Shown one piece after another: positions 1 to 37,443 of a stretch of DNA of 37,443 nt. A program made the translations under genes and the position numbers. Origin of the DNA: an uncultured Rhodothermales bacterium (GTDB lineage Bacteria; Bacteroidota; Rhodothermia; Rhodothermales; UBA10348); contig CAZEHJ010000031.1 in assembly GCA_964512485.1 (NCBI GenBank), forward strand, positions 1-37,443, read 5' to 3'. The notes under the pieces were generated by a model. It saw only the letters and a list, made by a program, of their open reading frames with translations. It was not told the origin of the DNA and did not search any database. The stretch's first letter is position 1. Every line of letters starts with the position of its first letter.

Positions 1-2
1 AA

Positions 3-2627
3 GGAGTGCTTGTAATCAGATTCGCCGATTTTGCGAAGCTGTCCCACTCCAAGTTTGTATCTATAGTTATTGCTTATGGGATCTGGAACACGCGCAACAA
101 GGCTGTTTGCCGGATTTCGCGTGTGAAGGAAAAACATGAAGGACACGCCCTTTCTCATGGCCGGAGTCACGACGGCTACGGCTTCAACTCTGGCGGTTGT
201 GAATTCAATGTGTCCGGCATCTACGAGCCGAGAGAAGGATGCATCGGCTGGTGTATCCGCAATGAATCCACTCTTCTGAACAGGTATGCGATCACTTTCC
301 GCAACGACGAGGTCACCTGATTCGATACCACGTTCAGCGGCATCATCAGGGTGAATCTCGACAAAGTTCGCCGGCCAACGATCCATGATCTGGGGTCGGC
401 GCAGCATATCATCGAATCCGGACTGCCAGATTTCACCAATCCGCCCGTTGGTAATCCACAGTTCACCCTCGCGGGGAGTCATGTATTCATAAAAGTCCGC
501 GAAATGCGACCATGGGCTCTTCATGAAGTTGGCTTTTCCACTCTGTGACTTGAATGCAGTCAGAATTTTGGAGTGAATAGTCGGGCCTTGAGGAGTATCC
601 AGATCCAGCGTCGAGTCGTGTAATCGCTTCGTACCTACCAGCTCTCCGTCGGCATATCGGACAGGTCCCTGAATTCCGGTAGTGCCGTAGGTCTTCAAGA
701 GATCATGACCTTTGATTCCGTCGCGTTTGGCCTTCCAGACGAGGGGGAAATAGTCCTTCCTCGAGCCGCGAGTGAAACGAGCGGCTTCTTCGAATACGTC
801 ATTCGAGTCTTCCCAGTCGAAGCCGGGGTAGCCCATTCGCTTGCCAACCTGGGCCGCGATCCACCAATCGGGTTTTGCTTCGCCTGGAGCATCATAGAAC
901 TTCGAATAGAGCCTGATTCTACGCTCGCCGTTGGCTCGGGCAAAGTCATCTTCGCCCCATGTGGCGGCAGGGAATATGATATCGGCATACGTGGAGCCCA
1001 ACGGCTCGCGCAGATATATATCCTGATTAACCACAACCATATCACCGGCATCAGCTCGTCGGATCAATTCTTCGGCAGCTGTTTCGGGGCTCGTGATCTG
1101 ATGTTCGCTGCCCCGAGTGAGGCCCAGGAAGGTCCTCATCAATCCCTGGGACGCCGTCATGCTTCCCAACCAGGTCGTTCCGACGGCCCAGGCAAAACGT
1201 ACGTTTCCGGATTCGATCCATCGATCCAGATCCAGGGGTTTGCGCCGACGTCCGGCGAATTTTTCAGGAGACTTCTCGAGAGGATATCGCCCGCCTTTGA
1301 TTCCACCGCGCTGATGGCCGCCGAAGCGAGAGATTACCTGTCCGGGCCGGTTTCCGGTTCCGCAGATGAGGGCCAAAGCTCCAATGGAGGCCGTATTCAG
1401 ATAGTTGTTGGACCAGTAATTTCCCTTTTCAATTCCGATGGATGTTTTAGGCCTGGACCCGTCAATTCGTGGTTTGGCCATGAGCTCAGCAGCACGAATG
1501 ATTCCTTCGCGGTCTACGCCCGTAATCCGTTCTGCGTTGTCAAGCGTGGCTTCTTCAACCGACAGCAGCCAGGACTTATAGTCGTCGAATCCTCGAGTCT
1601 GAAATGCGCCCCAGGTAGTTCGCCATTGCCAGGGTGTATTTCTGGTGCCTTGCCCGAATCCTGAATCCGATTCCCATTTATTGGATGTGTAGCGGTCGAT
1701 CCAGGCTCGATCTTCCCAGCCCTGTTCGATGATGTAGCGGGAGATGGCGAGGTGGAGTATGGTATCGGTTCCGGGAATGAGCCAGAGGTGCAGGCCGCCT
1801 GTTTTTTCTGCCCAGGCAACCCCCGTCGTTTTCCGTGGCACGATTGAAATTACTTTCATTCCTCGCCGGATGCCTTTCATGATCCACTCATTCCAGATCA
1901 CGGTTTTCGTCTCGAACGGATCGGTGCCCGACATGACCAACGTGTCCGCGAGTGACCAGTCCTCGTACGATGCGGCGAAATTGTCAAATCCTGTGTCCCG
2001 GAAGCCGGGCGTGTCCTCAGCGGTGGAGGGATTGTCATGGAAGGCGAACGCGGGAGTTTCGACGTGTCTCAATGCCAGTTTCGTGAGCGCGTACGTGTTT
2101 TCGAAGAACTGGTACGAATACATCTTCATCGCCCAGGAGTGCTCGCCGTACGTGTTGATCACGTGTTGGCCCACTTTTGCGACCGTGTCCAGAGCCAGGT
2201 CCCAGGATACCGGAACGAGTTCTCCATTGATGCGCATCAGAGGCGTCTTCAGGCGGTCTGCCGTCGCCGAGTCCGGGTTAAAGCATTTTTTGGCCAACGA
2301 GCCGCCACGAATACTGTGGTCGCCAAACAGATTAACCGCTTCAGCTTCAGCATCCGGAATAATCACCACATTGTGTGGAGATCCGTTGTGCGAGACCACG
2401 TTATGCTGATTTGGTCCCACCCAGAAACCCGTTCCGGGATCGCGTGGATAGTCGACGCCCATGGCGTTCTCACTCGCCGCCATGCCACCTTCGCTCCCAA
2501 CGGGCCAGCGGTAGACCTTGTAACCGCAACCCACGATGCAGTAGTCACACGCGGTAGTCAACACATCCGCGTCAGCTGGGGGCAGAGGTGTTCTTGAATT
2601 ATCAGGGGTCATGTTCTTGGTCGTCAT
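3..2627 (-). CDS. aioA: Mo-bisPGD catalytic (large) subunit of the arsenite oxidase AioA / iodate reductase IdrA clade; C-terminal ~10 codons lie beyond the window start (partial)
   Basis: Hand translation of the minus strand from ATG at 2625-2627 (4 nt after the Rieske gene stop) reads an open frame to the window edge. The ORF track omits it because there is no in-window stop. N-terminus is MTTKNMTPD...TACDYCIVGCGYKVYRW, carrying the Cx2Cx3C [3Fe-4S] motif characteristic of AioA. Later blocks (LHLWLIPGTDTILHLAISRYIIEQGWEDRAWIDRY, GERRIRLYSKFYDAPGEAKPDWWIAAQVG, C-terminal FMFFLHTRNPANSLVARVPDPISNNYRYKLGVGQLRKIGESDYKHS) are collinear with Alcaligenes/NT-26 AioA as I remember them. The plus-strand ORFs in this span (705..1664, 1744..2409, 2037..2597) are G/S/R-rich antisense artefacts. 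The symbol aioA is given at family level; the adjacent CCP genes make an IdrA (iodate reductase) identity at least as likely. Confidence 0.8.
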   Translation of the reverse strand, partial: MTTKNMTPDNSRTPLPPADADVLTTACDYCIVGCGYKVYRWPVGSEGGMAASENAMGVDYPRDPGTGFWVGPNQHNVVSHNGSPHNVVIIPDAEAEAVNLFGDHSIRGGSLAKKCFNPDSATADRLKTPLMRINGELVPVSWDLALDTVAKVGQHVINTYGEHSWAMKMYSYQFFENTYALTKLALRHVETPAFAFHDNPSTAEDTPGFRDTGFDNFAASYEDWSLADTLVMSGTDPFETKTVIWNEWIMKGIRRGMKVISIVPRKTTGVAWAEKTGGLHLWLIPGTDTILHLAISRYIIEQGWEDRAWIDRYTSNKWESDSGFGQGTRNTPWQWRTTWGAFQTRGFDDYKSWLLSVEEATLDNAERITGVDREGIIRAAELMAKPRIDGSRPKTSIGIEKGNYWSNNYLNTASIGALALICGTGNRPGQVISRFGGHQRGGIKGGRYPLEKSPEKFAGRRRKPLDLDRWIESGNVRFAWAVGTTWLGSMTASQGLMRTFLGLTRGSEHQITSPETAAEELIRRADAGDMVVVNQDIYLREPLGSTYADIIFPAATWGEDDFARANGERRIRLYSKFYDAPGEAKPDWWIAAQVGKRMGYPGFDWEDSNDVFEEAARFTRGSRKDYFPLVWKAKRDGIKGHDLLKTYGTTGIQGPVRYADGELVGTKRLHDSTLDLDTPQGPTIHSKILTAFKSQSGKANFMKSPWSHFADFYEYMTPREGELWITNGRIGEIWQSGFDDMLRRPQIMDRWPANFVEIHPDDAAERGIESGDLVVAESDRIPVQKSGFIADTPADASFSRLVDAGHIEFTTARVEAVAVVTPAMRKGVSFMFFLHTRNPANSLVARVPDPISNNYRYKLGVGQLRKIGESDYKHS

Positions 2628-2631
2628 ATAG

Positions 2632-3186
2632 TTACCCCGCCACATTCTGAGTTCGGCCAAAAATCAGGCCCATCATGGCGGTGGCATAGATCCAGTCGCC
2701 GTCGGTTTCGAGAACGACCTGGGGAAGGGATTCTGTTGCGTGTCCGGCGATCACCATTCCATGCCTGCGAAGATCGAAGGTGGTCAAATGGGAAGGACAT
2801 GGGCCGACGGCTGCGTGTTCGGCCTGATAGGCGCCGTGCAGTGGACCTCCCATGTGAGGGCATCGTGTGTGAAACGCTACAATGTCTTTCGCCGGTCCGA
2901 CGCCGCCGCCTGCTTCCGAATCCATCTGAACAAGAAAACAGGAAGAGTTTTCGTCTGGGTATTCGAAATAGATCGATTCGTGTCGTTTCAGATCAGAAAA
3001 TTTTGCGACGCGAACGCGATCATACGGGCTCACCCATGCGGGTATTTTCATTGCCTGCGCAACGCCCGGAATACCGGTCAACACGACCGTTATCGTCGCC
3101 GCACCCGATGTTTTCAGGAACGAGCGTCGACTGACACCGCCATCCAGAAGTGGACATGGCTCATTTGTTGATTGCGTATCCTTCAT
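2632..3186 (-). CDS. aioB: Rieske [2Fe-2S] small subunit with Tat signal (AioB/IdrB-type)
   Basis: 184-aa ORF. It carries a twin-arginine motif SRRSFLKTSGAA and Rieske boxes CPHMGGPL ... CPSH (CxH-x19-CxxH). It sits immediately upstream of the Mo subunit (4-nt gap), and its ATG overlaps the TGA of the upstream CCP gene (ATGA at 3183-3186). Confidence 0.8.
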   Translation of the reverse strand: MKDTQSTNEPCPLLDGGVSRRSFLKTSGAATITVVLTGIPGVAQAMKIPAWVSPYDRVRVAKFSDLKRHESIYFEYPDENSSCFLVQMDSEAGGGVGPAKDIVAFHTRCPHMGGPLHGAYQAEHAAVGPCPSHLTTFDLRRHGMVIAGHATESLPQVVLETDGDWIYATAMMGLIFGRTQNVAG

Positions 3187-4373
3187 TTCGACCCCATCGT
3201 GTCATCGATCGATCCATACTCTGGAAGAATGGGTCGTTCCGTTTTGATTTCTTCTCCTGACGTGCTTTCCAGGAACGCGACCAGTTGGCGCTGTTCGGTA
3301 GCTGTCAACCCAAGCGGTCTGATCAGATCCGTTTTGGTCCCGAAATCAAAATTGACCATGATCTGATCGTCGCGGCCTCCATCGTTGTAAAATTCGACCA
3401 CCTCCTCAAGCGTGTAGAATGCACCGTTATGCATGTACGGTGCGGTATACAACAGATAGCGCAGCATCGGCGTCCTGAATTTGCCCATGTCCACCGTCCG
3501 CTTGGTCACGTAATAGAGACCGAGGTCGGTTTTGACGGTCCGGTAGATCTCCTCCGTCACCCCCTTGGCGTATTGCTCATACCTGAACGTGATCTGCCTT
3601 AACTGATCGGTTTCGAAGGCAGGATTTTCGGGCACTCCGAGATTGTAGTATTTCTCATCGGTCAGCAGGGGACCGTCGTGGCACTGAATACATTTGCCTT
3701 TACCCGTGAAAATTTCCATTCCCGCGATGGCATCGTTTGACAGAGCAGTCAGGTCACCGCGCAAGTACCGGTCATATGGGGTATCCGTCTGAATAAGGGT
3801 TCGCTCGTACGCTGCTATTGCCCGCCAGGCATCCTCCAGATCTGGCCAGGGTGTTCCGAATACTTCGCGGAACATGGCTACGTACTGAGGAACCTGCCGC
3901 AGTCGCTCTTCCATCATGTCCCGTTCGCCATTACCTGCTACGGCACCCGAAGCGGCCGAAACCGCCTGAGCTTCCAGACTCTTTGAGGCCCCATCCCAGA
4001 ACAATTTGGCGAAATACGCCGAATTGATGATGGTCTGGCAATTCCGCCAGTGGGCCGTTCCGTTGTACCCACGGCACAGATCTGCTCCGTCCGTCCAACC
4101 AAATTCGTCACTGTGACAGTCGGCGCAGCTGATCGAGGCGTCACCAGAAAGCCGGTTGTCGTAAAAAAGGACTTTTCCGAGCTGTACTTTTGGATCGTCG
4201 AGTTGCGGATAGCCCAGTTCATCAACAGCTTGAGAGTTGTCTGAAGGTATGGACGGAGGTCCGAGAGGCGTCAGTTCGCGAAACGCCGGCCCGTTCGCCA
4301 GTCCGGTGATCAGGACAATTACAATCAGGGCCGGCAGGAGAGGTAGAAAGGGGACATTGCTGAATCGTTTCAT
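3183..4373 (-). CDS. dihaem cytochrome c peroxidase (CCP/MauG) family protein, long type (A1); IdrP-like
   Basis: 396 aa with signal peptide. It has two CxxCH motifs (CADCH, CIQCH) and CCP-family blocks LGKVLFYDNRLSGDASISCADCHS, FRTPMLRYLLYTAPYMHNG and LVAFLESTSGE, matching Pseudomonas CCP blocks from memory. The ATG is verified. Confidence 0.8.
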   Translation of the reverse strand: MKRFSNVPFLPLLPALIVIVLITGLANGPAFRELTPLGPPSIPSDNSQAVDELGYPQLDDPKVQLGKVLFYDNRLSGDASISCADCHSDEFGWTDGADLCRGYNGTAHWRNCQTIINSAYFAKLFWDGASKSLEAQAVSAASGAVAGNGERDMMEERLRQVPQYVAMFREVFGTPWPDLEDAWRAIAAYERTLIQTDTPYDRYLRGDLTALSNDAIAGMEIFTGKGKCIQCHDGPLLTDEKYYNLGVPENPAFETDQLRQITFRYEQYAKGVTEEIYRTVKTDLGLYYVTKRTVDMGKFRTPMLRYLLYTAPYMHNGAFYTLEEVVEFYNDGGRDDQIMVNFDFGTKTDLIRPLGLTATEQRQLVAFLESTSGEEIKTERPILPEYGSIDDTMGSK

Positions 4374-4374
4374 A

Positions 4375-5400
4375 TCAGTTTCGGGCCTCCCGCCAGTTTT
4401 TCATCGCCTGATAAGGCGGTGGCTCCGGAATTTTCACTTCGGGTAGCGCCCCGGACAGGCTTTCCAGGAACGCCACCAGATCATCTAGCTCCGTATCGCT
4501 CAAATCCAGACCATCTCCACGATTATTGTAAAATAAAACCACTTCCTGCAGCGTGGAAAACACGCCATTATGCATGTAGGGACCTGTATCGGCAACCTGA
4601 CGCAGCCCGGGGGTGATGAAGGCCCCCACATCGTCGTAATTCTTGGTTACGATGAACCGGCCGACGTCGCGTCGGGTTTGCATGTATCCCGGAACACCCA
4701 TGTTCTTGATGAACGCGCGATAGGTTGCATGTCGAAGTGGCTCTTCGAATACAGCCACATTTTCCGGTACGCCCGTGTTGTGGGCCATGCCATCGGTGAA
4801 ATCGCTGTCTGAGTGACAGCTGGAGCATGCTGCTTTACCTTCGAAGAGCTGTCGTCCTCGTTCGCCACTTTCGCTCATCGTTCCAAGGTCGTACGGGGAG
4901 TCGCCCGTTGTAAGCGTATTCTGGAAGGCAGCGATAGCTTTGAGTGTGCCACCGAACGATGGCTCAGACCCCAGCGCGTCTTGATACATCTGAACGTACT
5001 CGGGCACCTGTTTCATGCGCTCAAGCAGCAATCGACCGTCGAGATTCAAGAAGTGTGTTTCGGTGATGCCATCCCGAACCAGAGTTTCCACATCCGAGCC
5101 CACAAGTCGGCCGTCCCAGTAGAACGACGCATTGCGACTCACATTCAGCAGCGACTTGGCATTTCGGAACCCATCCGAACCCGGATAGGCTTCCGATAGC
5201 GCTTCACCGTCCGTCCAGGCAAACTCTGGACTGTGACAGGTGGAGCAGCTCATGCTTCCGTCACCGGATAGTCGGGGGTCAAAAAACAGGTAGCGCCCGA
5301 GATCGATCAACGCCTCATTATTGTCTTCTTCAGACTGAGGGTTGACAAAACCGTTGAGCAGCAGGAGAGCGACCGGCAGGAAGATGACGACCGCAAACAA
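4375..5400 (-). CDS. dihaem cytochrome c peroxidase (CCP/MauG) family protein, short type (B1); IdrP-like
   Basis: 341 aa with CSTCHS and CSSCHS motifs and blocks LGRYLFFDPRLSGDGSMSC, ITPGLRQVADTGPYMHNG and LVAFLESLSG. Its stop (4375-4377) is 1 nt from the A1 ATG (TGATATG junction). The start codon at 5398-5400 is TTG, with no in-frame ATG near the N-terminus. The N-terminus is hydrophobic and signal-like. Confidence 0.75.
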   Translation of the reverse strand: MFAVVIFLPVALLLLNGFVNPQSEEDNNEALIDLGRYLFFDPRLSGDGSMSCSTCHSPEFAWTDGEALSEAYPGSDGFRNAKSLLNVSRNASFYWDGRLVGSDVETLVRDGITETHFLNLDGRLLLERMKQVPEYVQMYQDALGSEPSFGGTLKAIAAFQNTLTTGDSPYDLGTMSESGERGRQLFEGKAACSSCHSDSDFTDGMAHNTGVPENVAVFEEPLRHATYRAFIKNMGVPGYMQTRRDVGRFIVTKNYDDVGAFITPGLRQVADTGPYMHNGVFSTLQEVVLFYNNRGDGLDLSDTELDDLVAFLESLSGALPEVKIPEPPPYQAMKNWREARN

Positions 5401-5642
5401 TCGGGGAGTTTTTGAGCACGCTCTGATGGTATTCTCCGGATAAGTTCAGGAATACACATCACGCTCTACAGACTTGAAATGGAGCCGGGTAGGGACTTCC
5501 AAGACGTGACTCGCCTTTCAGAGTTACACGCGCGGAATAAGTTAAATCTCAAGAAAGCAGGGCAATTTTGCAACCGACTTTCGGAGGATTCAGACGGCAG
5601 GGAAACCCCTATTTGCACATCCCTCCAAAAAAGCCCCAATGC

Positions 5643-6848
5643 CTAATTACCACTATTTGCGGGGGTAGCAAAGACGTCATATTCGGGAAGAACCGGACGC
5701 TCGATTTTGATCTCTTCTCCACTCGTACTCTCAAGGAAAGCAACCAGTTGACGTTTTTCCTCATCCGTCAAGCCAAGAGGCTTCAGAAGATCCGAGCGGG
5801 TACTGCTACCGGCCAGCGCTTCGAAATCGTTGGTTCCACCACCATCATTGTAGAAATCAACTACTTCTTCCAATGTGAAAAAAGAACCGTTATGCATGTA
5901 TGGCATTGAGTATTTCAGGTAACGCAGCGGCGCGGTTCTGAATTTCCCCATGTCTTCGGGCTGCTTCGTTCCCAGATACAGTCCGAGGTCGGATTTTACA
6001 ACATCATATATCTCAGGCGGAACGCCTCGACCAAATTGCTGGAAGCGAAACGTGATCTGAATGAGCGGATCAGTGGCAAGCTTCGAATTGTCAGGTACAC
6101 CAACATTGTGGAATTGCTGGTCGGACAGCAGTGGACCGGTGTGACACTGAATACAGGCAGCCTTTCCAAGAAAAAGGCCCATTCCTGCCTTGGCGTCGTC
6201 CGTGAGTGCCGTCTGGTCTCCTCGCATGAAACGATCGAAGGGAGTATCCGGCTGAATAATGGTTCGTTCAAATGCCGAAATCGCCCGCCAGATGTCGTCT
6301 CCTTCCGGCCATTCCGTCCCGAACACTTTCTCGAATCGGTCGACGTATTCAGGAATCTGACGTAGTCTTTCCTCCATCATATCCGGATGGCCGTGTCCTT
6401 CTACTGCGCTTGTGGCAGCGCCTTTCGCCTGGTCTTCCAGTCGGTCGGATCGTCCATCCCAGAAAAGTTGGTCCTGATACGCGGAATTGACCACGGTCGG
6501 ACAATTTCGCCAGTTACCTGTCCCCTGATAGGCCAGACACAGATCCTGTCCGTCACTGAAGCCGAACTCGTCGCTGTGACAATCCGCACAACTGACGGAC
6601 GCATCTCCTGAAAGACGGTTTTCGAAGTAGAGCATTTTGCCGAGCTCAACCTTCGGATCGTCCGAAAGGGGGAATCCGTTTTCGTCTACAGATTGAGGAT
6701 TGTCCGACGGAATCGGGGGGGCTCCAAGAGCCGCAAGAGAAGGCGCCTCCTGCTTCACGGCGCTTACCGAAATCGTAGCAGCGGCGATGACAAAGAGTGC
6801 AAGCACCAAAAACAGTGGGGCGAAAGGAATACGTAGAAGGGCTCTCAT
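5643..6848 (-). CDS. dihaem cytochrome c peroxidase (CCP/MauG) family protein, long type (A2), paralogue of 3183..4373
   Basis: 401 aa with signal peptide. It carries CADCHSDEFGFSDG and CIQCHTGPLL motifs and blocks MGKFRTAPLRYLKYSMPYMHNG and QLVAFLESTSGEEIKIERPVLPEY, nearly identical to A1 blocks. The ATG is verified. Confidence 0.8.
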   Translation of the reverse strand: MRALLRIPFAPLFLVLALFVIAAATISVSAVKQEAPSLAALGAPPIPSDNPQSVDENGFPLSDDPKVELGKMLYFENRLSGDASVSCADCHSDEFGFSDGQDLCLAYQGTGNWRNCPTVVNSAYQDQLFWDGRSDRLEDQAKGAATSAVEGHGHPDMMEERLRQIPEYVDRFEKVFGTEWPEGDDIWRAISAFERTIIQPDTPFDRFMRGDQTALTDDAKAGMGLFLGKAACIQCHTGPLLSDQQFHNVGVPDNSKLATDPLIQITFRFQQFGRGVPPEIYDVVKSDLGLYLGTKQPEDMGKFRTAPLRYLKYSMPYMHNGSFFTLEEVVDFYNDGGGTNDFEALAGSSTRSDLLKPLGLTDEEKRQLVAFLESTSGEEIKIERPVLPEYDVFATPANSGN

Positions 6849-6849
6849 A

Positions 6850-7884
6850 TCAGTTGCTCACCTCTGCCCAGTTTTGACTTACTTCGTATGGGGGCATTTC
6901 CGGCTCTTCAATGTGTGGAATCGTCCCGGAAAGACTCTCCAGAAACGCGATCAGATCAGACGATTCTTCAAGGCTCAAATCCATTCCACCGTCACTGTAG
7001 AAGGCAACTACGTCATCGAGCGTATCAAATATTCCGTTGTGCATGTAGGGCGCGGTGTCCGCGACCTGTCGCAGATCTGGAGTGATGAACGCAGCCCTGT
7101 GCCGCTCGTCTCCCGTTTGGGCCAAATGTCCCGGATCCTCGCGAAGGGACATGTGATCGGGCACGTTGTGATCTTTCAGGTAGAGCCGAAACGCCGTGTG
7201 CCGTAACGGATCGGCGGTGATGTCCGGGTTTTCCGGGACTCTCATGGCATGGGGCAGTCCATCGGTGTATCCCTCGCCGCTGTGACACGAAGCACAATTG
7301 GATTCGAAAACTGCAGATCCGCGCTGTGCAGTTTCACCCATAGGAGTGCTGCCTTGGGTGGTAAGCGTATTCTGAAAGGCTTCCAGAGCCCGGATGGCTC
7401 CTTCATATGAAGGAATTTCAGCCAATGATTGTTCGAAGAGATCCACGTACGCTGGGATCTGCTTCAAACGCTCGGTCAACAGTCTGTCGTTAAGATTCAG
7501 GAACAGTTTGCCGCCGATCATCTCGGCCGTGACGTTGGCCACGGACGCACCTGCAGGGCCGCCATCCCAGTAATAATTAGATCGTTGAGATACATTCAGG
7601 AGCGATTTCGAATTTCTGAAGCCGTCTGCTGCCGGATAGGTTTGAGAGAGCGCCGTGCCGTCAGCCCACGCATGATCTGGGTCATGACACGTGGCACAAC
7701 TGATGCTCGCATCTCCGGAAAGCCGATTGTCGAAAAATAGATACGTTCCCAATTCGACGAGCGCATCCTGATCAACCTGCGGCTGAGGGGTACATCCGTC
7801 CAGTAATAGTGTAAAGAAGGGAACGAGAAGCAATGTCGGGGCAATTCCAAGTCCCGAACGAACGCTAATCGATGGTAAACTCAA
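6850..7884 (-). CDS. dihaem cytochrome c peroxidase (CCP/MauG) family protein, short type (B2), paralogue of 4375..5400
   Basis: 344 aa with CATCHDPDHAWADG and CASCHSGEGYTDG motifs and blocks ITPDLRQVADTAPYMHNG and LIAFLESLSG. The same TGATATG stop/start junction with A2 occurs at 6846-6852. The start at 7882-7884 is TTG, and it overlaps the upstream gene stop by 20 nt. Confidence 0.7.
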   Translation of the reverse strand: MSLPSISVRSGLGIAPTLLLVPFFTLLLDGCTPQPQVDQDALVELGTYLFFDNRLSGDASISCATCHDPDHAWADGTALSQTYPAADGFRNSKSLLNVSQRSNYYWDGGPAGASVANVTAEMIGGKLFLNLNDRLLTERLKQIPAYVDLFEQSLAEIPSYEGAIRALEAFQNTLTTQGSTPMGETAQRGSAVFESNCASCHSGEGYTDGLPHAMRVPENPDITADPLRHTAFRLYLKDHNVPDHMSLREDPGHLAQTGDERHRAAFITPDLRQVADTAPYMHNGIFDTLDDVVAFYSDGGMDLSLEESSDLIAFLESLSGTIPHIEEPEMPPYEVSQNWAEVSN

Positions 7885-8611
7885 AGTTTGACTCTGCGGA
7901 TGATTGGCTGGTTACGGTTACCGTCTGGGTTTGAATTCCAAGTTTTGGGTGCCATACGGATACTTCATAGGTACCCGGAGGGACATCGGAAAGTTGAAAG
8001 TTGCCTGTTTCATCCACCACTGTGGCGTAAGGATTGTCACTGGCAAAAATCCATCCCTGCATGAAATCGTGTGAATCACATTCAAGACTTACGAGGTGAC
8101 TACGCGCAGGATGCAGTACTTGTGGTACGGGGCCGAGATCGGGCTGGCTGATGTTGAAAAGAGAGCGGCGGGCTCGTCCGATCAATTCATATCCATGGAT
8201 ATTGTGCAGGGTCGAATCACTGTTGATGATGTCCATTTCCGAGGCACGGCGCATCACCTGGATGTTGGGCGTGAACGCACACACTTCCTGATTGACAAAC
8301 TCTCCCGGGGCTGCCATATCCCACGATTTTCCCTCGGAGATGTCCTCTATAAACACCACGACGCGTCGAAGGGCTCCGTCGTCTGCAACATCGTATTCCG
8401 TTCTTTCTCTGTAGCCGAGTCCACAGATTTCGGCATCTTTCGTGATCAGAAGTCGAAGAGGGGCCGGAGCATCGCCACCGAACATGACTCGTCCTTCGAT
8501 CGAGCCCCCGTTAGCGACCTCGATTTCTGTGTATTCCTGCGCGAAAGCCGACTGGTCGGACGGAGCAGCCAGGAAAAGAGCGATTGCGAGAATGAGTGAG
8601 GATTTTTTCAT
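7865..8611 (-). CDS. periplasmic cupredoxin-like (type-1 Cu motif) protein with CarbPepD_reg-like beta-sandwich C-terminus
   Basis: I take the start at the internal ATG (8609-8611) that gives the signal peptide MKKSSLILAIALFLAAPSDQSAFA; the ORF track's upstream extension has no sensible N-terminus. This ATG lies 1 nt after the stop of the upstream propeller gene. It contains ...LHNIHG...(about 40 aa)...SLECDSHDFMQGW, i.e. H-x~40-C-x2-H-x2-M. The CxxHxFMxG block resembles the amicyanin Cu-site loop CTPHPFMRG. The C-terminal GTYEVSVWHPKLGIQTQTVTVTS is a CarbPepD_reg-like strand pattern. Confidence 0.55.
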   Translation of the reverse strand: MKKSSLILAIALFLAAPSDQSAFAQEYTEIEVANGGSIEGRVMFGGDAPAPLRLLITKDAEICGLGYRERTEYDVADDGALRRVVVFIEDISEGKSWDMAAPGEFVNQEVCAFTPNIQVMRRASEMDIINSDSTLHNIHGYELIGRARRSLFNISQPDLGPVPQVLHPARSHLVSLECDSHDFMQGWIFASDNPYATVVDETGNFQLSDVPPGTYEVSVWHPKLGIQTQTVTVTSQSSAESNFEFTID

Positions 8612-8612
8612 G

Positions 8613-10034
8613 TTAGTGGCGGATAACTGCTGCTCCCATTCCGGAAGCATATTCCTCTGTTTCGATAACCTTGATGATCTCCTGAGACTCAATATCAATG
8701 ACGAGCACCGTCCCGATATTTGCGTTGTCTCCCAGGTCATACCTCGGATGGTAGACGTGATTTTCCTTGCTGTGTCCTTCAGGCATCGCAAGGTTTCTGT
8801 TTGCAATGTAGACAAATCGGCCATCCGGAGATGCTGCGCTACCATGAGGTTGAGCCAGACCGTTGACCCCCTCGATCACTTTGGCAACTTCACGCTTCTC
8901 CATGTCCAGAATGGTGATCTGATTTGTCCAGTTGTTTCCGAAATACACCCACTTTCCGTCGGCTGTATAAATCGGGTGCCATGGCGCACGACCCACACCG
9001 ATGGTGTCCGTCAATACGACACCTTCAGTCGAGGCCAGGTCGAAAATAAAAGCATTGGAGGTCACTTCAGACGTGCCCACCATGGTCGAACCATCCGGCG
9101 AAATGGTGAATTGGATGAACACGTGCGGCCGATCTCCTTCGATGTCATCAAAAACCAGATCTCCACCCTCGTCGCGATAGGTGGCCACTCGATTCTGAGC
9201 CAGGCTGGAGATGTACACCTCGGATCCATCGTGATTGGTAAGAAGCGCGTGAGGGCGCTGCATCAGCACACCGATTTCCTCCGCTTCCATCGTCTCGCGA
9301 TCAACTTGAACGACGCTTTCTGGCGGAGAAACTGACATCATCGAACGGCCTGCATACAGCCATGGACCGGCTGGGTCCAACGCCAGAAGACCCGGACGAA
9401 CGGCATCGACCTGACCGACCAGATTATTGTCACGATCAAATTTCAGAATCTTGTCGTCCATGATGAGCGACAGATACCAGAACGAACCATCCTGTTCGAC
9501 GGCGATGTGATGCGGCATTGAGAACTCATTGAAACCCAATTCAACGAGATCCACCATACGCACGACCTGATTGGTGTTCATGTCGATGACGGCAACCATA
9601 CCGGCTCCCTGATTGGCGACATACAAGCGAGGGTCATCTGGATCGCTGAACGGAATTTCACCGTCCGATGCTGGAGCACCCTCATCAATCCACGCGGAGA
9701 TGGTTGCGATCTCCTCTTCGGTGAGTGCATCCGATCCCAACTCTTCTGGATGGGATCCCTCCCGATACTTCGTCGCGAGTTCGACGAGAAGGCTGTTATC
9801 GGCATCGTATGCGATAACAGCTTCACCGAAGTCTGAGCCCTGAAAGAGATTCTCCCATGAGTCCAGTCTCAGACCTGAGGCGGCTTCCGGGCCTGCATGG
9901 CACGAGACGCATTTGTTCTGAAAAATAGAATCAACCTCGCTCCAATCTGCCTGTACAGGCTGACGATCAAGCGACCATCCGGCCATCAACAGGATGACCG
10001 ACGCTAGTACAATGGTCTGTCGCAATGAAATCAT
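8613..10034 (-). CDS. PSCyt1-type cytochrome c domain fused to YVTN/cytochrome-d1-like beta-propeller
   Basis: Start is chosen at ATG 10032-10034, giving signal peptide MISLRQTIVLASVILLMAGWSL...VQA. The ORF-track GTG at 10094 would add 20 unlikely residues. The N-terminus IFQNKCVSCHAGPEAASGLRLDSWENL...LTEEEIATISAWIDEGA fits the planctomycete-type cytochrome c (PSCyt1) pattern. The remainder has repeated LYVANQGAGMVAVIDMNTNQVV-type YVTN propeller blades. Confidence 0.7.
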   Translation of the reverse strand: MISLRQTIVLASVILLMAGWSLDRQPVQADWSEVDSIFQNKCVSCHAGPEAASGLRLDSWENLFQGSDFGEAVIAYDADNSLLVELATKYREGSHPEELGSDALTEEEIATISAWIDEGAPASDGEIPFSDPDDPRLYVANQGAGMVAVIDMNTNQVVRMVDLVELGFNEFSMPHHIAVEQDGSFWYLSLIMDDKILKFDRDNNLVGQVDAVRPGLLALDPAGPWLYAGRSMMSVSPPESVVQVDRETMEAEEIGVLMQRPHALLTNHDGSEVYISSLAQNRVATYRDEGGDLVFDDIEGDRPHVFIQFTISPDGSTMVGTSEVTSNAFIFDLASTEGVVLTDTIGVGRAPWHPIYTADGKWVYFGNNWTNQITILDMEKREVAKVIEGVNGLAQPHGSAASPDGRFVYIANRNLAMPEGHSKENHVYHPRYDLGDNANIGTVLVIDIESQEIIKVIETEEYASGMGAAVIRH

Positions 10035-10259
10035 GAAATTAAATGAAAATGGTCCTGTCCAGACGAATATCTGACGACGATAGACGGGTAGCACTAGTTA
10101 CAGTTTCAATTCGACAGAAAATGTGGGATAAACCCTACCCTATCGCCCCGTTGCGTGTCACTTTGATTGACTACGAGACAAACTCCGTGCCTGGGGCGAA
10201 TCCGCCTCTGAAACGTGATTTAGGTTCCCGGCAGTGTTTCAAATTGAGTACAGCGGTGT

Positions 10260-11672
10260 TCAATTCAATCCAACTGAACTCGAATTGGCACCGAAGACTG
10301 TGTCGATCTCGATTCCGCAGTCATTCAGAAAGCCCGTTGGCAAAGTCCCACCGGCAAATATGAACACAAAATCATTCGAAATCGACAGTTCAGTGCCGTC
10401 TTCACCTTCCAAAGTGACATCCCCGTCAGAAATATCAGTCACGTTGGTCTGGAGCATCAGCTGAACTCTTCCATTTTGAACGGCTTCGTCTAAACGGGCT
10501 GAATTGTCCGGCTTGATCCGTGAAAATGAATCCCTACGGTAGGAGAGATGAACCCCAGTGTTCGCTTCACCACACAGGCTTAACGCGGCCTCGACCGCTG
10601 AGTCGCCGCCTCCGACAACCAGAATTCGGTCCCCGGAGAAGTGCGATGGGTCTTTGAGCGAATAAAAAACGTTGGGTCGGTTTTCGCCGGATACTCCAAT
10701 TTTTCGCGGGATCCCCCTGCGACCGATCGCCAGAACCACATTTTGTGCCCGATATGAATTGGTCGAAGAGGTAATCTCGAAATACTCCGCACCCACTTTT
10801 TGGACTGAGTGAATCATCTCGTGAACCTGAACCTGAAGGCCACATTCTTCAACAACACCCGTCCACAATTGCAATAATTCTTCCTTCAGATATTCCCTTG
10901 ACGTCATGGAGGTTGCGTCGGTAAGTCTCATGGGCTCAGTCATCACCAGCTTTTTTCGAGGGTAATTGAGGACCGTGCCTCCGATATCATCTTTTTCAAT
11001 TACCAGATAGTTCAGGCCCTTTCGATGTGCTTCGAGAGCAGCCGCGAGACCAGCGGGTCCACATCCAACGATCAGGAGGTCGAGAATCTCTGAATTCAGC
11101 TCGGGTGTTATCTGTTCAACACACTGTCGACCTTGTTCGAATGCGTTGCGGATCAATCCCATCCCGCCAAGTTCGCCGACAACGAAAAGTCCGGGCACAT
11201 TCGTTTCGAAGTTTTCCTTGATGCGGGGAAGGTCTACTCCTCGTTTGGAAGTTCCGAACACGAGCTGAATAGCATCGACCGGACATGAACGCTCGCACAA
11301 TCCGTGGCCAATACACCGAGCTGGAGAAACCGGTATGGCCTGCCCCGAAATCAGTCCGAGAACATTTTTTTCAGGACAGACGCTCACACAATTCCCGGTG
11401 CCAATGCACTGATCCGGGTTGACGACGGGATGGAGGGATGCTGGCCGATACAGCCCGAGTTCCAGAGATTCTGCCTGAGCATCGATTACTGCGCGTTCCT
11501 GCCGGACCATGCGCACGACGTACGGCAGGACGAAAATCGCCGCCAGCACAAAGAATATCAGCCATATCAAAAGTGTCGAACTCAGAAGCTGATGCCATAG
11601 TTGATGAAAAAAGTAGAGGATGTTACGCTCGAACTCAGGTGGGCGCGTTGCCTGATGGACAGGTATCCCCAC
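10260..11672 (-). CDS. membrane-anchored 2x[4Fe-4S] ferredoxin domain fused to TrxR-like FAD/NAD(P)-binding oxidoreductase (ferredoxin-NAD(P)+ reductase-like)
   Basis: Two CxxCxxCxxxCP motifs are present (CIGTGNCVSVCP, CIGHGLCERSCP). Dinucleotide folds LIVGCGPAGLAAALEA (FAD) and ILVVGGGDSAVEAA (NAD(P)H) are present, with no CxxC redox disulfide. There is an N-terminal TM helix LLSSTLLIWLIFFVLAAIFVLPYVV. The start is uncertain: the ORF-track start is GTG at 11672 and overlaps the upstream OM-protein gene by 90 nt. A TTG (codon 35) just after that gene's stop, or the ATG at 11510, are alternatives. The TM helix lies between the OMP stop and ATG 11510, arguing for an upstream start. Confidence 0.65.
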   Translation of the reverse strand: MGIPVHQATRPPEFERNILYFFHQLWHQLLSSTLLIWLIFFVLAAIFVLPYVVRMVRQERAVIDAQAESLELGLYRPASLHPVVNPDQCIGTGNCVSVCPEKNVLGLISGQAIPVSPARCIGHGLCERSCPVDAIQLVFGTSKRGVDLPRIKENFETNVPGLFVVGELGGMGLIRNAFEQGRQCVEQITPELNSEILDLLIVGCGPAGLAAALEAHRKGLNYLVIEKDDIGGTVLNYPRKKLVMTEPMRLTDATSMTSREYLKEELLQLWTGVVEECGLQVQVHEMIHSVQKVGAEYFEITSSTNSYRAQNVVLAIGRRGIPRKIGVSGENRPNVFYSLKDPSHFSGDRILVVGGGDSAVEAALSLCGEANTGVHLSYRRDSFSRIKPDNSARLDEAVQNGRVQLMLQTNVTDISDGDVTLEGEDGTELSISNDFVFIFAGGTLPTGFLNDCGIEIDTVFGANSSSVGLN

Positions 11673-13177
11673 TTGTCCATGCGGAATCGTACCGATGCGC
11701 CGGCAATGTGTGACAGGGCCAACGGGCCAAGCTGATCAACTGCAAGAAGAGAGTATTCTAACCCGAGAGTAAGTCTTCGGAGTTCTTTTTGAAAAGAAGT
11801 GGAGCTGTATAAGGTGCGCCCTCCGGGACGCTCGAACACACTTGTTGAATTGGAAATCCGAAATGGCATCCAGCCTGGTTGCGTCCGGAACGATGCCGTT
11901 ACAGAGTTGCTCTTTTCTGAGCCCGAAAACGAATTGGATGACACGGTTAGCCCCACAAGATGGGTTCGTTTTTGCCAGGTTATCCCCGCAGAGGTCTGAT
12001 TTTTCCTGGCCGAGTAGCTTGCGTCGGTTCGCCAGTATGGGAAGTATTGTCTCGATCCATACCGGCCTGAAAGCCTCAAGGTCTCCGATATGGGCGAGCT
12101 CGCTCGAACGTAAAATCGACTGACATCCCATTTTCCGTCGATAGGTGACTCGTCGATCTGTAGGGAGGTGCTCAGGCGTGTCCTCCCGAGTCGGGATTTT
12201 TGTTCAATGGAAATAAAGGAATAGGGTCGAAGCATCCGGCTTCCATCGATTCGAGTAAAAGCAGTCATCAAGGAGGTTGATCCTCCAGTGTGTTTTTTGC
12301 TCACATCTGAAAAGACGGAAATCTTATTGATGTCAGTCTGGAAGGCTTCACTGTATCGATCCGGTTCAAATCCACCCGATACTCCGAAAAGGAAATCACC
12401 GGTTTTGAACGAAACATTGAGGCCATCCCAATATCCCCCTGCCGGGGTGTGACGCTCTCTGAAACGTCCGGCTTCCAGCGACAATCCCGAGGAGATCTGG
12501 CTCTGATATTTGAGCTCGTACATCCTGAAGGATCCTGAGCGAGAGACGAGGTCTTGCGAACTGAATCGCCTCGATCCCCTGGCACTGAACATGAAGCGGC
12601 CACTACCCGGAAGTCCTTCCACGCGCATTCTCAACGATGAAACTGGATTCATGTACTGGCGAGAAGACGAACGTGTGTCGGTGAATTGGCCTTTGACCTC
12701 AGAGACCGAAGCGGTCAGCGAAGCGCTGTAATACCCGTGGACCTGCACACCCGACGATCTTGGGTCGGTCCGAACACCAACCGGACGTCCGAGAATGCTC
12801 CGACGCTCTTCAGCCAGATCGAGGTCTTGTTCAGGTCCGTGCTCTTTTCGCGGGCCAACCAGGACGAGTTCATTTCCCACTTCCAGCGACAGAGGGTCCA
12901 AAAGCCAGACCAGAAGGAGAGACGTCGATGACTTACCCGCAACACGGGAAAGAGCCCGTGTATCCTCATTTTGAAGCACCATCAGCGTGTCGCCCCGTTC
13001 CCACTGCGCATCACTGACATCGACATAGATGCCTCGGGCCTGGACCCGGCTCACCACCACCCTGAGGGAATCGGTCTCGCTACGTGAATCTGTGGGCGAT
13101 TGGGCCGTCGCATCATTCGCAATGAGGAAGCAGACCATAATCGTCGCAAGGAGTCGGAGCTTAATCATCGTCGTCAT
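11582..13177 (-). CDS. putative outer-membrane beta-barrel protein (porin-like), signal peptide, C-terminal Phe
   Basis: 531 aa with signal peptide MTTMIKLRLLATIMVCFLIANDATAQ (ATG verified). Alternating hydrophobic/polar beta-strand pattern throughout, and a C-terminal ...TFFINYGISF ending in aromatic F, typical of OM barrels. I recognise no specific family. Confidence 0.6.
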   Translation of the reverse strand: MTTMIKLRLLATIMVCFLIANDATAQSPTDSRSETDSLRVVVSRVQARGIYVDVSDAQWERGDTLMVLQNEDTRALSRVAGKSSTSLLLVWLLDPLSLEVGNELVLVGPRKEHGPEQDLDLAEERRSILGRPVGVRTDPRSSGVQVHGYYSASLTASVSEVKGQFTDTRSSSRQYMNPVSSLRMRVEGLPGSGRFMFSARGSRRFSSQDLVSRSGSFRMYELKYQSQISSGLSLEAGRFRERHTPAGGYWDGLNVSFKTGDFLFGVSGGFEPDRYSEAFQTDINKISVFSDVSKKHTGGSTSLMTAFTRIDGSRMLRPYSFISIEQKSRLGRTRLSTSLQIDESPIDGKWDVSRFYVRASSPISETLRLSGRYGSRQYFPYWRTDASYSARKNQTSAGITWQKRTHLVGLTVSSNSFSGSEKSNSVTASFRTQPGWMPFRISNSTSVFERPGGRTLYSSTSFQKELRRLTLGLEYSLLAVDQLGPLALSHIAGASVRFRMDKWGYLSIRQRAHLSSSVTSSTFFINYGISF

Positions 13178-14261
13178 CCTCCTTCCCGTCCGGATGGCAA
13201 CTCAGGCACGCGAGACTCTCGTACACGTAATCCGGTTCGTCATCGTGCTCGTCATCCATCTTGTCCTTACGATGTTCATGACAATCGATACACGTGAAGC
13301 TGGTCATATCGGGGGCTGCTTGATGGCAGTCTGAGCAATTATCCCATTCTCCTTTGTGCTCACCGGAATAGATGGGGAAAAATGGAGCATCGTGATCAAA
13401 ATCCGAGGCACCGTCCCAATCATTCTGATTGTGACACTCAAGACAATTCAGCGGAAATCCGGAATTGCGATGTTCGTCTTCATAGTCGGCTTGATGACAG
13501 GCGTAGCAGTCGTTCTGGTCCAGAGCAGCAAACACAAGCTCAAACGAGGGTTGGATATGACAGCTTTCGCATCCCGCAAACTCGTGTGCCCCAATCAGTT
13601 CAAATCCGTCTGAAAGGAGTGAGTGTTCGGGGAATATGGCGTCCGGCCAGACGTGTTGTGTGTGACAGTCCTCACACTCCTGCGAGAATCCATTCTCTTC
13701 GTGGGGGATGACCGTCGTTTCGAGATAGGCTGATTCGTGGCACGTGATACAGGTGGGCTGGTCCCCGAAGTACCACCCTCCCAAATCGTCGTCATGACAA
13801 CTTTCGCAGGCGATGACTTCGTGCGATCCGATGAGGGGAAACGACGTGTCCAGATGTATCGCGAATCCGTCGATGTCACGGAAGGAACGTTCATTATGGC
13901 AGGTCTCACATGTGGGGACCAGCTTCGAATTATGAACATCTTCGTGACAATCCGCACATTCCCGAATGATGGCCGATTCTGGCTCGAATTCCAGGCCTGA
14001 ATGACATGAAGCACATGCCGCTGTCTCGTGTGCAGCCAAAAGGGCGAACGCTGCGTCATTTTCATGATCGAAAGCGGCCTGCGGATCCATCGGTGTCCAG
14101 GCATTGGACGAATGGCAGTCGCTACACGCGATTGTCGTGTCCCAATCACCGTGAGGGCTGTCTATCGGGTTGTCTTGTGCAGAGGACTGGCTGGCCCCCA
14201 TCAACGCCGAAAAGATCAGACAGAATATTGTCACTCTTTTTCTCATGGAGTTATTCTTCAT
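13161..14261 (-). CDS. multihaem c-type cytochrome, 13 CxxCH motifs, signal peptide, poly-Asp C-terminus
   Basis: 366 aa. I counted 13 CxxCH motifs, many in the paired arrangement FDHx...PLxGxHx...CxxCH. The protein ends ...CLSCHPDGKEDDDDD. The ATG is verified, and its start overlaps the upstream gene stop by 11 nt. Confidence 0.85.
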   Translation of the reverse strand: MKNNSMRKRVTIFCLIFSALMGASQSSAQDNPIDSPHGDWDTTIACSDCHSSNAWTPMDPQAAFDHENDAAFALLAAHETAACASCHSGLEFEPESAIIRECADCHEDVHNSKLVPTCETCHNERSFRDIDGFAIHLDTSFPLIGSHEVIACESCHDDDLGGWYFGDQPTCITCHESAYLETTVIPHEENGFSQECEDCHTQHVWPDAIFPEHSLLSDGFELIGAHEFAGCESCHIQPSFELVFAALDQNDCYACHQADYEDEHRNSGFPLNCLECHNQNDWDGASDFDHDAPFFPIYSGEHKGEWDNCSDCHQAAPDMTSFTCIDCHEHRKDKMDDEHDDEPDYVYESLACLSCHPDGKEDDDDD

Positions 14262-15951
14262 TTTCGTTTCCTCCGCTGTGACAATCTTTGCATTCTGTTT
14301 TTACACCACGGTACTGCACAATCATTTCTCCGCGACTATCCCCTTGTTCCTTGTGGCAACTGGCGCAGGAGACATCCGTGTGAGCTCCTTCGAGAGGCCA
14401 GCCGCTCAGATCATGGTCAAAAGCGGTCAACCGGAATGACACATCGTCATGGCACGTGGCACAGCTCGTTGCTTCAAACTGGCTACCGTGTGGGTTTTCG
14501 TCTTCGTGACAGGAAGCGCAAGAAGAGTCCAGTTCCCGGTATTCCACGATGTCCAGATCCGTTTGTGTGTGGCAGGACGAACAGGCGATTATTGCATGTG
14601 AGCCTGCGAGAGGGAATTCTGTACTCGAATGATCAAATGACGAAGACGCTTCGATCCATGATTCGACGGCGTGACAACTATCACAGGTCTCTGGCGAGAA
14701 TTGTTGTTCGTGTGGATCATCTTCCAGGTGACAACCCTCGCATGTTTGATCCTCAACTTCGAACGAGATATGCGAGATAGCCTCCCCGGATGCCGGAATG
14801 TGGCACTGGGCGCATAGTACGGCCATGTGCGCCCCTTCTAGCGGGTATTCCGTCTCTTCCTGATGGCGAAAAACATCAAACTCAGACGGTGCCCAACCAA
14901 ATTCAGTGTGACAAGAAACACACCCTACGGGATCTGTACTTCCGTCATGATTGTCCACGTGGCAACTTTCACAGGCTTCTGCAACGGGGTGTGGATACTG
15001 ATTGCTCAGCGTACTCCGGATGAACTGAATCGAAATCTCGGGTAGCGTTTCCGAATCGTTGTGGCATGAAGCACAGGTAGCGGATTCATGAAGACCGATA
15101 AGTGGGAATTCCGTGACATCGTGGTCGAATGTTGTTTCGAAGTCAGAGGCCGCGATGGAATTCCATCCAGTGGTGGCGTGACAGGATGCGCACGTCGAGC
15201 CAAATGTGCCTGCATGAACATCTTCGTGGCAAGCCGAGCACTCGGCGAATTCCAGCGGTTTGTAAACAACGACATCGGGATTGCCCGTAGCAGGCTCATG
15301 ACACGTCTCGCATGAAAGGTCGAAATGTTCACCGGTCAACGGATATTCTGAGTCATCATGATCAAACAGAGGCACCTCTTCCCAGACCCCGCTGTCATGG
15401 CAGGTACTGCACGCTACCAGCTCAAATTGTGATTCATGAACGTTGTCCGGGCCATGACACGATTCGCAATCCTCAATCAATCCCAGAAAGGTGGGTTCAG
15501 AGACGACATGTTGAGATTGGAAGACCAGGAAATTTTGATCTGACAGATTCTCTCCGGAATGACAGGACAGGCAACTGGTCTCCTCGTGGCTCAACAGCAG
15601 CTCGTATCCTGTTGCTTCGTGGTCGAAGCTCAGCGTGTCGAATCGAATGGAATCGAAATCTCTTCCGAAGTGGTCCTTGTGACAGGTTGCACAGTTCGGC
15701 TCATCGAACGTTGCATGCAGGCCCAGGCCATCATTCATCCTGCTTTCCAACGAAAAATGACAGTTCAGGCATAGTGAATCGCTGATGCCACGGTTTCCCA
15801 ATTCGTGGCAAGTAGTGCAAGATTCGATGGTATCCCAGACTTCGTGATCCTGAATCAGTTCACCGGGTGAAATGAGTTGAGCATACGCGTTGGCCGGGGC
15901 CAGAGCTACGACAACCAAAATCAGGACAGTTATGTGGGCACGGTTCAGCAT
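14251..15951 (-). CDS. multihaem c-type cytochrome, 20 CxxCH motifs, signal peptide
   Basis: 566 aa with signal MLNRAHITVLILVVVALAPANAYAQ (ATG verified). I counted 20 CxxCH motifs, with repeated FDH...E[FY]PL.G.H...C.SCH modules. Confidence 0.85.
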   Translation of the reverse strand: MLNRAHITVLILVVVALAPANAYAQLISPGELIQDHEVWDTIESCTTCHELGNRGISDSLCLNCHFSLESRMNDGLGLHATFDEPNCATCHKDHFGRDFDSIRFDTLSFDHEATGYELLLSHEETSCLSCHSGENLSDQNFLVFQSQHVVSEPTFLGLIEDCESCHGPDNVHESQFELVACSTCHDSGVWEEVPLFDHDDSEYPLTGEHFDLSCETCHEPATGNPDVVVYKPLEFAECSACHEDVHAGTFGSTCASCHATTGWNSIAASDFETTFDHDVTEFPLIGLHESATCASCHNDSETLPEISIQFIRSTLSNQYPHPVAEACESCHVDNHDGSTDPVGCVSCHTEFGWAPSEFDVFRHQEETEYPLEGAHMAVLCAQCHIPASGEAISHISFEVEDQTCEGCHLEDDPHEQQFSPETCDSCHAVESWIEASSSFDHSSTEFPLAGSHAIIACSSCHTQTDLDIVEYRELDSSCASCHEDENPHGSQFEATSCATCHDDVSFRLTAFDHDLSGWPLEGAHTDVSCASCHKEQGDSRGEMIVQYRGVKTECKDCHSGGNENEE

Positions 15952-15957
15952 CAGATT

Positions 15958-16578
15958 CTATTGCCGTTCGTCGAGGCGTCTCAATGAACTGCTGACCATC
16001 GACTTGACAGCTTCATCGGTAACCGTTTCTTCAAGGCCCTTCCAGATGCTTTGAGCTTCGGCGAAATCGCCGGAATTAGCTGATATGGCACCCAGATTGT
16101 ATATGGCGAATTCATCTCCGGGATATACGTCGAGCATCTCGCGAACCGCTTCTTTGGCCAAATCCCATTTTTCGTCCACCGCTCTTGTCGCCGCCAGATC
16201 GAGCCAGACCTGCCTCGCTCTCGGGTGTTGCAACAGGTAATTGGAATAGTGCATATCCGCGTCTTCCAACCGATGACTGTCCTGAAGCACTCTGCCGAGT
16301 TCGCGCATCGCCAACGTGTCGGCGGGGTTTGTTCTTATCTGTTCTTCCAGGACAAAAATCCTCTGGAAGTACGCGTCAGATACGTTTTCACTCGACGGTG
16401 CGCTTCCGACGGATGAGGAATTTGGCGTGCCAGGAAGTATCCCCGCCGGTGTGTCCGGATGGACAAAACCATCCTGGAGGACCGAAGAATCGACGCCGGA
16501 AACGAAAATAAAATAGAATCCAACAATGAGTAGCGGGAGAGCTACTGCAATCATCAGACGATAACGAGATGGGCTCAT
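15958..16578 (-). CDS. membrane-anchored tetratricopeptide-repeat (TPR) protein
   Basis: 206 aa with N-terminal TM LMIAVALPLLIVGFYFIFV. TPR-like helices follow (AMRELGRVLQDSHRLEDADMHYSNYLLQHP, VWLDLAATRAVDEKWDLAKEAVREML, YNLGAISANSGDFAEAQSIW). Its ATG overlaps the TGA of the upstream membrane protein (ATGA at 16575-16578). Confidence 0.6.
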   Translation of the reverse strand: MSPSRYRLMIAVALPLLIVGFYFIFVSGVDSSVLQDGFVHPDTPAGILPGTPNSSSVGSAPSSENVSDAYFQRIFVLEEQIRTNPADTLAMRELGRVLQDSHRLEDADMHYSNYLLQHPRARQVWLDLAATRAVDEKWDLAKEAVREMLDVYPGDEFAIYNLGAISANSGDFAEAQSIWKGLEETVTDEAVKSMVSSSLRRLDERQ

Positions 16579-17441
16579 GTGATCCAGAAATATCCAAACG
16601 TGAACGCGACACCGATATGTAACAGCATGATGGCAAGCATTATCAGTGCGAGAGGAAGGTGAAATACATGCCAGTATCCGAACAGGCGCTGAAAAACCCC
16701 GCTTACCGACGTCTGCTGTACCAAATTTTGATAATCCATGACTCGCCGAACAAACACGATGGATTCCGTGTCGGCCATTCCATCGCTGCGGGCCATGAGC
16801 AGAAGGGCCTTTCTTCGAGTCGAAATGCTCAGATCTCGTTTGATCGCTGCCAACAGTCGGGACATCCAGCCATCACCGATTTGTGGGCCTGCGGTCTCGC
16901 GAACAAATTCAGAAACTCTTGAATCAGCGACGTTATGATACTCCTTTATGGAGTGAAGCAGATGTTTCTGGCGAGCCAACAGCGCGCTTTCGGACAGAAA
17001 CTGACCGTCCGTCGCTTTTGGAATGCGAACGTAAATGTATCGGCCAAATATTCCTGAAAGAACTACGGCAATCATGCTCCAGAAGGCGATGGAAATTACA
17101 CCACCAAATCTGAAAGCAGTGTGCAAAAGCACCAGCCAGGGACCGAGTGTACAGAGAAAGATGTGAATGGTGAGCCAGTTTCGGAGCTGCCCACTCTGTT
17201 CAAATCTCCGTACCCGCTTTCGAACACTGTACATGGCGACCCCCACAATCATCATCAGGCTGCCGATGATTCCCATACCGTGTCCAATGAAACCGGAGGG
17301 TTTGTAGAGTTCGTGGAGGTCAGAGTACGCCCGATCGTGCAGAGGAAGCGTGTAGTATTCAAGACCCGCGGCAAGGCTGACAATTGCGACCAAAAGCCAG
17401 ATGGAAGTCAGCGCTATGTGTTTGACAGTCTTTCCCGACAT
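16575..17441 (-). CDS. integral membrane protein, putative dihaem b-type cytochrome (quinol-interacting anchor)
   Basis: 288 aa with about 5 TM helices. Two helices each carry a His-x13-His pair (H93/H107 in LTIHIFLCTLGPWLVLLHTAF; H261/H275 in HVFHLPLALIMLAIMLLHIGVAF). This is the same spacing as the bis-His haem ligands of cytochrome b. The ATG is verified. Function is inference only. Confidence 0.55.
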   Translation of the reverse strand: MSGKTVKHIALTSIWLLVAIVSLAAGLEYYTLPLHDRAYSDLHELYKPSGFIGHGMGIIGSLMMIVGVAMYSVRKRVRRFEQSGQLRNWLTIHIFLCTLGPWLVLLHTAFRFGGVISIAFWSMIAVVLSGIFGRYIYVRIPKATDGQFLSESALLARQKHLLHSIKEYHNVADSRVSEFVRETAGPQIGDGWMSRLLAAIKRDLSISTRRKALLLMARSDGMADTESIVFVRRVMDYQNLVQQTSVSGVFQRLFGYWHVFHLPLALIMLAIMLLHIGVAFTFGYFWIT

Positions 17442-17620
17442 GGTAAGAGCGCTATTGGTGCGCCGAGGGAAAGGCCAGAATTTTCCTGCGGGTCTTTAGA
17501 GAGATTGGTTCAGGATTTTGGCCTAAACCAAGATAGGGGAATTCTGATCCAGTATTGATTTGAAAATGCACTATTACCTTACGACGCAAAGGGTAATGCT
17601 GGGCGACCAGTATTCGGGCG

Positions 17621-19039
17621 TCACTTTCCGATCCAGTCAGGATTGGGAGAGGGCATCTTCGCGTCGACTTCGAGTCGCCAGGCATTCATCAGGCTGAAAA
17701 GCGAGTCTGCCAATTGGGGAAACTCAGACGACAGGTTGACTTGCTCTTCTTCGTCTTGCTGCAAGTCGTATAGTTCAAGCTCACCCGTTTCGAACCACTC
17801 TATGAGCTTGTATCGACCCGAAATCATCGAACCAGATGGTCGATTTCCCGATCCGTGATAATGGGGAAAATGGAAATACTTGGATCGCTCCCCTGACTCT
17901 TCCACCACGGATATTCCATCGAAGCCATCTCCTTCGATTCCGGCGAGGTCCAGAAGGGTGGGGACGACATCAACTGTCGAACCGATGTCGGATCTTATGC
18001 TCGGAGTTGGAGACGTTGGGTCGTGGATGATGAACGGGATGCGAACGCCGCCTTCGTACAAGTAACCCTTTCCGGCGCGCAAGGGGCGATTCGAGGTGGG
18101 GCCTGTTTCCCGTCCCCGGTTCAGCGAGCTGAGGCCTCCGTTGTCAGAAACGAAAACAACGGCAGTATTGTCGTCAAGTCCAAGAAGCCTCATCGAGTCC
18201 ATGAGAATGCCGATCCCTTCGTCAGTACTCTCAACCATCGCAGCATAGGCTGCATTGCCCTGACAAGTTCGGGTGCTGGACCACCGAGGATCGTTGTCAA
18301 ACACTGCTTCTGCGCACTTTTCAGTAAATCCGTCACGCTCCCGTACGGCAGCAGTCATCTCTTCCTTGGCCTGAATCGGAGTATGAACGGCATAGTGTGA
18401 CAGAACCAGGAAAAATGGCTGATCCGCGTGATTTTCGAGGAATGCCACCGCTTCGTTAGTCAAACGGTCGGTGAGATACTCGCCAGGTTCACCGTCTTCG
18501 AGATGAGGGACATCCCAATAAGAGCTGTCTTCACGCTTGTAGGGCCAAAAATAGGATGCAGGCTGTCCAGCGTGGTGTCCGCCCACATTTATGTCGAATC
18601 CCTGATCTTCGGGATAGAACCCTTCGCTTCCCAGGTGCCACTTTCCGATGAATCCTGTTGCATACCCCGCCTCCTTGAAGCGTTCGGCGACGGTGATCTC
18701 TTCAAGCGGCAGCTGGCGTTGGTAGTCTGCCTGAAGGAGCTGTCCTTTTTGGGAGCCGCCGATCCAGTTAGTGATGTCCAGGCGGGCGGGGTGTTTGCCC
18801 GTCATGAGCGCCGCTCGAGTCGGCGAACAGACCGGGCTGTCGGAATAGAAGTTGGTGAACCGGATTCCGTTGGTCGCAAGTTCGTCAATTCTGGGAGTCC
18901 GATACAGTTCGCTGCCCGAAACCGAAAGGTCCTTCCATCCAAGATCATCGACGATAATCAGCACGACGTTTTTTGGTGCCGGGGCACCGCAGGAGGCTAC
19001 CATCACTGACAATATTGCCAGATTGAGACGCAGGGACAT
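17621..19039 (-). CDS. sulfatase family lipoprotein (Cys-type formylglycine sulfatase, arylsulfatase-like)
   Basis: 472 aa with lipoprotein signal MSLRLNLAILSVMVASC. It carries the sulfatase signature CSPTRAALMTGKHPARL (C-x-P-x-R), DDLGWKDL near the N-terminus, and GKWHLG. The ATG is verified. Confidence 0.8.
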   Translation of the reverse strand: MSLRLNLAILSVMVASCGAPAPKNVVLIIVDDLGWKDLSVSGSELYRTPRIDELATNGIRFTNFYSDSPVCSPTRAALMTGKHPARLDITNWIGGSQKGQLLQADYQRQLPLEEITVAERFKEAGYATGFIGKWHLGSEGFYPEDQGFDINVGGHHAGQPASYFWPYKREDSSYWDVPHLEDGEPGEYLTDRLTNEAVAFLENHADQPFFLVLSHYAVHTPIQAKEEMTAAVRERDGFTEKCAEAVFDNDPRWSSTRTCQGNAAYAAMVESTDEGIGILMDSMRLLGLDDNTAVVFVSDNGGLSSLNRGRETGPTSNRPLRAGKGYLYEGGVRIPFIIHDPTSPTPSIRSDIGSTVDVVPTLLDLAGIEGDGFDGISVVEESGERSKYFHFPHYHGSGNRPSGSMISGRYKLIEWFETGELELYDLQQDEEEQVNLSSEFPQLADSLFSLMNAWRLEVDAKMPSPNPDWIGK

Positions 19040-19045
19040 TTGAAT

Positions 19046-19564
19046 TCAACTCTGGTTTTTAGGAATCAGGCGACCGCGGTCTATCCGATAGTTGTTGCGG
19101 ATATCTTCATCTGACATGCCTTTCTCCACCAGATCGGCGAGGTCCCGTCGAAGCGTGGCAGCATGAGTGACATCTTCCAGCGTGAAGCGATCCAGTTGGA
19201 TTATCGATGCGGTATGCAGTTCTCGCCTTTGTGCCTCTATGGCCGTCATGATGGCGGCGGGTAAGTGGTCTGCGTCCGTTGTTTCCGGAATGGAATGTGG
19301 ATCAAAGGTCATATCGGCTTCGATCACGTCTGCGATCTGGCCAAGCGTCGTGCTGGCGGGGTCTGCTTTGAGCGATATTCCGCCTCCGTACCCTCTTTTG
19401 GTTTCGATCAGACCCGCCTTTGCCAGATCTCCGACAAGCCGTCTGATTACGACGGGATTCGTACCGAGTTGTTTGGCAAGAGAAGTCGATGACACACGCG
19501 CAGATGGGTCAGCGGATAGACTGACGAGAATGTGCAGTGCTGTTGAGAATCGCGTGTTGGCCAT
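19046..19564 (-). CDS. Rrf2 family transcriptional regulator (cysteine-free, so not an Fe-S sensor)
   Basis: 172 aa. The N-terminal wHTH MANTRFSTALHILVSLSADPS...SSTSLAKQLGTNPVVIRRLVGDLAKAGLIETKRGYGGGISL is typical of Rrf2/BadM. There are no Cys residues at all. The ATG is verified. It lies 6 nt upstream of the sulfatase gene. Confidence 0.75.
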   Translation of the reverse strand: MANTRFSTALHILVSLSADPSARVSSTSLAKQLGTNPVVIRRLVGDLAKAGLIETKRGYGGGISLKADPASTTLGQIADVIEADMTFDPHSIPETTDADHLPAAIMTAIEAQRRELHTASIIQLDRFTLEDVTHAATLRRDLADLVEKGMSDEDIRNNYRIDRGRLIPKNQS

Positions 19565-19572
19565 GAAGTAAA

Positions 19573-19597
19573 GTAACAGAAAAAGTTACATTATAAT
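19573..19597 (-). promoter_or_regulatory. candidate promoter/operator of the Rrf2 gene: inverted repeat GTAAC-N7-GTTAC adjacent to a palindromic ATTATAAT -10-like box
   Basis: Sequence aaGTAACagaaaaaGTTACATTATAATcaacc lies 9-33 nt upstream of the Rrf2 ATG (minus strand). The dyad overlaps the expected transcription start region, as for autoregulated Rrf2 repressors. This is a sequence observation only. Confidence 0.35.
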
Positions 19598-19622
19598 CAA
19601 CCAGAGGGCCATCTGGGGACAT

Positions 19623-19985
19623 TCAATTGGAGAAAAGGCGGGGTCCTTCGTCTTCAACGACTTCGATATCCTGAACCGCGAACCAGGATTCCCCCTCCAT
19701 TCCCGCGCTGTTTTTGTAGGGTTCTTCCTCGTCGCCAGAATCGATATCCACAACCAGTACGAGGTCCTTTTTCATACCGTCGGATATTTCTACACCCGCA
19801 GCAAAATCGGCCACGCGTCCGGTGATGCTGCCAACCGTGATGCCTTCACGACTGTAGAGATGGACACGGACTTGTTTTCCAATCAGGTGATACACGGCTT
19901 TTTTAGAATCGTTTGAGGATGGGGCACGGTGAGTCGGTTTCGTTCTCGCACGCGTTAGAACCACCGTTGGAATTTCTGGATTCAT
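19623..19985 (-). CDS. hypothetical small protein (possible Sm-like fold)
   Basis: 120 aa with ATG verified. The segment VYHLIGKQVRVHLYSREGITVGSITGRVADFAAGV loosely resembles an Sm/Hfq-type beta-strand motif. It has an acidic C-terminus and no recognisable family. Confidence 0.45.
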   Translation of the reverse strand: MNPEIPTVVLTRARTKPTHRAPSSNDSKKAVYHLIGKQVRVHLYSREGITVGSITGRVADFAAGVEISDGMKKDLVLVVDIDSGDEEEPYKNSAGMEGESWFAVQDIEVVEDEGPRLFSN

Positions 19986-20135
19986 GAATCATGTGTCAAC
20001 GGGAAACTTCGGTGAATCAGGAGAAGGGCACTGCAATAAGATGCATGATGAAATCGTTCTTCGCATTATTATGGGAATGCAACCCGGACAGTTTGCCGCT
20101 GTGCAGACTGTTGTCACATTTCGAAACGACCGGCA

Positions 20136-22511
20136 TTGAAGTTCACCTCCCATTTTTCGTTCGATCGACCCCGCGGGTCGGCCATGTTGGTGGGATTTTT
20201 GGCCTCGCTCCTCTTGGTGGTGGCCACGGCATCCGGTCAGATCAGGATACGCGGACAGGTAACGGATGCCGAAACCGGGGCATCCCTTCCCCATGCGACG
20301 ATTCAGATTCCGGGAACGACGCGGGGAACGGTAGCAAATACGAACGGGCAGTTTTCGATTACGATTACAAGGTATCCGACCGTTCTCGAATTCCGGTACA
20401 TCGGATACATCAGTCAGCGGGTTGAAATCACGAGCGATAATGCTGCCAGCCTGTTGATCCGTTTGACTCCTTCTGCAGTTTCGCTGGACGAAGTGGTCAT
20501 CACAGACGACAATCCAGCGGAAGGGATCATCCGACAGGTCATTGCTGCCCGCAATCGAATGCGCGCAAATCTCCTATCCGTGTATGCGGATACCTACACG
20601 AGATTTATGCTCTATGCTGACTTTGATCTGGTTCAGATGAACGAAAGTGTGCGCGCTTCCTGGTGGACCCCGGAGTCGGGATCTCGGGAGTTGATCCGGG
20701 CAGATCGAAGCCAACCGGCGAGAAGCGGCGTCTTTCGATTCGCGAAGCCTCACCACGTGGCCAATTTCTATGACGACAGTGTTGAGATTCTCGGGACGCG
20801 GTATGCTTCTCCATTGCATCCGCAATCGACGGATTTCTATGTGTTTACGCTGGCCGGTACGCGGGATCTGGACGGGGAAACGGTTTACGACATCTATTTC
20901 ACTCCCAAAAGCGCGACGCGGCCGACATTTTCCGGTCACATGGCTGTTCTGGATTCTGTTTACGCGGTTTTGCAGATAAGTGCGAGGCCCAGTCCGGGCA
21001 CGGTCGTGACTCCACCGGTTGAAAGTCATGACCTGTATATGGAGCAGCGCTACGTGGAGTTGGGCGATTCGTTGTGGCTTCCGCTCGACCTGTATGTGAC
21101 GGGTACGGTGACGTTCGGAAGGGCAGGAGTGTCCTACCCCTCCGCCAGATACGAGCAGGTATCGGGGATGTCACTTCATGTAGTCAACCCGCCGGTACCA
21201 GATTCTCTCGGTGTGCCCGGACCATCTCAGGTTCGACATCCACTGGCTGACATCAACGTGGATCTGTTTCTGCAGAATCCGTCTTACATCCCGATGACTC
21301 CCCGAGAGGCAGAACAGATGTTCACGATGCCGCCGGGTATGACGCTTGAATCGGCATTTCGGCCCGAAGGCCTCCTCTCCAACTACACGGCTGTTGCCGT
21401 TTCGGAAGAAGATCCTGACGAAGAGCGAGCCGCGGGAAGACTCGCGCTGGTGGATCGTATAGCCGCCGGAGATTGGTTCTGGTTCAACCGGGTAGATGGC
21501 TGGCATCCCGGACTGGGATATGGTATCGAGCGTGACCACGCCATTTCGTGGCGTACATCTGTCGGCTATTCACGTCAGAGAAAACGCCCGTCGTACAAGG
21601 CCGAAGTCAGCGTTCCCTGGCAAACCCGTTTTGTCCGCGGATATGTAAATGCTTCAATTCTCGATGCGACCTCGGTCGTGGCACGACCAGAGGCTCTAGG
21701 TCGATTCGTCCCGGGTATGGCGACCTACATGGGTTGGGATGACATATATGACTATTTCGACCTGCAGAAGCAGACGGCGGGAGTAGATTTTGTACCTATA
21801 GGATTCCCCGTGCTGCTTTCTGTCAGCTTCAGCCGCGAAAAGCACCGATCACTCAAGAGGCTCAGCGACTTCGACGGGTGGTTGTTCCAGAACGATCAGC
21901 GGGAGAACCCCCCGGTTAAAAGAGGCATTTTGCGGTCAGTCATTGTTGGTGCTGAATTTGGAGACCGGGAAAGACTGTCGCTGGATCTTGCCTTCGAGCG
22001 GTCTCCGGGCCCCATCTGGGATTCCGATTTTGAGTTCCGGCGTTTCGAGGCCCGTGGCTCTTTGAAGCTGGAGACGTTTTACAAGAGCCGGAGCAGACCC
22101 AACTGGTTCAGGATCACGGCGATAGGAGGAACGAGTCAGGGCGCCCTTCCTCTTCAGCGCCAGTTTTCATTGTCCGGATCAGCCGGACCATTCGCAGAAT
22201 TTGCCGGATTCAGAACTCTTTCGAGCAGTCGCTTTCTGGCCGATGAGCTGGCCGGGATATTTTGGACTCACGATTTCACGACCGCGTTGTTCGAAAAACT
22301 CGGTCTCTGGTGGCTCGCGGATAAAGGAATGGGAATACACTTCTTTGGCGGCCATGCTTTTTCGTCGAAGGTTGACCTGGGTGAGTTCGGCGGCCGACAT
22401 CATGAGATCGGTGCCGGTATCTCGTATCCATTCGGCCTACCCTTCCGTGTCGACGTGGCGACAGGATCGGAAGGAGGTACGTTTTTCCGACTCGGACGGC
22501 CTCTCAGGTAG
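20136..22511 (+). CDS. DUF5686-type secreted protein with N-terminal CarbPepD_reg-like domain (Bacteroidota-type)
   Basis: 791 aa. The N-terminus is RIRGQVTDAETGASLPHATIQIPGTTRGTVANTNGQFSITI (carboxypeptidase regulatory-like), followed by a long beta-rich region. The ORF-track start is TTG at 20136; the first ATG is at 20184 (MLVGFLASLLLVVATASGQ). Either gives a signal peptide. Confidence 0.7.
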   Translation: MKFTSHFSFDRPRGSAMLVGFLASLLLVVATASGQIRIRGQVTDAETGASLPHATIQIPGTTRGTVANTNGQFSITITRYPTVLEFRYIGYISQRVEITSDNAASLLIRLTPSAVSLDEVVITDDNPAEGIIRQVIAARNRMRANLLSVYADTYTRFMLYADFDLVQMNESVRASWWTPESGSRELIRADRSQPARSGVFRFAKPHHVANFYDDSVEILGTRYASPLHPQSTDFYVFTLAGTRDLDGETVYDIYFTPKSATRPTFSGHMAVLDSVYAVLQISARPSPGTVVTPPVESHDLYMEQRYVELGDSLWLPLDLYVTGTVTFGRAGVSYPSARYEQVSGMSLHVVNPPVPDSLGVPGPSQVRHPLADINVDLFLQNPSYIPMTPREAEQMFTMPPGMTLESAFRPEGLLSNYTAVAVSEEDPDEERAAGRLALVDRIAAGDWFWFNRVDGWHPGLGYGIERDHAISWRTSVGYSRQRKRPSYKAEVSVPWQTRFVRGYVNASILDATSVVARPEALGRFVPGMATYMGWDDIYDYFDLQKQTAGVDFVPIGFPVLLSVSFSREKHRSLKRLSDFDGWLFQNDQRENPPVKRGILRSVIVGAEFGDRERLSLDLAFERSPGPIWDSDFEFRRFEARGSLKLETFYKSRSRPNWFRITAIGGTSQGALPLQRQFSLSGSAGPFAEFAGFRTLSSSRFLADELAGIFWTHDFTTALFEKLGLWWLADKGMGIHFFGGHAFSSKVDLGEFGGRHHEIGAGISYPFGLPFRVDVATGSEGGTFFRLGRPLR

Positions 22512-22539
22512 GTTTTTGGTCGTGCCAGTAGGTTTTTGT

Positions 22540-22580
22540 GAGGGGTGTGACAAAATGATGTCACACCCCTCACTGTATTA
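22540..22580 (+). terminator. rho-independent terminator-like hairpin downstream of the DUF5686 gene
   Basis: A perfect 12-bp inverted repeat GAGGGGTGTGAC(aaaatgat)GTCACACCCCTC lies at 22540-22571, followed by the moderately U-rich ACUGUAUUAUUGAG. It begins 29 nt after the stop at 22511. Confidence 0.55.
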
Positions 22581-22617
22581 TTGAGTAGTCGATAATCAAT
22601 CTATCCAGAGCGAGCAA

Positions 22618-23253
22618 ATGGTACAGGTCAGCGCATATCCAACAATCGAGTGGATCCGGAATCAGAAAGTGGATCGGGGGCCCGTTCGCCGCGTGTTGAG
22701 CAGCCATTCCGGAGTGCTTCGTCAAAAAGCAACGTCAGTGATGGATCTGTTGCAGCAGGAGTTGGGGCCCATCCTGCAGCGGGATGTTTACCTGGAACGA
22801 AGCGTGTGGATCGCAACTCCGGACGGAGAACTTGAAGCAGCCCTGATTCTGGAGAAAGATGGAGAAAAGATTGCGCTGCGTACATCAGGGAGGTATGGAC
22901 GACCCGAAGCAGGACAGGACGCATTGGTCCTTGTCTACGGAGGGTTCACCGCGCTGCATCGAATGACGATATCTGGCTCCAGAACTCCTGCCGGTTTGGA
23001 TCAAATTGTGTCAGATCTGACTTATGCGTTGATGTGCGAGTACCCGGGCTGGTTTTCCAACTATGGCAAATTGGCGGCTGGCAGAAAGGCGTCGGACGAG
23101 ATGATCGTTGAGGCTTCATCGAATCGAAGCCGCCGATTGCAAACACCGCTGCTCAGCTTGGAAAGAATGCGGCTGTGCGTTGCATCAGACTGGGTAGCTC
23201 CTTTCGAAAATACGCTTCGCGGCCGGTCAGACTTTTTAGCTAAAGGAGCCTAA
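22618..23253 (+). CDS. hypothetical protein
   Basis: This is a 211-aa ORF with verified ATG and no competing ORF in other frames. I recognise no motifs. Confidence 0.5.
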   Translation: MVQVSAYPTIEWIRNQKVDRGPVRRVLSSHSGVLRQKATSVMDLLQQELGPILQRDVYLERSVWIATPDGELEAALILEKDGEKIALRTSGRYGRPEAGQDALVLVYGGFTALHRMTISGSRTPAGLDQIVSDLTYALMCEYPGWFSNYGKLAAGRKASDEMIVEASSNRSRRLQTPLLSLERMRLCVASDWVAPFENTLRGRSDFLAKGA

Positions 23254-24719
23254 CGTTTGATCAGAGTGGTTTCGGTCCTTCGTCCGGTCCATTCAAGTTC
23301 TGAGTCTGATACCGAGTCCTGAACTGACGTCTGTCCCAAGTCAACTTTCGACGACGATATCCCGAGGTTCATATAGTATTGCATTACCGCTTCTGCTCGT
23401 CGTTGGGCAAGTTCATCGGCATTTTGTTCGGAGCTCAGGGCGAAGCCGGTGATACTCAGAATTCTGTCCGGACAGGTGGCGGCGGCAGAAAAATTGTCGC
23501 GCAGCAGCTGTCTCATCTCCAGCGAAAGGTCGGACGAACTCGCGCCGAAATAGACACTCGTTAACGAAGGAAACGCCGAACAGACATCCGTCTTTACTGT
23601 CGTTTCGCGTTGTGCAGAATCAGAATACTCGTCGTTTGTCGCGGTCAGAACCACCTGATAAGCCCCGGGGTCTTCGAAGACGTGGCTCGTTTCGCATTCA
23701 TTGGCAACACTCCCATCTCCAAAGTCCCAGAAACACTCGACGGGGTTTCCCCTGATGACGGGTCGGTATTCGACTGCCGATCCGGTTACCGGTGACATTG
23801 GAGTCTGTGTCACAACCGTTATTGAAATCGGCTCCAGCCGTCGCTCAACGCTGACCGTGGTCACGATATCGACTGCCTGCCTGGAATTTTCGACCCGGGC
23901 CGAAATCTCATATTCGCCAGCACCCGCGAAGGCATGACGCACCGCATATCCGTTCATCTGAGTACCGTCACTGAAGGTCCACGTGACCGAGTAGTCAACG
24001 GGATCCAGCGAGGTGCCAATACTGAATTCGCCTTCTTCGCCGGCTTTCAGAAAACCCGGACCGGATATCACGACCGTGCCCAATCTTGGAGGACGTTTTC
24101 TGAGATGGTACCTCAGCCCCAAGCTGAAATTGGTCAGGACGTCGGGAGAACGTCCTGGTCCGGCAAGGTCCAGAACCTGATTAGGTGAGACGAACTGCTG
24201 GCGAATTTGGGTAAAAACATTAAAACGGCCAATTGGTCTGGATATCCCGAGCCCGAGAAAAGCTGCTTTTCCAGATTTGGTCTTACCATTGATCGTGCCG
24301 TGTGCGCGGCCCAGCCCCGCTCCGATCCAGGGTTCATATTGGCCAAATGCCAGCATCCGATATCTGGCTTCGATTACAAATGAGGATCGTGACTCTTCTG
24401 TTCTGGACGCGATGATGTGATTCAGCTTGTCCTTGTTTCGACTGATGCTCGGGTAGGTTCCTGCCGAGAAACTGCCTACCAGATCGATCGACTGCATGAG
24501 GCGATATCCCGCCCCAACGTGCAGGCCAGCTCCAAAGCTGTCGCGCAACCAGTAGACTCCTGATACCCCTCCCTGGGGGCCTCTCTCGCCTGTGTATGTT
24601 CCAGCGCCGAATCCTGCTTCCACAAAAACACGCCTGGGCGTGCTCTGCGAAAAGGCGTCTGATGCGTCGCCCGCGACCATGAATATGGCGGCGACAAATA
24701 AGAAGAGAGCTCTGGTCAT
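23250..24719 (-). CDS. OmpA-family outer-membrane protein with N-terminal beta-barrel-like region, PKD-like domain(s) and C-terminal OmpA peptidoglycan-binding domain
   Basis: 489 aa with signal MTRALFLFVAAIFMVAGDA. The middle contains PKD-like VTWTFSDGTQMNGYAVRHAFAGAGEYEISARV and CFWDFGDGSVANECETSHVFEDPGAYQVVLTATN. The C-terminus LTSVYFGASSSDL...ITGFALSSEQNADELAQRRAEAVMQYYMNLGI is an OmpA-like domain. Confidence 0.7.
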   Translation of the reverse strand: MTRALFLFVAAIFMVAGDASDAFSQSTPRRVFVEAGFGAGTYTGERGPQGGVSGVYWLRDSFGAGLHVGAGYRLMQSIDLVGSFSAGTYPSISRNKDKLNHIIASRTEESRSSFVIEARYRMLAFGQYEPWIGAGLGRAHGTINGKTKSGKAAFLGLGISRPIGRFNVFTQIRQQFVSPNQVLDLAGPGRSPDVLTNFSLGLRYHLRKRPPRLGTVVISGPGFLKAGEEGEFSIGTSLDPVDYSVTWTFSDGTQMNGYAVRHAFAGAGEYEISARVENSRQAVDIVTTVSVERRLEPISITVVTQTPMSPVTGSAVEYRPVIRGNPVECFWDFGDGSVANECETSHVFEDPGAYQVVLTATNDEYSDSAQRETTVKTDVCSAFPSLTSVYFGASSSDLSLEMRQLLRDNFSAAATCPDRILSITGFALSSEQNADELAQRRAEAVMQYYMNLGISSSKVDLGQTSVQDSVSDSELEWTGRRTETTLIKR

Positions 24720-24780
24720 GGGCTTCCGATCGGTGAGTGTCTAAAATCGTGAAGCTCTCTGCTTTTACAAAATTCTGTGG

Positions 24781-24837
24781 ACTAAAAATCGACTGAAAAT
24801 GGTGCGGCGGTCCCGTTCCGAAGAACGGGACCGCCGC
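24781..24837 (-). terminator. rho-independent terminator of the NfeD-flotillin operon
   Basis: A 14-bp GC-rich stem GCGGCGGTCCCGTT(ccgaag)AACGGGACCGCCGC lies at 24804-24837. It is followed on the minus strand by the T-rich ACCATTTTCAGTCGATTTTTAGT, and sits 45 nt downstream of the flotillin stop. Confidence 0.65.
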
Positions 24838-24881
24838 GCGTCCGGGCTCATCCGATGAAAGCGTGCCCGGCTGAGGGCGGA

Positions 24882-26144
24882 CTACTCGTCCGCTGACTCA
24901 GGTTCGTCTTCCGACTCTGCTGATTCTGAGGCTTTGCTCAGCATACCAGCAATATCAACCCCGGTCGATGCTTTCAGGCTTTCCAGCAGTGCAGGTGTGG
25001 AGCCAGCGATCTGACTGAAAACAGCAGGAACACCTGTTCCCGGGCCTCCTTGGCCACTGTCGACTACGGTAAGCTTGTCGATTTTCAAATTGTCTACCGT
25101 TTTGATGACTTCTTTCAAAATGTCAGGCAGCATCTGGATCAGGAATAGCCGTTCAGCATCCGAACCAGCTTCCTTCCATAGTTCCAGCTTCCGGGCCAGG
25201 ACATTGACTTCAGCCTGACCATCTTCGAAGATGCGCGCCGCGTTTCCTTTTGCGACTTCCTCTTTGGCCTGACGCGCTGCCTCAGCAGCGACGATGACTT
25301 CCGCTCTCTGTCTTTTCTCCGAAAGGAGGATTTCCTGAGAGGCAAGCTCCTGTTCAGCGACGGCTTCTGCCACTCTGGCGGCCACTTCAATCTTGGCTTC
25401 TTCTGCCTCAGCTTTCGCAGCCAACTGAGCTCTCAAAATCCGGACGTCATTCTGCGCGCGGGTAATCTCCAGGTCGGCCGCCGCTTCTGCCAGTTTTGCC
25501 TGTTCGCGTTTTTCAGCTTCCACTACCTCGGCAGCAGCGATGATGTTGGCCGTACTCTGACGACCGATGGCATCGAGATATCCTCTGTCGTCTTCAACGC
25601 TCTGAATTTTCAGGGTGTCGAGCTGCAGGCCCAGTGCGGACAAGTCGTTGTCGGCCTCATCGAGAAGTTCTTTGGCAAACTTTAAGCGGTCTTCGTTCAC
25701 TTCTTCCGGGGTTAGCGATGCCACCACGCCTCTCAGATTTCCCTCGAGAGTCTCTTTCGCAATCGTTTGGACGGAGTCGAGTGACTTGCCCAGAAGTCGC
25801 TCCACCGCGTTATTCAACTCGTGTTCTCCCGAAGAAATCTTAACGTTGGCGATGGCCCGCACAACCAGGGGAATACCACCTTTTGAGTACGCGTTCGACA
25901 CAGTCAAGTCGATGGGGATCGTATTGAGTTCCAAACGATCCACTTGTTCGATGATCGGGATTCGAAATCCACGTCCACCCTGGATCACGCGGTAACCCAC
26001 TTTGGATCCGTCGGAGAGAAGTCTGTTTCGACCTGAGAATATCAGAACCTCATTGGGCTGGCAGATCTTCAAGTTCGCCCGGATTATCCCGAGCACCGAT
26101 AGTATGCCGAGAATCAGAATGGCGGGTATGACTAATAATTCCAT
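24882..26144 (-). CDS. flotillin / SPFH (band-7) domain protein (YqiK-like)
   Basis: Start is taken at ATG 26142-26144 (MELLVIPAILILGILSVLGII, TM anchor); the ORF-track TTG at 26180 adds 12 residues. The SPFH core reads NEVLIFSGRNRLLSDGSKVGYRVIQGGRGFRIPIIEQV...LVVRAIANVKI, followed by a long Ala/Glu-rich coiled coil (flotillin-like). Confidence 0.8.
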   Translation of the reverse strand: MELLVIPAILILGILSVLGIIRANLKICQPNEVLIFSGRNRLLSDGSKVGYRVIQGGRGFRIPIIEQVDRLELNTIPIDLTVSNAYSKGGIPLVVRAIANVKISSGEHELNNAVERLLGKSLDSVQTIAKETLEGNLRGVVASLTPEEVNEDRLKFAKELLDEADNDLSALGLQLDTLKIQSVEDDRGYLDAIGRQSTANIIAAAEVVEAEKREQAKLAEAAADLEITRAQNDVRILRAQLAAKAEAEEAKIEVAARVAEAVAEQELASQEILLSEKRQRAEVIVAAEAARQAKEEVAKGNAARIFEDGQAEVNVLARKLELWKEAGSDAERLFLIQMLPDILKEVIKTVDNLKIDKLTVVDSGQGGPGTGVPAVFSQIAGSTPALLESLKASTGVDIAGMLSKASESAESEDEPESADE

Positions 26145-26294
26145 GGTGCTTCTCCTGTCTGATGGGAAACCGGCAAACAAGCCGATTGAGTGTAGTTAAC
26201 GGTGTTAAGGTTGGATGGGTTTTTTGCTTGTGCTTCTATATAGTGTTTGAATTGGGATTAAGTGATGTTGAGCCGCCGTCTTGGGCCGGAAAAC

Positions 26295-26903
26295 TCAGTC
26301 TGGTCGGACAACCTCAGCTATTCGGCCGTCCATTCGAATGACCACAACCTGGTCACCCGGTCTTACGGCCTCGGCTTCACCTGATTCAAACAGGCGGGCA
26401 GTGACCTGCATTTTTTTCCCACCGGCCTTCAGCAGAATCTTGCCGTTTTCGTCACCCTCGAAAGGGAGTAGGACCTTGGCAGTTCGGCCTTTCATATCTG
26501 AATCGGAGACCTGGCTGGACACCTGCTCATAGGCAAATTTTTTGATGATCCAGTTTCCACCGAGGCCAACTAGGAGTCCGGTCACCGTAGACAGGGAGGC
26601 CACGAGGGGTTCGCCGGTTCCGAACATCGTCAGAAGTACTCCGGTTAATCCGAAGAAGGCGGCGAAAAGAAACAGGGCCCTGATACTGAGCAGGTCTACG
26701 AAGTCAGGACCACTGTCGACGTCAATGGAAAGGTCGGAATCAAAATCGGCGTCAGAATCGAAATCCATGTCGTGATCAAAGTCCACGTCATGATCGAAAT
26801 CATGATCGAAATCGGTTTCCGAATCGTGCTCTCCAGCTCCAAATATGGAGAGCAAAACGAAAAATCCACCGACGATCAAGCTGATGAGATAAATCGAATC
26901 CAT
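26295..26903 (-). CDS. NfeD-family membrane protein (flotillin-associated) with Asp/His-rich repeat linker
   Basis: 202 aa, with TM MDSIYLISLIVGGFFVLLSIFGAG. An acidic repeat EHDSETDFDHDFDHDVDFDHDMDFDSDADFDSDLSIDVD follows, then a second TM block and a C-terminal OB-fold-like segment KVLLPFEGDENGKILLKAGGKKMQVTARL...GDQVVVIRMDGRIAEV. It sits upstream of the flotillin gene on the same strand. Confidence 0.75.
   Translation of the reverse strand: MDSIYLISLIVGGFFVLLSIFGAGEHDSETDFDHDFDHDVDFDHDMDFDSDADFDSDLSIDVDSGPDFVDLLSIRALFLFAAFFGLTGVLLTMFGTGEPLVASLSTVTGLLVGLGGNWIIKKFAYEQVSSQVSDSDMKGRTAKVLLPFEGDENGKILLKAGGKKMQVTARLFESGEAEAVRPGDQVVVIRMDGRIAEVVRPD
26715..26831 (-). repeat. coding hexanucleotide-periodic (gat-cga-aat-c...) repeat encoding the (D-x)n Asp/His tract of NfeD
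   Basis: Repeated atcgaaatc / atcatgatcgaaatc units are visible on the plus strand. They encode DFDHDFDHDVDFDHDMDFDSDADFDSD. Confidence 0.6.
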
Positions 26904-27149
26904 GGGCGTCCTCCGTGAATACTCAAATAACTACGACAGGGGCCTCAAAATGTTGCGTTGTCGTTCGTTGTAACCTTAATATATGTGGTTCCATCGTCCG
27001 TTAAATGAAATAAAATCCAGTATTTCGTAAATAAAACTTAATAATTAAGTATTTTTAGTATACACCGAGCCCGGCGAATTGGTATTGTTATTCGATTCGG
27101 ACTCCATTTTGCCTGTTCCGGGAGGCACCCTGGTCCTAATTTTTCTTCC

Positions 27150-27995
27150 ATGCGAAACGCCAGTATCATACTACTCACCATTGCCGGAATATTGCAGGCG
27201 GGTTGTTCTTCCGCATCATCGTCCGGCTCAGATGAACGGATCTCGATTCTGCAGGACGGTGTGAATCGATTTGTGTACCTGCACATTCCCGATGGATACT
27301 CAGCGGACGTTTCGTATCCACTGCTTCTCGTCTTTCATGGATCGGGTGATTCAGGAGCTGCATTTCAGCAGCATTCGGGGATTGACAAAAAGGCAGACCA
27401 GCAAGGATTTATCGTCGCGTATCCGTCCTCGAGAGGGAGCAATTGGGCTGAAGGATGCGACTGCACCCAGGCAGACATAGACGGTGTGGATGACGTTGGG
27501 TTGGTGGACGAGATTATCGACATCATAGACGACGACTACAGCCTGAACCGGGATCGTGTCTTTGCCGCAGGATATTCTCAGGGCGCGTTTTTCACGCAGC
27601 GACTCGCCTGCGAACGTAGCTCAACATTCAAAGGAGTAGCATCGATATCTGGTATGATGTCCTCGCCCATGGCCTCAAGCTGCCAGCCGGAAGTCGGACT
27701 GGATGTGCTGCTGATGCACGGAACGGATGACGGGTCCGTACCGATAACCGGATTTCAGTCGGGCGGTTATCAGTCGCTGAGTTCCTACGAAACGATGCTG
27801 TTCTGGCGGGAGGCAAATGACTGTCCTCTGGGTCTCGAACGACAGACATATGACGACACCGACCTGTCCAGAGATGTCCGAAGTATCGGTCAGTGCCGAG
27901 ATAATTCCCAGGTCCGAATGGATGAGATTCTGGAAGGAAGACACCAGTGGTATGACTTCATTCCCGGAGAGATAGTCGAGTTTTTCGGTCTGTAA
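27150..27995 (+). CDS. alpha/beta-hydrolase lipoprotein, esterase / PHB-depolymerase (LpqC-like) family
   Basis: 281 aa with lipoprotein-like signal MRNASIILLTIAGILQAGCSS. It has an LLLVFHGSGDSGAAFQ oxyanion-region motif, the nucleotide-elbow GYSQGA (GxSxG), and HGTDDGSVP near the C-terminus. The ATG is verified. Confidence 0.7.
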   Translation: MRNASIILLTIAGILQAGCSSASSSGSDERISILQDGVNRFVYLHIPDGYSADVSYPLLLVFHGSGDSGAAFQQHSGIDKKADQQGFIVAYPSSRGSNWAEGCDCTQADIDGVDDVGLVDEIIDIIDDDYSLNRDRVFAAGYSQGAFFTQRLACERSSTFKGVASISGMMSSPMASSCQPEVGLDVLLMHGTDDGSVPITGFQSGGYQSLSSYETMLFWREANDCPLGLERQTYDDTDLSRDVRSIGQCRDNSQVRMDEILEGRHQWYDFIPGEIVEFFGL

Positions 27996-28002
27996 CCAGG
28001 TC

Positions 28003-29169
28003 CTAAAGGAGGATTGGAAGCCAACTTTCGGCCACCCAGAATCCCAGGAAGGTACCAACGGCGTATCCCAACGAGCCGATCAGGATTGACGGAAGAACAA
28101 GATCCTCCCTTCCCAGACTCCTGGCCAGGGCCAGAGCCGAGGTCCCACCGCCAACATTCGCCTGGGATGCAATCGAAGCCACGACGGGGTTGATTTTCAG
28201 CGCCCATGCCATTGAGTACACCAATAGGCCGTGGACCAGGACAGCAACCGTCGTGAAGGTCAACAGGGACACTCCAAGACTACCCAGTTCCCCCATGGCG
28301 CCAATGTCACAGTAAGCTCCGATTACGCAGAGGAACAGATAGACTGCGAACATTCCCATGACCTTTAAGCCCGGCAATCTGGAAAGGCTCGGAATCTGGG
28401 CCAGAATCAGGGCGATAATCGTGAGGAATATCGCGGAAGGGACAGCTGGAAATACCATGGCTACCCGGTTGGAAAGCCAGACCGCTCCAAGTCCAAGCGC
28501 AAGAACAACTCCGAGGTCGATCGGGTGAATCGTCTCAGTATCCTCTTGTTCACCTGTCTTGACCTCGCCGATAAAATCTGCGATTTCCTGACCCGGCTTT
28601 CTGGGCCACATATGAGAAAGAGCTCTGGGCACTGCAAGCGTGACGATCATCCAAATGGTCGTCACGATGTTGTCTACGACGATGGAGCCGCCGTACAGAA
28701 CGCCTTCTGTCATCACTTCGTAGTGAAGACCGAGGGCATTGAAATTGACACTTCCACCGGTATAGGTACCAACAAACATCCCTCCGATCGCGTGATACAG
28801 TGGACCGATCGTTTCGGGACCATTGATGACCCACATGCCCACGAATACGCCGATAGCAGTGGCCAACGAACCGAACAGATACAGAAGAATAATCGGCCAC
28901 CCGGCCTTCATGATGTGTTTCAGGTTGACCGGCAGGAGAAGCCAGAAGATGGCCAGCGGTGCCACGGTCGAAAAAATGAAGTCGTACGCTTCAACGGGTC
29001 CGCCGTCTGAAGATCCTGTCGGGAGCAAGCCGATATTTGCAACAAGGGCGGTGACCAGAATGACGAGCAATGCCGTCCCGAAATGCTTCAAAAACGTCTT
29101 CCGTACGAGCAGTTCCGTCAGGAATATGATGGCGCTCAGAAAGCCTATGATGTATAGAGAATCGGTCAT
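28003..29169 (-). CDS. polytopic integral membrane protein (DUF819-like putative transporter)
   Basis: About 11 hydrophobic helices. Start is taken at ATG 29167-29169 (MTDSLYIIGFLSAIIFLTELL); the ORF-track upstream extension (GTG at 29248-29250, verified) is Cys/Arg-rich and unlikely. There is a central hydrophilic loop (KPGQEIADFIGEVKTGEQEDTETIHP). The family assignment is tentative. Confidence 0.55.
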   Translation of the reverse strand: MTDSLYIIGFLSAIIFLTELLVRKTFLKHFGTALLVILVTALVANIGLLPTGSSDGGPVEAYDFIFSTVAPLAIFWLLLPVNLKHIMKAGWPIILLYLFGSLATAIGVFVGMWVINGPETIGPLYHAIGGMFVGTYTGGSVNFNALGLHYEVMTEGVLYGGSIVVDNIVTTIWMIVTLAVPRALSHMWPRKPGQEIADFIGEVKTGEQEDTETIHPIDLGVVLALGLGAVWLSNRVAMVFPAVPSAIFLTIIALILAQIPSLSRLPGLKVMGMFAVYLFLCVIGAYCDIGAMGELGSLGVSLLTFTTVAVLVHGLLVYSMAWALKINPVVASIASQANVGGGTSALALARSLGREDLVLPSILIGSLGYAVGTFLGFWVAESWLPILL

Positions 29170-29277
29170 GTCTGGGTAGTAGGGACCTATTTGAACGCCA
29201 CACGTTGAAGCACTCGCTACTCGAGCAGCACCGGAGTATCGACAAATCACTGGCCAACACCAAACCTTTTGGTTCTA

Positions 29278-30495
29278 ATGCTCAGCCCACAGGAAAGAGC
29301 GAGATACAGCAGGCATCTTCTTCTCCCACAGGTGGGGGAGGAGGGGCAACTGAAATTGAAAAGATCGTCCGTTTTGGTGGTCGGGGCAGGAGGTCTTGGA
29401 TCTCCTGTTCTGATGTACCTCGCGGCAGCAGGTGTTGGCCGGATCGGTATCGTGGATTTCGATGAGGTTGCAGAAAGCAATCTTCACCGTCAAGTTCTGT
29501 ACGGGTCCTCTGACGTGGGATCCTCCAAGCTGGAAGTAGCATCCAGGAAACTCGAAGAGATTAATCCACACGTGGAAGTTGTGCTCCATCCCGTTCGGCT
29601 CGACAGAACAAATGCGATGGAGATCATCGGCGCCTATGACGTGGTCGCAGATGGTACAGATAACTTCGCCACCCGGTACCTGGTCAACGACGCCTGTGTT
29701 CTGACCGGCACGCCGAACGCATTCGCTTCAATTTATCGATTCGATGGGCAAGTATCCGTGTTTGCGGCGGAAGACGGTCCCTGCTATCGCTGTCTTTTCC
29801 CTGAGCCTCCGCCGGCAGGATCTGTTCCGTCTTGCGCAGAAGGAGGAGTGCTCGGCGTACTGCCGGGAATTCTTGGGACCCTTCAGGCGGCAGAGGCCAT
29901 AAAGTTGATTACGGGCATCGGTGAACCCCTCATCGGTCGCGTTTTGATGGTCGATGTGATGAGCATGGATTTCAAACGACTTTCATTCGGCAAGGATGTG
30001 GAATGTGCCGTTTGTGGAGAGCGTCCAACCGTCGATGAATTGGTCGACTATGAAGCGTTCTGTTCCGGGGTCCAAGAAAGTGGATCATCCGGGGTGGAAA
30101 CGGCATTTTCGGACAGTTCGGAAAGTCCGCCACACCCAGACACCCAGCATTCTTCCGTGTTTTTCTCACCTGGAGTTCCCGAAATCGACGTTCACGAATT
30201 GCACGAAATGATGCAAGGCGAAGATGACTTTCTGCTTCTCGATGTCAGACGAGCCGAAGAGTTGACCATCGCCGACATCGGCGGGCAACTTCTGCCCATG
30301 AATGAGTTGCCGGAGAAAATAAGCTCCGTTGCTCCCGACAAGGCCCGAAAAATCGTCATGATGTGCCGATCCGGCGCGCGTTCGGCCCGCGCCGTTTTGT
30401 GGATGCGCGGACAGGGATACGACAACGTGTTCAATCTGGCCGGCGGTATCATTGCCTGGTCCCAAAAAATTGATTCATCCGTCGCCACCTACTGA
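29278..30495 (+). CDS. moeB: MoeB/ThiF-type adenylyltransferase fused to C-terminal rhodanese domain (MOCS3-like, molybdopterin-synthase sulfurylase)
   Basis: Start at ATG 29278 (MLSPQERARYSRHLLLPQVGEEGQ); the ORF-track TTG at 29269 adds 3 residues. It has the nucleotide-binding loop VLVVGAGGLGSPVLMYLAAAGVG, the CYRCLFPEPPP and CAVCGERP Zn/Cys motifs, and a C-terminal rhodanese domain with active-site CRSGARS. Confidence 0.8.
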   Translation: MLSPQERARYSRHLLLPQVGEEGQLKLKRSSVLVVGAGGLGSPVLMYLAAAGVGRIGIVDFDEVAESNLHRQVLYGSSDVGSSKLEVASRKLEEINPHVEVVLHPVRLDRTNAMEIIGAYDVVADGTDNFATRYLVNDACVLTGTPNAFASIYRFDGQVSVFAAEDGPCYRCLFPEPPPAGSVPSCAEGGVLGVLPGILGTLQAAEAIKLITGIGEPLIGRVLMVDVMSMDFKRLSFGKDVECAVCGERPTVDELVDYEAFCSGVQESGSSGVETAFSDSSESPPHPDTQHSSVFFSPGVPEIDVHELHEMMQGEDDFLLLDVRRAEELTIADIGGQLLPMNELPEKISSVAPDKARKIVMMCRSGARSARAVLWMRGQGYDNVFNLAGGIIAWSQKIDSSVATY

Positions 30496-30517
30496 GCAAT
30501 ATCCTCACCCTCCCTAC

Positions 30518-32743
30518 ATGAAACGAGTTCTATTTGCCCTGCTGATTCTTGCAGGTACCCTGTCCGATGTTGCTGCCCAGGATCCGATGCCACTGCAACG
30601 TATCGAAGGGACCATCAATCTGGATGGATTCGCTGACGAAGCAGCCTGGCAGTCTGTGGATGCCCTTCCACTTCAGATGTACGAGCCGATTCCCAAAGGA
30701 GAAATGACCGAGCGTACGGAGATACGTGTCGGGTACGATGACGATTACATGTATGTCTCAGGGAAATTGTATGACTCGGACCCTGAGAATATTCGAGCAA
30801 ATACACTCTACCGGGATCGCTGGTCGGGCGATGATACGTTTGGCATCGTGCTGGATACATTCAACGACAATGAAAACGCACTTTGGTTTTTCGTTTCGCC
30901 AACTGGAGTTCGATTCGACATGGCGATTTCAAGAGATGCCAACGGGCATTTTGGAGGGTCCTCGTTCGGAGGAGGCGCAGTCAACCAATCCTGGAATACC
31001 TATTGGGATGTTGAAACCCAACGCACCGAGGACGGATGGTTCGCCGAAATGCGCATCCCCTACTCGAGCCTGAGTTTTCAGGAGATCGATGGGAAGGTGG
31101 AGATGGGAATGACAGTTTACCGCTTTATCGCTCGAAAGGGTGAGAGACATGTCTACCCCTGGATCCCGGCCAACTGGAGCCTTGGCTATGCAAAACCCTC
31201 GCAGGCCAGAAAGGTCACGATGGAGGGAATTCAGAGTAAGAAGCCGCTCTACATTACTCCGTATGTGACGGGCGGAAGTACGGGAGTGAATTCCCTGAAT
31301 GATGCAGGTAGCGCGTACCAATTTGACAGCGAACTGACGCGTCAGGCGGGTCTCGACTTGAAATATGCCCTGAACAGTAATCTGACGCTGGACGCAACCG
31401 TTAACACAGATTTTGCACAGGTTGAGGCCGATGACCAGCAAGTCAATCTTTCACGTTTCTCGCTGTTCTTCCCCGAAAAAAGACAGTTTTTTCAGGAGAG
31501 ATCCGGGCTGTTTGAGTTTTCGACCGGACGAAGGGATCGCCTCTTCCACAGCCGCCAGATTGGTATTAACGATGGTGAAACCGTTCGGATTCTGGGAGGA
31601 GGGCGACTGGTGGGTAAAATCGGGGCCTGGGACGTCGGAGTAATCAATATGCAGACGGAATCCGTTGGCGATTCACCCTCCGAAAACTTCGGTGTAGTCC
31701 GTTTTCGAAGACAGGTGGTCAACGATCAGTCGTATGCCGGGATTCTGGCGACCAGCAGGTTGGGCGACGATGGCTCGAACAATTTCGCGTATGGCGCGGA
31801 TGGCAGTTTCAAAGTGGGAGAAGATGATTACCTGGATCTGAAATGGGCCCAGACCTTTGAGGATGACATCATCGATGAAAGTGGATTCAATTTCACGGAC
31901 GCAGCCTATGCATCCGTCAATTTGCAACGCCGCGGCGACATTGGATTTTCCTTTCGGTCGGGATTGTCCTACTCAGGTAGTGAATACGATCCTGGAATCG
32001 GATTTGTCCAGCGAAATGATGTGACCCAGCTCTCTTATGATTTCCAATACGGTTGGTTGGCGCCGGAGGAGGCCAAACTGCGCACACATGACGGATCGCA
32101 CTATGGCAATGTGTACTTCCGCAATGAAGACGGAAGCGTCGAATCGATCAGGGCGGGAACGAGTTACGACTGGGATTTTAAATCGAGTGCCAGCGCTCGG
32201 ATGAGTCTCAATTACATTGTCGAAGACCTGACGGACGAGCTTAGTTTTCCTGACGATACGACCGTCCCGGTGGGAAGGCATGAGTTTGTGGAGTGGCAGG
32301 GAAATTACAGTCTTCCAGACGGTGGGTTGATCCGGGGACGGACAGAATTGAGGGCCGGCTCCTTCTATGATGGCACCCGCTACGGTGTCCAGTTCAGCCC
32401 AACCTGGAATGTGAGTAGATTTCTGGAACTGTCGGGCAGCTACCAGTACACACGACTCGAATTCAACAAGCGGGATCAGACGGCGAACATTCATCAGGTG
32501 GGAATTCGGTCACAGATTGGCCTGAATACCAAACTGTCCCTGAATTCCTTCCTGCAGTACAACACTTCTTCGAAGCTCGTCGCTTCAAATGTTCGATTCC
32601 GTTACAATGTGGCCGAAGGAAATGACCTCTGGATTGTGTACACCGAAAACCTGAATGCGGACCGATTCCGCGATACGCCTGCCCTGCCGGTATCGAACAA
32701 CCGGACGGTGCTTCTGAAGTACACGTACACGTTTCTGAAGTAA
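30518..32743 (+). CDS. DUF5916-type secreted protein with N-terminal carbohydrate-binding-like domain (Bacteroidota-type)
   Basis: Start at ATG 30518 (MKRVLFALLILAGTLSDVAAQ signal peptide). The long beta-rich protein ends ...LLKYTYTFLK. The N-terminal GTINLDGFADEAAWQSVDALPLQMYEPIPKGE resembles the CBM9-like domain that precedes DUF5916. Confidence 0.65.
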   Translation: MKRVLFALLILAGTLSDVAAQDPMPLQRIEGTINLDGFADEAAWQSVDALPLQMYEPIPKGEMTERTEIRVGYDDDYMYVSGKLYDSDPENIRANTLYRDRWSGDDTFGIVLDTFNDNENALWFFVSPTGVRFDMAISRDANGHFGGSSFGGGAVNQSWNTYWDVETQRTEDGWFAEMRIPYSSLSFQEIDGKVEMGMTVYRFIARKGERHVYPWIPANWSLGYAKPSQARKVTMEGIQSKKPLYITPYVTGGSTGVNSLNDAGSAYQFDSELTRQAGLDLKYALNSNLTLDATVNTDFAQVEADDQQVNLSRFSLFFPEKRQFFQERSGLFEFSTGRRDRLFHSRQIGINDGETVRILGGGRLVGKIGAWDVGVINMQTESVGDSPSENFGVVRFRRQVVNDQSYAGILATSRLGDDGSNNFAYGADGSFKVGEDDYLDLKWAQTFEDDIIDESGFNFTDAAYASVNLQRRGDIGFSFRSGLSYSGSEYDPGIGFVQRNDVTQLSYDFQYGWLAPEEAKLRTHDGSHYGNVYFRNEDGSVESIRAGTSYDWDFKSSASARMSLNYIVEDLTDELSFPDDTTVPVGRHEFVEWQGNYSLPDGGLIRGRTELRAGSFYDGTRYGVQFSPTWNVSRFLELSGSYQYTRLEFNKRDQTANIHQVGIRSQIGLNTKLSLNSFLQYNTSSKLVASNVRFRYNVAEGNDLWIVYTENLNADRFRDTPALPVSNNRTVLLKYTYTFLK

Positions 32744-32753
32744 ACGCGGCCGA

Positions 32754-33290
32754 TCAGGACTTTTTTCTGACCATTTTGGGCATGTCGATCGGAAGAATGG
32801 CTCCTTCTGAAATGACGTCGATGATGCTTGCGTCGCTGAAGTCCACCCCTGACAGGTCTGATCCGGTGAGAATGGTCTCTCGCAGGTGAGCGTTGGCGAG
32901 GCAGGCACCCTTGAGAATGGCATTGAACAGAATGGCTTCGGAAAGCCTGGTTCGGGTCATATTGGCTCCACTCAAATCTGCAAAGGTCATCGTCGCGAAG
33001 CTCATGTCCACTCCCTGGAAGCACGCTTTTCGAGCAGTGGCCCGGTTGAGATCAGCGCCCGTAAGATTGGCTCCGGTAAGATCTGCCCCATCTAGATTCG
33101 CTTCCTCCAATTCGGCAACGGTCAAGAGCGTCGCTTTCAGATTGGCCCCGGAAAAATTGATCTTTTGCAGGAATCGCCCTGTCAAGTCGTGAGTGCTCAG
33201 GTCCGGAATGATATCCGGACTTCTCTCCCGCCAGTCGTTCCAGGCGGGAACGCCCTGGTCAAGGATGTCGATGTGTTCAGCGTTGGCCAC
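32754..33290 (-). CDS. pentapeptide-repeat protein
   Basis: 178 aa with tandem A(D/N)LxG-type pentapeptides (FSGANLKATLL, ANLDGADLTGANLTGADLNRA, ADLSGANMTRT, SDLSGVDFSDA). The start at 33288-33290 is GTG, with no nearby in-frame ATG. Confidence 0.65.
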   Translation of the reverse strand: MANAEHIDILDQGVPAWNDWRERSPDIIPDLSTHDLTGRFLQKINFSGANLKATLLTVAELEEANLDGADLTGANLTGADLNRATARKACFQGVDMSFATMTFADLSGANMTRTRLSEAILFNAILKGACLANAHLRETILTGSDLSGVDFSDASIIDVISEGAILPIDMPKMVRKKS

Positions 33291-33466
33291 TGGCAGATTC
33301 TCGAAAACGATTCGTTTACAATAGCAAAGAAGAGTGATAATTGCTCAGTCTGCATGGGGACTCTATTTGCAAAAAAAGGGCAATCGGAATTGACATATTG
33401 GTGTGCAACTCGGTTCTTGCCATGGTGTAAACACTTGCGTAGACAGATCGACACCAAATCCCACGC

Positions 33467-33679
33467 ATGATTTTATCCGCTCTCATACTGATGACCCTGT
33501 TGGCCTACCGGCTGGGTGTGTTCGACGAATTCATCGAACACCGGAAACTGCAGTTGATGGATCATGAGATTCTTCTCGAGATTGACGAAGTGACATGGGA
33601 AGATCGCCAGAAGCAATTCAGAGCGACACATCCCCGCCTGGCAAATCGTGCGTACGCATCGCTGGGCAGACGCCGTTGA
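33467..33679 (+). CDS. hypothetical small protein (possibly membrane-associated)
   Basis: 70-aa ORF with ATG, beginning MILSALILMTLLAYRLGVF (hydrophobic). It sits in the otherwise empty 500-bp gap upstream of the PadR gene. Coding status is uncertain. Confidence 0.3.
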   Translation: MILSALILMTLLAYRLGVFDEFIEHRKLQLMDHEILLEIDEVTWEDRQKQFRATHPRLANRAYASLGRRR

Positions 33680-33760
33680 ACAGCGAAGGTCGGGATATTC
33701 AGGCAGCGGGCCCGAAAAAGTGGTGATTGAGACCAATTTTTCCTGAACTGTAACCAGGAC

Positions 33761-33783
33761 GCTATATTGCAGTACGATATAGC
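33761..33783 (+). promoter_or_regulatory. candidate PadR operator: 7-bp inverted repeat GCTATAT-N9-ATATAGC
   Basis: Sequence GCTATATtgcagtacgATATAGC lies 19-41 nt upstream of the PadR ATG at 33802. PadR-family repressors typically bind dyad sites overlapping their own promoter. This is a sequence observation only. Confidence 0.35.
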
Positions 33784-33801
33784 TCAACAGACACAGTTCC
33801 C

Positions 33802-34140
33802 ATGTTCTCAAAAAACCTCGTCGCAGCCTCTCTCCAACCCATTGTTCTGACTATTCTGAGTCGGGGCGAAGCCTATGGCTATGAAATCATGCAGCGGGCT
33901 CTGGACCTGTCCGATGGCCAACTCAAATGGACTGCAGGTACGCTGTATCCGCTCATGCATCGTCTGGAAACGAAAGGATTCATTGTATCGCTGTGGCGAC
34001 CCTCTGAGTCTGGTCCGAGGCGGAAGTATTATCGACTGACCCGGAAAGGGGAGACTGCTCTCGCGGCAGACAAGAAAGAATGGCTGGACATCCACTCCAT
34101 TCTGATGAAGTTGTGGGGACCAGAACTGGCCATGACCTGA
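33802..34140 (+). CDS. PadR family transcriptional regulator
   Basis: 112 aa with the classical PadR wHTH: LQPIVLTILSRGEAYGYEIMQRALDLSDGQLKWTAGTLYPLMHRLETKGFIVSLWRPSESGPRRKYYRLTRKGE. Its stop TGA overlaps the downstream ATG (TGATG at 34138-34142). Confidence 0.8.
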   Translation: MFSKNLVAASLQPIVLTILSRGEAYGYEIMQRALDLSDGQLKWTAGTLYPLMHRLETKGFIVSLWRPSESGPRRKYYRLTRKGETALAADKKEWLDIHSILMKLWGPELAMT

Positions 34141-36782
34141 TGTTCAATCTGGATGCTGCCATATCGACCTGGAGACGTAGTCTCGAGCACAATCGCATCT
34201 TCCTGCAGGAAGATATCGAAGAACTCGAGCGTCACATTCGTGACCATGTTCAATTCGGAGTTGAACAGGGACTCGATGAGAAAGAAGCGTATCGCAATGC
34301 GCTCCGGGAAGTGGGAGATCCATTGGGAATGGAAGACGAATACAAAAAGGTGTTCTGGGAAAAGGTGGCGTCTCGTCAAGGACTGTTCAAAGAGTTAATC
34401 TGGGAGTTGAAAATGTTTGCCGGTTATATACGAATTGCCATCAGAAATCTGTGGCGAAACAAGGGCTACACGTCCATAAATATTCTCGGTCTGTCAGCAG
34501 GCCTGGCCTGTTTCCTCGTCATTCTTCTCTTCGTAAGGGACGAGATGAGTTTTGATCAGCACAACGACAACGCGGACAGGATTGTGCGCGTCCTCTACGG
34601 CGAACGCCAGGTCGTTACGCCAACGGCCGTCGGACCATCGTTGTCTCGCGAATTTCCCGAAGTTGAAGCCTTCGCCCGCATATATCCTTACGGGATGTAT
34701 CGACCAACCTCGGTGCGAAAGGACTCGCGCATGTTCGAAGAATCCGGCTTCTTCTATGCTGATTCGACCGTGTTCGATGTCTTCACATTTGAGGTAATCG
34801 CGGGTGATCCGTCAATCGCCCTGAATCGACCCGGTACGGTCGTCTTGACGGAATCGAGCGCGATCAAATACTTCGGCAACGAGAATCCAATGGGGCAGAC
34901 CTTGTCCGTTGGGTCTGGATCCGAATTCGAGGTGACTCTGGTCATCCGGGATTTGCCGCTGACTTCGCACCTGCAATTTGATTTCCTGGCCTCCTTTGCA
35001 TCGACGAGTTGGGCTACGCGGGAAATCTGGAATTCCGCCAACTTTTACACCTATTTGCTGCTGGAGCGCTCTGCTACGCTCGACAACGTCAAAGCAAAAA
35101 TGGACGTGTTGGTGAATGAGCGACGTGCCCAGTCGGGTGGAGCTATTCCGGAGAGCTTTGAGTTGAATCTGCAGAAGCTGACCGACATCAGGCTGATTCA
35201 TGAAGGGCGAATGGTGTTCGTCTATATGTTTTCGGCGATCGGGCTTCTGATTTTGCTGGTGGCTTGCGCGAACTACACGAATCTGGCGACCGCGCGCGCG
35301 GCACGCCGCGCGCGCGAAGTGGGTATCCGCAAACTTTCCGGTGCTCACAGAGGTCAACTCTCCCGTCAGTTTTTTGGTGAGTCTGCTCTTCTGGTCTTCT
35401 TTGCGATGGCAATTGCTGCACTTCTTGTCTCGCTTGCCATCAAACCATTTAACGATCTGTCCGGAAAGGCTGTATTGTTCGAGCCACTGTCGGATCCGCT
35501 TATTTTGCCGGTACTGTTCGGACTTGGAATCCTGATCAGTCTTATCGCCGGTAGTTATCCGGCGCTGATGCTGGCCTCATTCGAACCAGCACGCGTGTTG
35601 AAAAACTCGTCCCGGACCGGTTCAGGCGGGTTTGGGTTCAGAAGAATTCTCGTGGTGTTTCAATTCTCGGTGACGGTATTCCTTCTCGCGGGCATGATGA
35701 TTGTCCGTTTTCAGCTGGTGCATCTTCAAGACAAAGAGCTCGGCTTTGACAAGGAGAACGTCCTTGTCCTGACGATTTCCGACTCTCAACTGAGGGATTC
35801 TTATCAGCGCCTCAAGGCGGCCTTTCTTCAGCTACCCGAAGTCACTGATGCGTCGGCGGTGCACAGCATCCCGGGCTATCAGTTTTCCGGATATGGAATG
35901 AAAATCGAGGGTCAGGATCTGGAAGCCGATGATGCCAACGGTGCCATCCTCGTATCCGGAATCCCTGCCGATCAAGATGTGTCGACGACACTGGGGCTGA
36001 ATATTATCGCAGGTAATGGATTCGCCGACGATCCGGGATACGAGGCCAGCAACGGCAGCTACAGGTATCTGGTGAACGAGTCGCTGATCGATGAAATAGA
36101 ATGGGACGCCGAAGAAGCGATCGGACGCCGAATCAACTTGATGTCAAATCGCGTCGGTCAAATCGTGGGCGTCTACAAGGATTACCACTATCAGTCGCTG
36201 CACAACGACATCGGTCCTCAGGCATTGTTCATCGAACCTGGACAGTTCAGTTTCTTGATGTTAAAAACGAGCGGCGCAAGTATTTCGGCGACGATGGCTG
36301 GAATCGAAACCATTTGGAAAGACATGGCGCCGGGTCGCGCGTTCGTGTTCAAATTTCTTGACGATGAGTTCGATGCCCTCTATCGCAGCGATCGACAGAT
36401 CGGTACGATAGTGTCCATTTTTTCCATTTTGGCCGTCTTCATCGCGTGTCTGGGATTGCTGGGCCTTGCCTCCTATTCAGCCGAGCAACGCACGAAAGAG
36501 ATCGGCATCCGGAAGGCAATGGGGGCCAATGTCGGTCAGATATTCGTCTTGATGACGTCCGAACTTGCCCAGTTGGTCATCATTTCGGTTGCCATATCGG
36601 TACCATTTGCATGGTATATCATGTCGCGATGGTTGGACAACTTCGCCTACAGAATCGATCTCGCCTGGTGGATCTTCGCCCTTGCTGGATTGACCGCATT
36701 GGCGCTGGCTGTCATCACGGTCACGTACCAGTCGGTGAAAGCCGCCATGGCGGATCCCATCGAGAGTCTTCGTTACGAATAG
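34140..36782 (+). CDS. FtsX-like ABC-transporter permease (MacB-type, two FtsX/permease domains) with PadR-associated N-terminal permease-prefix domain
   Basis: Start at ATG 34140 (MFNLDAAISTWRRSLEHN...). A permease-prefix-like region of about 100 aa is followed by IRIAIRNLWRNKGYTSINILGLSAGLACFLVILLFV (FtsX N-terminal TM). Extracytoplasmic domains and two 4-TM FtsX modules follow (e.g. ...YSAEQRTKEIGIRKAMGA...). No ABC ATPase gene lies within the window. Confidence 0.75.
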   Translation: MFNLDAAISTWRRSLEHNRIFLQEDIEELERHIRDHVQFGVEQGLDEKEAYRNALREVGDPLGMEDEYKKVFWEKVASRQGLFKELIWELKMFAGYIRIAIRNLWRNKGYTSINILGLSAGLACFLVILLFVRDEMSFDQHNDNADRIVRVLYGERQVVTPTAVGPSLSREFPEVEAFARIYPYGMYRPTSVRKDSRMFEESGFFYADSTVFDVFTFEVIAGDPSIALNRPGTVVLTESSAIKYFGNENPMGQTLSVGSGSEFEVTLVIRDLPLTSHLQFDFLASFASTSWATREIWNSANFYTYLLLERSATLDNVKAKMDVLVNERRAQSGGAIPESFELNLQKLTDIRLIHEGRMVFVYMFSAIGLLILLVACANYTNLATARAARRAREVGIRKLSGAHRGQLSRQFFGESALLVFFAMAIAALLVSLAIKPFNDLSGKAVLFEPLSDPLILPVLFGLGILISLIAGSYPALMLASFEPARVLKNSSRTGSGGFGFRRILVVFQFSVTVFLLAGMMIVRFQLVHLQDKELGFDKENVLVLTISDSQLRDSYQRLKAAFLQLPEVTDASAVHSIPGYQFSGYGMKIEGQDLEADDANGAILVSGIPADQDVSTTLGLNIIAGNGFADDPGYEASNGSYRYLVNESLIDEIEWDAEEAIGRRINLMSNRVGQIVGVYKDYHYQSLHNDIGPQALFIEPGQFSFLMLKTSGASISATMAGIETIWKDMAPGRAFVFKFLDDEFDALYRSDRQIGTIVSIFSILAVFIACLGLLGLASYSAEQRTKEIGIRKAMGANVGQIFVLMTSELAQLVIISVAISVPFAWYIMSRWLDNFAYRIDLAWWIFALAGLTALALAVITVTYQSVKAAMADPIESLRYE

Positions 36783-36783
36783 A

Positions 36784-37443
36784 TTATTGCCCCGACAGTC
36801 CGGCCCTGAGGACGGGCTCCTGTTTGACGACGTGACTTCCGCCTGCAATGGCAAAGACGCGTTCACCTCTAGCCGTCAATTCCAGTATGATAGCCGCGGC
36901 ATGTCGGTCACGCACCTGATTGACCAGAGCGGAAAGTTGTTGAAGCCGGGTCCCGTCATCATTTGGCCAGACAGCACTGGATGGCAGGGTGCGCCAGTCT
37001 CGTTCGTCGAAGAACTGAGATGTCCAAACAGCATCCATTTCTTCAATCGATGAAACACTTCGATCCAAACCGGTTCGGGCTCCACGTTTTTTAAGAAGGT
37101 GAAGGGCCAGGTCTTCAAGTTTTTCGGGTCTTACTTCATCGCCCCGTTCGGACAGGTAAACACGGAGCGTATAGAAGAGTGTCGCTTCTTCACGTGAAAA
37201 CGTCTCCAGAACAAGAGATACTTCATCCTCCCAGGTAGGCTCAAGCGTCCATACTGGTATTCCGGCTTCCTCGGCCAGATGGATAACCTGTCCGAACTCT
37301 CCCAGGAATTTGATTTTCTGCTTTCTTCCCGGAAGGTGAAAACCGCCCGTATTCTCGGTGACAGCTACTGTCGGTCTGAACTCGGTGAATCTGGTTTCAA
37401 TATCGGCGATCTGGGGATCGTCGGCATCATTGGTGTGCCATGA
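36784..37443 (-). CDS. TraB/GumN-like family protein (partial; N-terminus beyond window end)
   Basis: Hand translation of the minus strand from the window end reads open in frame for 219 codons to TAA at 36784-36786: SWHTNDADDPQIADIETRFTEF...GFHLPGRKQKIKFLGEFGQVIHLAEEAGIPVWTLEP...ERVFAIAGGSHVVKQEPVLRAGLSGQ. The ORF track shows only the last 94 aa. The C-terminal VFAIAGGSHVV resembles the conserved GAAHL block of TraB/GumN proteins. This is a weak family call. Confidence 0.45.
   Translation of the reverse strand, partial: SWHTNDADDPQIADIETRFTEFRPTVAVTENTGGFHLPGRKQKIKFLGEFGQVIHLAEEAGIPVWTLEPTWEDEVSLVLETFSREEATLFYTLRVYLSERGDEVRPEKLEDLALHLLKKRGARTGLDRSVSSIEEMDAVWTSQFFDERDWRTLPSSAVWPNDDGTRLQQLSALVNQVRDRHAAAIILELTARGERVFAIAGGSHVVKQEPVLRAGLSGQ

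Follow-up and report, generated by a model that had tools for sequence, protein, structure and literature searches.

Analysis of the window, i.e. the whole stretch of 37,443 nucleotides from an uncultured Rhodothermales bacterium, indicates with a probability of roughly 0.7 that an array of 14 co-directional genes within it comprises two respiratory modules arranged head to tail, namely an Idr operon (block A) and a separate electron module (block B). All 14 ORFs of the array, as described in an earlier sequence-only reading, were re-found on the minus strand at the same coordinates, and that reading's junctions, gaps and haem counts proved to be real. These include ATGA overlaps at 16575-16578 and 3183-3186, TGATATG junctions at 4371-4377 and 6846-6852, gaps of 225 nt (10035-10259) and 242 nt (5401-5642), and CxxCH motifs numbering 20 in the product of 14251-15951, 13 in that of 13161-14261, two in each of the four CCPs and one in the PSCyt1 protein. 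Its domain labels were likewise upheld: the Mo subunit with its Rieske_3, Molybdopterin and Molydop_binding domains, a Rieske protein with a TAT signal, four CCP_MauG proteins, PSCyt1 with a beta-propeller, two Fer4 with Pyr_redox_3, and TPR. The proposed maximum spacing of 6 nt is probably exceeded slightly: TTG 11570 is the likeliest start of the ferredoxin/FAD gene (436 aa; orthologues 430-455 aa), which leaves an 11-nt gap. The start of the cupredoxin gene was corrected to ATG 8611 (248 aa) from 8845, and idrA is truncated by the contig end, with 12 C-terminal residues missing relative to the 100%-identical P0001 of 887 aa. The features are as follows:

3-10108, minus: block A, Idr operon with c-haem::propeller, cupredoxin and duplicated peroxidase pair
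3-2627, minus: idrA, Mo-bisPGD catalytic subunit (PF18465/PF00384/PF01568; TIGR02693), IdrA clade
2632-3186, minus: idrB, Rieske [2Fe-2S] subunit (PF00355, PF10518, TIGR02694)
3183-4373, minus: dihaem CCP of the IdrB-proximal type (IdrP; CCP_MauG E = 2e-43)
4375-5400, minus: dihaem CCP of the distal type (second IdrP; CCP_MauG E = 7e-38)
5401-5642, minus: 242-nt spacer separating the peroxidase pairs, DNA not conserved in relatives
5643-6848, minus: duplicate of the proximal-type CCP, 60% identical to the 3183-4373 product
6850-7884, minus: duplicate of the distal-type CCP, 50% identical to the 4375-5400 product (CCP_MauG E = 5e-30)
7865-8611, minus: secreted cupredoxin-like::CarboxypepD_reg-type beta-sandwich protein with invariant ligand set
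8613-10034, minus: secreted monohaem c (PSCyt1)::beta-propeller protein (PF07635, PF10282)
10035-10108, minus: conserved region upstream of block A, DNA homology with L001
10109-10259, minus: non-conserved junction of blocks B and A
10260-17536, minus: block B, five-helix membrane protein, TPR protein, 20-haem and 13-haem c, 22-strand barrel and 2x[4Fe-4S]-FAD oxidoreductase
10260-11570, minus: membrane-anchored 2x[4Fe-4S] ferredoxin::FAD/NAD(P)H oxidoreductase (Fer4 families; Pyr_redox_3 E = 2.5e-51)
11582-13177, minus: outer-membrane barrel protein, 531 aa, predicted 22 strands
13161-14261, minus: 13-haem c-type cytochrome (cytochrome c3/c7 families)
14251-15951, minus: 20-haem c-type cytochrome (cytochrome c3/c7 and MtrC/MtrF II-IV families)
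15958-16578, minus: membrane-anchored TPR protein (TPR families)
16575-17441, minus: five-helix inner-membrane protein, putative dihaem b, first gene of block B
17442-17536, minus: upstream region of block B, conserved with L006 (blastn homology 16529-17536)

Identity of the molybdoenzyme

The sequence-only reading had placed the Mo/Rieske pair in a combined Aio/Idr type, an assignment which can now be narrowed to Idr. In a neighbor-joining tree of 27 sequences the AioA proteins are split off at 100/100 bootstrap, while the window protein falls inside the IdrA clade, nesting with the IdrA of Azonexus hydrophilus NCP973 and grouping with taxa that have been designated deep IdrA lineages. It shows 54-66% identity to IdrA-clade proteins (54% to that of NCP973) as against 30-34% to experimentally characterised AioA, and a plasmid tblastn search was similarly bimodal, with Idr-type proteins at 51-56% and AioA at 28-31%. 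The peptides WQWRTTW and TTACDYC, specific to IdrA, occur in it, as does an N-terminal 3Fe-4S motif (C27-x2-C30-x3-C34), and there is no signal peptide. Its partner displays the Rieske signature CPH...CPSH and a twin-arginine signal (SRRSFLK), and scores 117 bits against TIGR02694 (cutoff 96); IdrB orthologues adjoin IdrA in all full-length loci, and the gene order CCP-CCP-Rieske-Mo is the same as in Azonexus. Judged by these sequence features, the Mo subunit is IdrA and not AioA. By analogy with AioAB, IdrB would carry the signal-less IdrA into the periplasm, where clade membership and synteny suggest that IdrAB would reduce IO3- to HIO/I-.

It had also been proposed that the enzyme oxidizes arsenite (or another substrate) in the manner of AioAB, with export of the electrons via an outer-membrane conduit. 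Consistent with this, the Mo subunit passes TIGR02693 ('arsenite_ox_L') with 445 bits (cutoff 359), its database homologues are annotated as arsenite oxidases, and AioA H195, R419 and H423 align with its invariant H197, R434 and H438. Furthermore, AioAB of NT-26, Alcaligenes faecalis and Thermus HB8 shares the fold (PDB E = 1e-86), the 3Fe-4S and Mo-bisPGD cofactors and the TAT-exported Rieske protein, and its redox partner, a cupredoxin (azurin) or cytochrome c, is reminiscent of the window's set. However, the Mo-subunit phylogeny contradicts this proposal, and the identification as AioA was rejected given its exclusion from that clade at 100/100 and the four CCPs. The presence of CCPs is the feature by which Reyes-Umana et al. 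told idr from aio, the aio loci being without them (PMC8692401). Typical aio loci carry aioXSR, and the earlier observation that the window has neither aioXSR nor ars genes holds for all of its 37 kb. Moreover, two Idr clusters from OMZ MAGs, neither of them from Rhodothermales, proved capable of iodate reduction on expression in E. coli, and NCP973 is an isolated iodate respirer that induces idrABP1P2 while reducing iodate (PMC13455634). Hence, arsenite oxidation is an extremely improbable function for this array, and the catalytic direction of the window enzyme is predicted to be opposite to that of AioAB.

Peroxidases and carriers of the Idr operon

Comparison of the four CCPs with IdrP showed that they represent the IdrP pair in duplicate, orthologous to the Azonexus CCPs. 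The product of 3183-4373 shows 54% identity with the IdrB-proximal CCP of NCP973 and 75-76% with its counterparts in the relatives L004 and L005; for that of 4375-5400, identity is 45% with the distal Azonexus CCP and 63-67% with its counterparts in the same two relatives. The four-CCP state is common to the window, L001 and L008, and L004 and L005 carry two CCPs. The spacer between the pairs has no Rfam match and a fold z-score of -1.4. The two pairs would clear H2O2 and other reactive by-products.

The 'cupredoxin-like' label given earlier is borne out by an invariant set of potential ligands, H136, C178, H181 and M184 (C-x2-H-x2-M), which is 100% conserved in 37 homologues encoded beside IdrA in many phyla. 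The protein matches PF13620/PF14686 in its C-terminal part, no cupredoxin Pfam family and no PDB entry by sequence; it may serve Idr as a type-1 copper electron carrier. The PSCyt1::propeller protein, whose PDB matches are YVTN-type propellers, has orthologues of 68-86% identity heading block A in L001, L004, L005, L008 and L091, and is absent from 79 other loci, being confined to the Idr operons of Rhodothermales. Electrons for the Rieske centre would come from these same-operon carriers, either the cupredoxin::beta-sandwich, the monohaem-c::propeller or both, and the latter could additionally act as an adaptor to block B. Relatives possess a Porin_5 gene downstream of idrA, and in the source genome such a gene would fall just beyond the contig end.

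The operon thus resembles the IdrABP1P2 systems of Pseudomonas sp. SCT, Denitromonas iodatirespirans IR-12 and NCP973 in the Mo clade, the Rieske/TAT partner, the predicted periplasmic location and two dihaem peroxidase types in the same P-P-B-A order. It differs from them in the duplication of the peroxidase pair, in being headed by the c-haem::propeller and cupredoxin::beta-sandwich genes where the known system has a small cytochrome c at the end, in the Porin_5 gene downstream in its relatives, in lacking the sigma-54/two-component regulator pair, and in adjoining block B. The Idr literature that we searched does not name Rhodothermales among the hosts of this system.

Components of block B

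Block B includes two multihaem cytochromes and an outer-membrane protein whose genes overlap or abut. The outer-membrane protein has a signal peptide, a small N-terminal beta domain and a C-terminal Phe, and the earlier claim of a beta-barrel agrees with its prediction as a 22-strand barrel. The 13-haem cytochrome has a Sec signal and no lipobox; the 20-haem cytochrome also has a Sec signal, and its orthologues carry 17-20 haems. As in Shewanella MtrCAB/DmsEFAB and Geobacter Pcc/Ext, periplasmic multihaem cytochromes thus lie beside a large outer-membrane barrel, and those of the window match MtrC/MtrF II-IV, with sub-threshold matches to DmsE decahaem models. Unlike in those systems, the haems number 20 and 13 per cytochrome instead of 10. 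Neither cytochrome has a lipobox Cys after the signal peptide when the N-termini are inspected by eye, and no lipoprotein cytochrome is apparent. The barrel, with its N-terminal domain, shows no sequence relation to MtrB/PioB, is structurally no nearer to MtrB than to generic porins/TBDTs, and does not qualify as a homologue of MtrB/PioB or of the Geobacter Omb/Ext porins.

On the inner-membrane side, a b-type-like protein and an Fe-S flavoprotein take the place of CymA, ImcH or CbcL. The five-helix protein has five invariant His and is putatively a dihaem b-type cytochrome; compared with the cytochrome b561/DUF4405 dihaem-b proteins (E. coli CybB; FdnI/HyaC type) and the NOX/MsrQ-Fre logic, its matches to dihaem-b Pfam families are sub-threshold, Foldseek gives no match, and it has a ~100-residue helical insert between helices 4 and 5. 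Orthologues of the TPR protein match most of the PF23914 profile, but with 27-37 bits they stay short of its cutoff of 42; this weak CcmH/CycH-like resemblance points to a possible role as an apocytochrome chaperone. The ferredoxin-FAD gene, whose product finds YpdA/Bdr and TrxR-type FNR in the PDB, is the last core gene in 8/8 other block-B loci (L006, L008, L010, L091, L092, L093, L098 and L099; 52-73% identity). Assembled, block B would combine a 2x[4Fe-4S]-FAD NAD(P)H oxidoreductase, anchored in the membrane and facing the cytoplasm, with a membrane protein that is probably of the dihaem-b type, a TPR helper resembling CcmI, two periplasmic proteins bearing 33 c-haems between them, and the outer-membrane barrel.

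Linkage and separability of the two blocks

The sequence-only reading described the array as hard-wired, a view that the distribution of its parts does not sustain. Loci with block B but no Idr were seen in Gemmatimonadota and in further Rhodothermales (L010, L092 from Gemmatimonadota, L093, L098 and L099). In other phyla, none of the block-B proteins has a homologue at about 75 IdrA loci, whose surroundings contain unrelated 4-10-haem genes only sporadically. Within the marine Rhodothermales both blocks are found at one chromosomal site, directly adjacent in two lineages and split in another. The window, L007 and L091 all show the order DUF5686/Rrf2/sulfatase, block B, block A, and in the window the upstream sulfatase and Rrf2 genes lie on the minus strand too. 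The Rrf2 protein, earlier taken as the sole regulator, is indeed the only one in the window, but in relatives its gene accompanies that of the sulfatase, and the protein lacks Cys. Three independent assemblies from the second lineage contain the B|A junction with 99.4-99.6% identity, so that it is not an assembly artefact. As the synteny is present in some relatives, the concern that it might be absent from all of them falls away. The co-occurrence of Idr with a multihaem/barrel set, earlier suspected to be undescribed, was not found in the literature searched and is unique to this Rhodothermales group when compared with 80 other IdrA loci.

These observations bear on whether the array is instead one supra-operon, in which block B is a dedicated wire from NAD(P)H/menaquinol through the 33 c-haems and the cupredoxin or c-haem::propeller to IdrAB, replacing an ACIII/bc-type input, and in which the barrel might additionally link the chain to extracellular donors or acceptors. 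Such an arrangement would account for the direct co-directional adjacency in two lineages whose barrels are just 49% identical, the neighbouring blocks at the same site in a third, and the confinement of the c-haem::propeller to this clade. It is also in keeping with the absence, exactly where Idr abuts block B, of the third multihaem gene that follows block B in L006, L010, L098 and L099. A precedent is provided by Shewanella DmsEFAB, in which a decahaem/barrel pair (DmsEF) supplies electrons to a Mo enzyme that reduces iodate (PMC9732548). Further, the 225-nt gap contains no terminator-like hairpin (fold z-score 0.0 for 10109-10259), so that read-through from block B could occur.

Against a supra-operon, however, each module is self-sufficient elsewhere: L005 has a full Rhodothermales-type block A with unrelated genes in the ~4.6 kb covered upstream of it (the L011 sequence also lacks block B), and L007 retains block B while idrBA are missing. 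In L091 and L004, which are the same strain, an opposite-strand fucosidase gene sits between the blocks. An opposite-strand AraC-type gene precedes block A in L001/L002, so that block A must be transcribed on its own in L001; the contigs of these two end ~1.9 kb upstream of block A without block B, which could lie further upstream. Directly upstream of block A, 74 nt are conserved with L001: the DNA homology between the two (72% overall) reaches 10108 and then ends, 10109-10259 having no homology to any relative. The conserved element contains TGAAACTGTA-N7-CTACCCGTCTATCGTCGTCAG, and a 21-mer is identical in L001/L002. Comparison with this one close relative makes the element a candidate promoter or operator, and suggests that block A very probably retains its own promoter. 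Finally, all linked cases may share one insertion event, in which case the association is effectively n = 1. Taken together, a supra-operon appears unlikely, and functional coupling of the two blocks, while possible, somewhat doubtful.

The reading as two modules is hence preferred, with the Idr island lying downstream of block B at one site in the marine Rhodothermales clade and nothing between the blocks in the window. Block B emerges as a widespread, predicted envelope-spanning module that has not been characterised previously. By the sequence comparisons, the Idr operon and block B repeatedly lie side by side in this lineage, yet they are separable. Given that they are neighbours across lineages with DNA 65-72% identical, always co-directional and with block B upstream, their persistent neighbourhood could reflect selection for linkage.

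An Idr-type molybdoenzyme with paired peroxidases

The window is one entire contig of 37,443 bp. ORF listing and translation recovered the 14 consecutive minus-strand genes (3-17441) that the sequence-only reading had taken for a single array. The ATGA overlaps (16575-16578, 3183-3186), the TGATATG junctions (4371-4377, 6846-6852), the longer gaps (10035-10259, 5401-5642) and the haem motifs (20 and 13 in the multihaem cytochromes, two per peroxidase in all four, and one in the PSCyt1 protein) were recovered as well; the domain labels likewise agree with Pfam and NCBIfam. ATG 8611, 1 nt past the preceding stop, is the start codon of the cupredoxin gene, and TTG 11570 is most plausibly that of the ferredoxin-FAD gene, as the predicted product of 436 aa fits orthologues of 430-455 aa. 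The idrA gene is cut by the contig end, with 875 aa visible versus 887 aa in a 100%-identical database copy. The array comprises two segments, which lie side by side as follows:

3-10108, minus strand: block A, an extended iodate-reductase (Idr) operon from a PSCyt1::propeller gene at its upstream end to idrA
10260-17536, minus strand: block B, upstream of block A, encoding a membrane protein of 288 aa, a TPR protein, 20-haem and 13-haem cytochromes, an outer-membrane barrel and a ferredoxin-FAD oxidoreductase

The large subunit, previously labelled as Aio/Idr-type, passes the NCBIfam arsenite-oxidase model; its identity to solved or plasmid-borne AioA is only about 30-34%, and the database proteins nearest to it, which share 57-66% identity, belong to Methylomirabilales, Planctomycetota, Nitrospinota, SAR324 and Alphaproteobacteria. 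A tblastn search of plasmids gave a bimodal result, with three Idr-type matches at 51-56%, including that of Azonexus hydrophilus NCP973, and all AioA at 28-31%. In NCP973, an isolate that respires iodate, iodate reduction induces idrABP1P2 (PMC13455634), and the locus of this isolate has the same CCP-CCP-Rieske-Mo order as the window. Idr clusters taken from oxygen-minimum-zone MAGs have likewise reduced iodate in E. coli (PMC13455634). When 27 sequences were compared over 886 columns by neighbour joining with 100 bootstraps, AioA stood apart from all other sequences in 100/100 replicates, and the window protein fell inside the IdrA clade within a monophyletic Rhodothermales group (100/100). 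Furthermore, IdrB and both CCP types are present at every full-length IdrA locus recovered, CCP presence being the criterion by which Reyes-Umana et al. distinguish idr from aio (PMC8692401). Hence, the tree, the identities and the IdrB and CCP content narrow the assignment to Idr and lead us to reject Aio, and with it arsenite oxidation with export of the electrons; of the two functions first proposed, iodate reduction is favoured.

The four CCPs form two orthologous pairs, as borne out by comparison with the Idr peroxidases. The IdrB-proximal pair (3183-5400) is 54% and 45% identical to the Azonexus pair and 63-76% identical to the single pair of two Rhodothermales relatives (loci L004 and L005), and the distal pair (5643-7884), 60% and 50% identical to the proximal one, represents its diverged tandem duplicate. 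Elsewhere, the two Idr peroxidases are apparently fused into a four-haem protein of ~750 aa in a Myxococcota bin (L035, 7141-9372), and a similar four-haem ORF is found in a Phycisphaerae bin (L042, 7082-9376). A gene of the IdrA type (L061 1671-4238, 60% identical) was also detected, together with IdrB and CCPs, on a contig binned as 'Methanobacteriota archaeon', representing either mis-binning or an archaeal Idr.

Accessory genes of the Idr operon

The nearest IdrA relatives, at identities of 90%, 82% and 78%, each keep the genes for PSCyt1::propeller, cupredoxin, CCPs, IdrB, IdrA and a Porin_5 protein. Two of these accessory genes lie at the upstream end of block A:

7865-8611, minus strand: cupredoxin::beta-sandwich protein, 248 aa, with a signal peptide and a C-terminal CarboxypepD_reg-type sandwich
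8613-10034, minus strand: PSCyt1::propeller protein, confined to Rhodothermales Idr operons

In the half of the cupredoxin protein preceding the C-terminal sandwich, H136, C178, H181 and M184 (C-x2-H-x2-M) are invariant in 37/37 IdrA-linked homologues; this His/Cys/His/Met combination ligates type-1 copper centres, and the 'cupredoxin-like' label therefore holds. A PDB sequence search with this protein returned no relevant match. Homologues are encoded beside IdrA in KSB1, Calditrichaceae, Latescibacterota, Planctomycetota, Nitrospinota, Myxococcota and several proteobacterial bins (loci among L013-L077), and the Idr literature searched contained no mention of such a cupredoxin::beta-sandwich partner. 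It is apparently an undescribed, widespread and conserved Idr partner in many non-model phyla. By analogy with azurin and AioAB, the precedent for a partnership between a cupredoxin and a Rieske Mo enzyme, it would be the obvious candidate for the electron donor to IdrB. As for the propeller protein, a role like that of NosZ or hydrazine synthase was considered and dropped, the scores being far under the cutoffs.

A Porin_5-family outer-membrane gene directly follows idrA in all Rhodothermales relatives (L001 11976-13052, L004 9953-10975, L005 12737-13849), a position that in the window would fall just past the contig end; its product is possibly an iodate/iodide channel. In two relatives, genes for multicopper oxidases, the class to which the known iodide oxidases belong, adjoin the Idr operon or lie nearby (L005 2824-4506, L004 17687-19567), a possible hint of an iodine redox island at these loci. 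A ThiF/MoeB-rhodanese fusion (29269-30495), possibly a molybdopterin-synthase sulfurylase, is encoded in the window 12 kb from the Mo-enzyme operon.

Block B and its association with Idr

Block B is a conserved, unannotated module of six to seven genes, as judged from its recurrent gene order: membrane protein, TPR protein (not always present), 17-20-haem cytochrome, 10-27-haem cytochrome, an outer-membrane protein matching no Pfam model, and ferredoxin-FAD protein, often followed by a third multihaem gene with 16-22 haems (L006 12992-14593, L010 12843-14606, L098 16903-18219, L099 18051-19361). This third gene is absent where Idr abuts block B (the window and L008, the corresponding locus of a second lineage) and degenerate in L091/L004, two loci of one strain (remnant at L004 3-581). 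The membrane-protein family has >860 clusters, and the barrel has few close homologues, in a family of 616 representatives. The TPR protein is weakly CcmH/CycH-like. The flavoprotein begins with a helix that precedes basic residues, and it carries two 4Fe-4S motifs along with a YpdA/TrxR-type FAD/NAD(P)H domain; lacking a TAT signal, it is predicted to lie on the cytoplasmic side. Together, these predicted parts suggest a chain linking cytoplasmic NAD(P)H or quinol via the inner membrane to 33 c-haems and an outer-membrane pore, with no direction of flow implied. Literature searches yielded nothing on multihaem and porin systems of Rhodothermales or Gemmatimonadota.

The sequence-only reading regarded the two blocks as 'hard-wired', which is overstated, as each also stands without the other in relatives. 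Block A is preceded by an opposite-strand AraC-type regulator in L001 and L002 (whose contigs end about 1.9 kb upstream of it), by an opposite-strand fucosidase in L004 and by a multicopper oxidase in L005 (CAYLHF010000005.1, GCA_964383365.1), where about 4.6 kb of upstream sequence contains no block B. Conversely, block B occurs without Idr in L010, L092 (Gemmatimonadota), L093 (on a 1.9-Mb contig), L098 and L099. Its ferredoxin-FAD protein is 52-73% identical across the block-B loci compared and on account of this conservation belongs to block B, not to Idr. In about 75 loci of other phyla no homologue of a block-B protein was found within 10 kb of IdrA; only 9 of them have an ORF with at least 4 haems near IdrA, and in the 6 of these 9 that were inspected such ORFs encode multidomain cytochromes of class I, 4-5-haem proteins, a CCP-CCP fusion and one 10-haem protein. 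The array is thus a lineage-restricted neighbourhood of two autonomous modules.

Within marine Rhodothermales the neighbourhood recurs, as the proposed comparison with relatives brought out. Block A directly follows block B in both the window and the second lineage, GCA_018662045.1 ('Bacteroidetes Order II'), whose barrel and IdrA are 49% and 81% identical to those of the window. As the junction in that lineage appears in three independent assemblies at 99.4-99.6% identity, an assembly chimera is ruled out there. In L091, which matches L004 at 100% identity over 3.1 kb, block B is followed by about 1 kb with a multihaem remnant, the opposite-strand fucosidase and block A. An upstream set of DUF5686, small ORF, Rrf2 and sulfatase genes is common to the window, L006, L007 and L091. 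L006 (block B with the third multihaem gene, then the contig end) and L002 (contig start, AraC gene, block A) derive from the same sample and may belong to one genome. L007 and L008 share 99.5% identity over block B and the beginning of block A; inside the third CCP (L007 17846-18486 versus L008 12542-13003) L007 breaks off into unrelated genes. It lacks idrBA and Porin_5, differs from L008 in both flanks, and represents either a deletion variant keeping block B or an assembly chimera.

Several flanking genes deserve mention. The window Rrf2 regulator (19046-19564) has no cysteine and so cannot bind an Fe-S cluster; in all relatives it is paired with the sulfatase and with neither redox block. 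A divergent HisKA/OmpR-type pair lies upstream of block B in L007 (3029-5187), L091 (7081-9156) and L099 (1876-4072), and is missing from the window. DUF5916 and MacB/FtsX genes lie downstream of Idr in L001 (13481-19545), and similar window genes (30452-32743, 34080-36782) on the far side of block B, pointing to rearrangement around the locus.

With regard to transcription, the 225-nt gap contains no terminator-like hairpin or unusual structure, and terminator and promoter scans with folding of both gaps gave nothing above shuffled controls. Rfam has no match anywhere in the window, and a Moco riboswitch is accordingly absent. The DNA homology between the window and L001 (72% overall) ends at 10108, precisely 74 nt before the PSCyt1 start, and this stretch includes one 10-mer and one 21-mer identical in both. 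As the upstream gene in L001 is divergent, the 74 nt must hold the promoter of the L001 operon, and we infer from their conservation that block A has its own promoter in the window too. Read-through from block B is possible. The upstream regions of the two blocks share no motif of at least 9 nt.

Implications for iodate reduction

That block B is coupled to Idr is a reasonable idea, which we nevertheless consider less likely than not. Less probable still, at roughly 0.2, is the fuller reading that block B is a hitherto unrecognised conduit across the envelope of Rhodothermota and Gemmatimonadota, recruited in marine Rhodothermales as a dedicated supply for periplasmic Idr, and running from the NAD(P)H-Fe-S flavoprotein via dihaem b and 33 or more c-haems to a 22-strand barrel. 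If true, no Idr system before this one would have been wired to a porin-cytochrome-like module, and the wiring might connect iodate reduction in oxygen-minimum zones, where this process controls iodide accumulation, to extracellular or particulate electron donors. Our literature searches found nothing on iodate in Rhodothermales, on idrA in Bacteroidota, or on idrA with multihaem cytochromes or a cupredoxin. Idr has been known mainly from Proteobacteria and SAR324, along with a few deep lineages. With marine Rhodothermales, the present locus brings in a new host phylum and an operon extended by new putative accessory carriers, the cupredoxin and the cytochrome::propeller, and by doubled peroxidases. 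Block B is of interest in its own right as a possible new route of trans-envelope electron transfer.

Follow-up and report, generated by a model that had tools for sequence, protein, structure and literature searches.

The region described here lies in a 37,443-nucleotide stretch of DNA (the window) and is most probably, judging from its sequence, the upstream half of a periplasmic iodate-reductase-type operon of a marine Rhodothermales-like bacterium in which the idrP2-idrP1 unit has been duplicated in tandem. The cluster varies a known system in a way that is rare and specific to its lineage; it is not a system of a new kind. Its novelty is the second pair; the long/short pair itself is known.

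Layout of the cluster

On the minus strand, four intact di-haem genes of the CCP/MauG family precede the Rieske and Mo subunit genes in the order B2-A2-(242 bp)-B1-A1-Rieske-Mo. An earlier note on this DNA had proposed this arrangement, and coordinates, Pfam matches and junction reads bear it out. The distal pair comprises a short idrP2-like gene, B2 (7884..6850; 344 aa, TTG start), with haem motifs CATCH and CASCH, and a long idrP1-like gene, A2 (6848..5643; 401 aa), with CADCH and CIQCH. The proximal pair comprises the short idrP2-like B1 (5400..4375; 341 aa, TTG start), with CSTCH and CSSCH, and the long idrP1-like A1 (4373..3183; 396 aa). Each protein has two CxxCH motifs and a significant match to Pfam CCP_MauG, with E-values from 5e-30 for B2 to 8e-47 for A2 (7e-38 for B1 and 2e-43 for A1). 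Both B-to-A boundaries read AACTGAtATG, so that the start of each A gene is coupled to the stop of its B gene (TGAtATG), and A1 runs into the Rieske gene through an ATGA stop/start overlap. Alignment of the paralogues gives 59% amino acid and 65% DNA identity for A1 and A2, 51% and 64% for B1 and B2, and 39% identity between A and B. This divergence is too great for the pair copies to be an assembly artefact, and the B-A-B-A-Rieske-Mo layout was found again in independent assemblies. Most of the motif strings quoted in the earlier note are right; A1, though, reads GKFRTPMLRYL, not GKFRT.PLRYL, and the B proteins have DLG or ELG, not ALG.

The inter-pair spacer (5642..5401, 242 bp) is the sole long gap of the operon, and its sequence is poorly conserved relative to the related loci L081 and L084. 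It contains no terminator-like site and no promoter-like match, the only such match (5348..5320) lying inside B1; neither a remnant of the region upstream of B2 nor an Rfam match was found in it.

Adjoining B2 upstream is a gene for a secreted, cupredoxin-like protein of 248 aa (7865..8611, minus strand), which combines a transthyretin/CarboxypepD_reg-like β-sandwich with a cupredoxin-like domain carrying H136...C178-x2-H181-x2-M184. We infer for it an electron-carrier role in the cluster; idrP2 often has a cupredoxin-like gene in front of it. Further upstream, a gene on the same strand encodes a cytochrome c (PSCyt1) and β-propeller protein (8613..10094; Pfam PSCyt1 and a Lactonase/YNCE-type propeller). 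Its conservation upstream of the cluster is confined to this Rhodothermales clade: homologues occur in L002 and L081-L086 alone, in every case ahead of the gene for the cupredoxin-like protein.

Distribution, origin and fate of the second pair

The heterotypic pair is already known: its short member, B, is the canonical idrP2 and its long member, A, the canonical idrP1, and the proteins belong to the IdrP2 and IdrP1 families, in line with the idrP1P2-like signature seen in the earlier note. Among 80 species-level loci of the IdrA clade, 70 have one B and one A gene (64 as B-A-Rieske-Mo, 4 as a B-A fusion and 2 in other order), directly upstream of Rieske-Mo in 68, and the other 10 are cut by contig ends or degraded. 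The published cluster of Ca. Methylomirabilis iodofontis is one of the single-pair loci. B and A are two old paralogous families, each with exactly one member beside nearly every IdrA-clade Rieske/Mo pair, and the heterotypic pair is not special to the window.

The second pair, by contrast, was absent from all 80 loci surveyed and present in relatives of the window whose Mo subunits are 81-90% identical to its own. The duplication occurs in L081 and L082 (Mo 90% identical) and in L084-L086 (81%); L083 (82%), L002 (78%) and L090 (73%) have no second pair. The note's view that two heterotypic pairs were unreported holds for the literature searched, but the layout already sits, unremarked, in three public NCBI MAGs (GCA_018662045.1, GCA_018668265.1 and GCA_900632225.1).

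Neighbour-joining trees of A and of B agree, with bootstrap values of 100% for the distal clade, which includes B2, 94-95% for the proximal clade (95% for B1) and 100% for the two joined; in each tree the distal sequences form a sister clade. The single pair of the relatives corresponds by orthology to the proximal pair: A1 shares 75% identity with the one A protein of L002 and L083, and B1, the orthologue of their single idrP2, is 64-67% identical to it. The congruent trees (94-100% bootstrap) support an origin of the second pair as one unit within this lineage. The earlier note had reached the same view from the identical TGA-T-ATG junctions; these alone are no proof of it, because the 1-nt stop/start junction is common to the whole Rhodothermales clade, single-pair relatives included. 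The trees date the duplication before the split from those relatives, a placement that requires two losses unless it is a long-branch artefact of neighbour joining.

All four CCP genes are intact and under purifying selection, with pN/pS of 0.14-0.45 and saturated dS. The distal copies carry specific fixed changes at 13 of 110 family-conserved columns in A and 15 of 77 in B, and the proximal copies at 2 and 5, respectively. Among the distal A replacements at such sites are W93F, H108N, S132R, G143S and N148H, and all five recur in each of the three distal A orthologues (FFF, NNN, RRR, SSS, HHH). A redundant distal pair, retained for dosage only or decaying and with no function of its own, is unlikely. 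Its origin by tandem duplication, its absence from two related lineages (L083 and L002) and the rate of B2, the fastest-evolving member of the cluster (61% identical to its orthologue in L081 and 51% in L084, pN/pS 0.35-0.42), would fit such a copy. However, the distal frames, both haem motifs and the ligand tyrosine are kept across lineages whose synonymous sites are saturated, the distal pN/pS is 0.15-0.45, and identical replacements in three orthologues fit a selected functional shift better than drift.

Partnership of the two types and their haem ligands

The earlier note had suggested that the long and short types form heterodimers. Natural B-A fusion proteins are widespread (~95 clusters, in the fixed order B-A), two of three looked up lie directly upstream of Rieske-Mo, and an AlphaFold model of one has a pLDDT of 94.3 and a pTM of 0.91. 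Solved bCCPs, that is, the canonical CCPs, are a single homodimeric protein. As these are also the closest structural matches, and one B-A fusion (P0186) is located away from any Idr genes, A and B might instead be independent homodimeric peroxidases that are merely co-transcribed. We consider this unlikely: against it stand the occurrence of both types, one gene each, in 70 of 80 loci (adjacent in 68), the recurrent fixed-order fusions, the confident fusion model and a difference in distal-pocket motifs, with Gln136 of A, the equivalent of bCCP Gln104, kept in 79 of 81 A sequences and not in B. IdrA, IdrP1 and IdrP2 also co-migrate in active native-gel bands (PMC10149662). On these grounds A and B very likely work together, and the fusions, with the monomer model of one of them, suggest that the window proteins would form an A-B heterodimer.

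Both types appear to carry a MauG/MbnH-type tyrosine in place of the methionine haem ligand of canonical peroxidases. The conserved tyrosine follows the Ca-site proline at a distance of 17 residues (PYMHNG...FY), matching the spacing of MauG Tyr294 and of the MbnH tyrosine; all 81 A sequences and 74 of the 77 B sequences have it. In A1, Tyr329 aligns with the MbnH tyrosine and falls on the bCCP Met position; its correspondence to MauG Tyr294 was obtained by arithmetic on reported alignment coordinates, not from a displayed residue-level alignment. The consequences of Tyr-His versus Met-His ligation have been described (PMC6405878). Membership of the CCP/MauG family, as given in the earlier note, stands, but the peroxidase label is doubtful because a MauG-type Tyr replaces the bCCP Met.

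The IdrP proteins could also be read as MauG/MbnH-like maturases that post-translationally oxidise a protein partner, for example IdrAB or the cupredoxin-like protein, and do not remove peroxide, the second pair serving a second target. The conserved tyrosine, top NCBIfam matches to the MbnH and MauG models and the tendency of Tyr-His ligation to direct such enzymes to bis-Fe(IV) chemistry (PMC6405878) favour this reading, which we consider about as improbable as independent homodimers. Every NCBIfam score is far below its family cut-off, no mauA/mauB or mbnP-like substrate gene was found in the window, and the fold is nearer bCCPs (TM 0.83-0.87) than MauG (about 0.69). Moreover, BthA shows that a Tyr-His enzyme can still be a good peroxidase (PMC6405878), and the association of IdrP1 and IdrP2 with active enzyme (PMC10149662) persists, as would be uncommon for maturases.

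Catalytic subunits, proposed mechanism and known systems

The Rieske gene (3186..2632, minus strand) encodes an IdrB-like [2Fe-2S] small subunit of 184 aa with a TAT signal (SRRSFL), matches TIGR02694 (116.6 bits) and Pfam Rieske and TAT_signal, and has the CPH-x18-CPSH motif described for IdrB (PMC10149662). The Mo gene (2627..<1, minus strand), an IdrA-like molybdopterin catalytic subunit with Pfam Rieske_3, Molybdopterin and Molydop_binding matches, is cut by the window edge; 875 aa are visible and full-length homologues have 887, so about 12 C-terminal residues are lost. Its C27-x2-C30-x3-C34-x70-S105 motif is invariant at every position in the alignment, and the 3Fe-4S and Rieske/TAT motifs agree with those described for IdrA and IdrB. 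Hundreds of IdrA-clade proteins from many phyla share 56-90% identity with the subunit, and the clades with shown iodate reduction share ~57-59%; that activity is established only in isolates of Proteobacteria and, through expression in E. coli, for two MAG clusters (PMC13455634). The locus reproduces the published gene order idrP2, P1, B, A (PMC10989891), and CCP synteny is the published criterion separating Idr from Aio (PMC8692401). Mo similarity, adjacent CCPs and gene order all support the earlier note's reading of an idr-like locus, and an AioBA arsenite oxidase operon with incidental accessory cytochrome c peroxidases is very improbable: the subunits pass the NCBIfam equivalogs arsenite_ox_L (444.7 bits, cut-off 359) and arsenite_ox_S (116.6, cut-off 95.7), and homologues are named 'arsenate reductase (azurin) large subunit' in databases, but the Mo subunit scores 255-294 bits against solved AioA and 1150-2070 within the IdrA clade, the order is that of idr, and AioA neighbourhoods lack CCPs, the CCP-linked clade holding the proven iodate reducers (PMC8692401).

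In the iodate-reductase reading, the operon after duplication would run idrP2'-idrP1'-spacer-idrP2-idrP1-idrB-idrA. IdrB would take IdrA across the membrane via TAT, and IdrAB would reduce iodate in the periplasm. B and A may form a hetero-oligomeric four-haem module that removes H2O2 or another reactive oxidant from iodate reduction, with electrons probably supplied by the cupredoxin-like protein. Given the MauG-type Tyr-His ligand set of the two haem proteins, a bis-Fe(IV)-type state may take the place of the classical Met-His peroxidase route in this module. The second, diverged module most likely serves a different oxidant, partner or condition, dosage being less likely.

The closest known systems are the Idr clusters of Pseudomonas sp. 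SCT, Denitromonas sp. IR-12, Azoarcus sp. DN11 and Ca. Methylomirabilis iodofontis, which share the same four families, order and motifs. Relative to the last of these (the organism of Ca. Methylomirabilis MAG bin48, L013), the Mo subunit is 64%, A1 (idrP1) 55% and B1 (idrP2) 49% identical. Unlike these clusters, the window has two idrP2-idrP1 pairs, a Rhodothermales-like host, a 1-nt B-to-A spacer and different neighbours, namely the upstream cupredoxin-like and cytochrome c/propeller genes and, in relatives, a downstream Porin_5. AioBA (PDB 1G8K, 4AAY) likewise pairs a TAT Rieske small subunit with a Mo-bisPGD large subunit holding a 3Fe-4S cluster; however, it belongs to a distant clade (255-294 bits, against >1150 within the IdrA clade), and no di-haem CCP genes adjoin it in the published Aio neighbourhoods. 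Canonical CCPs (P. aeruginosa CCP, N. europaea CCP, Shewanella CcpA and Geobacter MacA) are the best structural matches and share two c-type haems, a conserved inter-domain Trp and, in the A type, the Gln104 equivalent, but in IdrP the Met ligand position of the electron-transfer haem is taken by Tyr and two non-equivalent paralogues are always together or fused. MauG, MbnH and BthA resemble IdrP in the placement of the tyrosine and, for MbnH alone among solved proteins, in an alignment that spans all of A1, and differ in NCBIfam scores, in the preMADH and MbnP genes, which are not nearby here, and in fold, that of IdrP being less MauG-like than bCCP-like.

Layout and identity of the cluster

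Four genes of the di-haem CCP/MauG family lead into a Rieske gene and a molybdopterin (Mo) subunit gene, all on the minus strand. They comprise two pairs, each with a short (B) and a long (A) member: the distal pair is B2 (7884..6850, 344 aa, TTG start) and A2 (6848..5643, 401 aa), and after a spacer of 242 bp (5642..5401) the proximal pair is B1 (5400..4375, 341 aa, TTG start) and A1 (4373..3183, 396 aa). The Rieske gene follows (3186..2632, 184 aa), and then the Mo gene, which starts at 2627 and runs past the window edge with 875 aa visible. ORF calls, a Pfam CCP_MauG match in all four CCP genes (E-values 5e-30 to 8e-47) and two CxxCH motifs in each bear out the arrangement that an earlier note had read from the sequence. 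The sequence likewise confirms the overlap that the note described between the A1 stop and the Rieske ATG; of the shared motif strings that it listed, two contain small transcription errors and the remainder are exact.

The Mo and Rieske subunits match the motifs described for IdrA and IdrB. In Azoarcus sp. DN11, IdrA carries CX2CX3CX70S, and IdrB carries CXHX18CX2H and a TAT signal (PMC10149662). The Mo subunit of the window has C27-x2-C30-x3-C34-x70-S105, invariant among 18 diverse homologues aligned, and its Rieske protein has a TAT signal, SRRSFL, with CPH-x18-CPSH. NCBIfam calls both subunits arsenite oxidase. Solved AioA proteins score just 255–294 bits against the Mo subunit, which is 56–90% identical to hundreds of homologues from Rhodothermales, Planctomycetota, Methylomirabilales, Nitrospinota, SAR324 and Proteobacteria, including 64% to that of locus L013, from Ca. 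Methylomirabilis MAG bin48, published as Ca. M. iodofontis. By these identities and bit scores, the protein appears to belong to the IdrA clade and not the AioA clade. The Ca. M. iodofontis cluster was published as idrP2, P1, B, A (PMC10989891), and the order idrP2, idrP1, idrB, idrA is also given in PMC8692401; the window order, B-A-Rieske-Mo with the B-A unit present twice, agrees with it. Reyes-Umana et al. defined the IdrA clade by synteny with two CCP genes, which are missing from AioA neighbourhoods (PMC8692401). Taken together, homology (motifs and identity) and CCP synteny give good support to the assignment to an idr-type cluster. Two clusters, one of an alphaproteobacterial MAG and one of a SAR324 MAG, reduced iodate upon expression in E. 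coli (PMC13455634), and we infer that the lineage of the window would also reduce iodate.

To place the CCP proteins, we called ORFs in 80 species-level loci of the IdrA clade and scored them against the window proteins. The order B-A-Rieske-Mo occurred in 64 of the 80; B and A were fused in one ORF in four, the order differed in two, and of the remaining ten, L079 looked degraded and the others were truncated by contig ends. None of the 80 had a second B-A pair. An NJ tree of 158 CCP domains showed a clean division between the A and B families. Of the genes published for L013, idrP1 joined the A family and idrP2 the B family; the window proteins clustered with them as expected, in keeping with the idrP1P2-like signature proposed in the earlier note. 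Consecutive accession numbers in strain DN11 gave the same assignment. On the L013 placement and the DN11 accession order, A is therefore IdrP1-like and B IdrP2-like, and the long/short pair is the canonical idrP2-idrP1 pair. The A family keeps the equivalent of Gln104 of the canonical bacterial di-haem peroxidase (bCCP) in 79 of 81 sequences; the B family has its own motif at that position.

Several further features stand out in these loci. An Asn codon stands directly before the stop in nearly every B-type (IdrP2-like) gene, in about 70 loci across phyla (4375-4380 and 6850-6855 in the window). A pair of cysteines (DLC...RNC) brackets the loop beside the N-terminal haem at A1 residues 100 and 112 and at the A2 equivalents; it occurs in 28 of 81 A-type proteins, including the lineage of the window, with mostly Ser in the others, and a disulfide across it is possible. 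At four loci (L005:2-6370, L006:2-7198, L007:2-7174 and L009:2-6172), the B-type domain makes up the C-terminal end of an ORF longer than 2000 aa, which extends past the locus start; the hosts are Planctomycetota and Verrucomicrobiota, and the A-type protein there is greatly extended at both its N- and C-termini. Three loci, one annotated as deltaproteobacterial and two as gammaproteobacterial, have a third gene of the CCP family, more distant in sequence, some 3–4 kb downstream of Mo (L026:15772-17010, L030:16893-18110 and L033:16792-17982). A Candidatus Entotheonella locus (L079:8507-12637) is possibly a decaying idr cluster: its Mo gene is split between two ORFs, its A gene is short, and a B gene was not seen.

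Duplication of the pair and divergence of the distal copy

The B-A-B-A-Rieske-Mo layout also occurs in further genomes: in L081 and L082 (Mo subunit 90% identical; Logan and ENA assemblies) and in L084-L086 (81%; GCA_018662045.1, GCA_018668265.1 and GCA_900632225.1), MAGs named 'Bacteroidetes Order II incertae sedis' at NCBI. Three other relatives have a single pair only, namely L083 (82%), L002 (an uncultured Rhodothermales bacterium, 78%) and L090 (73%). These single pairs are orthologous to the proximal pair: their A is 75% identical to A1 and 59–62% to A2, and their B is 64–67% identical to B1 and 47–48% to B2. In bootstrapped NJ trees of A and B alike, the distal clade received 100%, the proximal copies with the single-pair orthologues 94–95%, and both groups jointly 100%. 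The congruence of the two trees indicates that the pair was duplicated as a unit, as the earlier note had proposed, and that this happened inside the lineage of the window. That note had relied on the B-to-A junction, which is AACTGAtATG in both pairs; this stop/start junction of 1 nt is common to the whole clade, single-pair members included, and is therefore inherited and not diagnostic of duplication. In other phyla the B-A spacers are 5–20 nt long with GGAG-like (Shine-Dalgarno-like) sequences.

The topology implies a later loss of the distal pair in L002 and L083; it is conceivable that the placement of the duplication before these losses is instead a long-branch artefact. A horizontal origin of the distal pair is rejected on the current trees, which unite the proximal and distal copies in one clade at 100% in A and B alike. 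An assembly artefact or recent repeat is ruled out by the divergence of the copies (A1 and A2 are 59% and B1 and B2 51% identical in protein, with about 65% in DNA, and A and B share 39%) and by the same layout in independent assemblies.

The spacer between the pairs is the sole long gap within the operon. We found no terminator-like site in it, and the sole promoter-like match lay inside B1. It is poorly conserved relative to L081 and L084, with no conserved element detected; no Rfam family matched anywhere in the window, spacer included. These checks revealed no regulatory element in the spacer. Comparison of the spacer with the region upstream of B2 by blastn and tblastx, as a search for a duplication scar, gave chance-level words only.

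All genes are intact in comparisons among the window, L081 and L084, with pN/pS of 0.14–0.45, reported in place of dN/dS because synonymous sites are saturated in every comparison. A2 evolves at about the same rate as A1, and B2 is the fastest. Where the remaining family members show at least 90% conservation (110 columns in A and 77 in B), the proximal copies deviate at 2/110 and 5/77, and the distal copies at 13/110 and 15/77. The A replacements W93F, H108N, S132R, G143S, N148H and A182I are the same in all three distal orthologues. Decay or pure dosage fits this pattern less well than a selected functional shift of the distal copy.

Probable partnership and predicted haem ligation of the IdrP-type proteins

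The fused ORFs bear on how A and B associate. In the four loci that have them (L021:7194-9392, L031:7141-9372, L039:7082-9376 and L048:7002-9380), a single protein of 733–793 aa begins with a signal peptide and the B domain, which a linker of about 40 residues joins to an A domain that lacks its own signal peptide. Searching with one fusion retrieved about 95 database clusters (P0121-P0215) of full-length fusions of 700–1000 aa, always in the order B-A; some Elusimicrobiota members have WD40/propeller domains in addition. Two of three fusions inspected sit immediately upstream of Rieske-Mo genes; the third (P0186, L088) lies away from any Idr genes. An AlphaFold model built with 83 fused sequences reached a pLDDT of 94.3 and a pTM of 0.91, values that confidently fix the arrangement of the two halves. 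Strict co-occurrence of A and B, fixed-order fusions and the confident fusion model are comparative evidence for P2 and P1 as one hetero-module, and IdrA, IdrP1 and IdrP2 co-migrate in active gel bands (PMC10149662). On these grounds, the heterodimer that the earlier note had suggested is the best-supported reading, and the unfused A and B proteins of the window would form one. Canonical bCCP is a homodimer of a single polypeptide type; the obligate co-occurrence of A with B and the fusions speak for a hetero-assembly here.

In overall structure the proteins resemble bCCP: they have two CxxCH haem sites and a CCP fold, and Foldseek with a related fusion protein gave TM-scores of 0.83–0.87 to bCCP, 0.77 to MbnH and about 0.69 to MauG. 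A difference lies in the motif PYMHNG..TLEEVV.FY, whose final Tyr, A1 Tyr329, occurs 17 residues past the Ca-site Pro. This position we take, by known residue numbering, to be Met275 in P. aeruginosa CCP and Tyr294 in MauG. Tyr329 aligned with the Tyr of MbnH (6E1C), and its equivalence to MauG residue 294 follows from arithmetic on alignment coordinates. Every A sequence (81 of 81) and nearly every B sequence (74 of 77) has the Tyr, which makes 155 of 158 family members, the four window proteins among them. Canonical bCCP is marked by Met-His ligation, and MauG and BthA by Tyr-His ligation (PMC6405878). With Tyr at the Met position, the IdrP-type proteins would lack the Met-His ligation of the high-potential haem that typifies bCCP, and the Tyr is predicted to be the axial ligand of the six-coordinate haem, as in MauG/MbnH-like enzymes. 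A mapping of the bCCP distal His71 to an invariant Tyr103 was dropped, the loop alignment being untrustworthy without coordinates.

The shared Tyr could mean that these are MauG or MbnH orthologues. Against this, the best scores to NCBIfam TIGR03791 (MauG) and TIGR04039 (MbnH) were 124–216 bits, below the cut-offs of 363–444, and no mauA/mauB or mbnP substrate genes occurred among the window ORFs scanned with Pfam; orthology is therefore rejected. The proteins instead appear to form a distinct Tyr-bearing branch of the superfamily. Our literature search found no paper that mentions IdrP1 and MauG jointly. The presence of a MauG-type Tyr across the whole IdrP family calls into question the 'cytochrome c peroxidase' label used in two published mechanistic models.

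Neighbouring genes and relation to known idr systems

Directly upstream of B2 is a gene for a secreted protein of 248 aa with a signal peptide (7865-8611, minus strand; start probably at 8611). Sequence searches of Pfam (E<=10) and of the PDB revealed just a CarboxypepD_reg-like C-terminal beta-sandwich; a cupredoxin domain was recognised through conserved-residue analysis and a structure model, which matched cupredoxins and a transthyretin-like beta-sandwich. H136, C178 and H181 never vary, and at least 90% of sequences keep M184. The protein thus combines a type-1 copper cupredoxin fold with a His...Cys-x2-His-x2-Met ligand set, the Cys-x2-His-x2-Met portion resembling that of amicyanin, and we infer that it is a blue-copper electron carrier for the cluster. 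Homologues occur in 45 of the 80 loci, directly upstream of the first CCP gene in 20 of the 64 with enough sequence. The gene is unmentioned in the idr papers searched, none of which combined iodate, idrA and cupredoxin.

Other neighbours suggest further redox links. A cytochrome c (PSCyt1) and beta-propeller protein (8613-10094, minus strand) may be a redox partner peculiar to the lineage: its gene is conserved upstream of the idr cluster in no group but the Rhodothermales-like clade (L002, L081-L086). Further upstream, also on the minus strand, 10260-15951 contains four genes, for a ferredoxin-domain flavoprotein (Fer4 and Pyr_redox, 470 aa), an ORF of 531 aa without Pfam match and two multihaem cytochromes c of 366 and 566 aa with MtrC/c3/c7-like motifs; the flavoprotein and the 531-aa ORF are syntenic with L084. 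They may form a module that is linked to the cluster and serves for electron input or as an outer-membrane conduit. A Porin_5-family gene recurs beside idr clusters (L081:11976-13052, L083:9953-10975, L084:12680-13756 and about 20 other loci), and the Rhodothermales clade has it downstream of Mo. Several other phyla have it upstream of the gene for the cupredoxin-like protein; its place here would be past the left edge of the window. On the plus strand, 29269-30495 encodes a ThiF and rhodanese protein that resembles the molybdopterin-synthase adenylyltransferase MoeB, and a moeB gene has been noted close to the idr cluster of Azoarcus sp. DN11 too.

In ocean oxygen-minimum zones, a shaping influence on iodine speciation has been proposed for dissimilatory iodate reduction, and the role of IdrP1 and IdrP2 is its least understood part. 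The value of the locus lies in working out their function: with about 90 related loci, it offers a natural experiment, since duplication of the P2-P1 unit left one copy that differs at pocket residues which otherwise do not vary. A joint reading of these results, which we consider unlikely, is that IdrP2 and IdrP1 are not generic H2O2 scavengers but an obligate heterodimeric four-haem Tyr-His module, fused in many lineages and fed by the cupredoxin, that would itself take part in the chemistry of iodine or oxygen intermediates; duplicated here, its distal copy would have been retuned around the peroxidatic haem (W93F, H108N, N148H and others). If so, one Idr enzyme would be served by two chemically distinct oxidant-handling modules.

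Our findings extend the range of idr clusters to Rhodothermales-like bacteria and add the cupredoxin-like protein as a candidate electron carrier. They refine a known system and leave its category unchanged: what distinguishes this locus is not a new system but a lineage-restricted tandem duplication of idrP2-idrP1 with a diverged distal copy.

What the first reader, a model, noticed from the sequence alone, without database searches (positions are those of the whole stretch)
8060..8206. Amicyanin-like type-1 copper motif (H..C-x2-H-x-F-M-x-G) hidden in the small periplasmic protein upstream of the CCP genes
The 248-aa secreted protein reads ...STLHNIHGYEL...(about 40 aa)...HLVSLECDSHDFMQGWIF. 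The block CDSHDFMQG has the same C-x2-H-x2-M spacing and flanking F/G as the copper-site loop of amicyanin (CTPHPFMRG). A His lies about 40 residues upstream, as in cupredoxins. AioB-type Rieske proteins use azurin-type cupredoxins as physiological acceptors in some organisms (EC 1.20.9.1, arsenate reductase (azurin)). A blue-copper carrier in this array would be functionally coherent. The rest of the protein looks like a CarbPepD_reg-like beta-sandwich, so this would be an unusual fusion.
Basis: partly seen in the sequence, partly recalled or inferred. Interest (0 to 1): 0.6.

Follow-up and report, generated by a model that had tools for sequence, protein, structure and literature searches.

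The report
Nested blue-copper electron-carrier protein
A small secreted protein beside peroxidase and arsenite-oxidase/iodate-reductase-type genes very probably carries an amicyanin-like blue-copper site, built on a cupredoxin domain inserted inside a second beta-sandwich, and it belongs to a large, essentially unannotated family of probable periplasmic electron carriers.

Summary
Window 8060-8206 (-) encodes H136 to M184 of a 248-aa Sec-secreted protein (7865-8611, -), with HNIH...C-x2-H-x2-M.

The bare motif is not significant: one is found and about one is expected in the six-frame window. Three other results make it real:
- The four ligand positions are essentially invariant in 247 homologues.
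- Family profiles match amicyanin and other type-1 copper proteins, ligand for ligand.

Pfam and NCBIfam miss the domain. The cupredoxin (residues 58-192) is nested inside a split transthyretin-like (CarboxypepD_reg) sandwich; it is not fused end to end.

The gene lies in a tight operon: cytochrome c/beta-propeller, this gene, four bacterial cytochrome c peroxidases, a TAT-Rieske subunit, and an AioA/IdrA-like molybdoenzyme cut off by the window edge. This matches the idrP2P1BA iodate-reductase layout with a duplicated peroxidase pair.

Relatives occur in at least 288 species across many phyla. They sit beside peroxidases, the cytochrome c/propeller gene, or bd-like-oxidase clusters. Natural fusions join them to a peroxidase, c-type cytochromes or a plastocyanin-type domain.

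Best reading: a periplasmic one-electron copper carrier for these enzymes. It is a new variant of a known kind. Copper binding itself is untested.

The parts
7865..8611 (-). Gene for the 248-aa nested cupredoxin/transthyretin-like protein (stop codon 7865-7867).
   Evidence: ORF. Start at MKKSS is supported by homologue lengths of 243-261 aa. The start lies 1 nt after the stop of the upstream gene.
8540..8611 (-). Sec signal peptide, residues 1-24 (MKK / hydrophobic core / AFA|QE).
   Evidence: Read directly from the sequence. There is no Cys, so it is not a lipoprotein. The model has low pLDDT for residues 1-21. No signal-peptide predictor was run.
8441..8509 (-). First two strands (about residues 35-57) of the split transthyretin-like/CarboxypepD_reg sandwich.
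8036..8440 (-). Inserted module, residues 58-192: an N-terminal extension (helix 60-63, two strands) plus an eight-strand cupredoxin domain (about 105-191). It contains the near-invariant pair C63 (8423-8425) and C111 (8279-8281), a probable disulfide.
8060..8206 (-). Type-1 copper ligand set: H136 (HN motif), C178, H181, M184 (C-x2-H-x2-M, the amicyanin-length loop).
   Evidence: Cys lies at the end of strand E173-177. His and Met lie in the loop before strand E185-191. H136 lies at the start of E136-144. This is the canonical cupredoxin topology.
7868..8035 (-). C-terminal part (residues 193-248) of the transthyretin-like/CarboxypepD_reg sandwich, with the family signature PPGTY...WH.
   Evidence: PF13620 scores 34.1 bits against a cutoff of 32.3, and PF14686 scores 36.5 bits.
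8613..10094 (-). Upstream partner gene: cytochrome c (PSCyt1, CxxCH) joined to a YVTN/lactonase-type beta-propeller.
   Evidence: Pfam and NCBIfam/PDB. It is adjacent to the target in 24 of 80 related loci. A 710-aa natural fusion with the target exists (P0101, 58% identical to this gene).
6850..7884 (-). Di-haem bacterial cytochrome c peroxidase-like gene 1 (about 340-aa type).
   Evidence: PF03150 at 5e-30. It is closer to bacterial CCPs (1.7e-25) than to MauG (1.3e-13). It is 50% identical to the gene at 4375-5400.
5643..6848 (-). Di-haem bacterial cytochrome c peroxidase-like gene 2 (about 400-aa type).
   Evidence: PF03150 at 7.7e-47. Bacterial CCPs score 3.5e-47 against MauG at 2e-17. 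It is 60% identical to the gene at 3183-4373.
4375..5400 (-). Di-haem peroxidase-like gene 3 (idrP2-position type).
   Evidence: This type directly follows the target in the beta-proteobacterial, Methylomirabilota and Magnetococcales loci.
3183..4373 (-). Di-haem peroxidase-like gene 4 (idrP1-position type).
2632..3186 (-). TAT-exported Rieske [2Fe-2S] small subunit (AioB/IdrB type).
   Evidence: PF00355 plus TAT_signal. TIGR02694 scores 116.6 bits against a cutoff of 95.65.
1..2627 (-). AioA/IdrA-like molybdopterin large subunit. About 875 of 887 residues are present; the gene runs off the window start.
   Evidence: tblastn: 82% identity over 875 aa to the 895-aa ORF of L010. TIGR02693 scores 444.7 bits against a cutoff of 359. 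PDB AioA/AroA at 1.9e-86. An identical 887-aa protein is P0259.

Best explanation
The gene encodes a Sec-exported periplasmic blue-copper (type-1) protein.

Architecture. An amicyanin-like cupredoxin domain (residues about 105-191, preceded by a short extension) is inserted between strands 2 and 3 of a transthyretin-like (CarboxypepD_reg) beta-sandwich.

Copper site. One copper ion is held by H136, C178, H181 and M184, using the shortest known ligand loop (C-x2-H-x2-M).

Function. The protein cycles Cu(II)/Cu(I) and acts as a one-electron carrier or docked 'wire' in the periplasm.
- In this operon it most likely passes electrons to the di-haem cytochrome c peroxidases encoded immediately downstream, and/or to the Rieske subunit of the AioAB/IdrAB-type molybdoenzyme.
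- It would receive electrons from the cytochrome c/beta-propeller protein encoded 1 nt upstream. In other genomes the source would be a membrane bd-like oxidase/cytochrome c-EB_dh complex.
- If the molybdoenzyme works as an arsenite oxidase, the direction at the Rieske subunit is reversed.
- The transthyretin-like domain probably serves as a docking or scaffold module.

Status of each step.
- Predicted computationally from the sequences: fold, nesting, ligand conservation, synteny, fusions.
- Inferred: copper binding, redox role, partners, direction.
For: Copper site:
- Ligands are essentially invariant in 247 sequences, and the second-sphere HN and N-x-D motifs are conserved.
- The family profile hits solved type-1 copper proteins: 5fc9 at 6e-6, the 9cck C-terminal cupredoxin at 9e-6, amicyanin at 1e-4. 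The only pseudoazurin entry hit is the variant engineered with the amicyanin loop, 2ux6.
- hhalign pairs H136/C178/H181/M184 with amicyanin H53/C92/H95/M98.

Fold:
- AF2 model with pLDDT 90.8 and pTM 0.86.
- Foldseek top hits are amicyanin, pseudoazurin and plastocyanin.
- The splice test supports nesting.

Redox role:
- Tight operon with a cytochrome c/propeller gene, four CCPs, a Rieske subunit and a Mo subunit.
- In 80 related loci from many phyla, 71 have a haem, Mo or bd-like partner within 6 kb. A CCP is adjacent in 32, the cytochrome c/propeller in 24, and a HEAT/bd-like cluster gene in 28.
- Natural fusions exist: target+CCP (P0126), di-haem cytochrome c+target (P0157), cytochrome c/propeller+target (P0101), target+PF00127 (P0171), cytochrome c'-like+target (P0099).
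- The CCPs resemble bacterial CCPs rather than MauG.
- A nested relative (23% identity, C-x2-H-x2-M) sits directly after idrA in L089, and a different cupredoxin fusion sits there in L090.

Precedent (my own knowledge): azurin accepts electrons from A. faecalis arsenite oxidase (EC 1.20.9.1); pseudoazurin and azurin donate electrons to bacterial CCPs.

Literature: cupredoxin-like proteins were noted, uncharacterised, in NXR/bd-like clusters (PMC3578206; PMC11791136).
Against: - No experiment exists. Copper binding is inferred only.
Convergence of the four residues rests on register with solved structures.
- Curated models (Pfam, NCBIfam) do not recognise the domain.
- The partner is ambiguous. 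Published idr clusters in model strains contain only idrP2P1BA with cytochrome c as the presumed donor. Of six idr-like loci sampled from the Mo-subunit side, only one had a relative of this family.
- Some relatives lie in uninformative neighbourhoods (L005/L006).
- The role of the transthyretin-like domain and of the conserved C63/C111, H139 and H221 is unexplained.
- Fusion proteins from metagenomes could in part be gene-calling read-throughs.
Confidence: 0.72

Rival explanations
1. It is a copper-trafficking or copper-resistance protein (like CopI, CupA or the EfeO cupredoxin domain), not an electron carrier. The site would bind and hand over copper, for example to mature other cuproproteins.
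Against: The ligand set and spacing are those of electron-transfer type-1 sites and are invariant. No cop, cus or P-type ATPase genes lie beside the gene in the window. The recurrent neighbours and fusion partners are haem and Mo redox enzymes.
Confidence: 0.07
2. It is the protein substrate or partner of the adjacent di-haem enzymes acting like MauG or MbnH. These enzymes would post-translationally oxidise a residue of this protein (as MbnH does to MbnP), creating or completing its metal site.
For: Gene adjacency to CCP/MauG-superfamily genes across phyla, and a target-CCP fusion. The best NCBIfam names for the four enzymes are MbnH and MauG families, but all score below cutoff. Conserved aromatic residues (W/F183, W187, W220) lie near the site.
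Against: The enzymes are much closer to true bacterial CCPs than to MauG: 3.5e-47 against 2e-17, with MbnH 6e1c in between at 6.6e-38. The same peroxidase pair exists in published idr clusters that are described without this gene. A complete canonical His/Cys/His/Met set needs no modification.
Confidence: 0.07
3. It is a permanently bound subunit of a larger complex (bd-like oxidase/cytochrome c-EB_dh, or the IdrAB-peroxidase complex), held there by its transthyretin-like domain. It would be a fixed internal redox centre, not a diffusible shuttle.
Against: Nothing tested here excludes it. It is a variant of the main explanation, not a contradiction. The gene occurs with several alternative partner sets, which suits a shared carrier.
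Confidence: 0.12
4. It is a chance motif in a non-metal beta-sandwich protein, such as a structural or adhesin-like CarboxypepD_reg protein.
For: One C-x2-H-x2-M is expected by chance in the window. Databases name the family 'carboxypeptidase regulatory-like domain-containing protein' or 'hypothetical protein'.
Against: Near-absolute conservation of all four residues over sequences down to about 25-30% identity. Significant profile and fold matches to copper proteins in ligand register.
Confidence: 0.02

Closest known systems
Amicyanin (Paracoccus MauC; PDB 1AAC)
   Same: Cupredoxin fold. The N-terminal ligand lies in an H-N-x-H motif. The C-x2-H-x2-M loop has identical length with F before Met and G two residues after. 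All four ligands align. Both are periplasmic. Both are encoded next to a MauG/CCP-superfamily di-haem gene and a beta-propeller protein gene.
   Different: About 15% identity. Amicyanin is a free-standing 105-aa domain, whereas here the domain is nested in a transthyretin-like sandwich. There are no methylamine dehydrogenase genes. The di-haem neighbours are peroxidase-like, not MauG-like.
Archaeal N-D-D-x3-H-type cupredoxins: Nmar_1307 purple cupredoxin (5FC9) and the C-terminal cupredoxin of the Nitrosopumilus multicopper protein (9CCK)
   Same: These are the best sequence-profile matches (E about 6e-6 to 9e-6). They share the N-x-D-x3-H and C-x2-H-x2-(M) signatures. 9CCK also shows a cupredoxin used as an appended electron-entry domain.
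   Different: 5FC9 lacks the axial Met (Arg at that position in the alignment). Neither is nested in a second domain.
Azurin as redox partner of arsenite oxidase AioAB (EC 1.20.9.1), and the iodate reductase IdrABP1P2 system
   Same: The same enzyme family is encoded in the operon: a Rieske subunit passing TIGR02694 and a large subunit passing TIGR02693. The peroxidase-peroxidase-Rieske-Mo order equals the published idrP2P1BA order (PMC10989891).
   Different: Azurin is a different cupredoxin class (C-x4-H-x3-M; my own knowledge) and is not encoded with aio genes. The idr papers read here name cytochrome c as donor and do not mention a copper protein. The link of this protein to the Mo enzyme is by synteny only.
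Pseudoazurin/azurin as electron donors to bacterial di-haem cytochrome c peroxidases (Paracoccus, Pseudomonas)
   Same: A small periplasmic type-1 copper protein paired with bacterial CCP-type enzymes. Here the pairing is genomic: adjacent in 32 of 80 loci, plus one natural fusion.
   Different: In the model organisms the donor genes are not linked to the peroxidase gene and have no extra domain (my own knowledge). Electron transfer was not tested here.
'Cupredoxin-like copper-binding proteins' noted in the NXR/bd-like-oxidase gene clusters of Nitrospina, Nitrospira and Kuenenia (Lucker et al. 2013, PMC3578206)
   Same: The same kind of neighbourhood (bd-like oxidase subunit I, cytochrome c with an EB_dh domain) surrounds many relatives, including a Nitrospinota MAG (L021).
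   Different: Whether those proteins belong to this sequence family was not tested. They remain uncharacterised in the papers read.
Transthyretin-like/CarboxypepD_reg domain (e.g. human carboxypeptidase D, 5AQ0)
   Different: Here the domain is discontinuous, split by a 135-residue insert.

Membership tests
Type-1 (blue) copper cupredoxins, amicyanin-like loop class | Greek-key eight-strand cupredoxin beta-sandwich. | tested here: met
Type-1 (blue) copper cupredoxins, amicyanin-like loop class | Ligand set: an upstream His, then Cys-Xn-His-Xm-Met in the loop between the last two strands (n=2, m=2 for the amicyanin class). | tested here: met
   H136, C178-x2-H181-x2-M184. All four align with amicyanin H53/C92/H95/M98. 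Conserved in 246/247, 242/242, 239/240 and 236/240 sequences. Placement relative to the strands is canonical.
Type-1 (blue) copper cupredoxins, amicyanin-like loop class | The four ligand side chains converge on one site in three dimensions. | tested here: inconclusive
   Model coordinates are not returned by the tools. Convergence is inferred from low-rmsd superposition on copper proteins combined with ligand-register sequence alignment.
Type-1 (blue) copper cupredoxins, amicyanin-like loop class | Recognised by curated family models (Pfam PF00127 Copper-bind or PF13473 Cupredoxin_1). | tested here: not met
   No hit for this protein at E<=10, nor for the isolated insert at E<=1. Only 1 of 35 relatives hits PF00127, at E=0.009. 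This is a detection criterion, not a biochemical one. A more distant nested relative (L089) and the extra domain of P0171 do hit PF00127.
Type-1 (blue) copper cupredoxins, amicyanin-like loop class | Binds one Cu, with an intense ~600 nm band, narrow EPR hyperfine splitting and a reversible high-potential redox couple. | not testable with these tools
   This needs purified protein.
CarboxypepD_reg/transthyretin-like domain (PF13620) | Score above the Pfam gathering threshold, and a seven-strand sandwich. | tested here: met
CarboxypepD_reg/transthyretin-like domain (PF13620) | A single contiguous domain. | tested here: not met
   The native match covers only profile positions 29-80. The first two strands lie 135 residues upstream.
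Iodate reductase gene cluster (idrP2-idrP1-idrB-idrA) | Two di-haem peroxidase genes directly followed by an AioB-like Rieske gene and an AioA-like Mo subunit gene. The published criterion separating Idr from Aio is the adjacent peroxidases (PMC8692401). | tested here: met
   Window genes 4375-5400, 3183-4373, 2632-3186 and 1-2627, all on the minus strand and tightly spaced. This applies to the neighbouring genes, not to the copper protein.
Iodate reductase gene cluster (idrP2-idrP1-idrB-idrA) | IdrA-clade membership (published HMM score threshold) and iodate-reducing activity. | not testable with these tools
   The published HMM was not available. NCBIfam offers only the arsenite-oxidase model, which the protein passes.
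Iodate reductase gene cluster (idrP2-idrP1-idrB-idrA) | The copper protein is a core member of the cluster. | tested here: not met
   The published core is four genes; in Azoarcus DN11 regulator genes lie upstream. Of six idr-like loci sampled from the Mo-subunit side, one carries a relative (L089), and L091 is truncated upstream so it could not be scored. From the target side, 16 of 80 loci have IdrA-like within 6 kb.
MauG/MbnH-type protein-modifying di-haem systems (the target as their substrate) | The neighbouring di-haem enzymes belong to the MauG/MbnH branch, not the peroxidase branch. | tested here: not met
   PDB searches give bacterial CCPs at 1.7e-25 and 3.5e-47, against MauG at 1.3e-13 and 2e-17. 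NCBIfam MauG/MbnH scores are far below cutoff.

The most novel reading that the evidence does not exclude
These nested cupredoxin/transthyretin-like proteins are a previously unrecognised, widespread class of dedicated periplasmic copper electron carriers: more than 1000 clusters at 50% identity, in at least 288 species. They would wire bd-like 'oxidase'/cytochrome c-EB_dh membrane complexes to periplasmic enzymes: di-haem peroxidases, IdrAB/AioAB-type molybdoenzymes and perhaps NXR. In organisms like this Rhodothermales-type bacterium they would be the missing physiological electron donor of the iodate-reductase/peroxidase module. The transthyretin-like domain would act as a specific docking adaptor.
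Probability: 0.3. Interest if true: 0.65.

Novelty: new variant of a known kind. Interest (0 to 1): 0.5.

Why it matters
- **Annotation.** Blue-copper carriers are textbook proteins. This family is invisible to Pfam and NCBIfam and is named 'carboxypeptidase regulatory-like' or 'hypothetical' in databases, so metabolic reconstructions miss a redox carrier in hundreds of species.
- **Testable donor.** The family's genomic company includes iodate-reductase-type clusters, paired di-haem peroxidases and the enigmatic bd-like oxidases first noted in nitrite oxidisers and anammox bacteria. This offers a concrete, testable electron donor or connector for systems whose electron supply is still assumed, not shown.
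- **Protein architecture.** A cupredoxin inserted inside a transthyretin-like sandwich is an unusual, well-defined case of domain nesting. It could explain how a small carrier gains partner specificity.

Tried and rejected
**Searches that found nothing or failed**
- Single-sequence Pfam, NCBIfam and PDB searches of the protein found no copper family. The isolated insert also hits no Pfam model.
- The search for related loci with the 35-sequence alignment failed for lack of a conserved stretch. A 13-sequence alignment worked.
- The afdb50 fold library was unavailable.
- No paper that describes idr genes mentions a cupredoxin. No paper mentions a carboxypeptidase-regulatory/cupredoxin architecture. 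The supplements of the ISME idr paper mention no such gene.

**Readings considered and rejected**
- CuA site: there is only one Cys in the loop.
- Red-copper/nitrosocyanin site: the upstream ligand is His, not Glu.
- H139 as a ligand: it aligns with the non-ligand His56 of amicyanin.
- A MauG/MbnH-type relationship: the neighbouring enzymes are peroxidase-like.

**Other checks**
- The 242-nt gap between peroxidase genes 2 and 3 contains no promoter-like or terminator-like site.
- P0196, an ankyrin-repeat protein, was a false positive of the insert search and was excluded.
Full report
**1. Is the observation there?**

The minus-strand ORF 7865..8845 most plausibly starts at MKKSS (8611). This gives 248 aa, in line with homologues of 243-261 aa. 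The start lies one nucleotide after the stop of the upstream gene.

Codon arithmetic puts H136 at 8206-8204 and M184 at 8062-8060. The finding's coordinates therefore delimit exactly H136-N-I-H139 ... C178-D-S-H181-D-F-M184.

The N-terminus (MKK, hydrophobic stretch, AFA|QE) reads as a Sec signal peptide without a lipobox. This is direct reading; no predictor was run.

The bare motif C-x2-H-x2-M occurs once in the six-frame translation of the window, and 1.07 occurrences are expected from composition. Taken alone the motif proves nothing.

**2. Is it a real copper site?**

Single-sequence searches fail:
- Pfam sees only a C-terminal CarboxypepD_reg/fn3_3 piece (residues 193-244) and no copper family even at E<=10.
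- NCBIfam sees nothing.
- phmmer against PDB sequences gives nothing significant.

Homologues are abundant: 100 were listed, a few of them named 'plastocyanin' by JGI. In a 35-sequence alignment, H136, C178 and H181 are invariant, and M184 and H139 are at least 90% conserved.

In 247 sequences pooled from two searches:

| Position | Conservation |
|---|---|
| H136 | 246/247 |
| C178 | 242/242 (non-gap) |
| H181 | 239/240 |
| M184 | 236/240 (exceptions: three Gln, one Thr) |
| D132 | 247/247 |
| N137 | 226/247 |

Gln is a known natural axial ligand of type-1 sites, as in stellacyanin (my own knowledge).

A profile of the family hits solved copper proteins:
- The Nitrosopumilus cupredoxin 5FC9 (E=6e-6).
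- The C-terminal cupredoxin of 9CCK (E=9e-6).
- Many amicyanin entries (from E=1e-4).
- 2UX6, the variant carrying the amicyanin ligand loop and the only pseudoazurin entry hit.

Profile-profile alignment with amicyanin gives 89.6% probability (E=1.9e-6). It pairs H136/C178/H181/M184 with the copper ligands H53/C92/H95/M98. Its numbering agrees with the PDB mutant names returned.

**3. Fold and architecture**

The AlphaFold2 model built on the alignment is confident: pLDDT 90.8, pTM 0.86.
- Foldseek against the PDB returns amicyanin, pseudoazurin, plastocyanin, Cupredoxin_1 and 5FC9 as top hits.

The C-terminal piece has only 56 residues, so the transthyretin-like sandwich must also use the N-terminal strands E36-44 and E52-55. 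A splice test agrees. Joining residues 30-57 to 193-248 extends the PF13620 match from profile positions 29-80 to 2-80 and raises the score from 34.1 to 39.1 bits. The excised insert (58-192) hits no Pfam family.

The protein is therefore a cupredoxin nested between strands 2 and 3 of a transthyretin-like domain.

In the model, Cys178 ends strand 173-177, His181 and Met184 lie in the loop before strand 185-191, and His136 starts strand 136-144. This is the canonical arrangement.

I could not read the coordinates. Spatial convergence of the four residues is inferred, not measured.

C63 and C111 are near-invariant and probably form a disulfide tying the N-terminal extension to the cupredoxin. 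H139 and H221 are conserved and unexplained.

**4. Genomic setting in the window**

All genes below are on the minus strand and tightly spaced:

| Coordinates | Gene |
|---|---|
| 15958-16578 | TPR protein |
| 14251-15951 | Multihaem cytochrome |
| 13161-14261 | Multihaem cytochrome |
| 11582-13177 | 531-aa protein without family |
| 10260-11672 | FAD/4Fe-4S oxidoreductase |
| 8613-10094 | Cytochrome c/YVTN beta-propeller protein |
| 7865-8611 | The copper protein |
| 6850-7884 | Di-haem peroxidase gene 1 |
| 5643-6848 | Di-haem peroxidase gene 2 |
| 4375-5400 | Di-haem peroxidase gene 3 |
| 3183-4373 | Di-haem peroxidase gene 4 |
| 2632-3186 | TAT-Rieske protein |

The Rieske protein passes TIGR02694, 'arsenate reductase (azurin) small subunit'.

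The ORF lister omits genes that run off the window. tblastn shows that 3..2627 (-) encodes 875 residues that are 82% identical to an 895-aa ORF in a related locus. That protein:
- passes TIGR02693 at 444.7 bits against a cutoff of 359;
- is most similar in the PDB to AioA/AroA, at 1.9e-86;
- is identical to an 887-aa database protein.

The four peroxidases form two paralogous pairs, at 50% and 60% identity. They are closer to bacterial cytochrome c peroxidases than to MauG.

The order peroxidase-peroxidase-Rieske-Mo subunit equals the published idrP2-idrP1-idrB-idrA arrangement. Adjacent peroxidases are the published criterion that separates iodate reductase from arsenite oxidase (PMC8692401; PMC10989891).

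**5. Related loci**

A scan of one genome per species found 288 genomes encoding close relatives. They span Rhodothermales, Gemmatimonadota/Longimicrobiales, Beta-, Gamma- and Alphaproteobacteria, Methylomirabilota, Rokubacteria, Nitrospinota, Magnetococcales, KSB1 and Acidimicrobiia. The nearest are Rhodothermales/Bacteroidota MAGs.

In the 80 loci kept, three recurrent arrangements appear:
- **Rhodothermales/Gemmatimonadota:** cytochrome c/propeller, then target (often with paralogues). This is followed either by two peroxidases alone, or by peroxidases plus Rieske plus Mo subunit, or by a bd-like oxidase plus cytochrome c-EB_dh.
- **Betaproteobacteria, Methylomirabilota and Magnetococcales:** cytochrome c-EB_dh, Usp-PCP_red, radical-SAM/SPASM, HemY-like, then target-peroxidase-peroxidase-Rieske-Mo subunit. 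The Mo subunit was verified in L055.
- **Gammaproteobacteria, including tubeworm symbionts:** bd-like oxidase and cytochrome c-EB_dh lie divergent from HEAT-repeat protein, target, Usp-PCP_red, radical SAM and HemY-like.

Counts across the 80 loci:

| Neighbour | Loci |
|---|---|
| Peroxidase adjacent | 32 |
| Cytochrome c/propeller adjacent | 24 |
| HEAT-repeat protein adjacent | 28 |
| At least one haem, Mo or bd-like partner within 6 kb | 71 |

In relatives L001/L007/L008/L011 the module cytochrome c/propeller-target-peroxidase-peroxidase exists without Rieske or Mo genes. In the window this module is followed by a complete idr-type set. The window therefore joins two modules.

**6. Family size and fusions**

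phmmer with the insert alone, against 1.84 billion representatives, finds 1153 clusters at E<=1e-3 and 116 at E<=1e-10. Almost all are 220-290 aa with the insert at about residues 55-195, so the nested architecture is the rule.

Longer hits are natural fusions:
- P0101: cytochrome c/propeller + target.
- P0126: target + CCP_MauG.
- P0157: di-haem cytochrome c + target.
- P0171: target + a PF00127 plastocyanin/azurin domain.
- P0099: cytochrome c'-like + target.
- P0188: tandem target.

Some could be gene-calling read-throughs. Together they point to haem and copper redox partners.

**7. The view from the molybdoenzyme side**

Six idr-like loci were sampled from homologues of the large subunit:

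| Locus | What lies beside the idr-like genes |
|---|---|
| L089 | A nested relative directly after the Mo subunit (211 aa, 23% identity, C-x2-H-x2-M, weak PF00127 hit) |
| L090 | A cytochrome c-Cupredoxin_1/COX2 fusion |
| L092 | Small c-type cytochromes |
| L091 | A HEAT-repeat protein (locus truncated upstream) |
| L093 | A HEAT-repeat protein |
| L094 | bd-like oxidase, cytochrome c-EB_dh and Usp-PCP_red directly after the Mo subunit |

The target is thus one of several alternative carriers linked to these clusters, not a universal fifth idr gene.

This agrees with the literature. The idr core is four genes, and the donor is assumed to be a c-type cytochrome. None of the idr papers read mentions a copper protein.

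Lucker et al. noted uncharacterised 'cupredoxin-like copper-binding proteins' beside bd-like oxidases in the NXR clusters of Nitrospina, Nitrospira and Kuenenia. They speculated about copper-based carriers there (PMC3578206; see also PMC11791136). Whether those proteins belong to this sequence family was not tested.

**8. How it most likely works**

- **Predicted computationally from the sequences:** the secreted 248-aa protein, the nested cupredoxin, invariant type-1 ligands with the amicyanin loop length, and operonic and phylogenetically recurrent linkage and fusion to periplasmic haem and Mo redox proteins.
- **Inferred:** it binds one copper and cycles Cu(II)/Cu(I) at a high potential. 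It delivers single electrons to the di-haem peroxidases, as pseudoazurin and azurin do for bacterial CCPs (my own knowledge), and/or to the Rieske subunit of the Idr/Aio-type enzyme. Azurin is the classical partner of arsenite oxidase, EC 1.20.9.1 (my own knowledge). It is recharged by the cytochrome c/propeller protein or, elsewhere, by bd-like/cytochrome c-EB_dh complexes.
- **Direction:** the direction at the Rieske subunit depends on whether the enzyme reduces iodate or oxidises arsenite.

**9. Rivals**

- Being a MauG/MbnH-type substrate.
- Being a fixed subunit, not a shuttle.
- Pure chance.

The ligand chemistry, the neighbours and the peroxidase-like nature of the di-haem enzymes argue against the first two. 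The third is a variant of the main model. The fourth is excluded by conservation and profile/fold evidence.

**10. Novelty and score**

A type-1 cupredoxin is a known kind. Three things are new:
- the nested architecture;
- the size and near-complete lack of annotation of the family, with names such as 'carboxypeptidase regulatory-like domain-containing protein' or 'hypothetical protein';
- the family's systematic association with idr-type, peroxidase and bd-like-oxidase clusters.

I rate it a new variant of a known kind, with interest 0.5. It is a solid, correct catch and a useful experimental handle, but it is not a new principle.

Noticed in passing
window 1-2627 (-), with 2632-3186 and 3183-7884: An AioA/IdrA-like molybdopterin large subunit runs off the window start and is invisible to the ORF lister. 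With the TAT-Rieske gene and four di-haem peroxidase genes it forms an idrP2P1BA-type (iodate-reductase-like) cluster whose peroxidase pair is duplicated (50% and 60% identity between paralogues). By the published criterion this Rhodothermales-like organism would be a candidate iodate reducer, a lineage not listed in the idr papers read.
   Followed up: partly
window 11582-15951 (-): A 531-aa protein has no Pfam or NCBIfam match. It has a signal-peptide-like N-terminus and a C-terminal Phe, so it may be an outer-membrane barrel. It sits directly after two multihaem c-type cytochromes (MtrC/c7/c3-like). This looks like a porin-cytochrome module. The block from 288-aa ORF 16575-17441 and TPR gene 15958-16578 down to FAD/4Fe-4S gene 10260-11672 is missing between the sulfatase and cytochrome c/propeller genes in the syntenic Rhodothermales locus L001/L008.
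   Followed up: partly
window 8613-10094 (-); P0101: The cytochrome c (PSCyt1)/YVTN beta-propeller protein has unknown function. Its only matches are weak, far-below-cutoff similarities to hydrazine synthase beta, lactonase-type NosZ and surface-layer propellers. It is adjacent to the copper protein in 24 of 80 loci and is fused to it in one 710-aa protein. A beta-propeller plus amicyanin-like cupredoxin plus MauG-superfamily genes echoes the methylamine dehydrogenase system, but no quinoprotein small subunit is present.
   Followed up: partly
L036, L040, L048, L049, L059, L062, L069-L077, L085 (Gammaproteobacteria); L027, L034, L037, L039, L042, L053, L055, L058 (Beta and others); L094: A recurrent, apparently undescribed supercluster: bd-like oxidase subunit I homologue, di-haem cytochrome c fused to an EB_dh domain, Usp-PCP_red protein, radical-SAM/SPASM-PCP_red protein, HemY-like flavoprotein, a long HEAT-repeat protein and often a sensor kinase. 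It is frequently physically joined to idr-type clusters. In L094 the bd-like genes directly follow the Mo subunit.
   Followed up: partly
L090 and L092 (idr-like loci from Planctomycetaceae and an unnamed metagenome): Giant proteins combining multicopper-oxidase domains with a CCP_MauG domain (L090) or preceding the peroxidase pair (L092). SCO1/SenC genes lie nearby. L090 also has a cytochrome c-Cupredoxin_1/COX2 fusion after the Mo subunit. Copper proteins of different architectures keep turning up around this enzyme family.
   Followed up: no
P0092, P0097 (alignment A1): Two relatives have C-x2-H-x2-Q in place of Met (a stellacyanin-like axial Gln) and an insertion in the upstream His motif (HTFDVH). 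This is natural axial-ligand variation within the family.
   Followed up: no
window residues C63 (8423-8425), C111 (8279-8281), H139 (8195-8197), H221 (7949-7951): Near-invariant residues outside the copper ligand set. The Cys pair (232/236 and 241/246) probably forms a disulfide. H139 (223/247) and H221 (200/224, in the transthyretin-like domain) have no assigned role. They could mark a domain interface, an electron path or a second metal site.
   Followed up: no
window 6850-7884 (-), N-terminus: The first peroxidase has an LLLDGC sequence after its hydrophobic N-terminus, which is lipobox-like. It may be a lipoprotein, unlike its paralogue at 4375-5400 (LLLNGF).
   Followed up: no
L014, L016, L019, L020, L022, L024-L026, L028, L031, L032, L051, L088: Gemmatimonadota/Longimicrobiales and some other genomes carry two or three paralogues of the copper protein around the cytochrome c/propeller gene. 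These are sometimes divergent and sometimes tandem.
   Followed up: no

Follow-up and report, generated by a model that had tools for sequence, protein, structure and literature searches.

Of all steps in extracellular electron transfer, the exit of electrons from the inner membrane is the one least understood outside Shewanella and Geobacter. The window analysed here, the whole of a 37,443-nucleotide stretch from an uncultured Rhodothermales bacterium (contig CAZEHJ010000031.1), raises this question through a gene for a small membrane protein that stands first in an array of multihaem cytochrome genes on the minus strand. Does this inner-membrane protein (IMP) carry two b haems, and from which donor would it take its electrons? 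The features on which the answer draws are the following.

16575..17441, minus strand: IMP with five transmembrane (TM) helices, a predicted dihaem cytochrome b of the PCC3/PCC4-IMP type
17118..17180, minus strand: TM3 of IMP with W89-x3-H93-x13-H107 (His codons 17165-17163 and 17123-17121)
17043..17057, minus strand: TM4 motif S129-G130-x-x-G133 of IMP, here S129-G130-I-F-G133
16683..17033, minus strand: cytoplasmic insert that separates TM4 from TM5, about 115 aa, basic and helical, from model helices and charge
16599..16679, minus strand: TM5 of IMP with W257-x3-H261-x13-H275 (His codons 16661-16659 and 16619-16617)
15958..16578, minus strand: TPR protein with an N-terminal membrane anchor and a presumably periplasmic TPR domain (TPR_14 and TPR_19 matches)
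14251..15951, minus strand: 20-haem c-type cytochrome with a Sec signal (20 CxxCH motifs; Cytochrom_c3_2, Cytochrome_C7 and MtrC-like matches)
13161..14261, minus strand: 13-haem c-type cytochrome (13 CxxCH motifs)
11582..13177, minus strand: outer-membrane beta-barrel with a signal helix, a small N-terminal beta domain, about 22 strands and a C-terminal Phe
10260..11672, minus strand: membrane-anchored FeS and FAD/NAD(P)H oxidoreductase (Pyr_redox_3, 2.5e-51, and Fer4 domains)

The IMP reading frame runs from an ATG at 17441 to a TGA at 16577-16575 and encodes 288 aa. Hydropathy and a confident AlphaFold (AF2) model place the five helices at about residues 9-29, 52-72, 88-108, 115-136 and 255-281. 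Two of these helices hold an H-x13-H pair, as the earlier note had observed: His 93/107 on TM3 and His 261/275 on TM5, each 14 residues apart. According to the charge bias (positive-inside rule), the N-terminus, the loop between helices 2 and 3 and the insert between TM4 and TM5 are cytoplasmic, so that one histidine of each pair would lie in each leaflet, H93 and H261 on the cytoplasmic side and H107 and H275 on the periplasmic side. The insert, which shows DSSP helices at residues 151-219 of the AF2 model, is rich in basic residues (mean K+R 18.5 versus D+E 11.5) and poorly conserved in sequence among IMP homologues; possibly it serves as a docking surface.

Within a large IMP family, conservation is highest at these four histidines. 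In an alignment of 48 homologues with 39-81% identity (A1), H93, H107, H261 and H275 are invariant, and so are W89, W257 and the S129-G130-xx-G133 motif. In a wider alignment of 121 sequences, consisting of the window IMP and 120 cluster representatives at 26-45% identity, H93 is kept in 120, H107 in all 121, H261 in 113 and H275 in 112 sequences; S129, G130 and G133 are kept in 119, 120 and 121, while the tryptophans are less strict (W89 in 109 of 121, W257 in 116 of 121). All four histidines fall on the conserved faces of their helices, at angles to that face of 19 and 59 degrees on TM3 and of 20 degrees for both on TM5. Conserved small-residue faces are observed as well on TM2 (G53, G57, G60) and TM4 (M123, V126, G130, G133), as expected for a bundle that encloses a cofactor. 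Two TM helices with an H-x13-H pair each arise in 0.12% of whole-protein shuffles, and in 0.18% of cases when six histidines are placed randomly within the TM positions. Two further histidines were considered as haem ligands and ruled out: 50 of the 121 aligned sequences have another residue in place of H54, and H258 is absent from the proteobacterial IMP homologues.

The spacing had been likened in the earlier note to that of cytochrome b of bc1, NarI and FdnI, a comparison that holds for the first and fails for the other two. NarI of E. coli has no H-x13-H pair (its histidines are 56/66 and 187/205) and FdnI has a single one (155/169); two helices with one such pair each are the mark of bc1 cytochrome b and the ferric-reductase domain. 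In bc1 cytochrome b, two H-x13-H helices bind the low- and the high-potential haem in opposite leaflets. A likeness of such proteins to bc1 cytochrome b in this spacing was also drawn by He et al. (2017, PMC5566968). Nothing but the spacing is shared, and neither Pfam, NCBIfam nor PDB sequence searches match IMP to a bc1 or b6f cytochrome b. That protein has eight helices (or 4+3) and IMP five, and IMP is without Qo or Qi motifs and its operon without Rieske or c1 partners. The ferric-reductase family (PF01794; NOX, FRE, MsrQ, STEAP) has its His pairs on TM3 and TM5 as IMP does, but in a domain of six helices; Pfam Ferric_reduct does not match the window IMP and matches one relative at E 0.0015, and an hhalign comparison of the IMP family profile with the single E. 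coli MsrQ sequence was not significant.

Other comparisons are similarly faint. Every Pfam match of IMP and its relatives falls below the gathering thresholds, NCBIfam assigns IMP to no family, and PDB sequence searches with the single IMP or with a 48-sequence profile returned nothing relevant. The top Pfam match is DUF4405 (PF14358), at 18.1 bits against a gathering threshold of 26.7 (E 0.0038, residues 58-110). Weak matches to it, spanning TM2-TM3, recur in 37 of 48 relatives with a best E-value of 5e-5. A DUF4405 protein has been purified and binds haem b, and was proposed as a transmembrane electron carrier (Light laboratory, PMC11334425). Unlike IMP, that protein has six TM helices, and its partners are flavinylated ApbE substrates rather than multihaem cytochromes (PMC11334425). 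Ni_hydr_CYTB (PF01292), the group of prokaryotic cytochromes b561 that contains CybB, FdnI, HyaC and the b-type domain of Geobacter CbcL, scores 14.6 bits against a threshold of 30.1 (E 0.029), with weak matches in 15 of 48 relatives. In PDB, the best structural match of the IMP model is the dihaem CybB, and STEAP4, cytochrome b561, Dcytb, FdnI and NOX5 are among the other matches; a Foldseek search against PDB gave no significant match (best E-value 0.5). FdnI and CybB differ from IMP in having a single H-x13-H helix, with the two other ligands on separate helices, and in having no fifth helix, no SGxxG motif and no cytoplasmic insert of 115 aa. A direct hhalign comparison of the IMP family profile with the single E. 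coli CybB sequence was not significant (E 0.045, probability 1%); it placed the W-H...H helix of CybB onto TM5 of IMP, which is suggestive only.

The conservation of the histidines, their helix faces, their placement in the leaflets, the resemblance of the model to CybB and the weak DUF4405 matches agree with the proposal of a candidate dihaem cytochrome b, and I regard this identity as well supported, by indirect evidence. In such a protein the two haems b would sit between TM3 and TM5, one per leaflet, the cytoplasmic one held by H93 and H261 and the periplasmic one by H107 and H275.

A b-type protein that links quinone to a multihaem chain, as envisaged in the earlier note, is not a new idea, and was proposed for the IMPs of the PCC3 and PCC4 porin-cytochrome clusters (He et al. 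2017, PMC5566968). These have five TM helices, SGxxG on TM4 and Wx3Hx13H twice, and were predicted to be dihaem b proteins (He et al. 2017, PMC5566968). The window IMP shares all of this: a length of about 300 aa (288), five TM helices, Wx3Hx13H on TM3 and TM5, and SGxxG on TM4. Its gene company is likewise similar: a porin and two multihaem cytochromes, one conserved and presumably periplasmic with about 20 haems, the other variable. The window protein thus fits every published mark of a PCC3/PCC4-type IMP, a match made on published features. The hosts are different. Published PCC3 and PCC4 clusters are from Proteobacteria (PCC4 also from Planctomycetes), whereas the family of the window IMP occurs in Gemmatimonadota, Rhodothermales, Balneolales, Ignavibacteria, Chlorobiota and Bacteroidota, including the cultured Emticicia oligotrophica DSM 17448 (on plasmid pEMTOL02) and Rubrivirga sp. 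IMCC45206. Distant proteobacterial homologues with 25-30% identity are also linked to cytochromes, and are of a short, porin-less type.

Downstream of IMP, the 33 c-type haems of the earlier note were recovered: the two cytochrome genes that come next encode 20 and 13 CxxCH motifs. The 20-haem cytochrome lies downstream of IMP in nearly all related loci and is conserved in size, with 17 or 20 haems in relatives; it is presumed to act as a periplasmic wire. The counterpart of the 13-haem protein varies from 10 to 61 haems, and is presumed to be an outer or extracellular cytochrome. The path from membrane to periplasm that had been envisaged from these haems would, however, lead further, as the cytochromes are followed by the 22-strand barrel of 531 aa. 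The TPR gene is found in 31 of 80 related loci, and its product possibly is a scaffold or a cytochrome-maturation helper. The reported translational coupling of IMP and this gene through ATGA is less certain: the stop/start overlap is present, but on two of the three contigs with an identical protein a later ATG is called, which leaves 197 aa and a gap of 20 nt.

An additional weak TPR_CcmH_CycH match (Pfam) in the TPR protein brings up a reading in which IMP is a haem-handling or cytochrome-maturation accessory, binding haem transiently by its TM histidines (as CcsBA and CcmF do) for the 33 sites, with an NrfG/CcmH-like TPR helper; invariant TM histidines are indeed also typical of haem exporters and the Emticicia cluster lies directly 3' of a ccsA cytochrome c biogenesis gene, but IMP has neither a match to a cytochrome c assembly family nor a tryptophan-rich WWD loop, its best fold match is a dihaem electron carrier, the TPR gene is missing from most related loci and the conserved FeS-FAD partner would be left without a role, all of which makes this reading very improbable.

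This candidate partner is encoded after the barrel in the window. The oxidoreductase has a single TM helix at its N-terminus, a ferredoxin-like domain and a flavoprotein domain of the TrxR/Bdr/FNR-like kind; translation probably begins downstream of the GTG that is listed. From the pattern of ligands, one FeS site with 3 Cys and another with 3 Cys and a His are predicted. Its relatives in PDB are Bdr/YpdA and TrxR-type FNRs, and the flavin domain resembles NADPH-dependent Bdr and TrxR-type FNRs. As its homologues begin with a TM helix and then a basic stretch, and show no Tat motif, the cofactor domains should face the cytoplasm. The gene is present in the IMP operon in 40 of the 42 related loci with at least 9 kb of sequence, and is not within reach in the two others. 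Three gene orders are seen, in which the oxidoreductase gene follows the barrel gene, follows IMP directly, or lies directly before IMP with a 4-nt overlap; in divergent members it adjoins IMP. With a median identity of 45% (42% for IMP), the two proteins are about equally conserved. Independent support is given by plasmids of Alteromonas and Qipengyuania, on which the genes of distant IMP homologues overlap the stop codon of an unrelated flavoprotein gene, whose product is membrane-anchored and of an FNR-type (FAD_binding_6 and NAD_binding_1) plus 2Fe-2S kind; there, IMP precedes a gene for a small multihaem cytochrome. This co-inheritance with FeS flavoproteins suggests NAD(P)H, and not quinol, as the source of electrons for IMP. 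The claim that IMP anchors the cytochrome array to the quinone pool finds no support in these data, where its context is a co-inherited cytoplasmic FeS and FAD/NAD(P)H oxidoreductase.

Several other candidates for membership or evidence were discarded. An apparent fusion of IMP and flavoprotein (P0224, 418 aa) was considered as Rosetta-stone evidence; as both TM5 and the FeS domain are missing from it, it was treated as a deletion or chimaera. The genes further downstream (a cytochrome c-beta-propeller protein, four CCP/MauG paralogues and a Tat-Rieske protein) are absent from the 80 related loci, as are those upstream (sulfatase, Rrf2), bar three weak sulfatase matches. A scan for sigma-70 promoters and terminators gave counts equal to the shuffled expectation, and is uninformative on the limits of the operon.

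The reading I prefer is that of a split NOX-like conduit, in which a dihaem IMP fed by NAD(P)H would deliver electrons to a multihaem wire with no need for quinone; I give it about an even chance of being right. The oxidoreductase (11672..10260) would oxidise NAD(P)H and relay the electrons by way of FAD and two FeS centres to IMP, and IMP would carry them across the inner membrane from haem b to haem b and on to the 20-haem cytochrome. From there they would pass through the 22-strand barrel to the 13-haem cytochrome and an extracellular acceptor. The whole would amount to an oxidase of the NOX or MsrQ/Fre kind that is split into subunits and joined to a porin-cytochrome wire. It would differ from NOX, FRE and MsrQ-Fre in its reductase, which is TrxR-like with FeS centres instead of FNR-type, and in its acceptor, a multihaem cytochrome. 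Several considerations weigh on this reading. Linkage of the genes is in itself no proof that their products touch. Proteobacterial PCC3 clusters are described as having four genes and no flavoprotein, as opposed to the conserved FeS-FAD oxidoreductase and frequent TPR protein found here, so that IMP in those clusters must use quinone or a partner encoded elsewhere, which counts against it. In addition, outward electron flow from NAD(P)H dissipates the membrane potential; NAD(P)H export would therefore conserve no energy by itself, and make an odd main respiratory route.

The strongest alternative is that IMP is a quinol:cytochrome oxidoreductase, which oxidises menaquinol or, with inward flow, reduces menaquinone, while the FeS flavoprotein serves another step. 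The dihaem evidence applies to it equally, the best fold match (CybB) and the weak Ni_hydr_CYTB matches (a group that includes FdnI) are to quinone-reactive families, and there is an analogy with the proposed role of the b-type domain of Geobacter CbcL, or with FdnI run in reverse. The lack of a flavoprotein gene reported for proteobacterial PCC3 clusters also favours it, and it is the reading published for the PCC3/PCC4 IMP class (He et al. 2017, PMC5566968). However, no quinone-site motif is known for the IMP family, and with a quinol site on the periplasmic side one haem would suffice. Neither does it explain why a membrane-anchored flavoprotein of NAD(P)H type is kept beside IMP in three gene orders, nor why unrelated FNR-type FeS flavoproteins adjoin distant IMP homologues. 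I consider this alternative possible, but rather unlikely.

Alternatively, electrons may flow inwards. A donor outside the cell, for instance Fe(II), a cathode or a partner cell, would then supply them to barrel and cytochromes, and after the b haems either quinone or the FeS flavoprotein would accept them. An architecture of IMP and cytochromes works in both directions, and the direction of flow cannot be read from sequence. PCC3 is present in Fe(II) oxidisers, for which uptake was proposed, and when Sideroxydans CL21 acquires the capacity for iron oxidation, one of its PCC3 copies shows a rise of the IMP gene. Inward flow to quinone would moreover build membrane potential, as in FdnI. By established bioenergetics, however, it is strongly uphill to reduce NAD(P)+ with electrons of Fe(II), and electrons that move inwards do so against the membrane potential, and the hosts (Rhodothermales-like bacteria, Gemmatimonadota, Ignavibacteria and Bacteroidota) are mostly not known as iron oxidisers. 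Uptake thus appears improbable for the window.

To return to the split NOX-like conduit, what seems new in these sequences is not the kind of IMP, which was predicted before, but its pairing with an FeS-FAD oxidoreductase. Literature searches on Bacteroidota, Ignavibacteria and Gemmatimonadota yielded reports of porin-cytochrome clusters, none of which describes the pair of IMP and flavoprotein. Taken more broadly, and with a probability that I put somewhat short of even, at least 581 species-level genomes of Bacteroidota, Ignavibacteria, Gemmatimonadota and Rhodothermales may encode a quinone-independent export machine of three parts, namely a membrane-anchored NAD(P)H-FAD-FeS reductase, a five-helix dihaem b protein and a porin-cytochrome wire, and the dihaem-b module may have been paired independently with an FNR-type FeS reductase in Proteobacteria.

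The PCC3-type IMP has been a hypothesis since 2017, and the FeS flavoprotein now offers it a concrete candidate partner, in a module that occurs very widely among the phyla of the FCB group. As cultured carriers exist in Emticicia and Rubrivirga, the question is open to bench work. If the partnership is true, these bacteria could bypass the quinone pool and deliver reducing power from the cytoplasm straight to minerals, humics or partner cells, which would change models of their energy yield and redox balancing as well as the way in which such clusters are read in metagenomes.

The candidate dihaem cytochrome b and its putative partner are encoded on the same strand:

16575-17441, minus strand: inner-membrane protein (IMP), 288 aa
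10260-11672, minus strand: membrane-anchored FeS and FAD/NAD(P)H oxidoreductase (FeS-FAD protein)

Translation of the first region, for which the earlier note gave no strand, shows a single open reading frame (ATG at 17441, TGA at 16577-16575), and on its plus strand many stops. Both helices quoted in the earlier note are present in it, with histidines at 93/107 and 261/275, exactly 14 positions apart in either pair. A hydropathy scan finds five hydrophobic segments (approximately 9-29, 52-72, 88-108, 115-136 and 255-281), and an AlphaFold2 model built with 48 homologues shows the same five helices (mean pLDDT 88.3, pTM 0.81), with TM4 and TM5 separated by some 115 residues of helical insert. 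By chance, two transmembrane helices with H-x13-H appear in 0.12% of whole-protein shuffles, and in 0.18% of cases when six histidines are placed randomly in TM positions. As for the proposed translational coupling to the following TPR gene, the stop does overlap the next start as ATGA, but gene callers chose an ATG nine codons later on two of three public contigs encoding an identical protein. The next two cytochrome genes contain 20 and 13 CxxCH motifs, which agrees with the 33 c-type haems previously counted.

A signature of two H-x13-H helices is typical of bc1 cytochrome b and of the ferric-reductase domain. The spacing had been likened to that in bc1, NarI and FdnI, and this comparison stands for bc1 cytochrome b, where two helices each carry H-x13-H (He et al. 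2017, PMC5566968), but not for the others, as the E. coli sequences of FdnI and CybB have one such helix each and NarI has none, against two in the IMP. NCBIfam and PDB sequence searches returned no match. In Pfam, DUF4405 (18.1 bits, cut-off 26.7) and Ni_hydr_CYTB (14.6 bits, cut-off 30.1) match TM2-TM3 below threshold, and such sub-threshold matches recur in 37 and 15 of 48 family members, respectively. A purified DUF4405 protein was found to bind haem b in a pyridine haemochrome assay (PMC11334425).

More than 860 homologues were found in a word-indexed search, none of them with a functional name, and an HMMER profile search gave 4,141 cluster representatives at E <= 0.001 (657 at E <= 1e-30). 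H93, H107, H258, H261, H275, W89, W257, S129, G130 and G133 are invariant in 48 homologues of 39-81% identity. When the window protein is aligned with 120 representatives of 26-45% identity, H93 is kept in 120, H107 in 121, H261 in 113 and H275 in 112 of the 121 sequences, and SGxxG in 119-121; H54 and H258 are less well conserved than the four paired histidines, and H258 is missing in proteobacterial relatives. Conservation is strongly periodic in TM2, TM3, TM4 and TM5. The conserved faces include G53, G57 and G60 on TM2 and M123, V126, G130 and G133 on TM4, and the paired histidines lie 19-59 degrees off the most conserved face of their own helix. This is the pattern expected of a cofactor-enclosing helix bundle, and it speaks against lipid-facing histidines. 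In the 48-sequence alignment, loop 2-3 has on average 5.8 K+R and 0.2 D+E, the TM4-TM5 insert 18.5 and 11.5, and loop 1-2 2.2 and 2.6. The positive-inside rule thus predicts a cytoplasmic location for the N-terminus, loop 2-3 and the insert; H93 and H261 would then belong to the leaflet on that side, and H107 and H275 to the one facing the periplasm. This predicted placement is the arrangement required for two stacked bis-His haems.

By all marks tested, the IMP belongs to a class already hypothesised in the literature. He et al. described a 'conserved inner membrane protein' in the putative porin-cytochrome clusters PCC3 and PCC4. It has five TM helices in about 300 aa, the motif SGxxG on TM4, and Wx3Hx13H on both TM3 and TM5, and they proposed that it holds two b haems and exchanges electrons with the quinone pool (PMC5566968). 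The window protein shows every one of these traits. Its neighbourhood resembles PCC3 in the conserved cytochrome of about 20 haems, the second cytochrome of variable size, and the 531-aa protein as barrel; a model of the latter starts with a signal helix, continues with a small beta domain and some 22 long strands, and is similar to large outer-membrane barrels, among them MtrB. The closest named homologue of this 531-aa protein is from 'Bacteroidetes Order II', and the source of the window is probably an uncultured marine Rhodothermales-like bacterium. Later papers still refer to PCC3 as 'functionally unverified' and to the IMP as hypothetical.

The published hosts of PCC3 and PCC4 are for the most part Proteobacteria (PMC5566968). 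Scanning one genome per species, I found IMP relatives in at least 581 genomes, from Gemmatimonadota, Rhodothermales, Balneolales, Ignavibacteria, Melioribacteraceae, Chlorobiota and several Bacteroidota orders. In 80 related loci, the IMP gene is almost always followed by a 17- or 20-haem cytochrome, and then by a second one of 10 to 61 haems. Cultured carriers include Rubrivirga sp. IMCC45206 (locus L061) and Emticicia oligotrophica DSM 17448. In the latter, the whole cluster lies on plasmid pEMTOL02 (locus L086, 8896-20694). It encodes the IMP, the FeS-FAD protein and two large cytochromes, has a gene for a 538-aa hypothetical protein at the place of the porin, and directly follows a 1028-aa ccsA cytochrome c biogenesis gene. 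That a cultured strain carries it on a plasmid points to horizontal mobility, and makes the strain tractable for tests.

The FeS-FAD protein combines a ferredoxin-like domain with a TrxR-like one for FAD and NAD(P)H (the latter Pyr_redox_3, E 2.5e-51), and among solved proteins it is nearest to NADPH-dependent Bdr/YpdA and TrxR-type ferredoxin-NADP reductases. Of the 80 loci, 55 have its gene on the IMP strand; among the 42 with 9 kb or more of sequence past the start of the IMP, 40 have it. The presence of the gene is constant and its place differs: in Gemmatimonadota and Rhodothermales, as also in the window, it follows the barrel gene; in Bacteroidota and Ignavibacteria it comes immediately after the IMP gene, a few bases away; and in one divergent member it immediately precedes the IMP gene and overlaps it by four bases. 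In homologues, a short acidic tip at the N-terminus leads into a single TM helix and then a basic stretch, without a twin-arginine motif, so the cofactor domains should face the cytoplasm.

The ferredoxin-like domain (residues 81-130 of the 470-aa frame) does not have the usual eight cysteines. C89-x5-C95-x3-C99-P and C120-x2-H123-x2-C126-x3-C130-P are invariant in 51 homologues, and H81 is kept in 48 of them, a pattern that predicts two sites, one with three Cys, possibly 3Fe-4S, and the other with three Cys plus His. His-ligated FeS clusters are typically located at the exit of an electron-transfer chain. In Bdr/TrxR, the C-terminal FAD-binding GD motif lies at chain residues 276-294; its aligned counterpart here, 'TNVPGLFVVGE' at residues ~151-170, precedes the first Rossmann GxGxxG, so that the domain looks circularly permuted relative to the solved relatives. 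A 418-aa protein with two members, on JGI and Logan contigs (P0224), consists of an N-terminal IMP portion (TM1-4 and some of the insert) and a C-terminal portion from a Pyr_redox_3 flavoprotein. TM5 and the FeS domain are missing from it, and it is probably the product of a deletion that joined two neighbouring genes, not a functional fusion. In the literature searched I found no description of a variant that spans the FCB group and has a conserved flavoprotein as partner; the IMP class itself had been hypothesised before.

Plasmids of Alteromonas macleodii and Qipengyuania citrea carry distant homologues (25-30% identity to the window protein) that retain H93, H107, SGxxG, W257, H261 and H275. 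These homologues start at the last base of a gene for a membrane-anchored protein with FAD_binding_6, NAD_binding_1 and 2Fe-2S domains, unrelated to the FeS-FAD protein, and are followed by a small multihaem cytochrome gene. Two unrelated classes of NAD(P)H-type FeS flavoproteins have thus been recruited beside the IMP module. On A. macleodii pAM1A3 (locus L088, 7974-12693), this triad of FNR-type flavoprotein, short IMP homologue and cytochrome immediately precedes the structural and maturation genes of a [NiFe]-hydrogenase, which hints at a connection with hydrogen metabolism.

Other genes surround the cluster in the window:

2632-3186, minus strand: small Rieske 2Fe-2S protein with Tat signal; no catalytic partner gene recognisable beside it within the window
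3183-7884, minus strand: four tandem dihaem cytochrome c peroxidase/MauG-family genes (344, 401, 341 and 396 aa), of two alternating subtypes
7865-8845, minus strand: longest frame 326 aa, overlapping the upstream gene by 233 nt (callers use a 261-aa start on identical contigs), with a CarboxypepD_reg-like beta-sandwich domain at the end
8613-10094, minus strand: monohaem cytochrome c (PSCyt1-like) fused to a beta-propeller, weakly similar to lactonase-type NosZ and hydrazine synthase beta, 165 nt downstream of the FeS-FAD gene
17621-19564, minus strand: sulfatase and Rrf2-family regulator, upstream of the IMP gene, the sulfatase at 179 nt from it

In none of the 80 related loci do peroxidase/MauG genes occur close to the IMP cluster, so these four probably form a system of their own. 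The sulfatase has weak matches alone, in 3 of the 80, and the regulator none, so that both are probably outside the IMP system. The propeller gene is likewise not conserved in these loci.

That the IMP binds two b haems is very likely, given the conservation, helix faces and leaflets of its histidines. The link to the quinone pool that the earlier note attached to this is unproven. A quinol-linked role, as published for the PCC3/PCC4 protein, is the main rival explanation, and it is strengthened by proteobacterial PCC3 clusters being reported without a flavoprotein gene; the co-occurrence of the flavoprotein favours another input, however, and in my view makes the quinone the less likely one. 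The best-supported reading is that of a transmembrane electron conduit with the FeS flavoprotein as its cytoplasmic partner. Electrons would pass from NAD(P)H through FAD to the FeS centres, from there to the cytoplasmic-side and on to the periplasmic-side haem b of the IMP, then to the 20-haem cytochrome, and finally to the barrel with the 13-haem cytochrome. The working principle would be that of NOX and of the two-component MsrQ/Fre, yet split into subunits and with a cytochrome wire at the end. The analysis itself shows the motifs, how they are conserved, the topology, the similarity in fold, the linkage of the genes and the barrel, while haem binding, contact between the subunits, the electron donor and the flow direction are inferred from these. 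By standard bioenergetics, outward electron flow from NAD(P)H would spend membrane potential and build none; if this model is right, the system would therefore more likely serve as an outlet for redox balancing or metal reduction than as a respiratory step that conserves energy.
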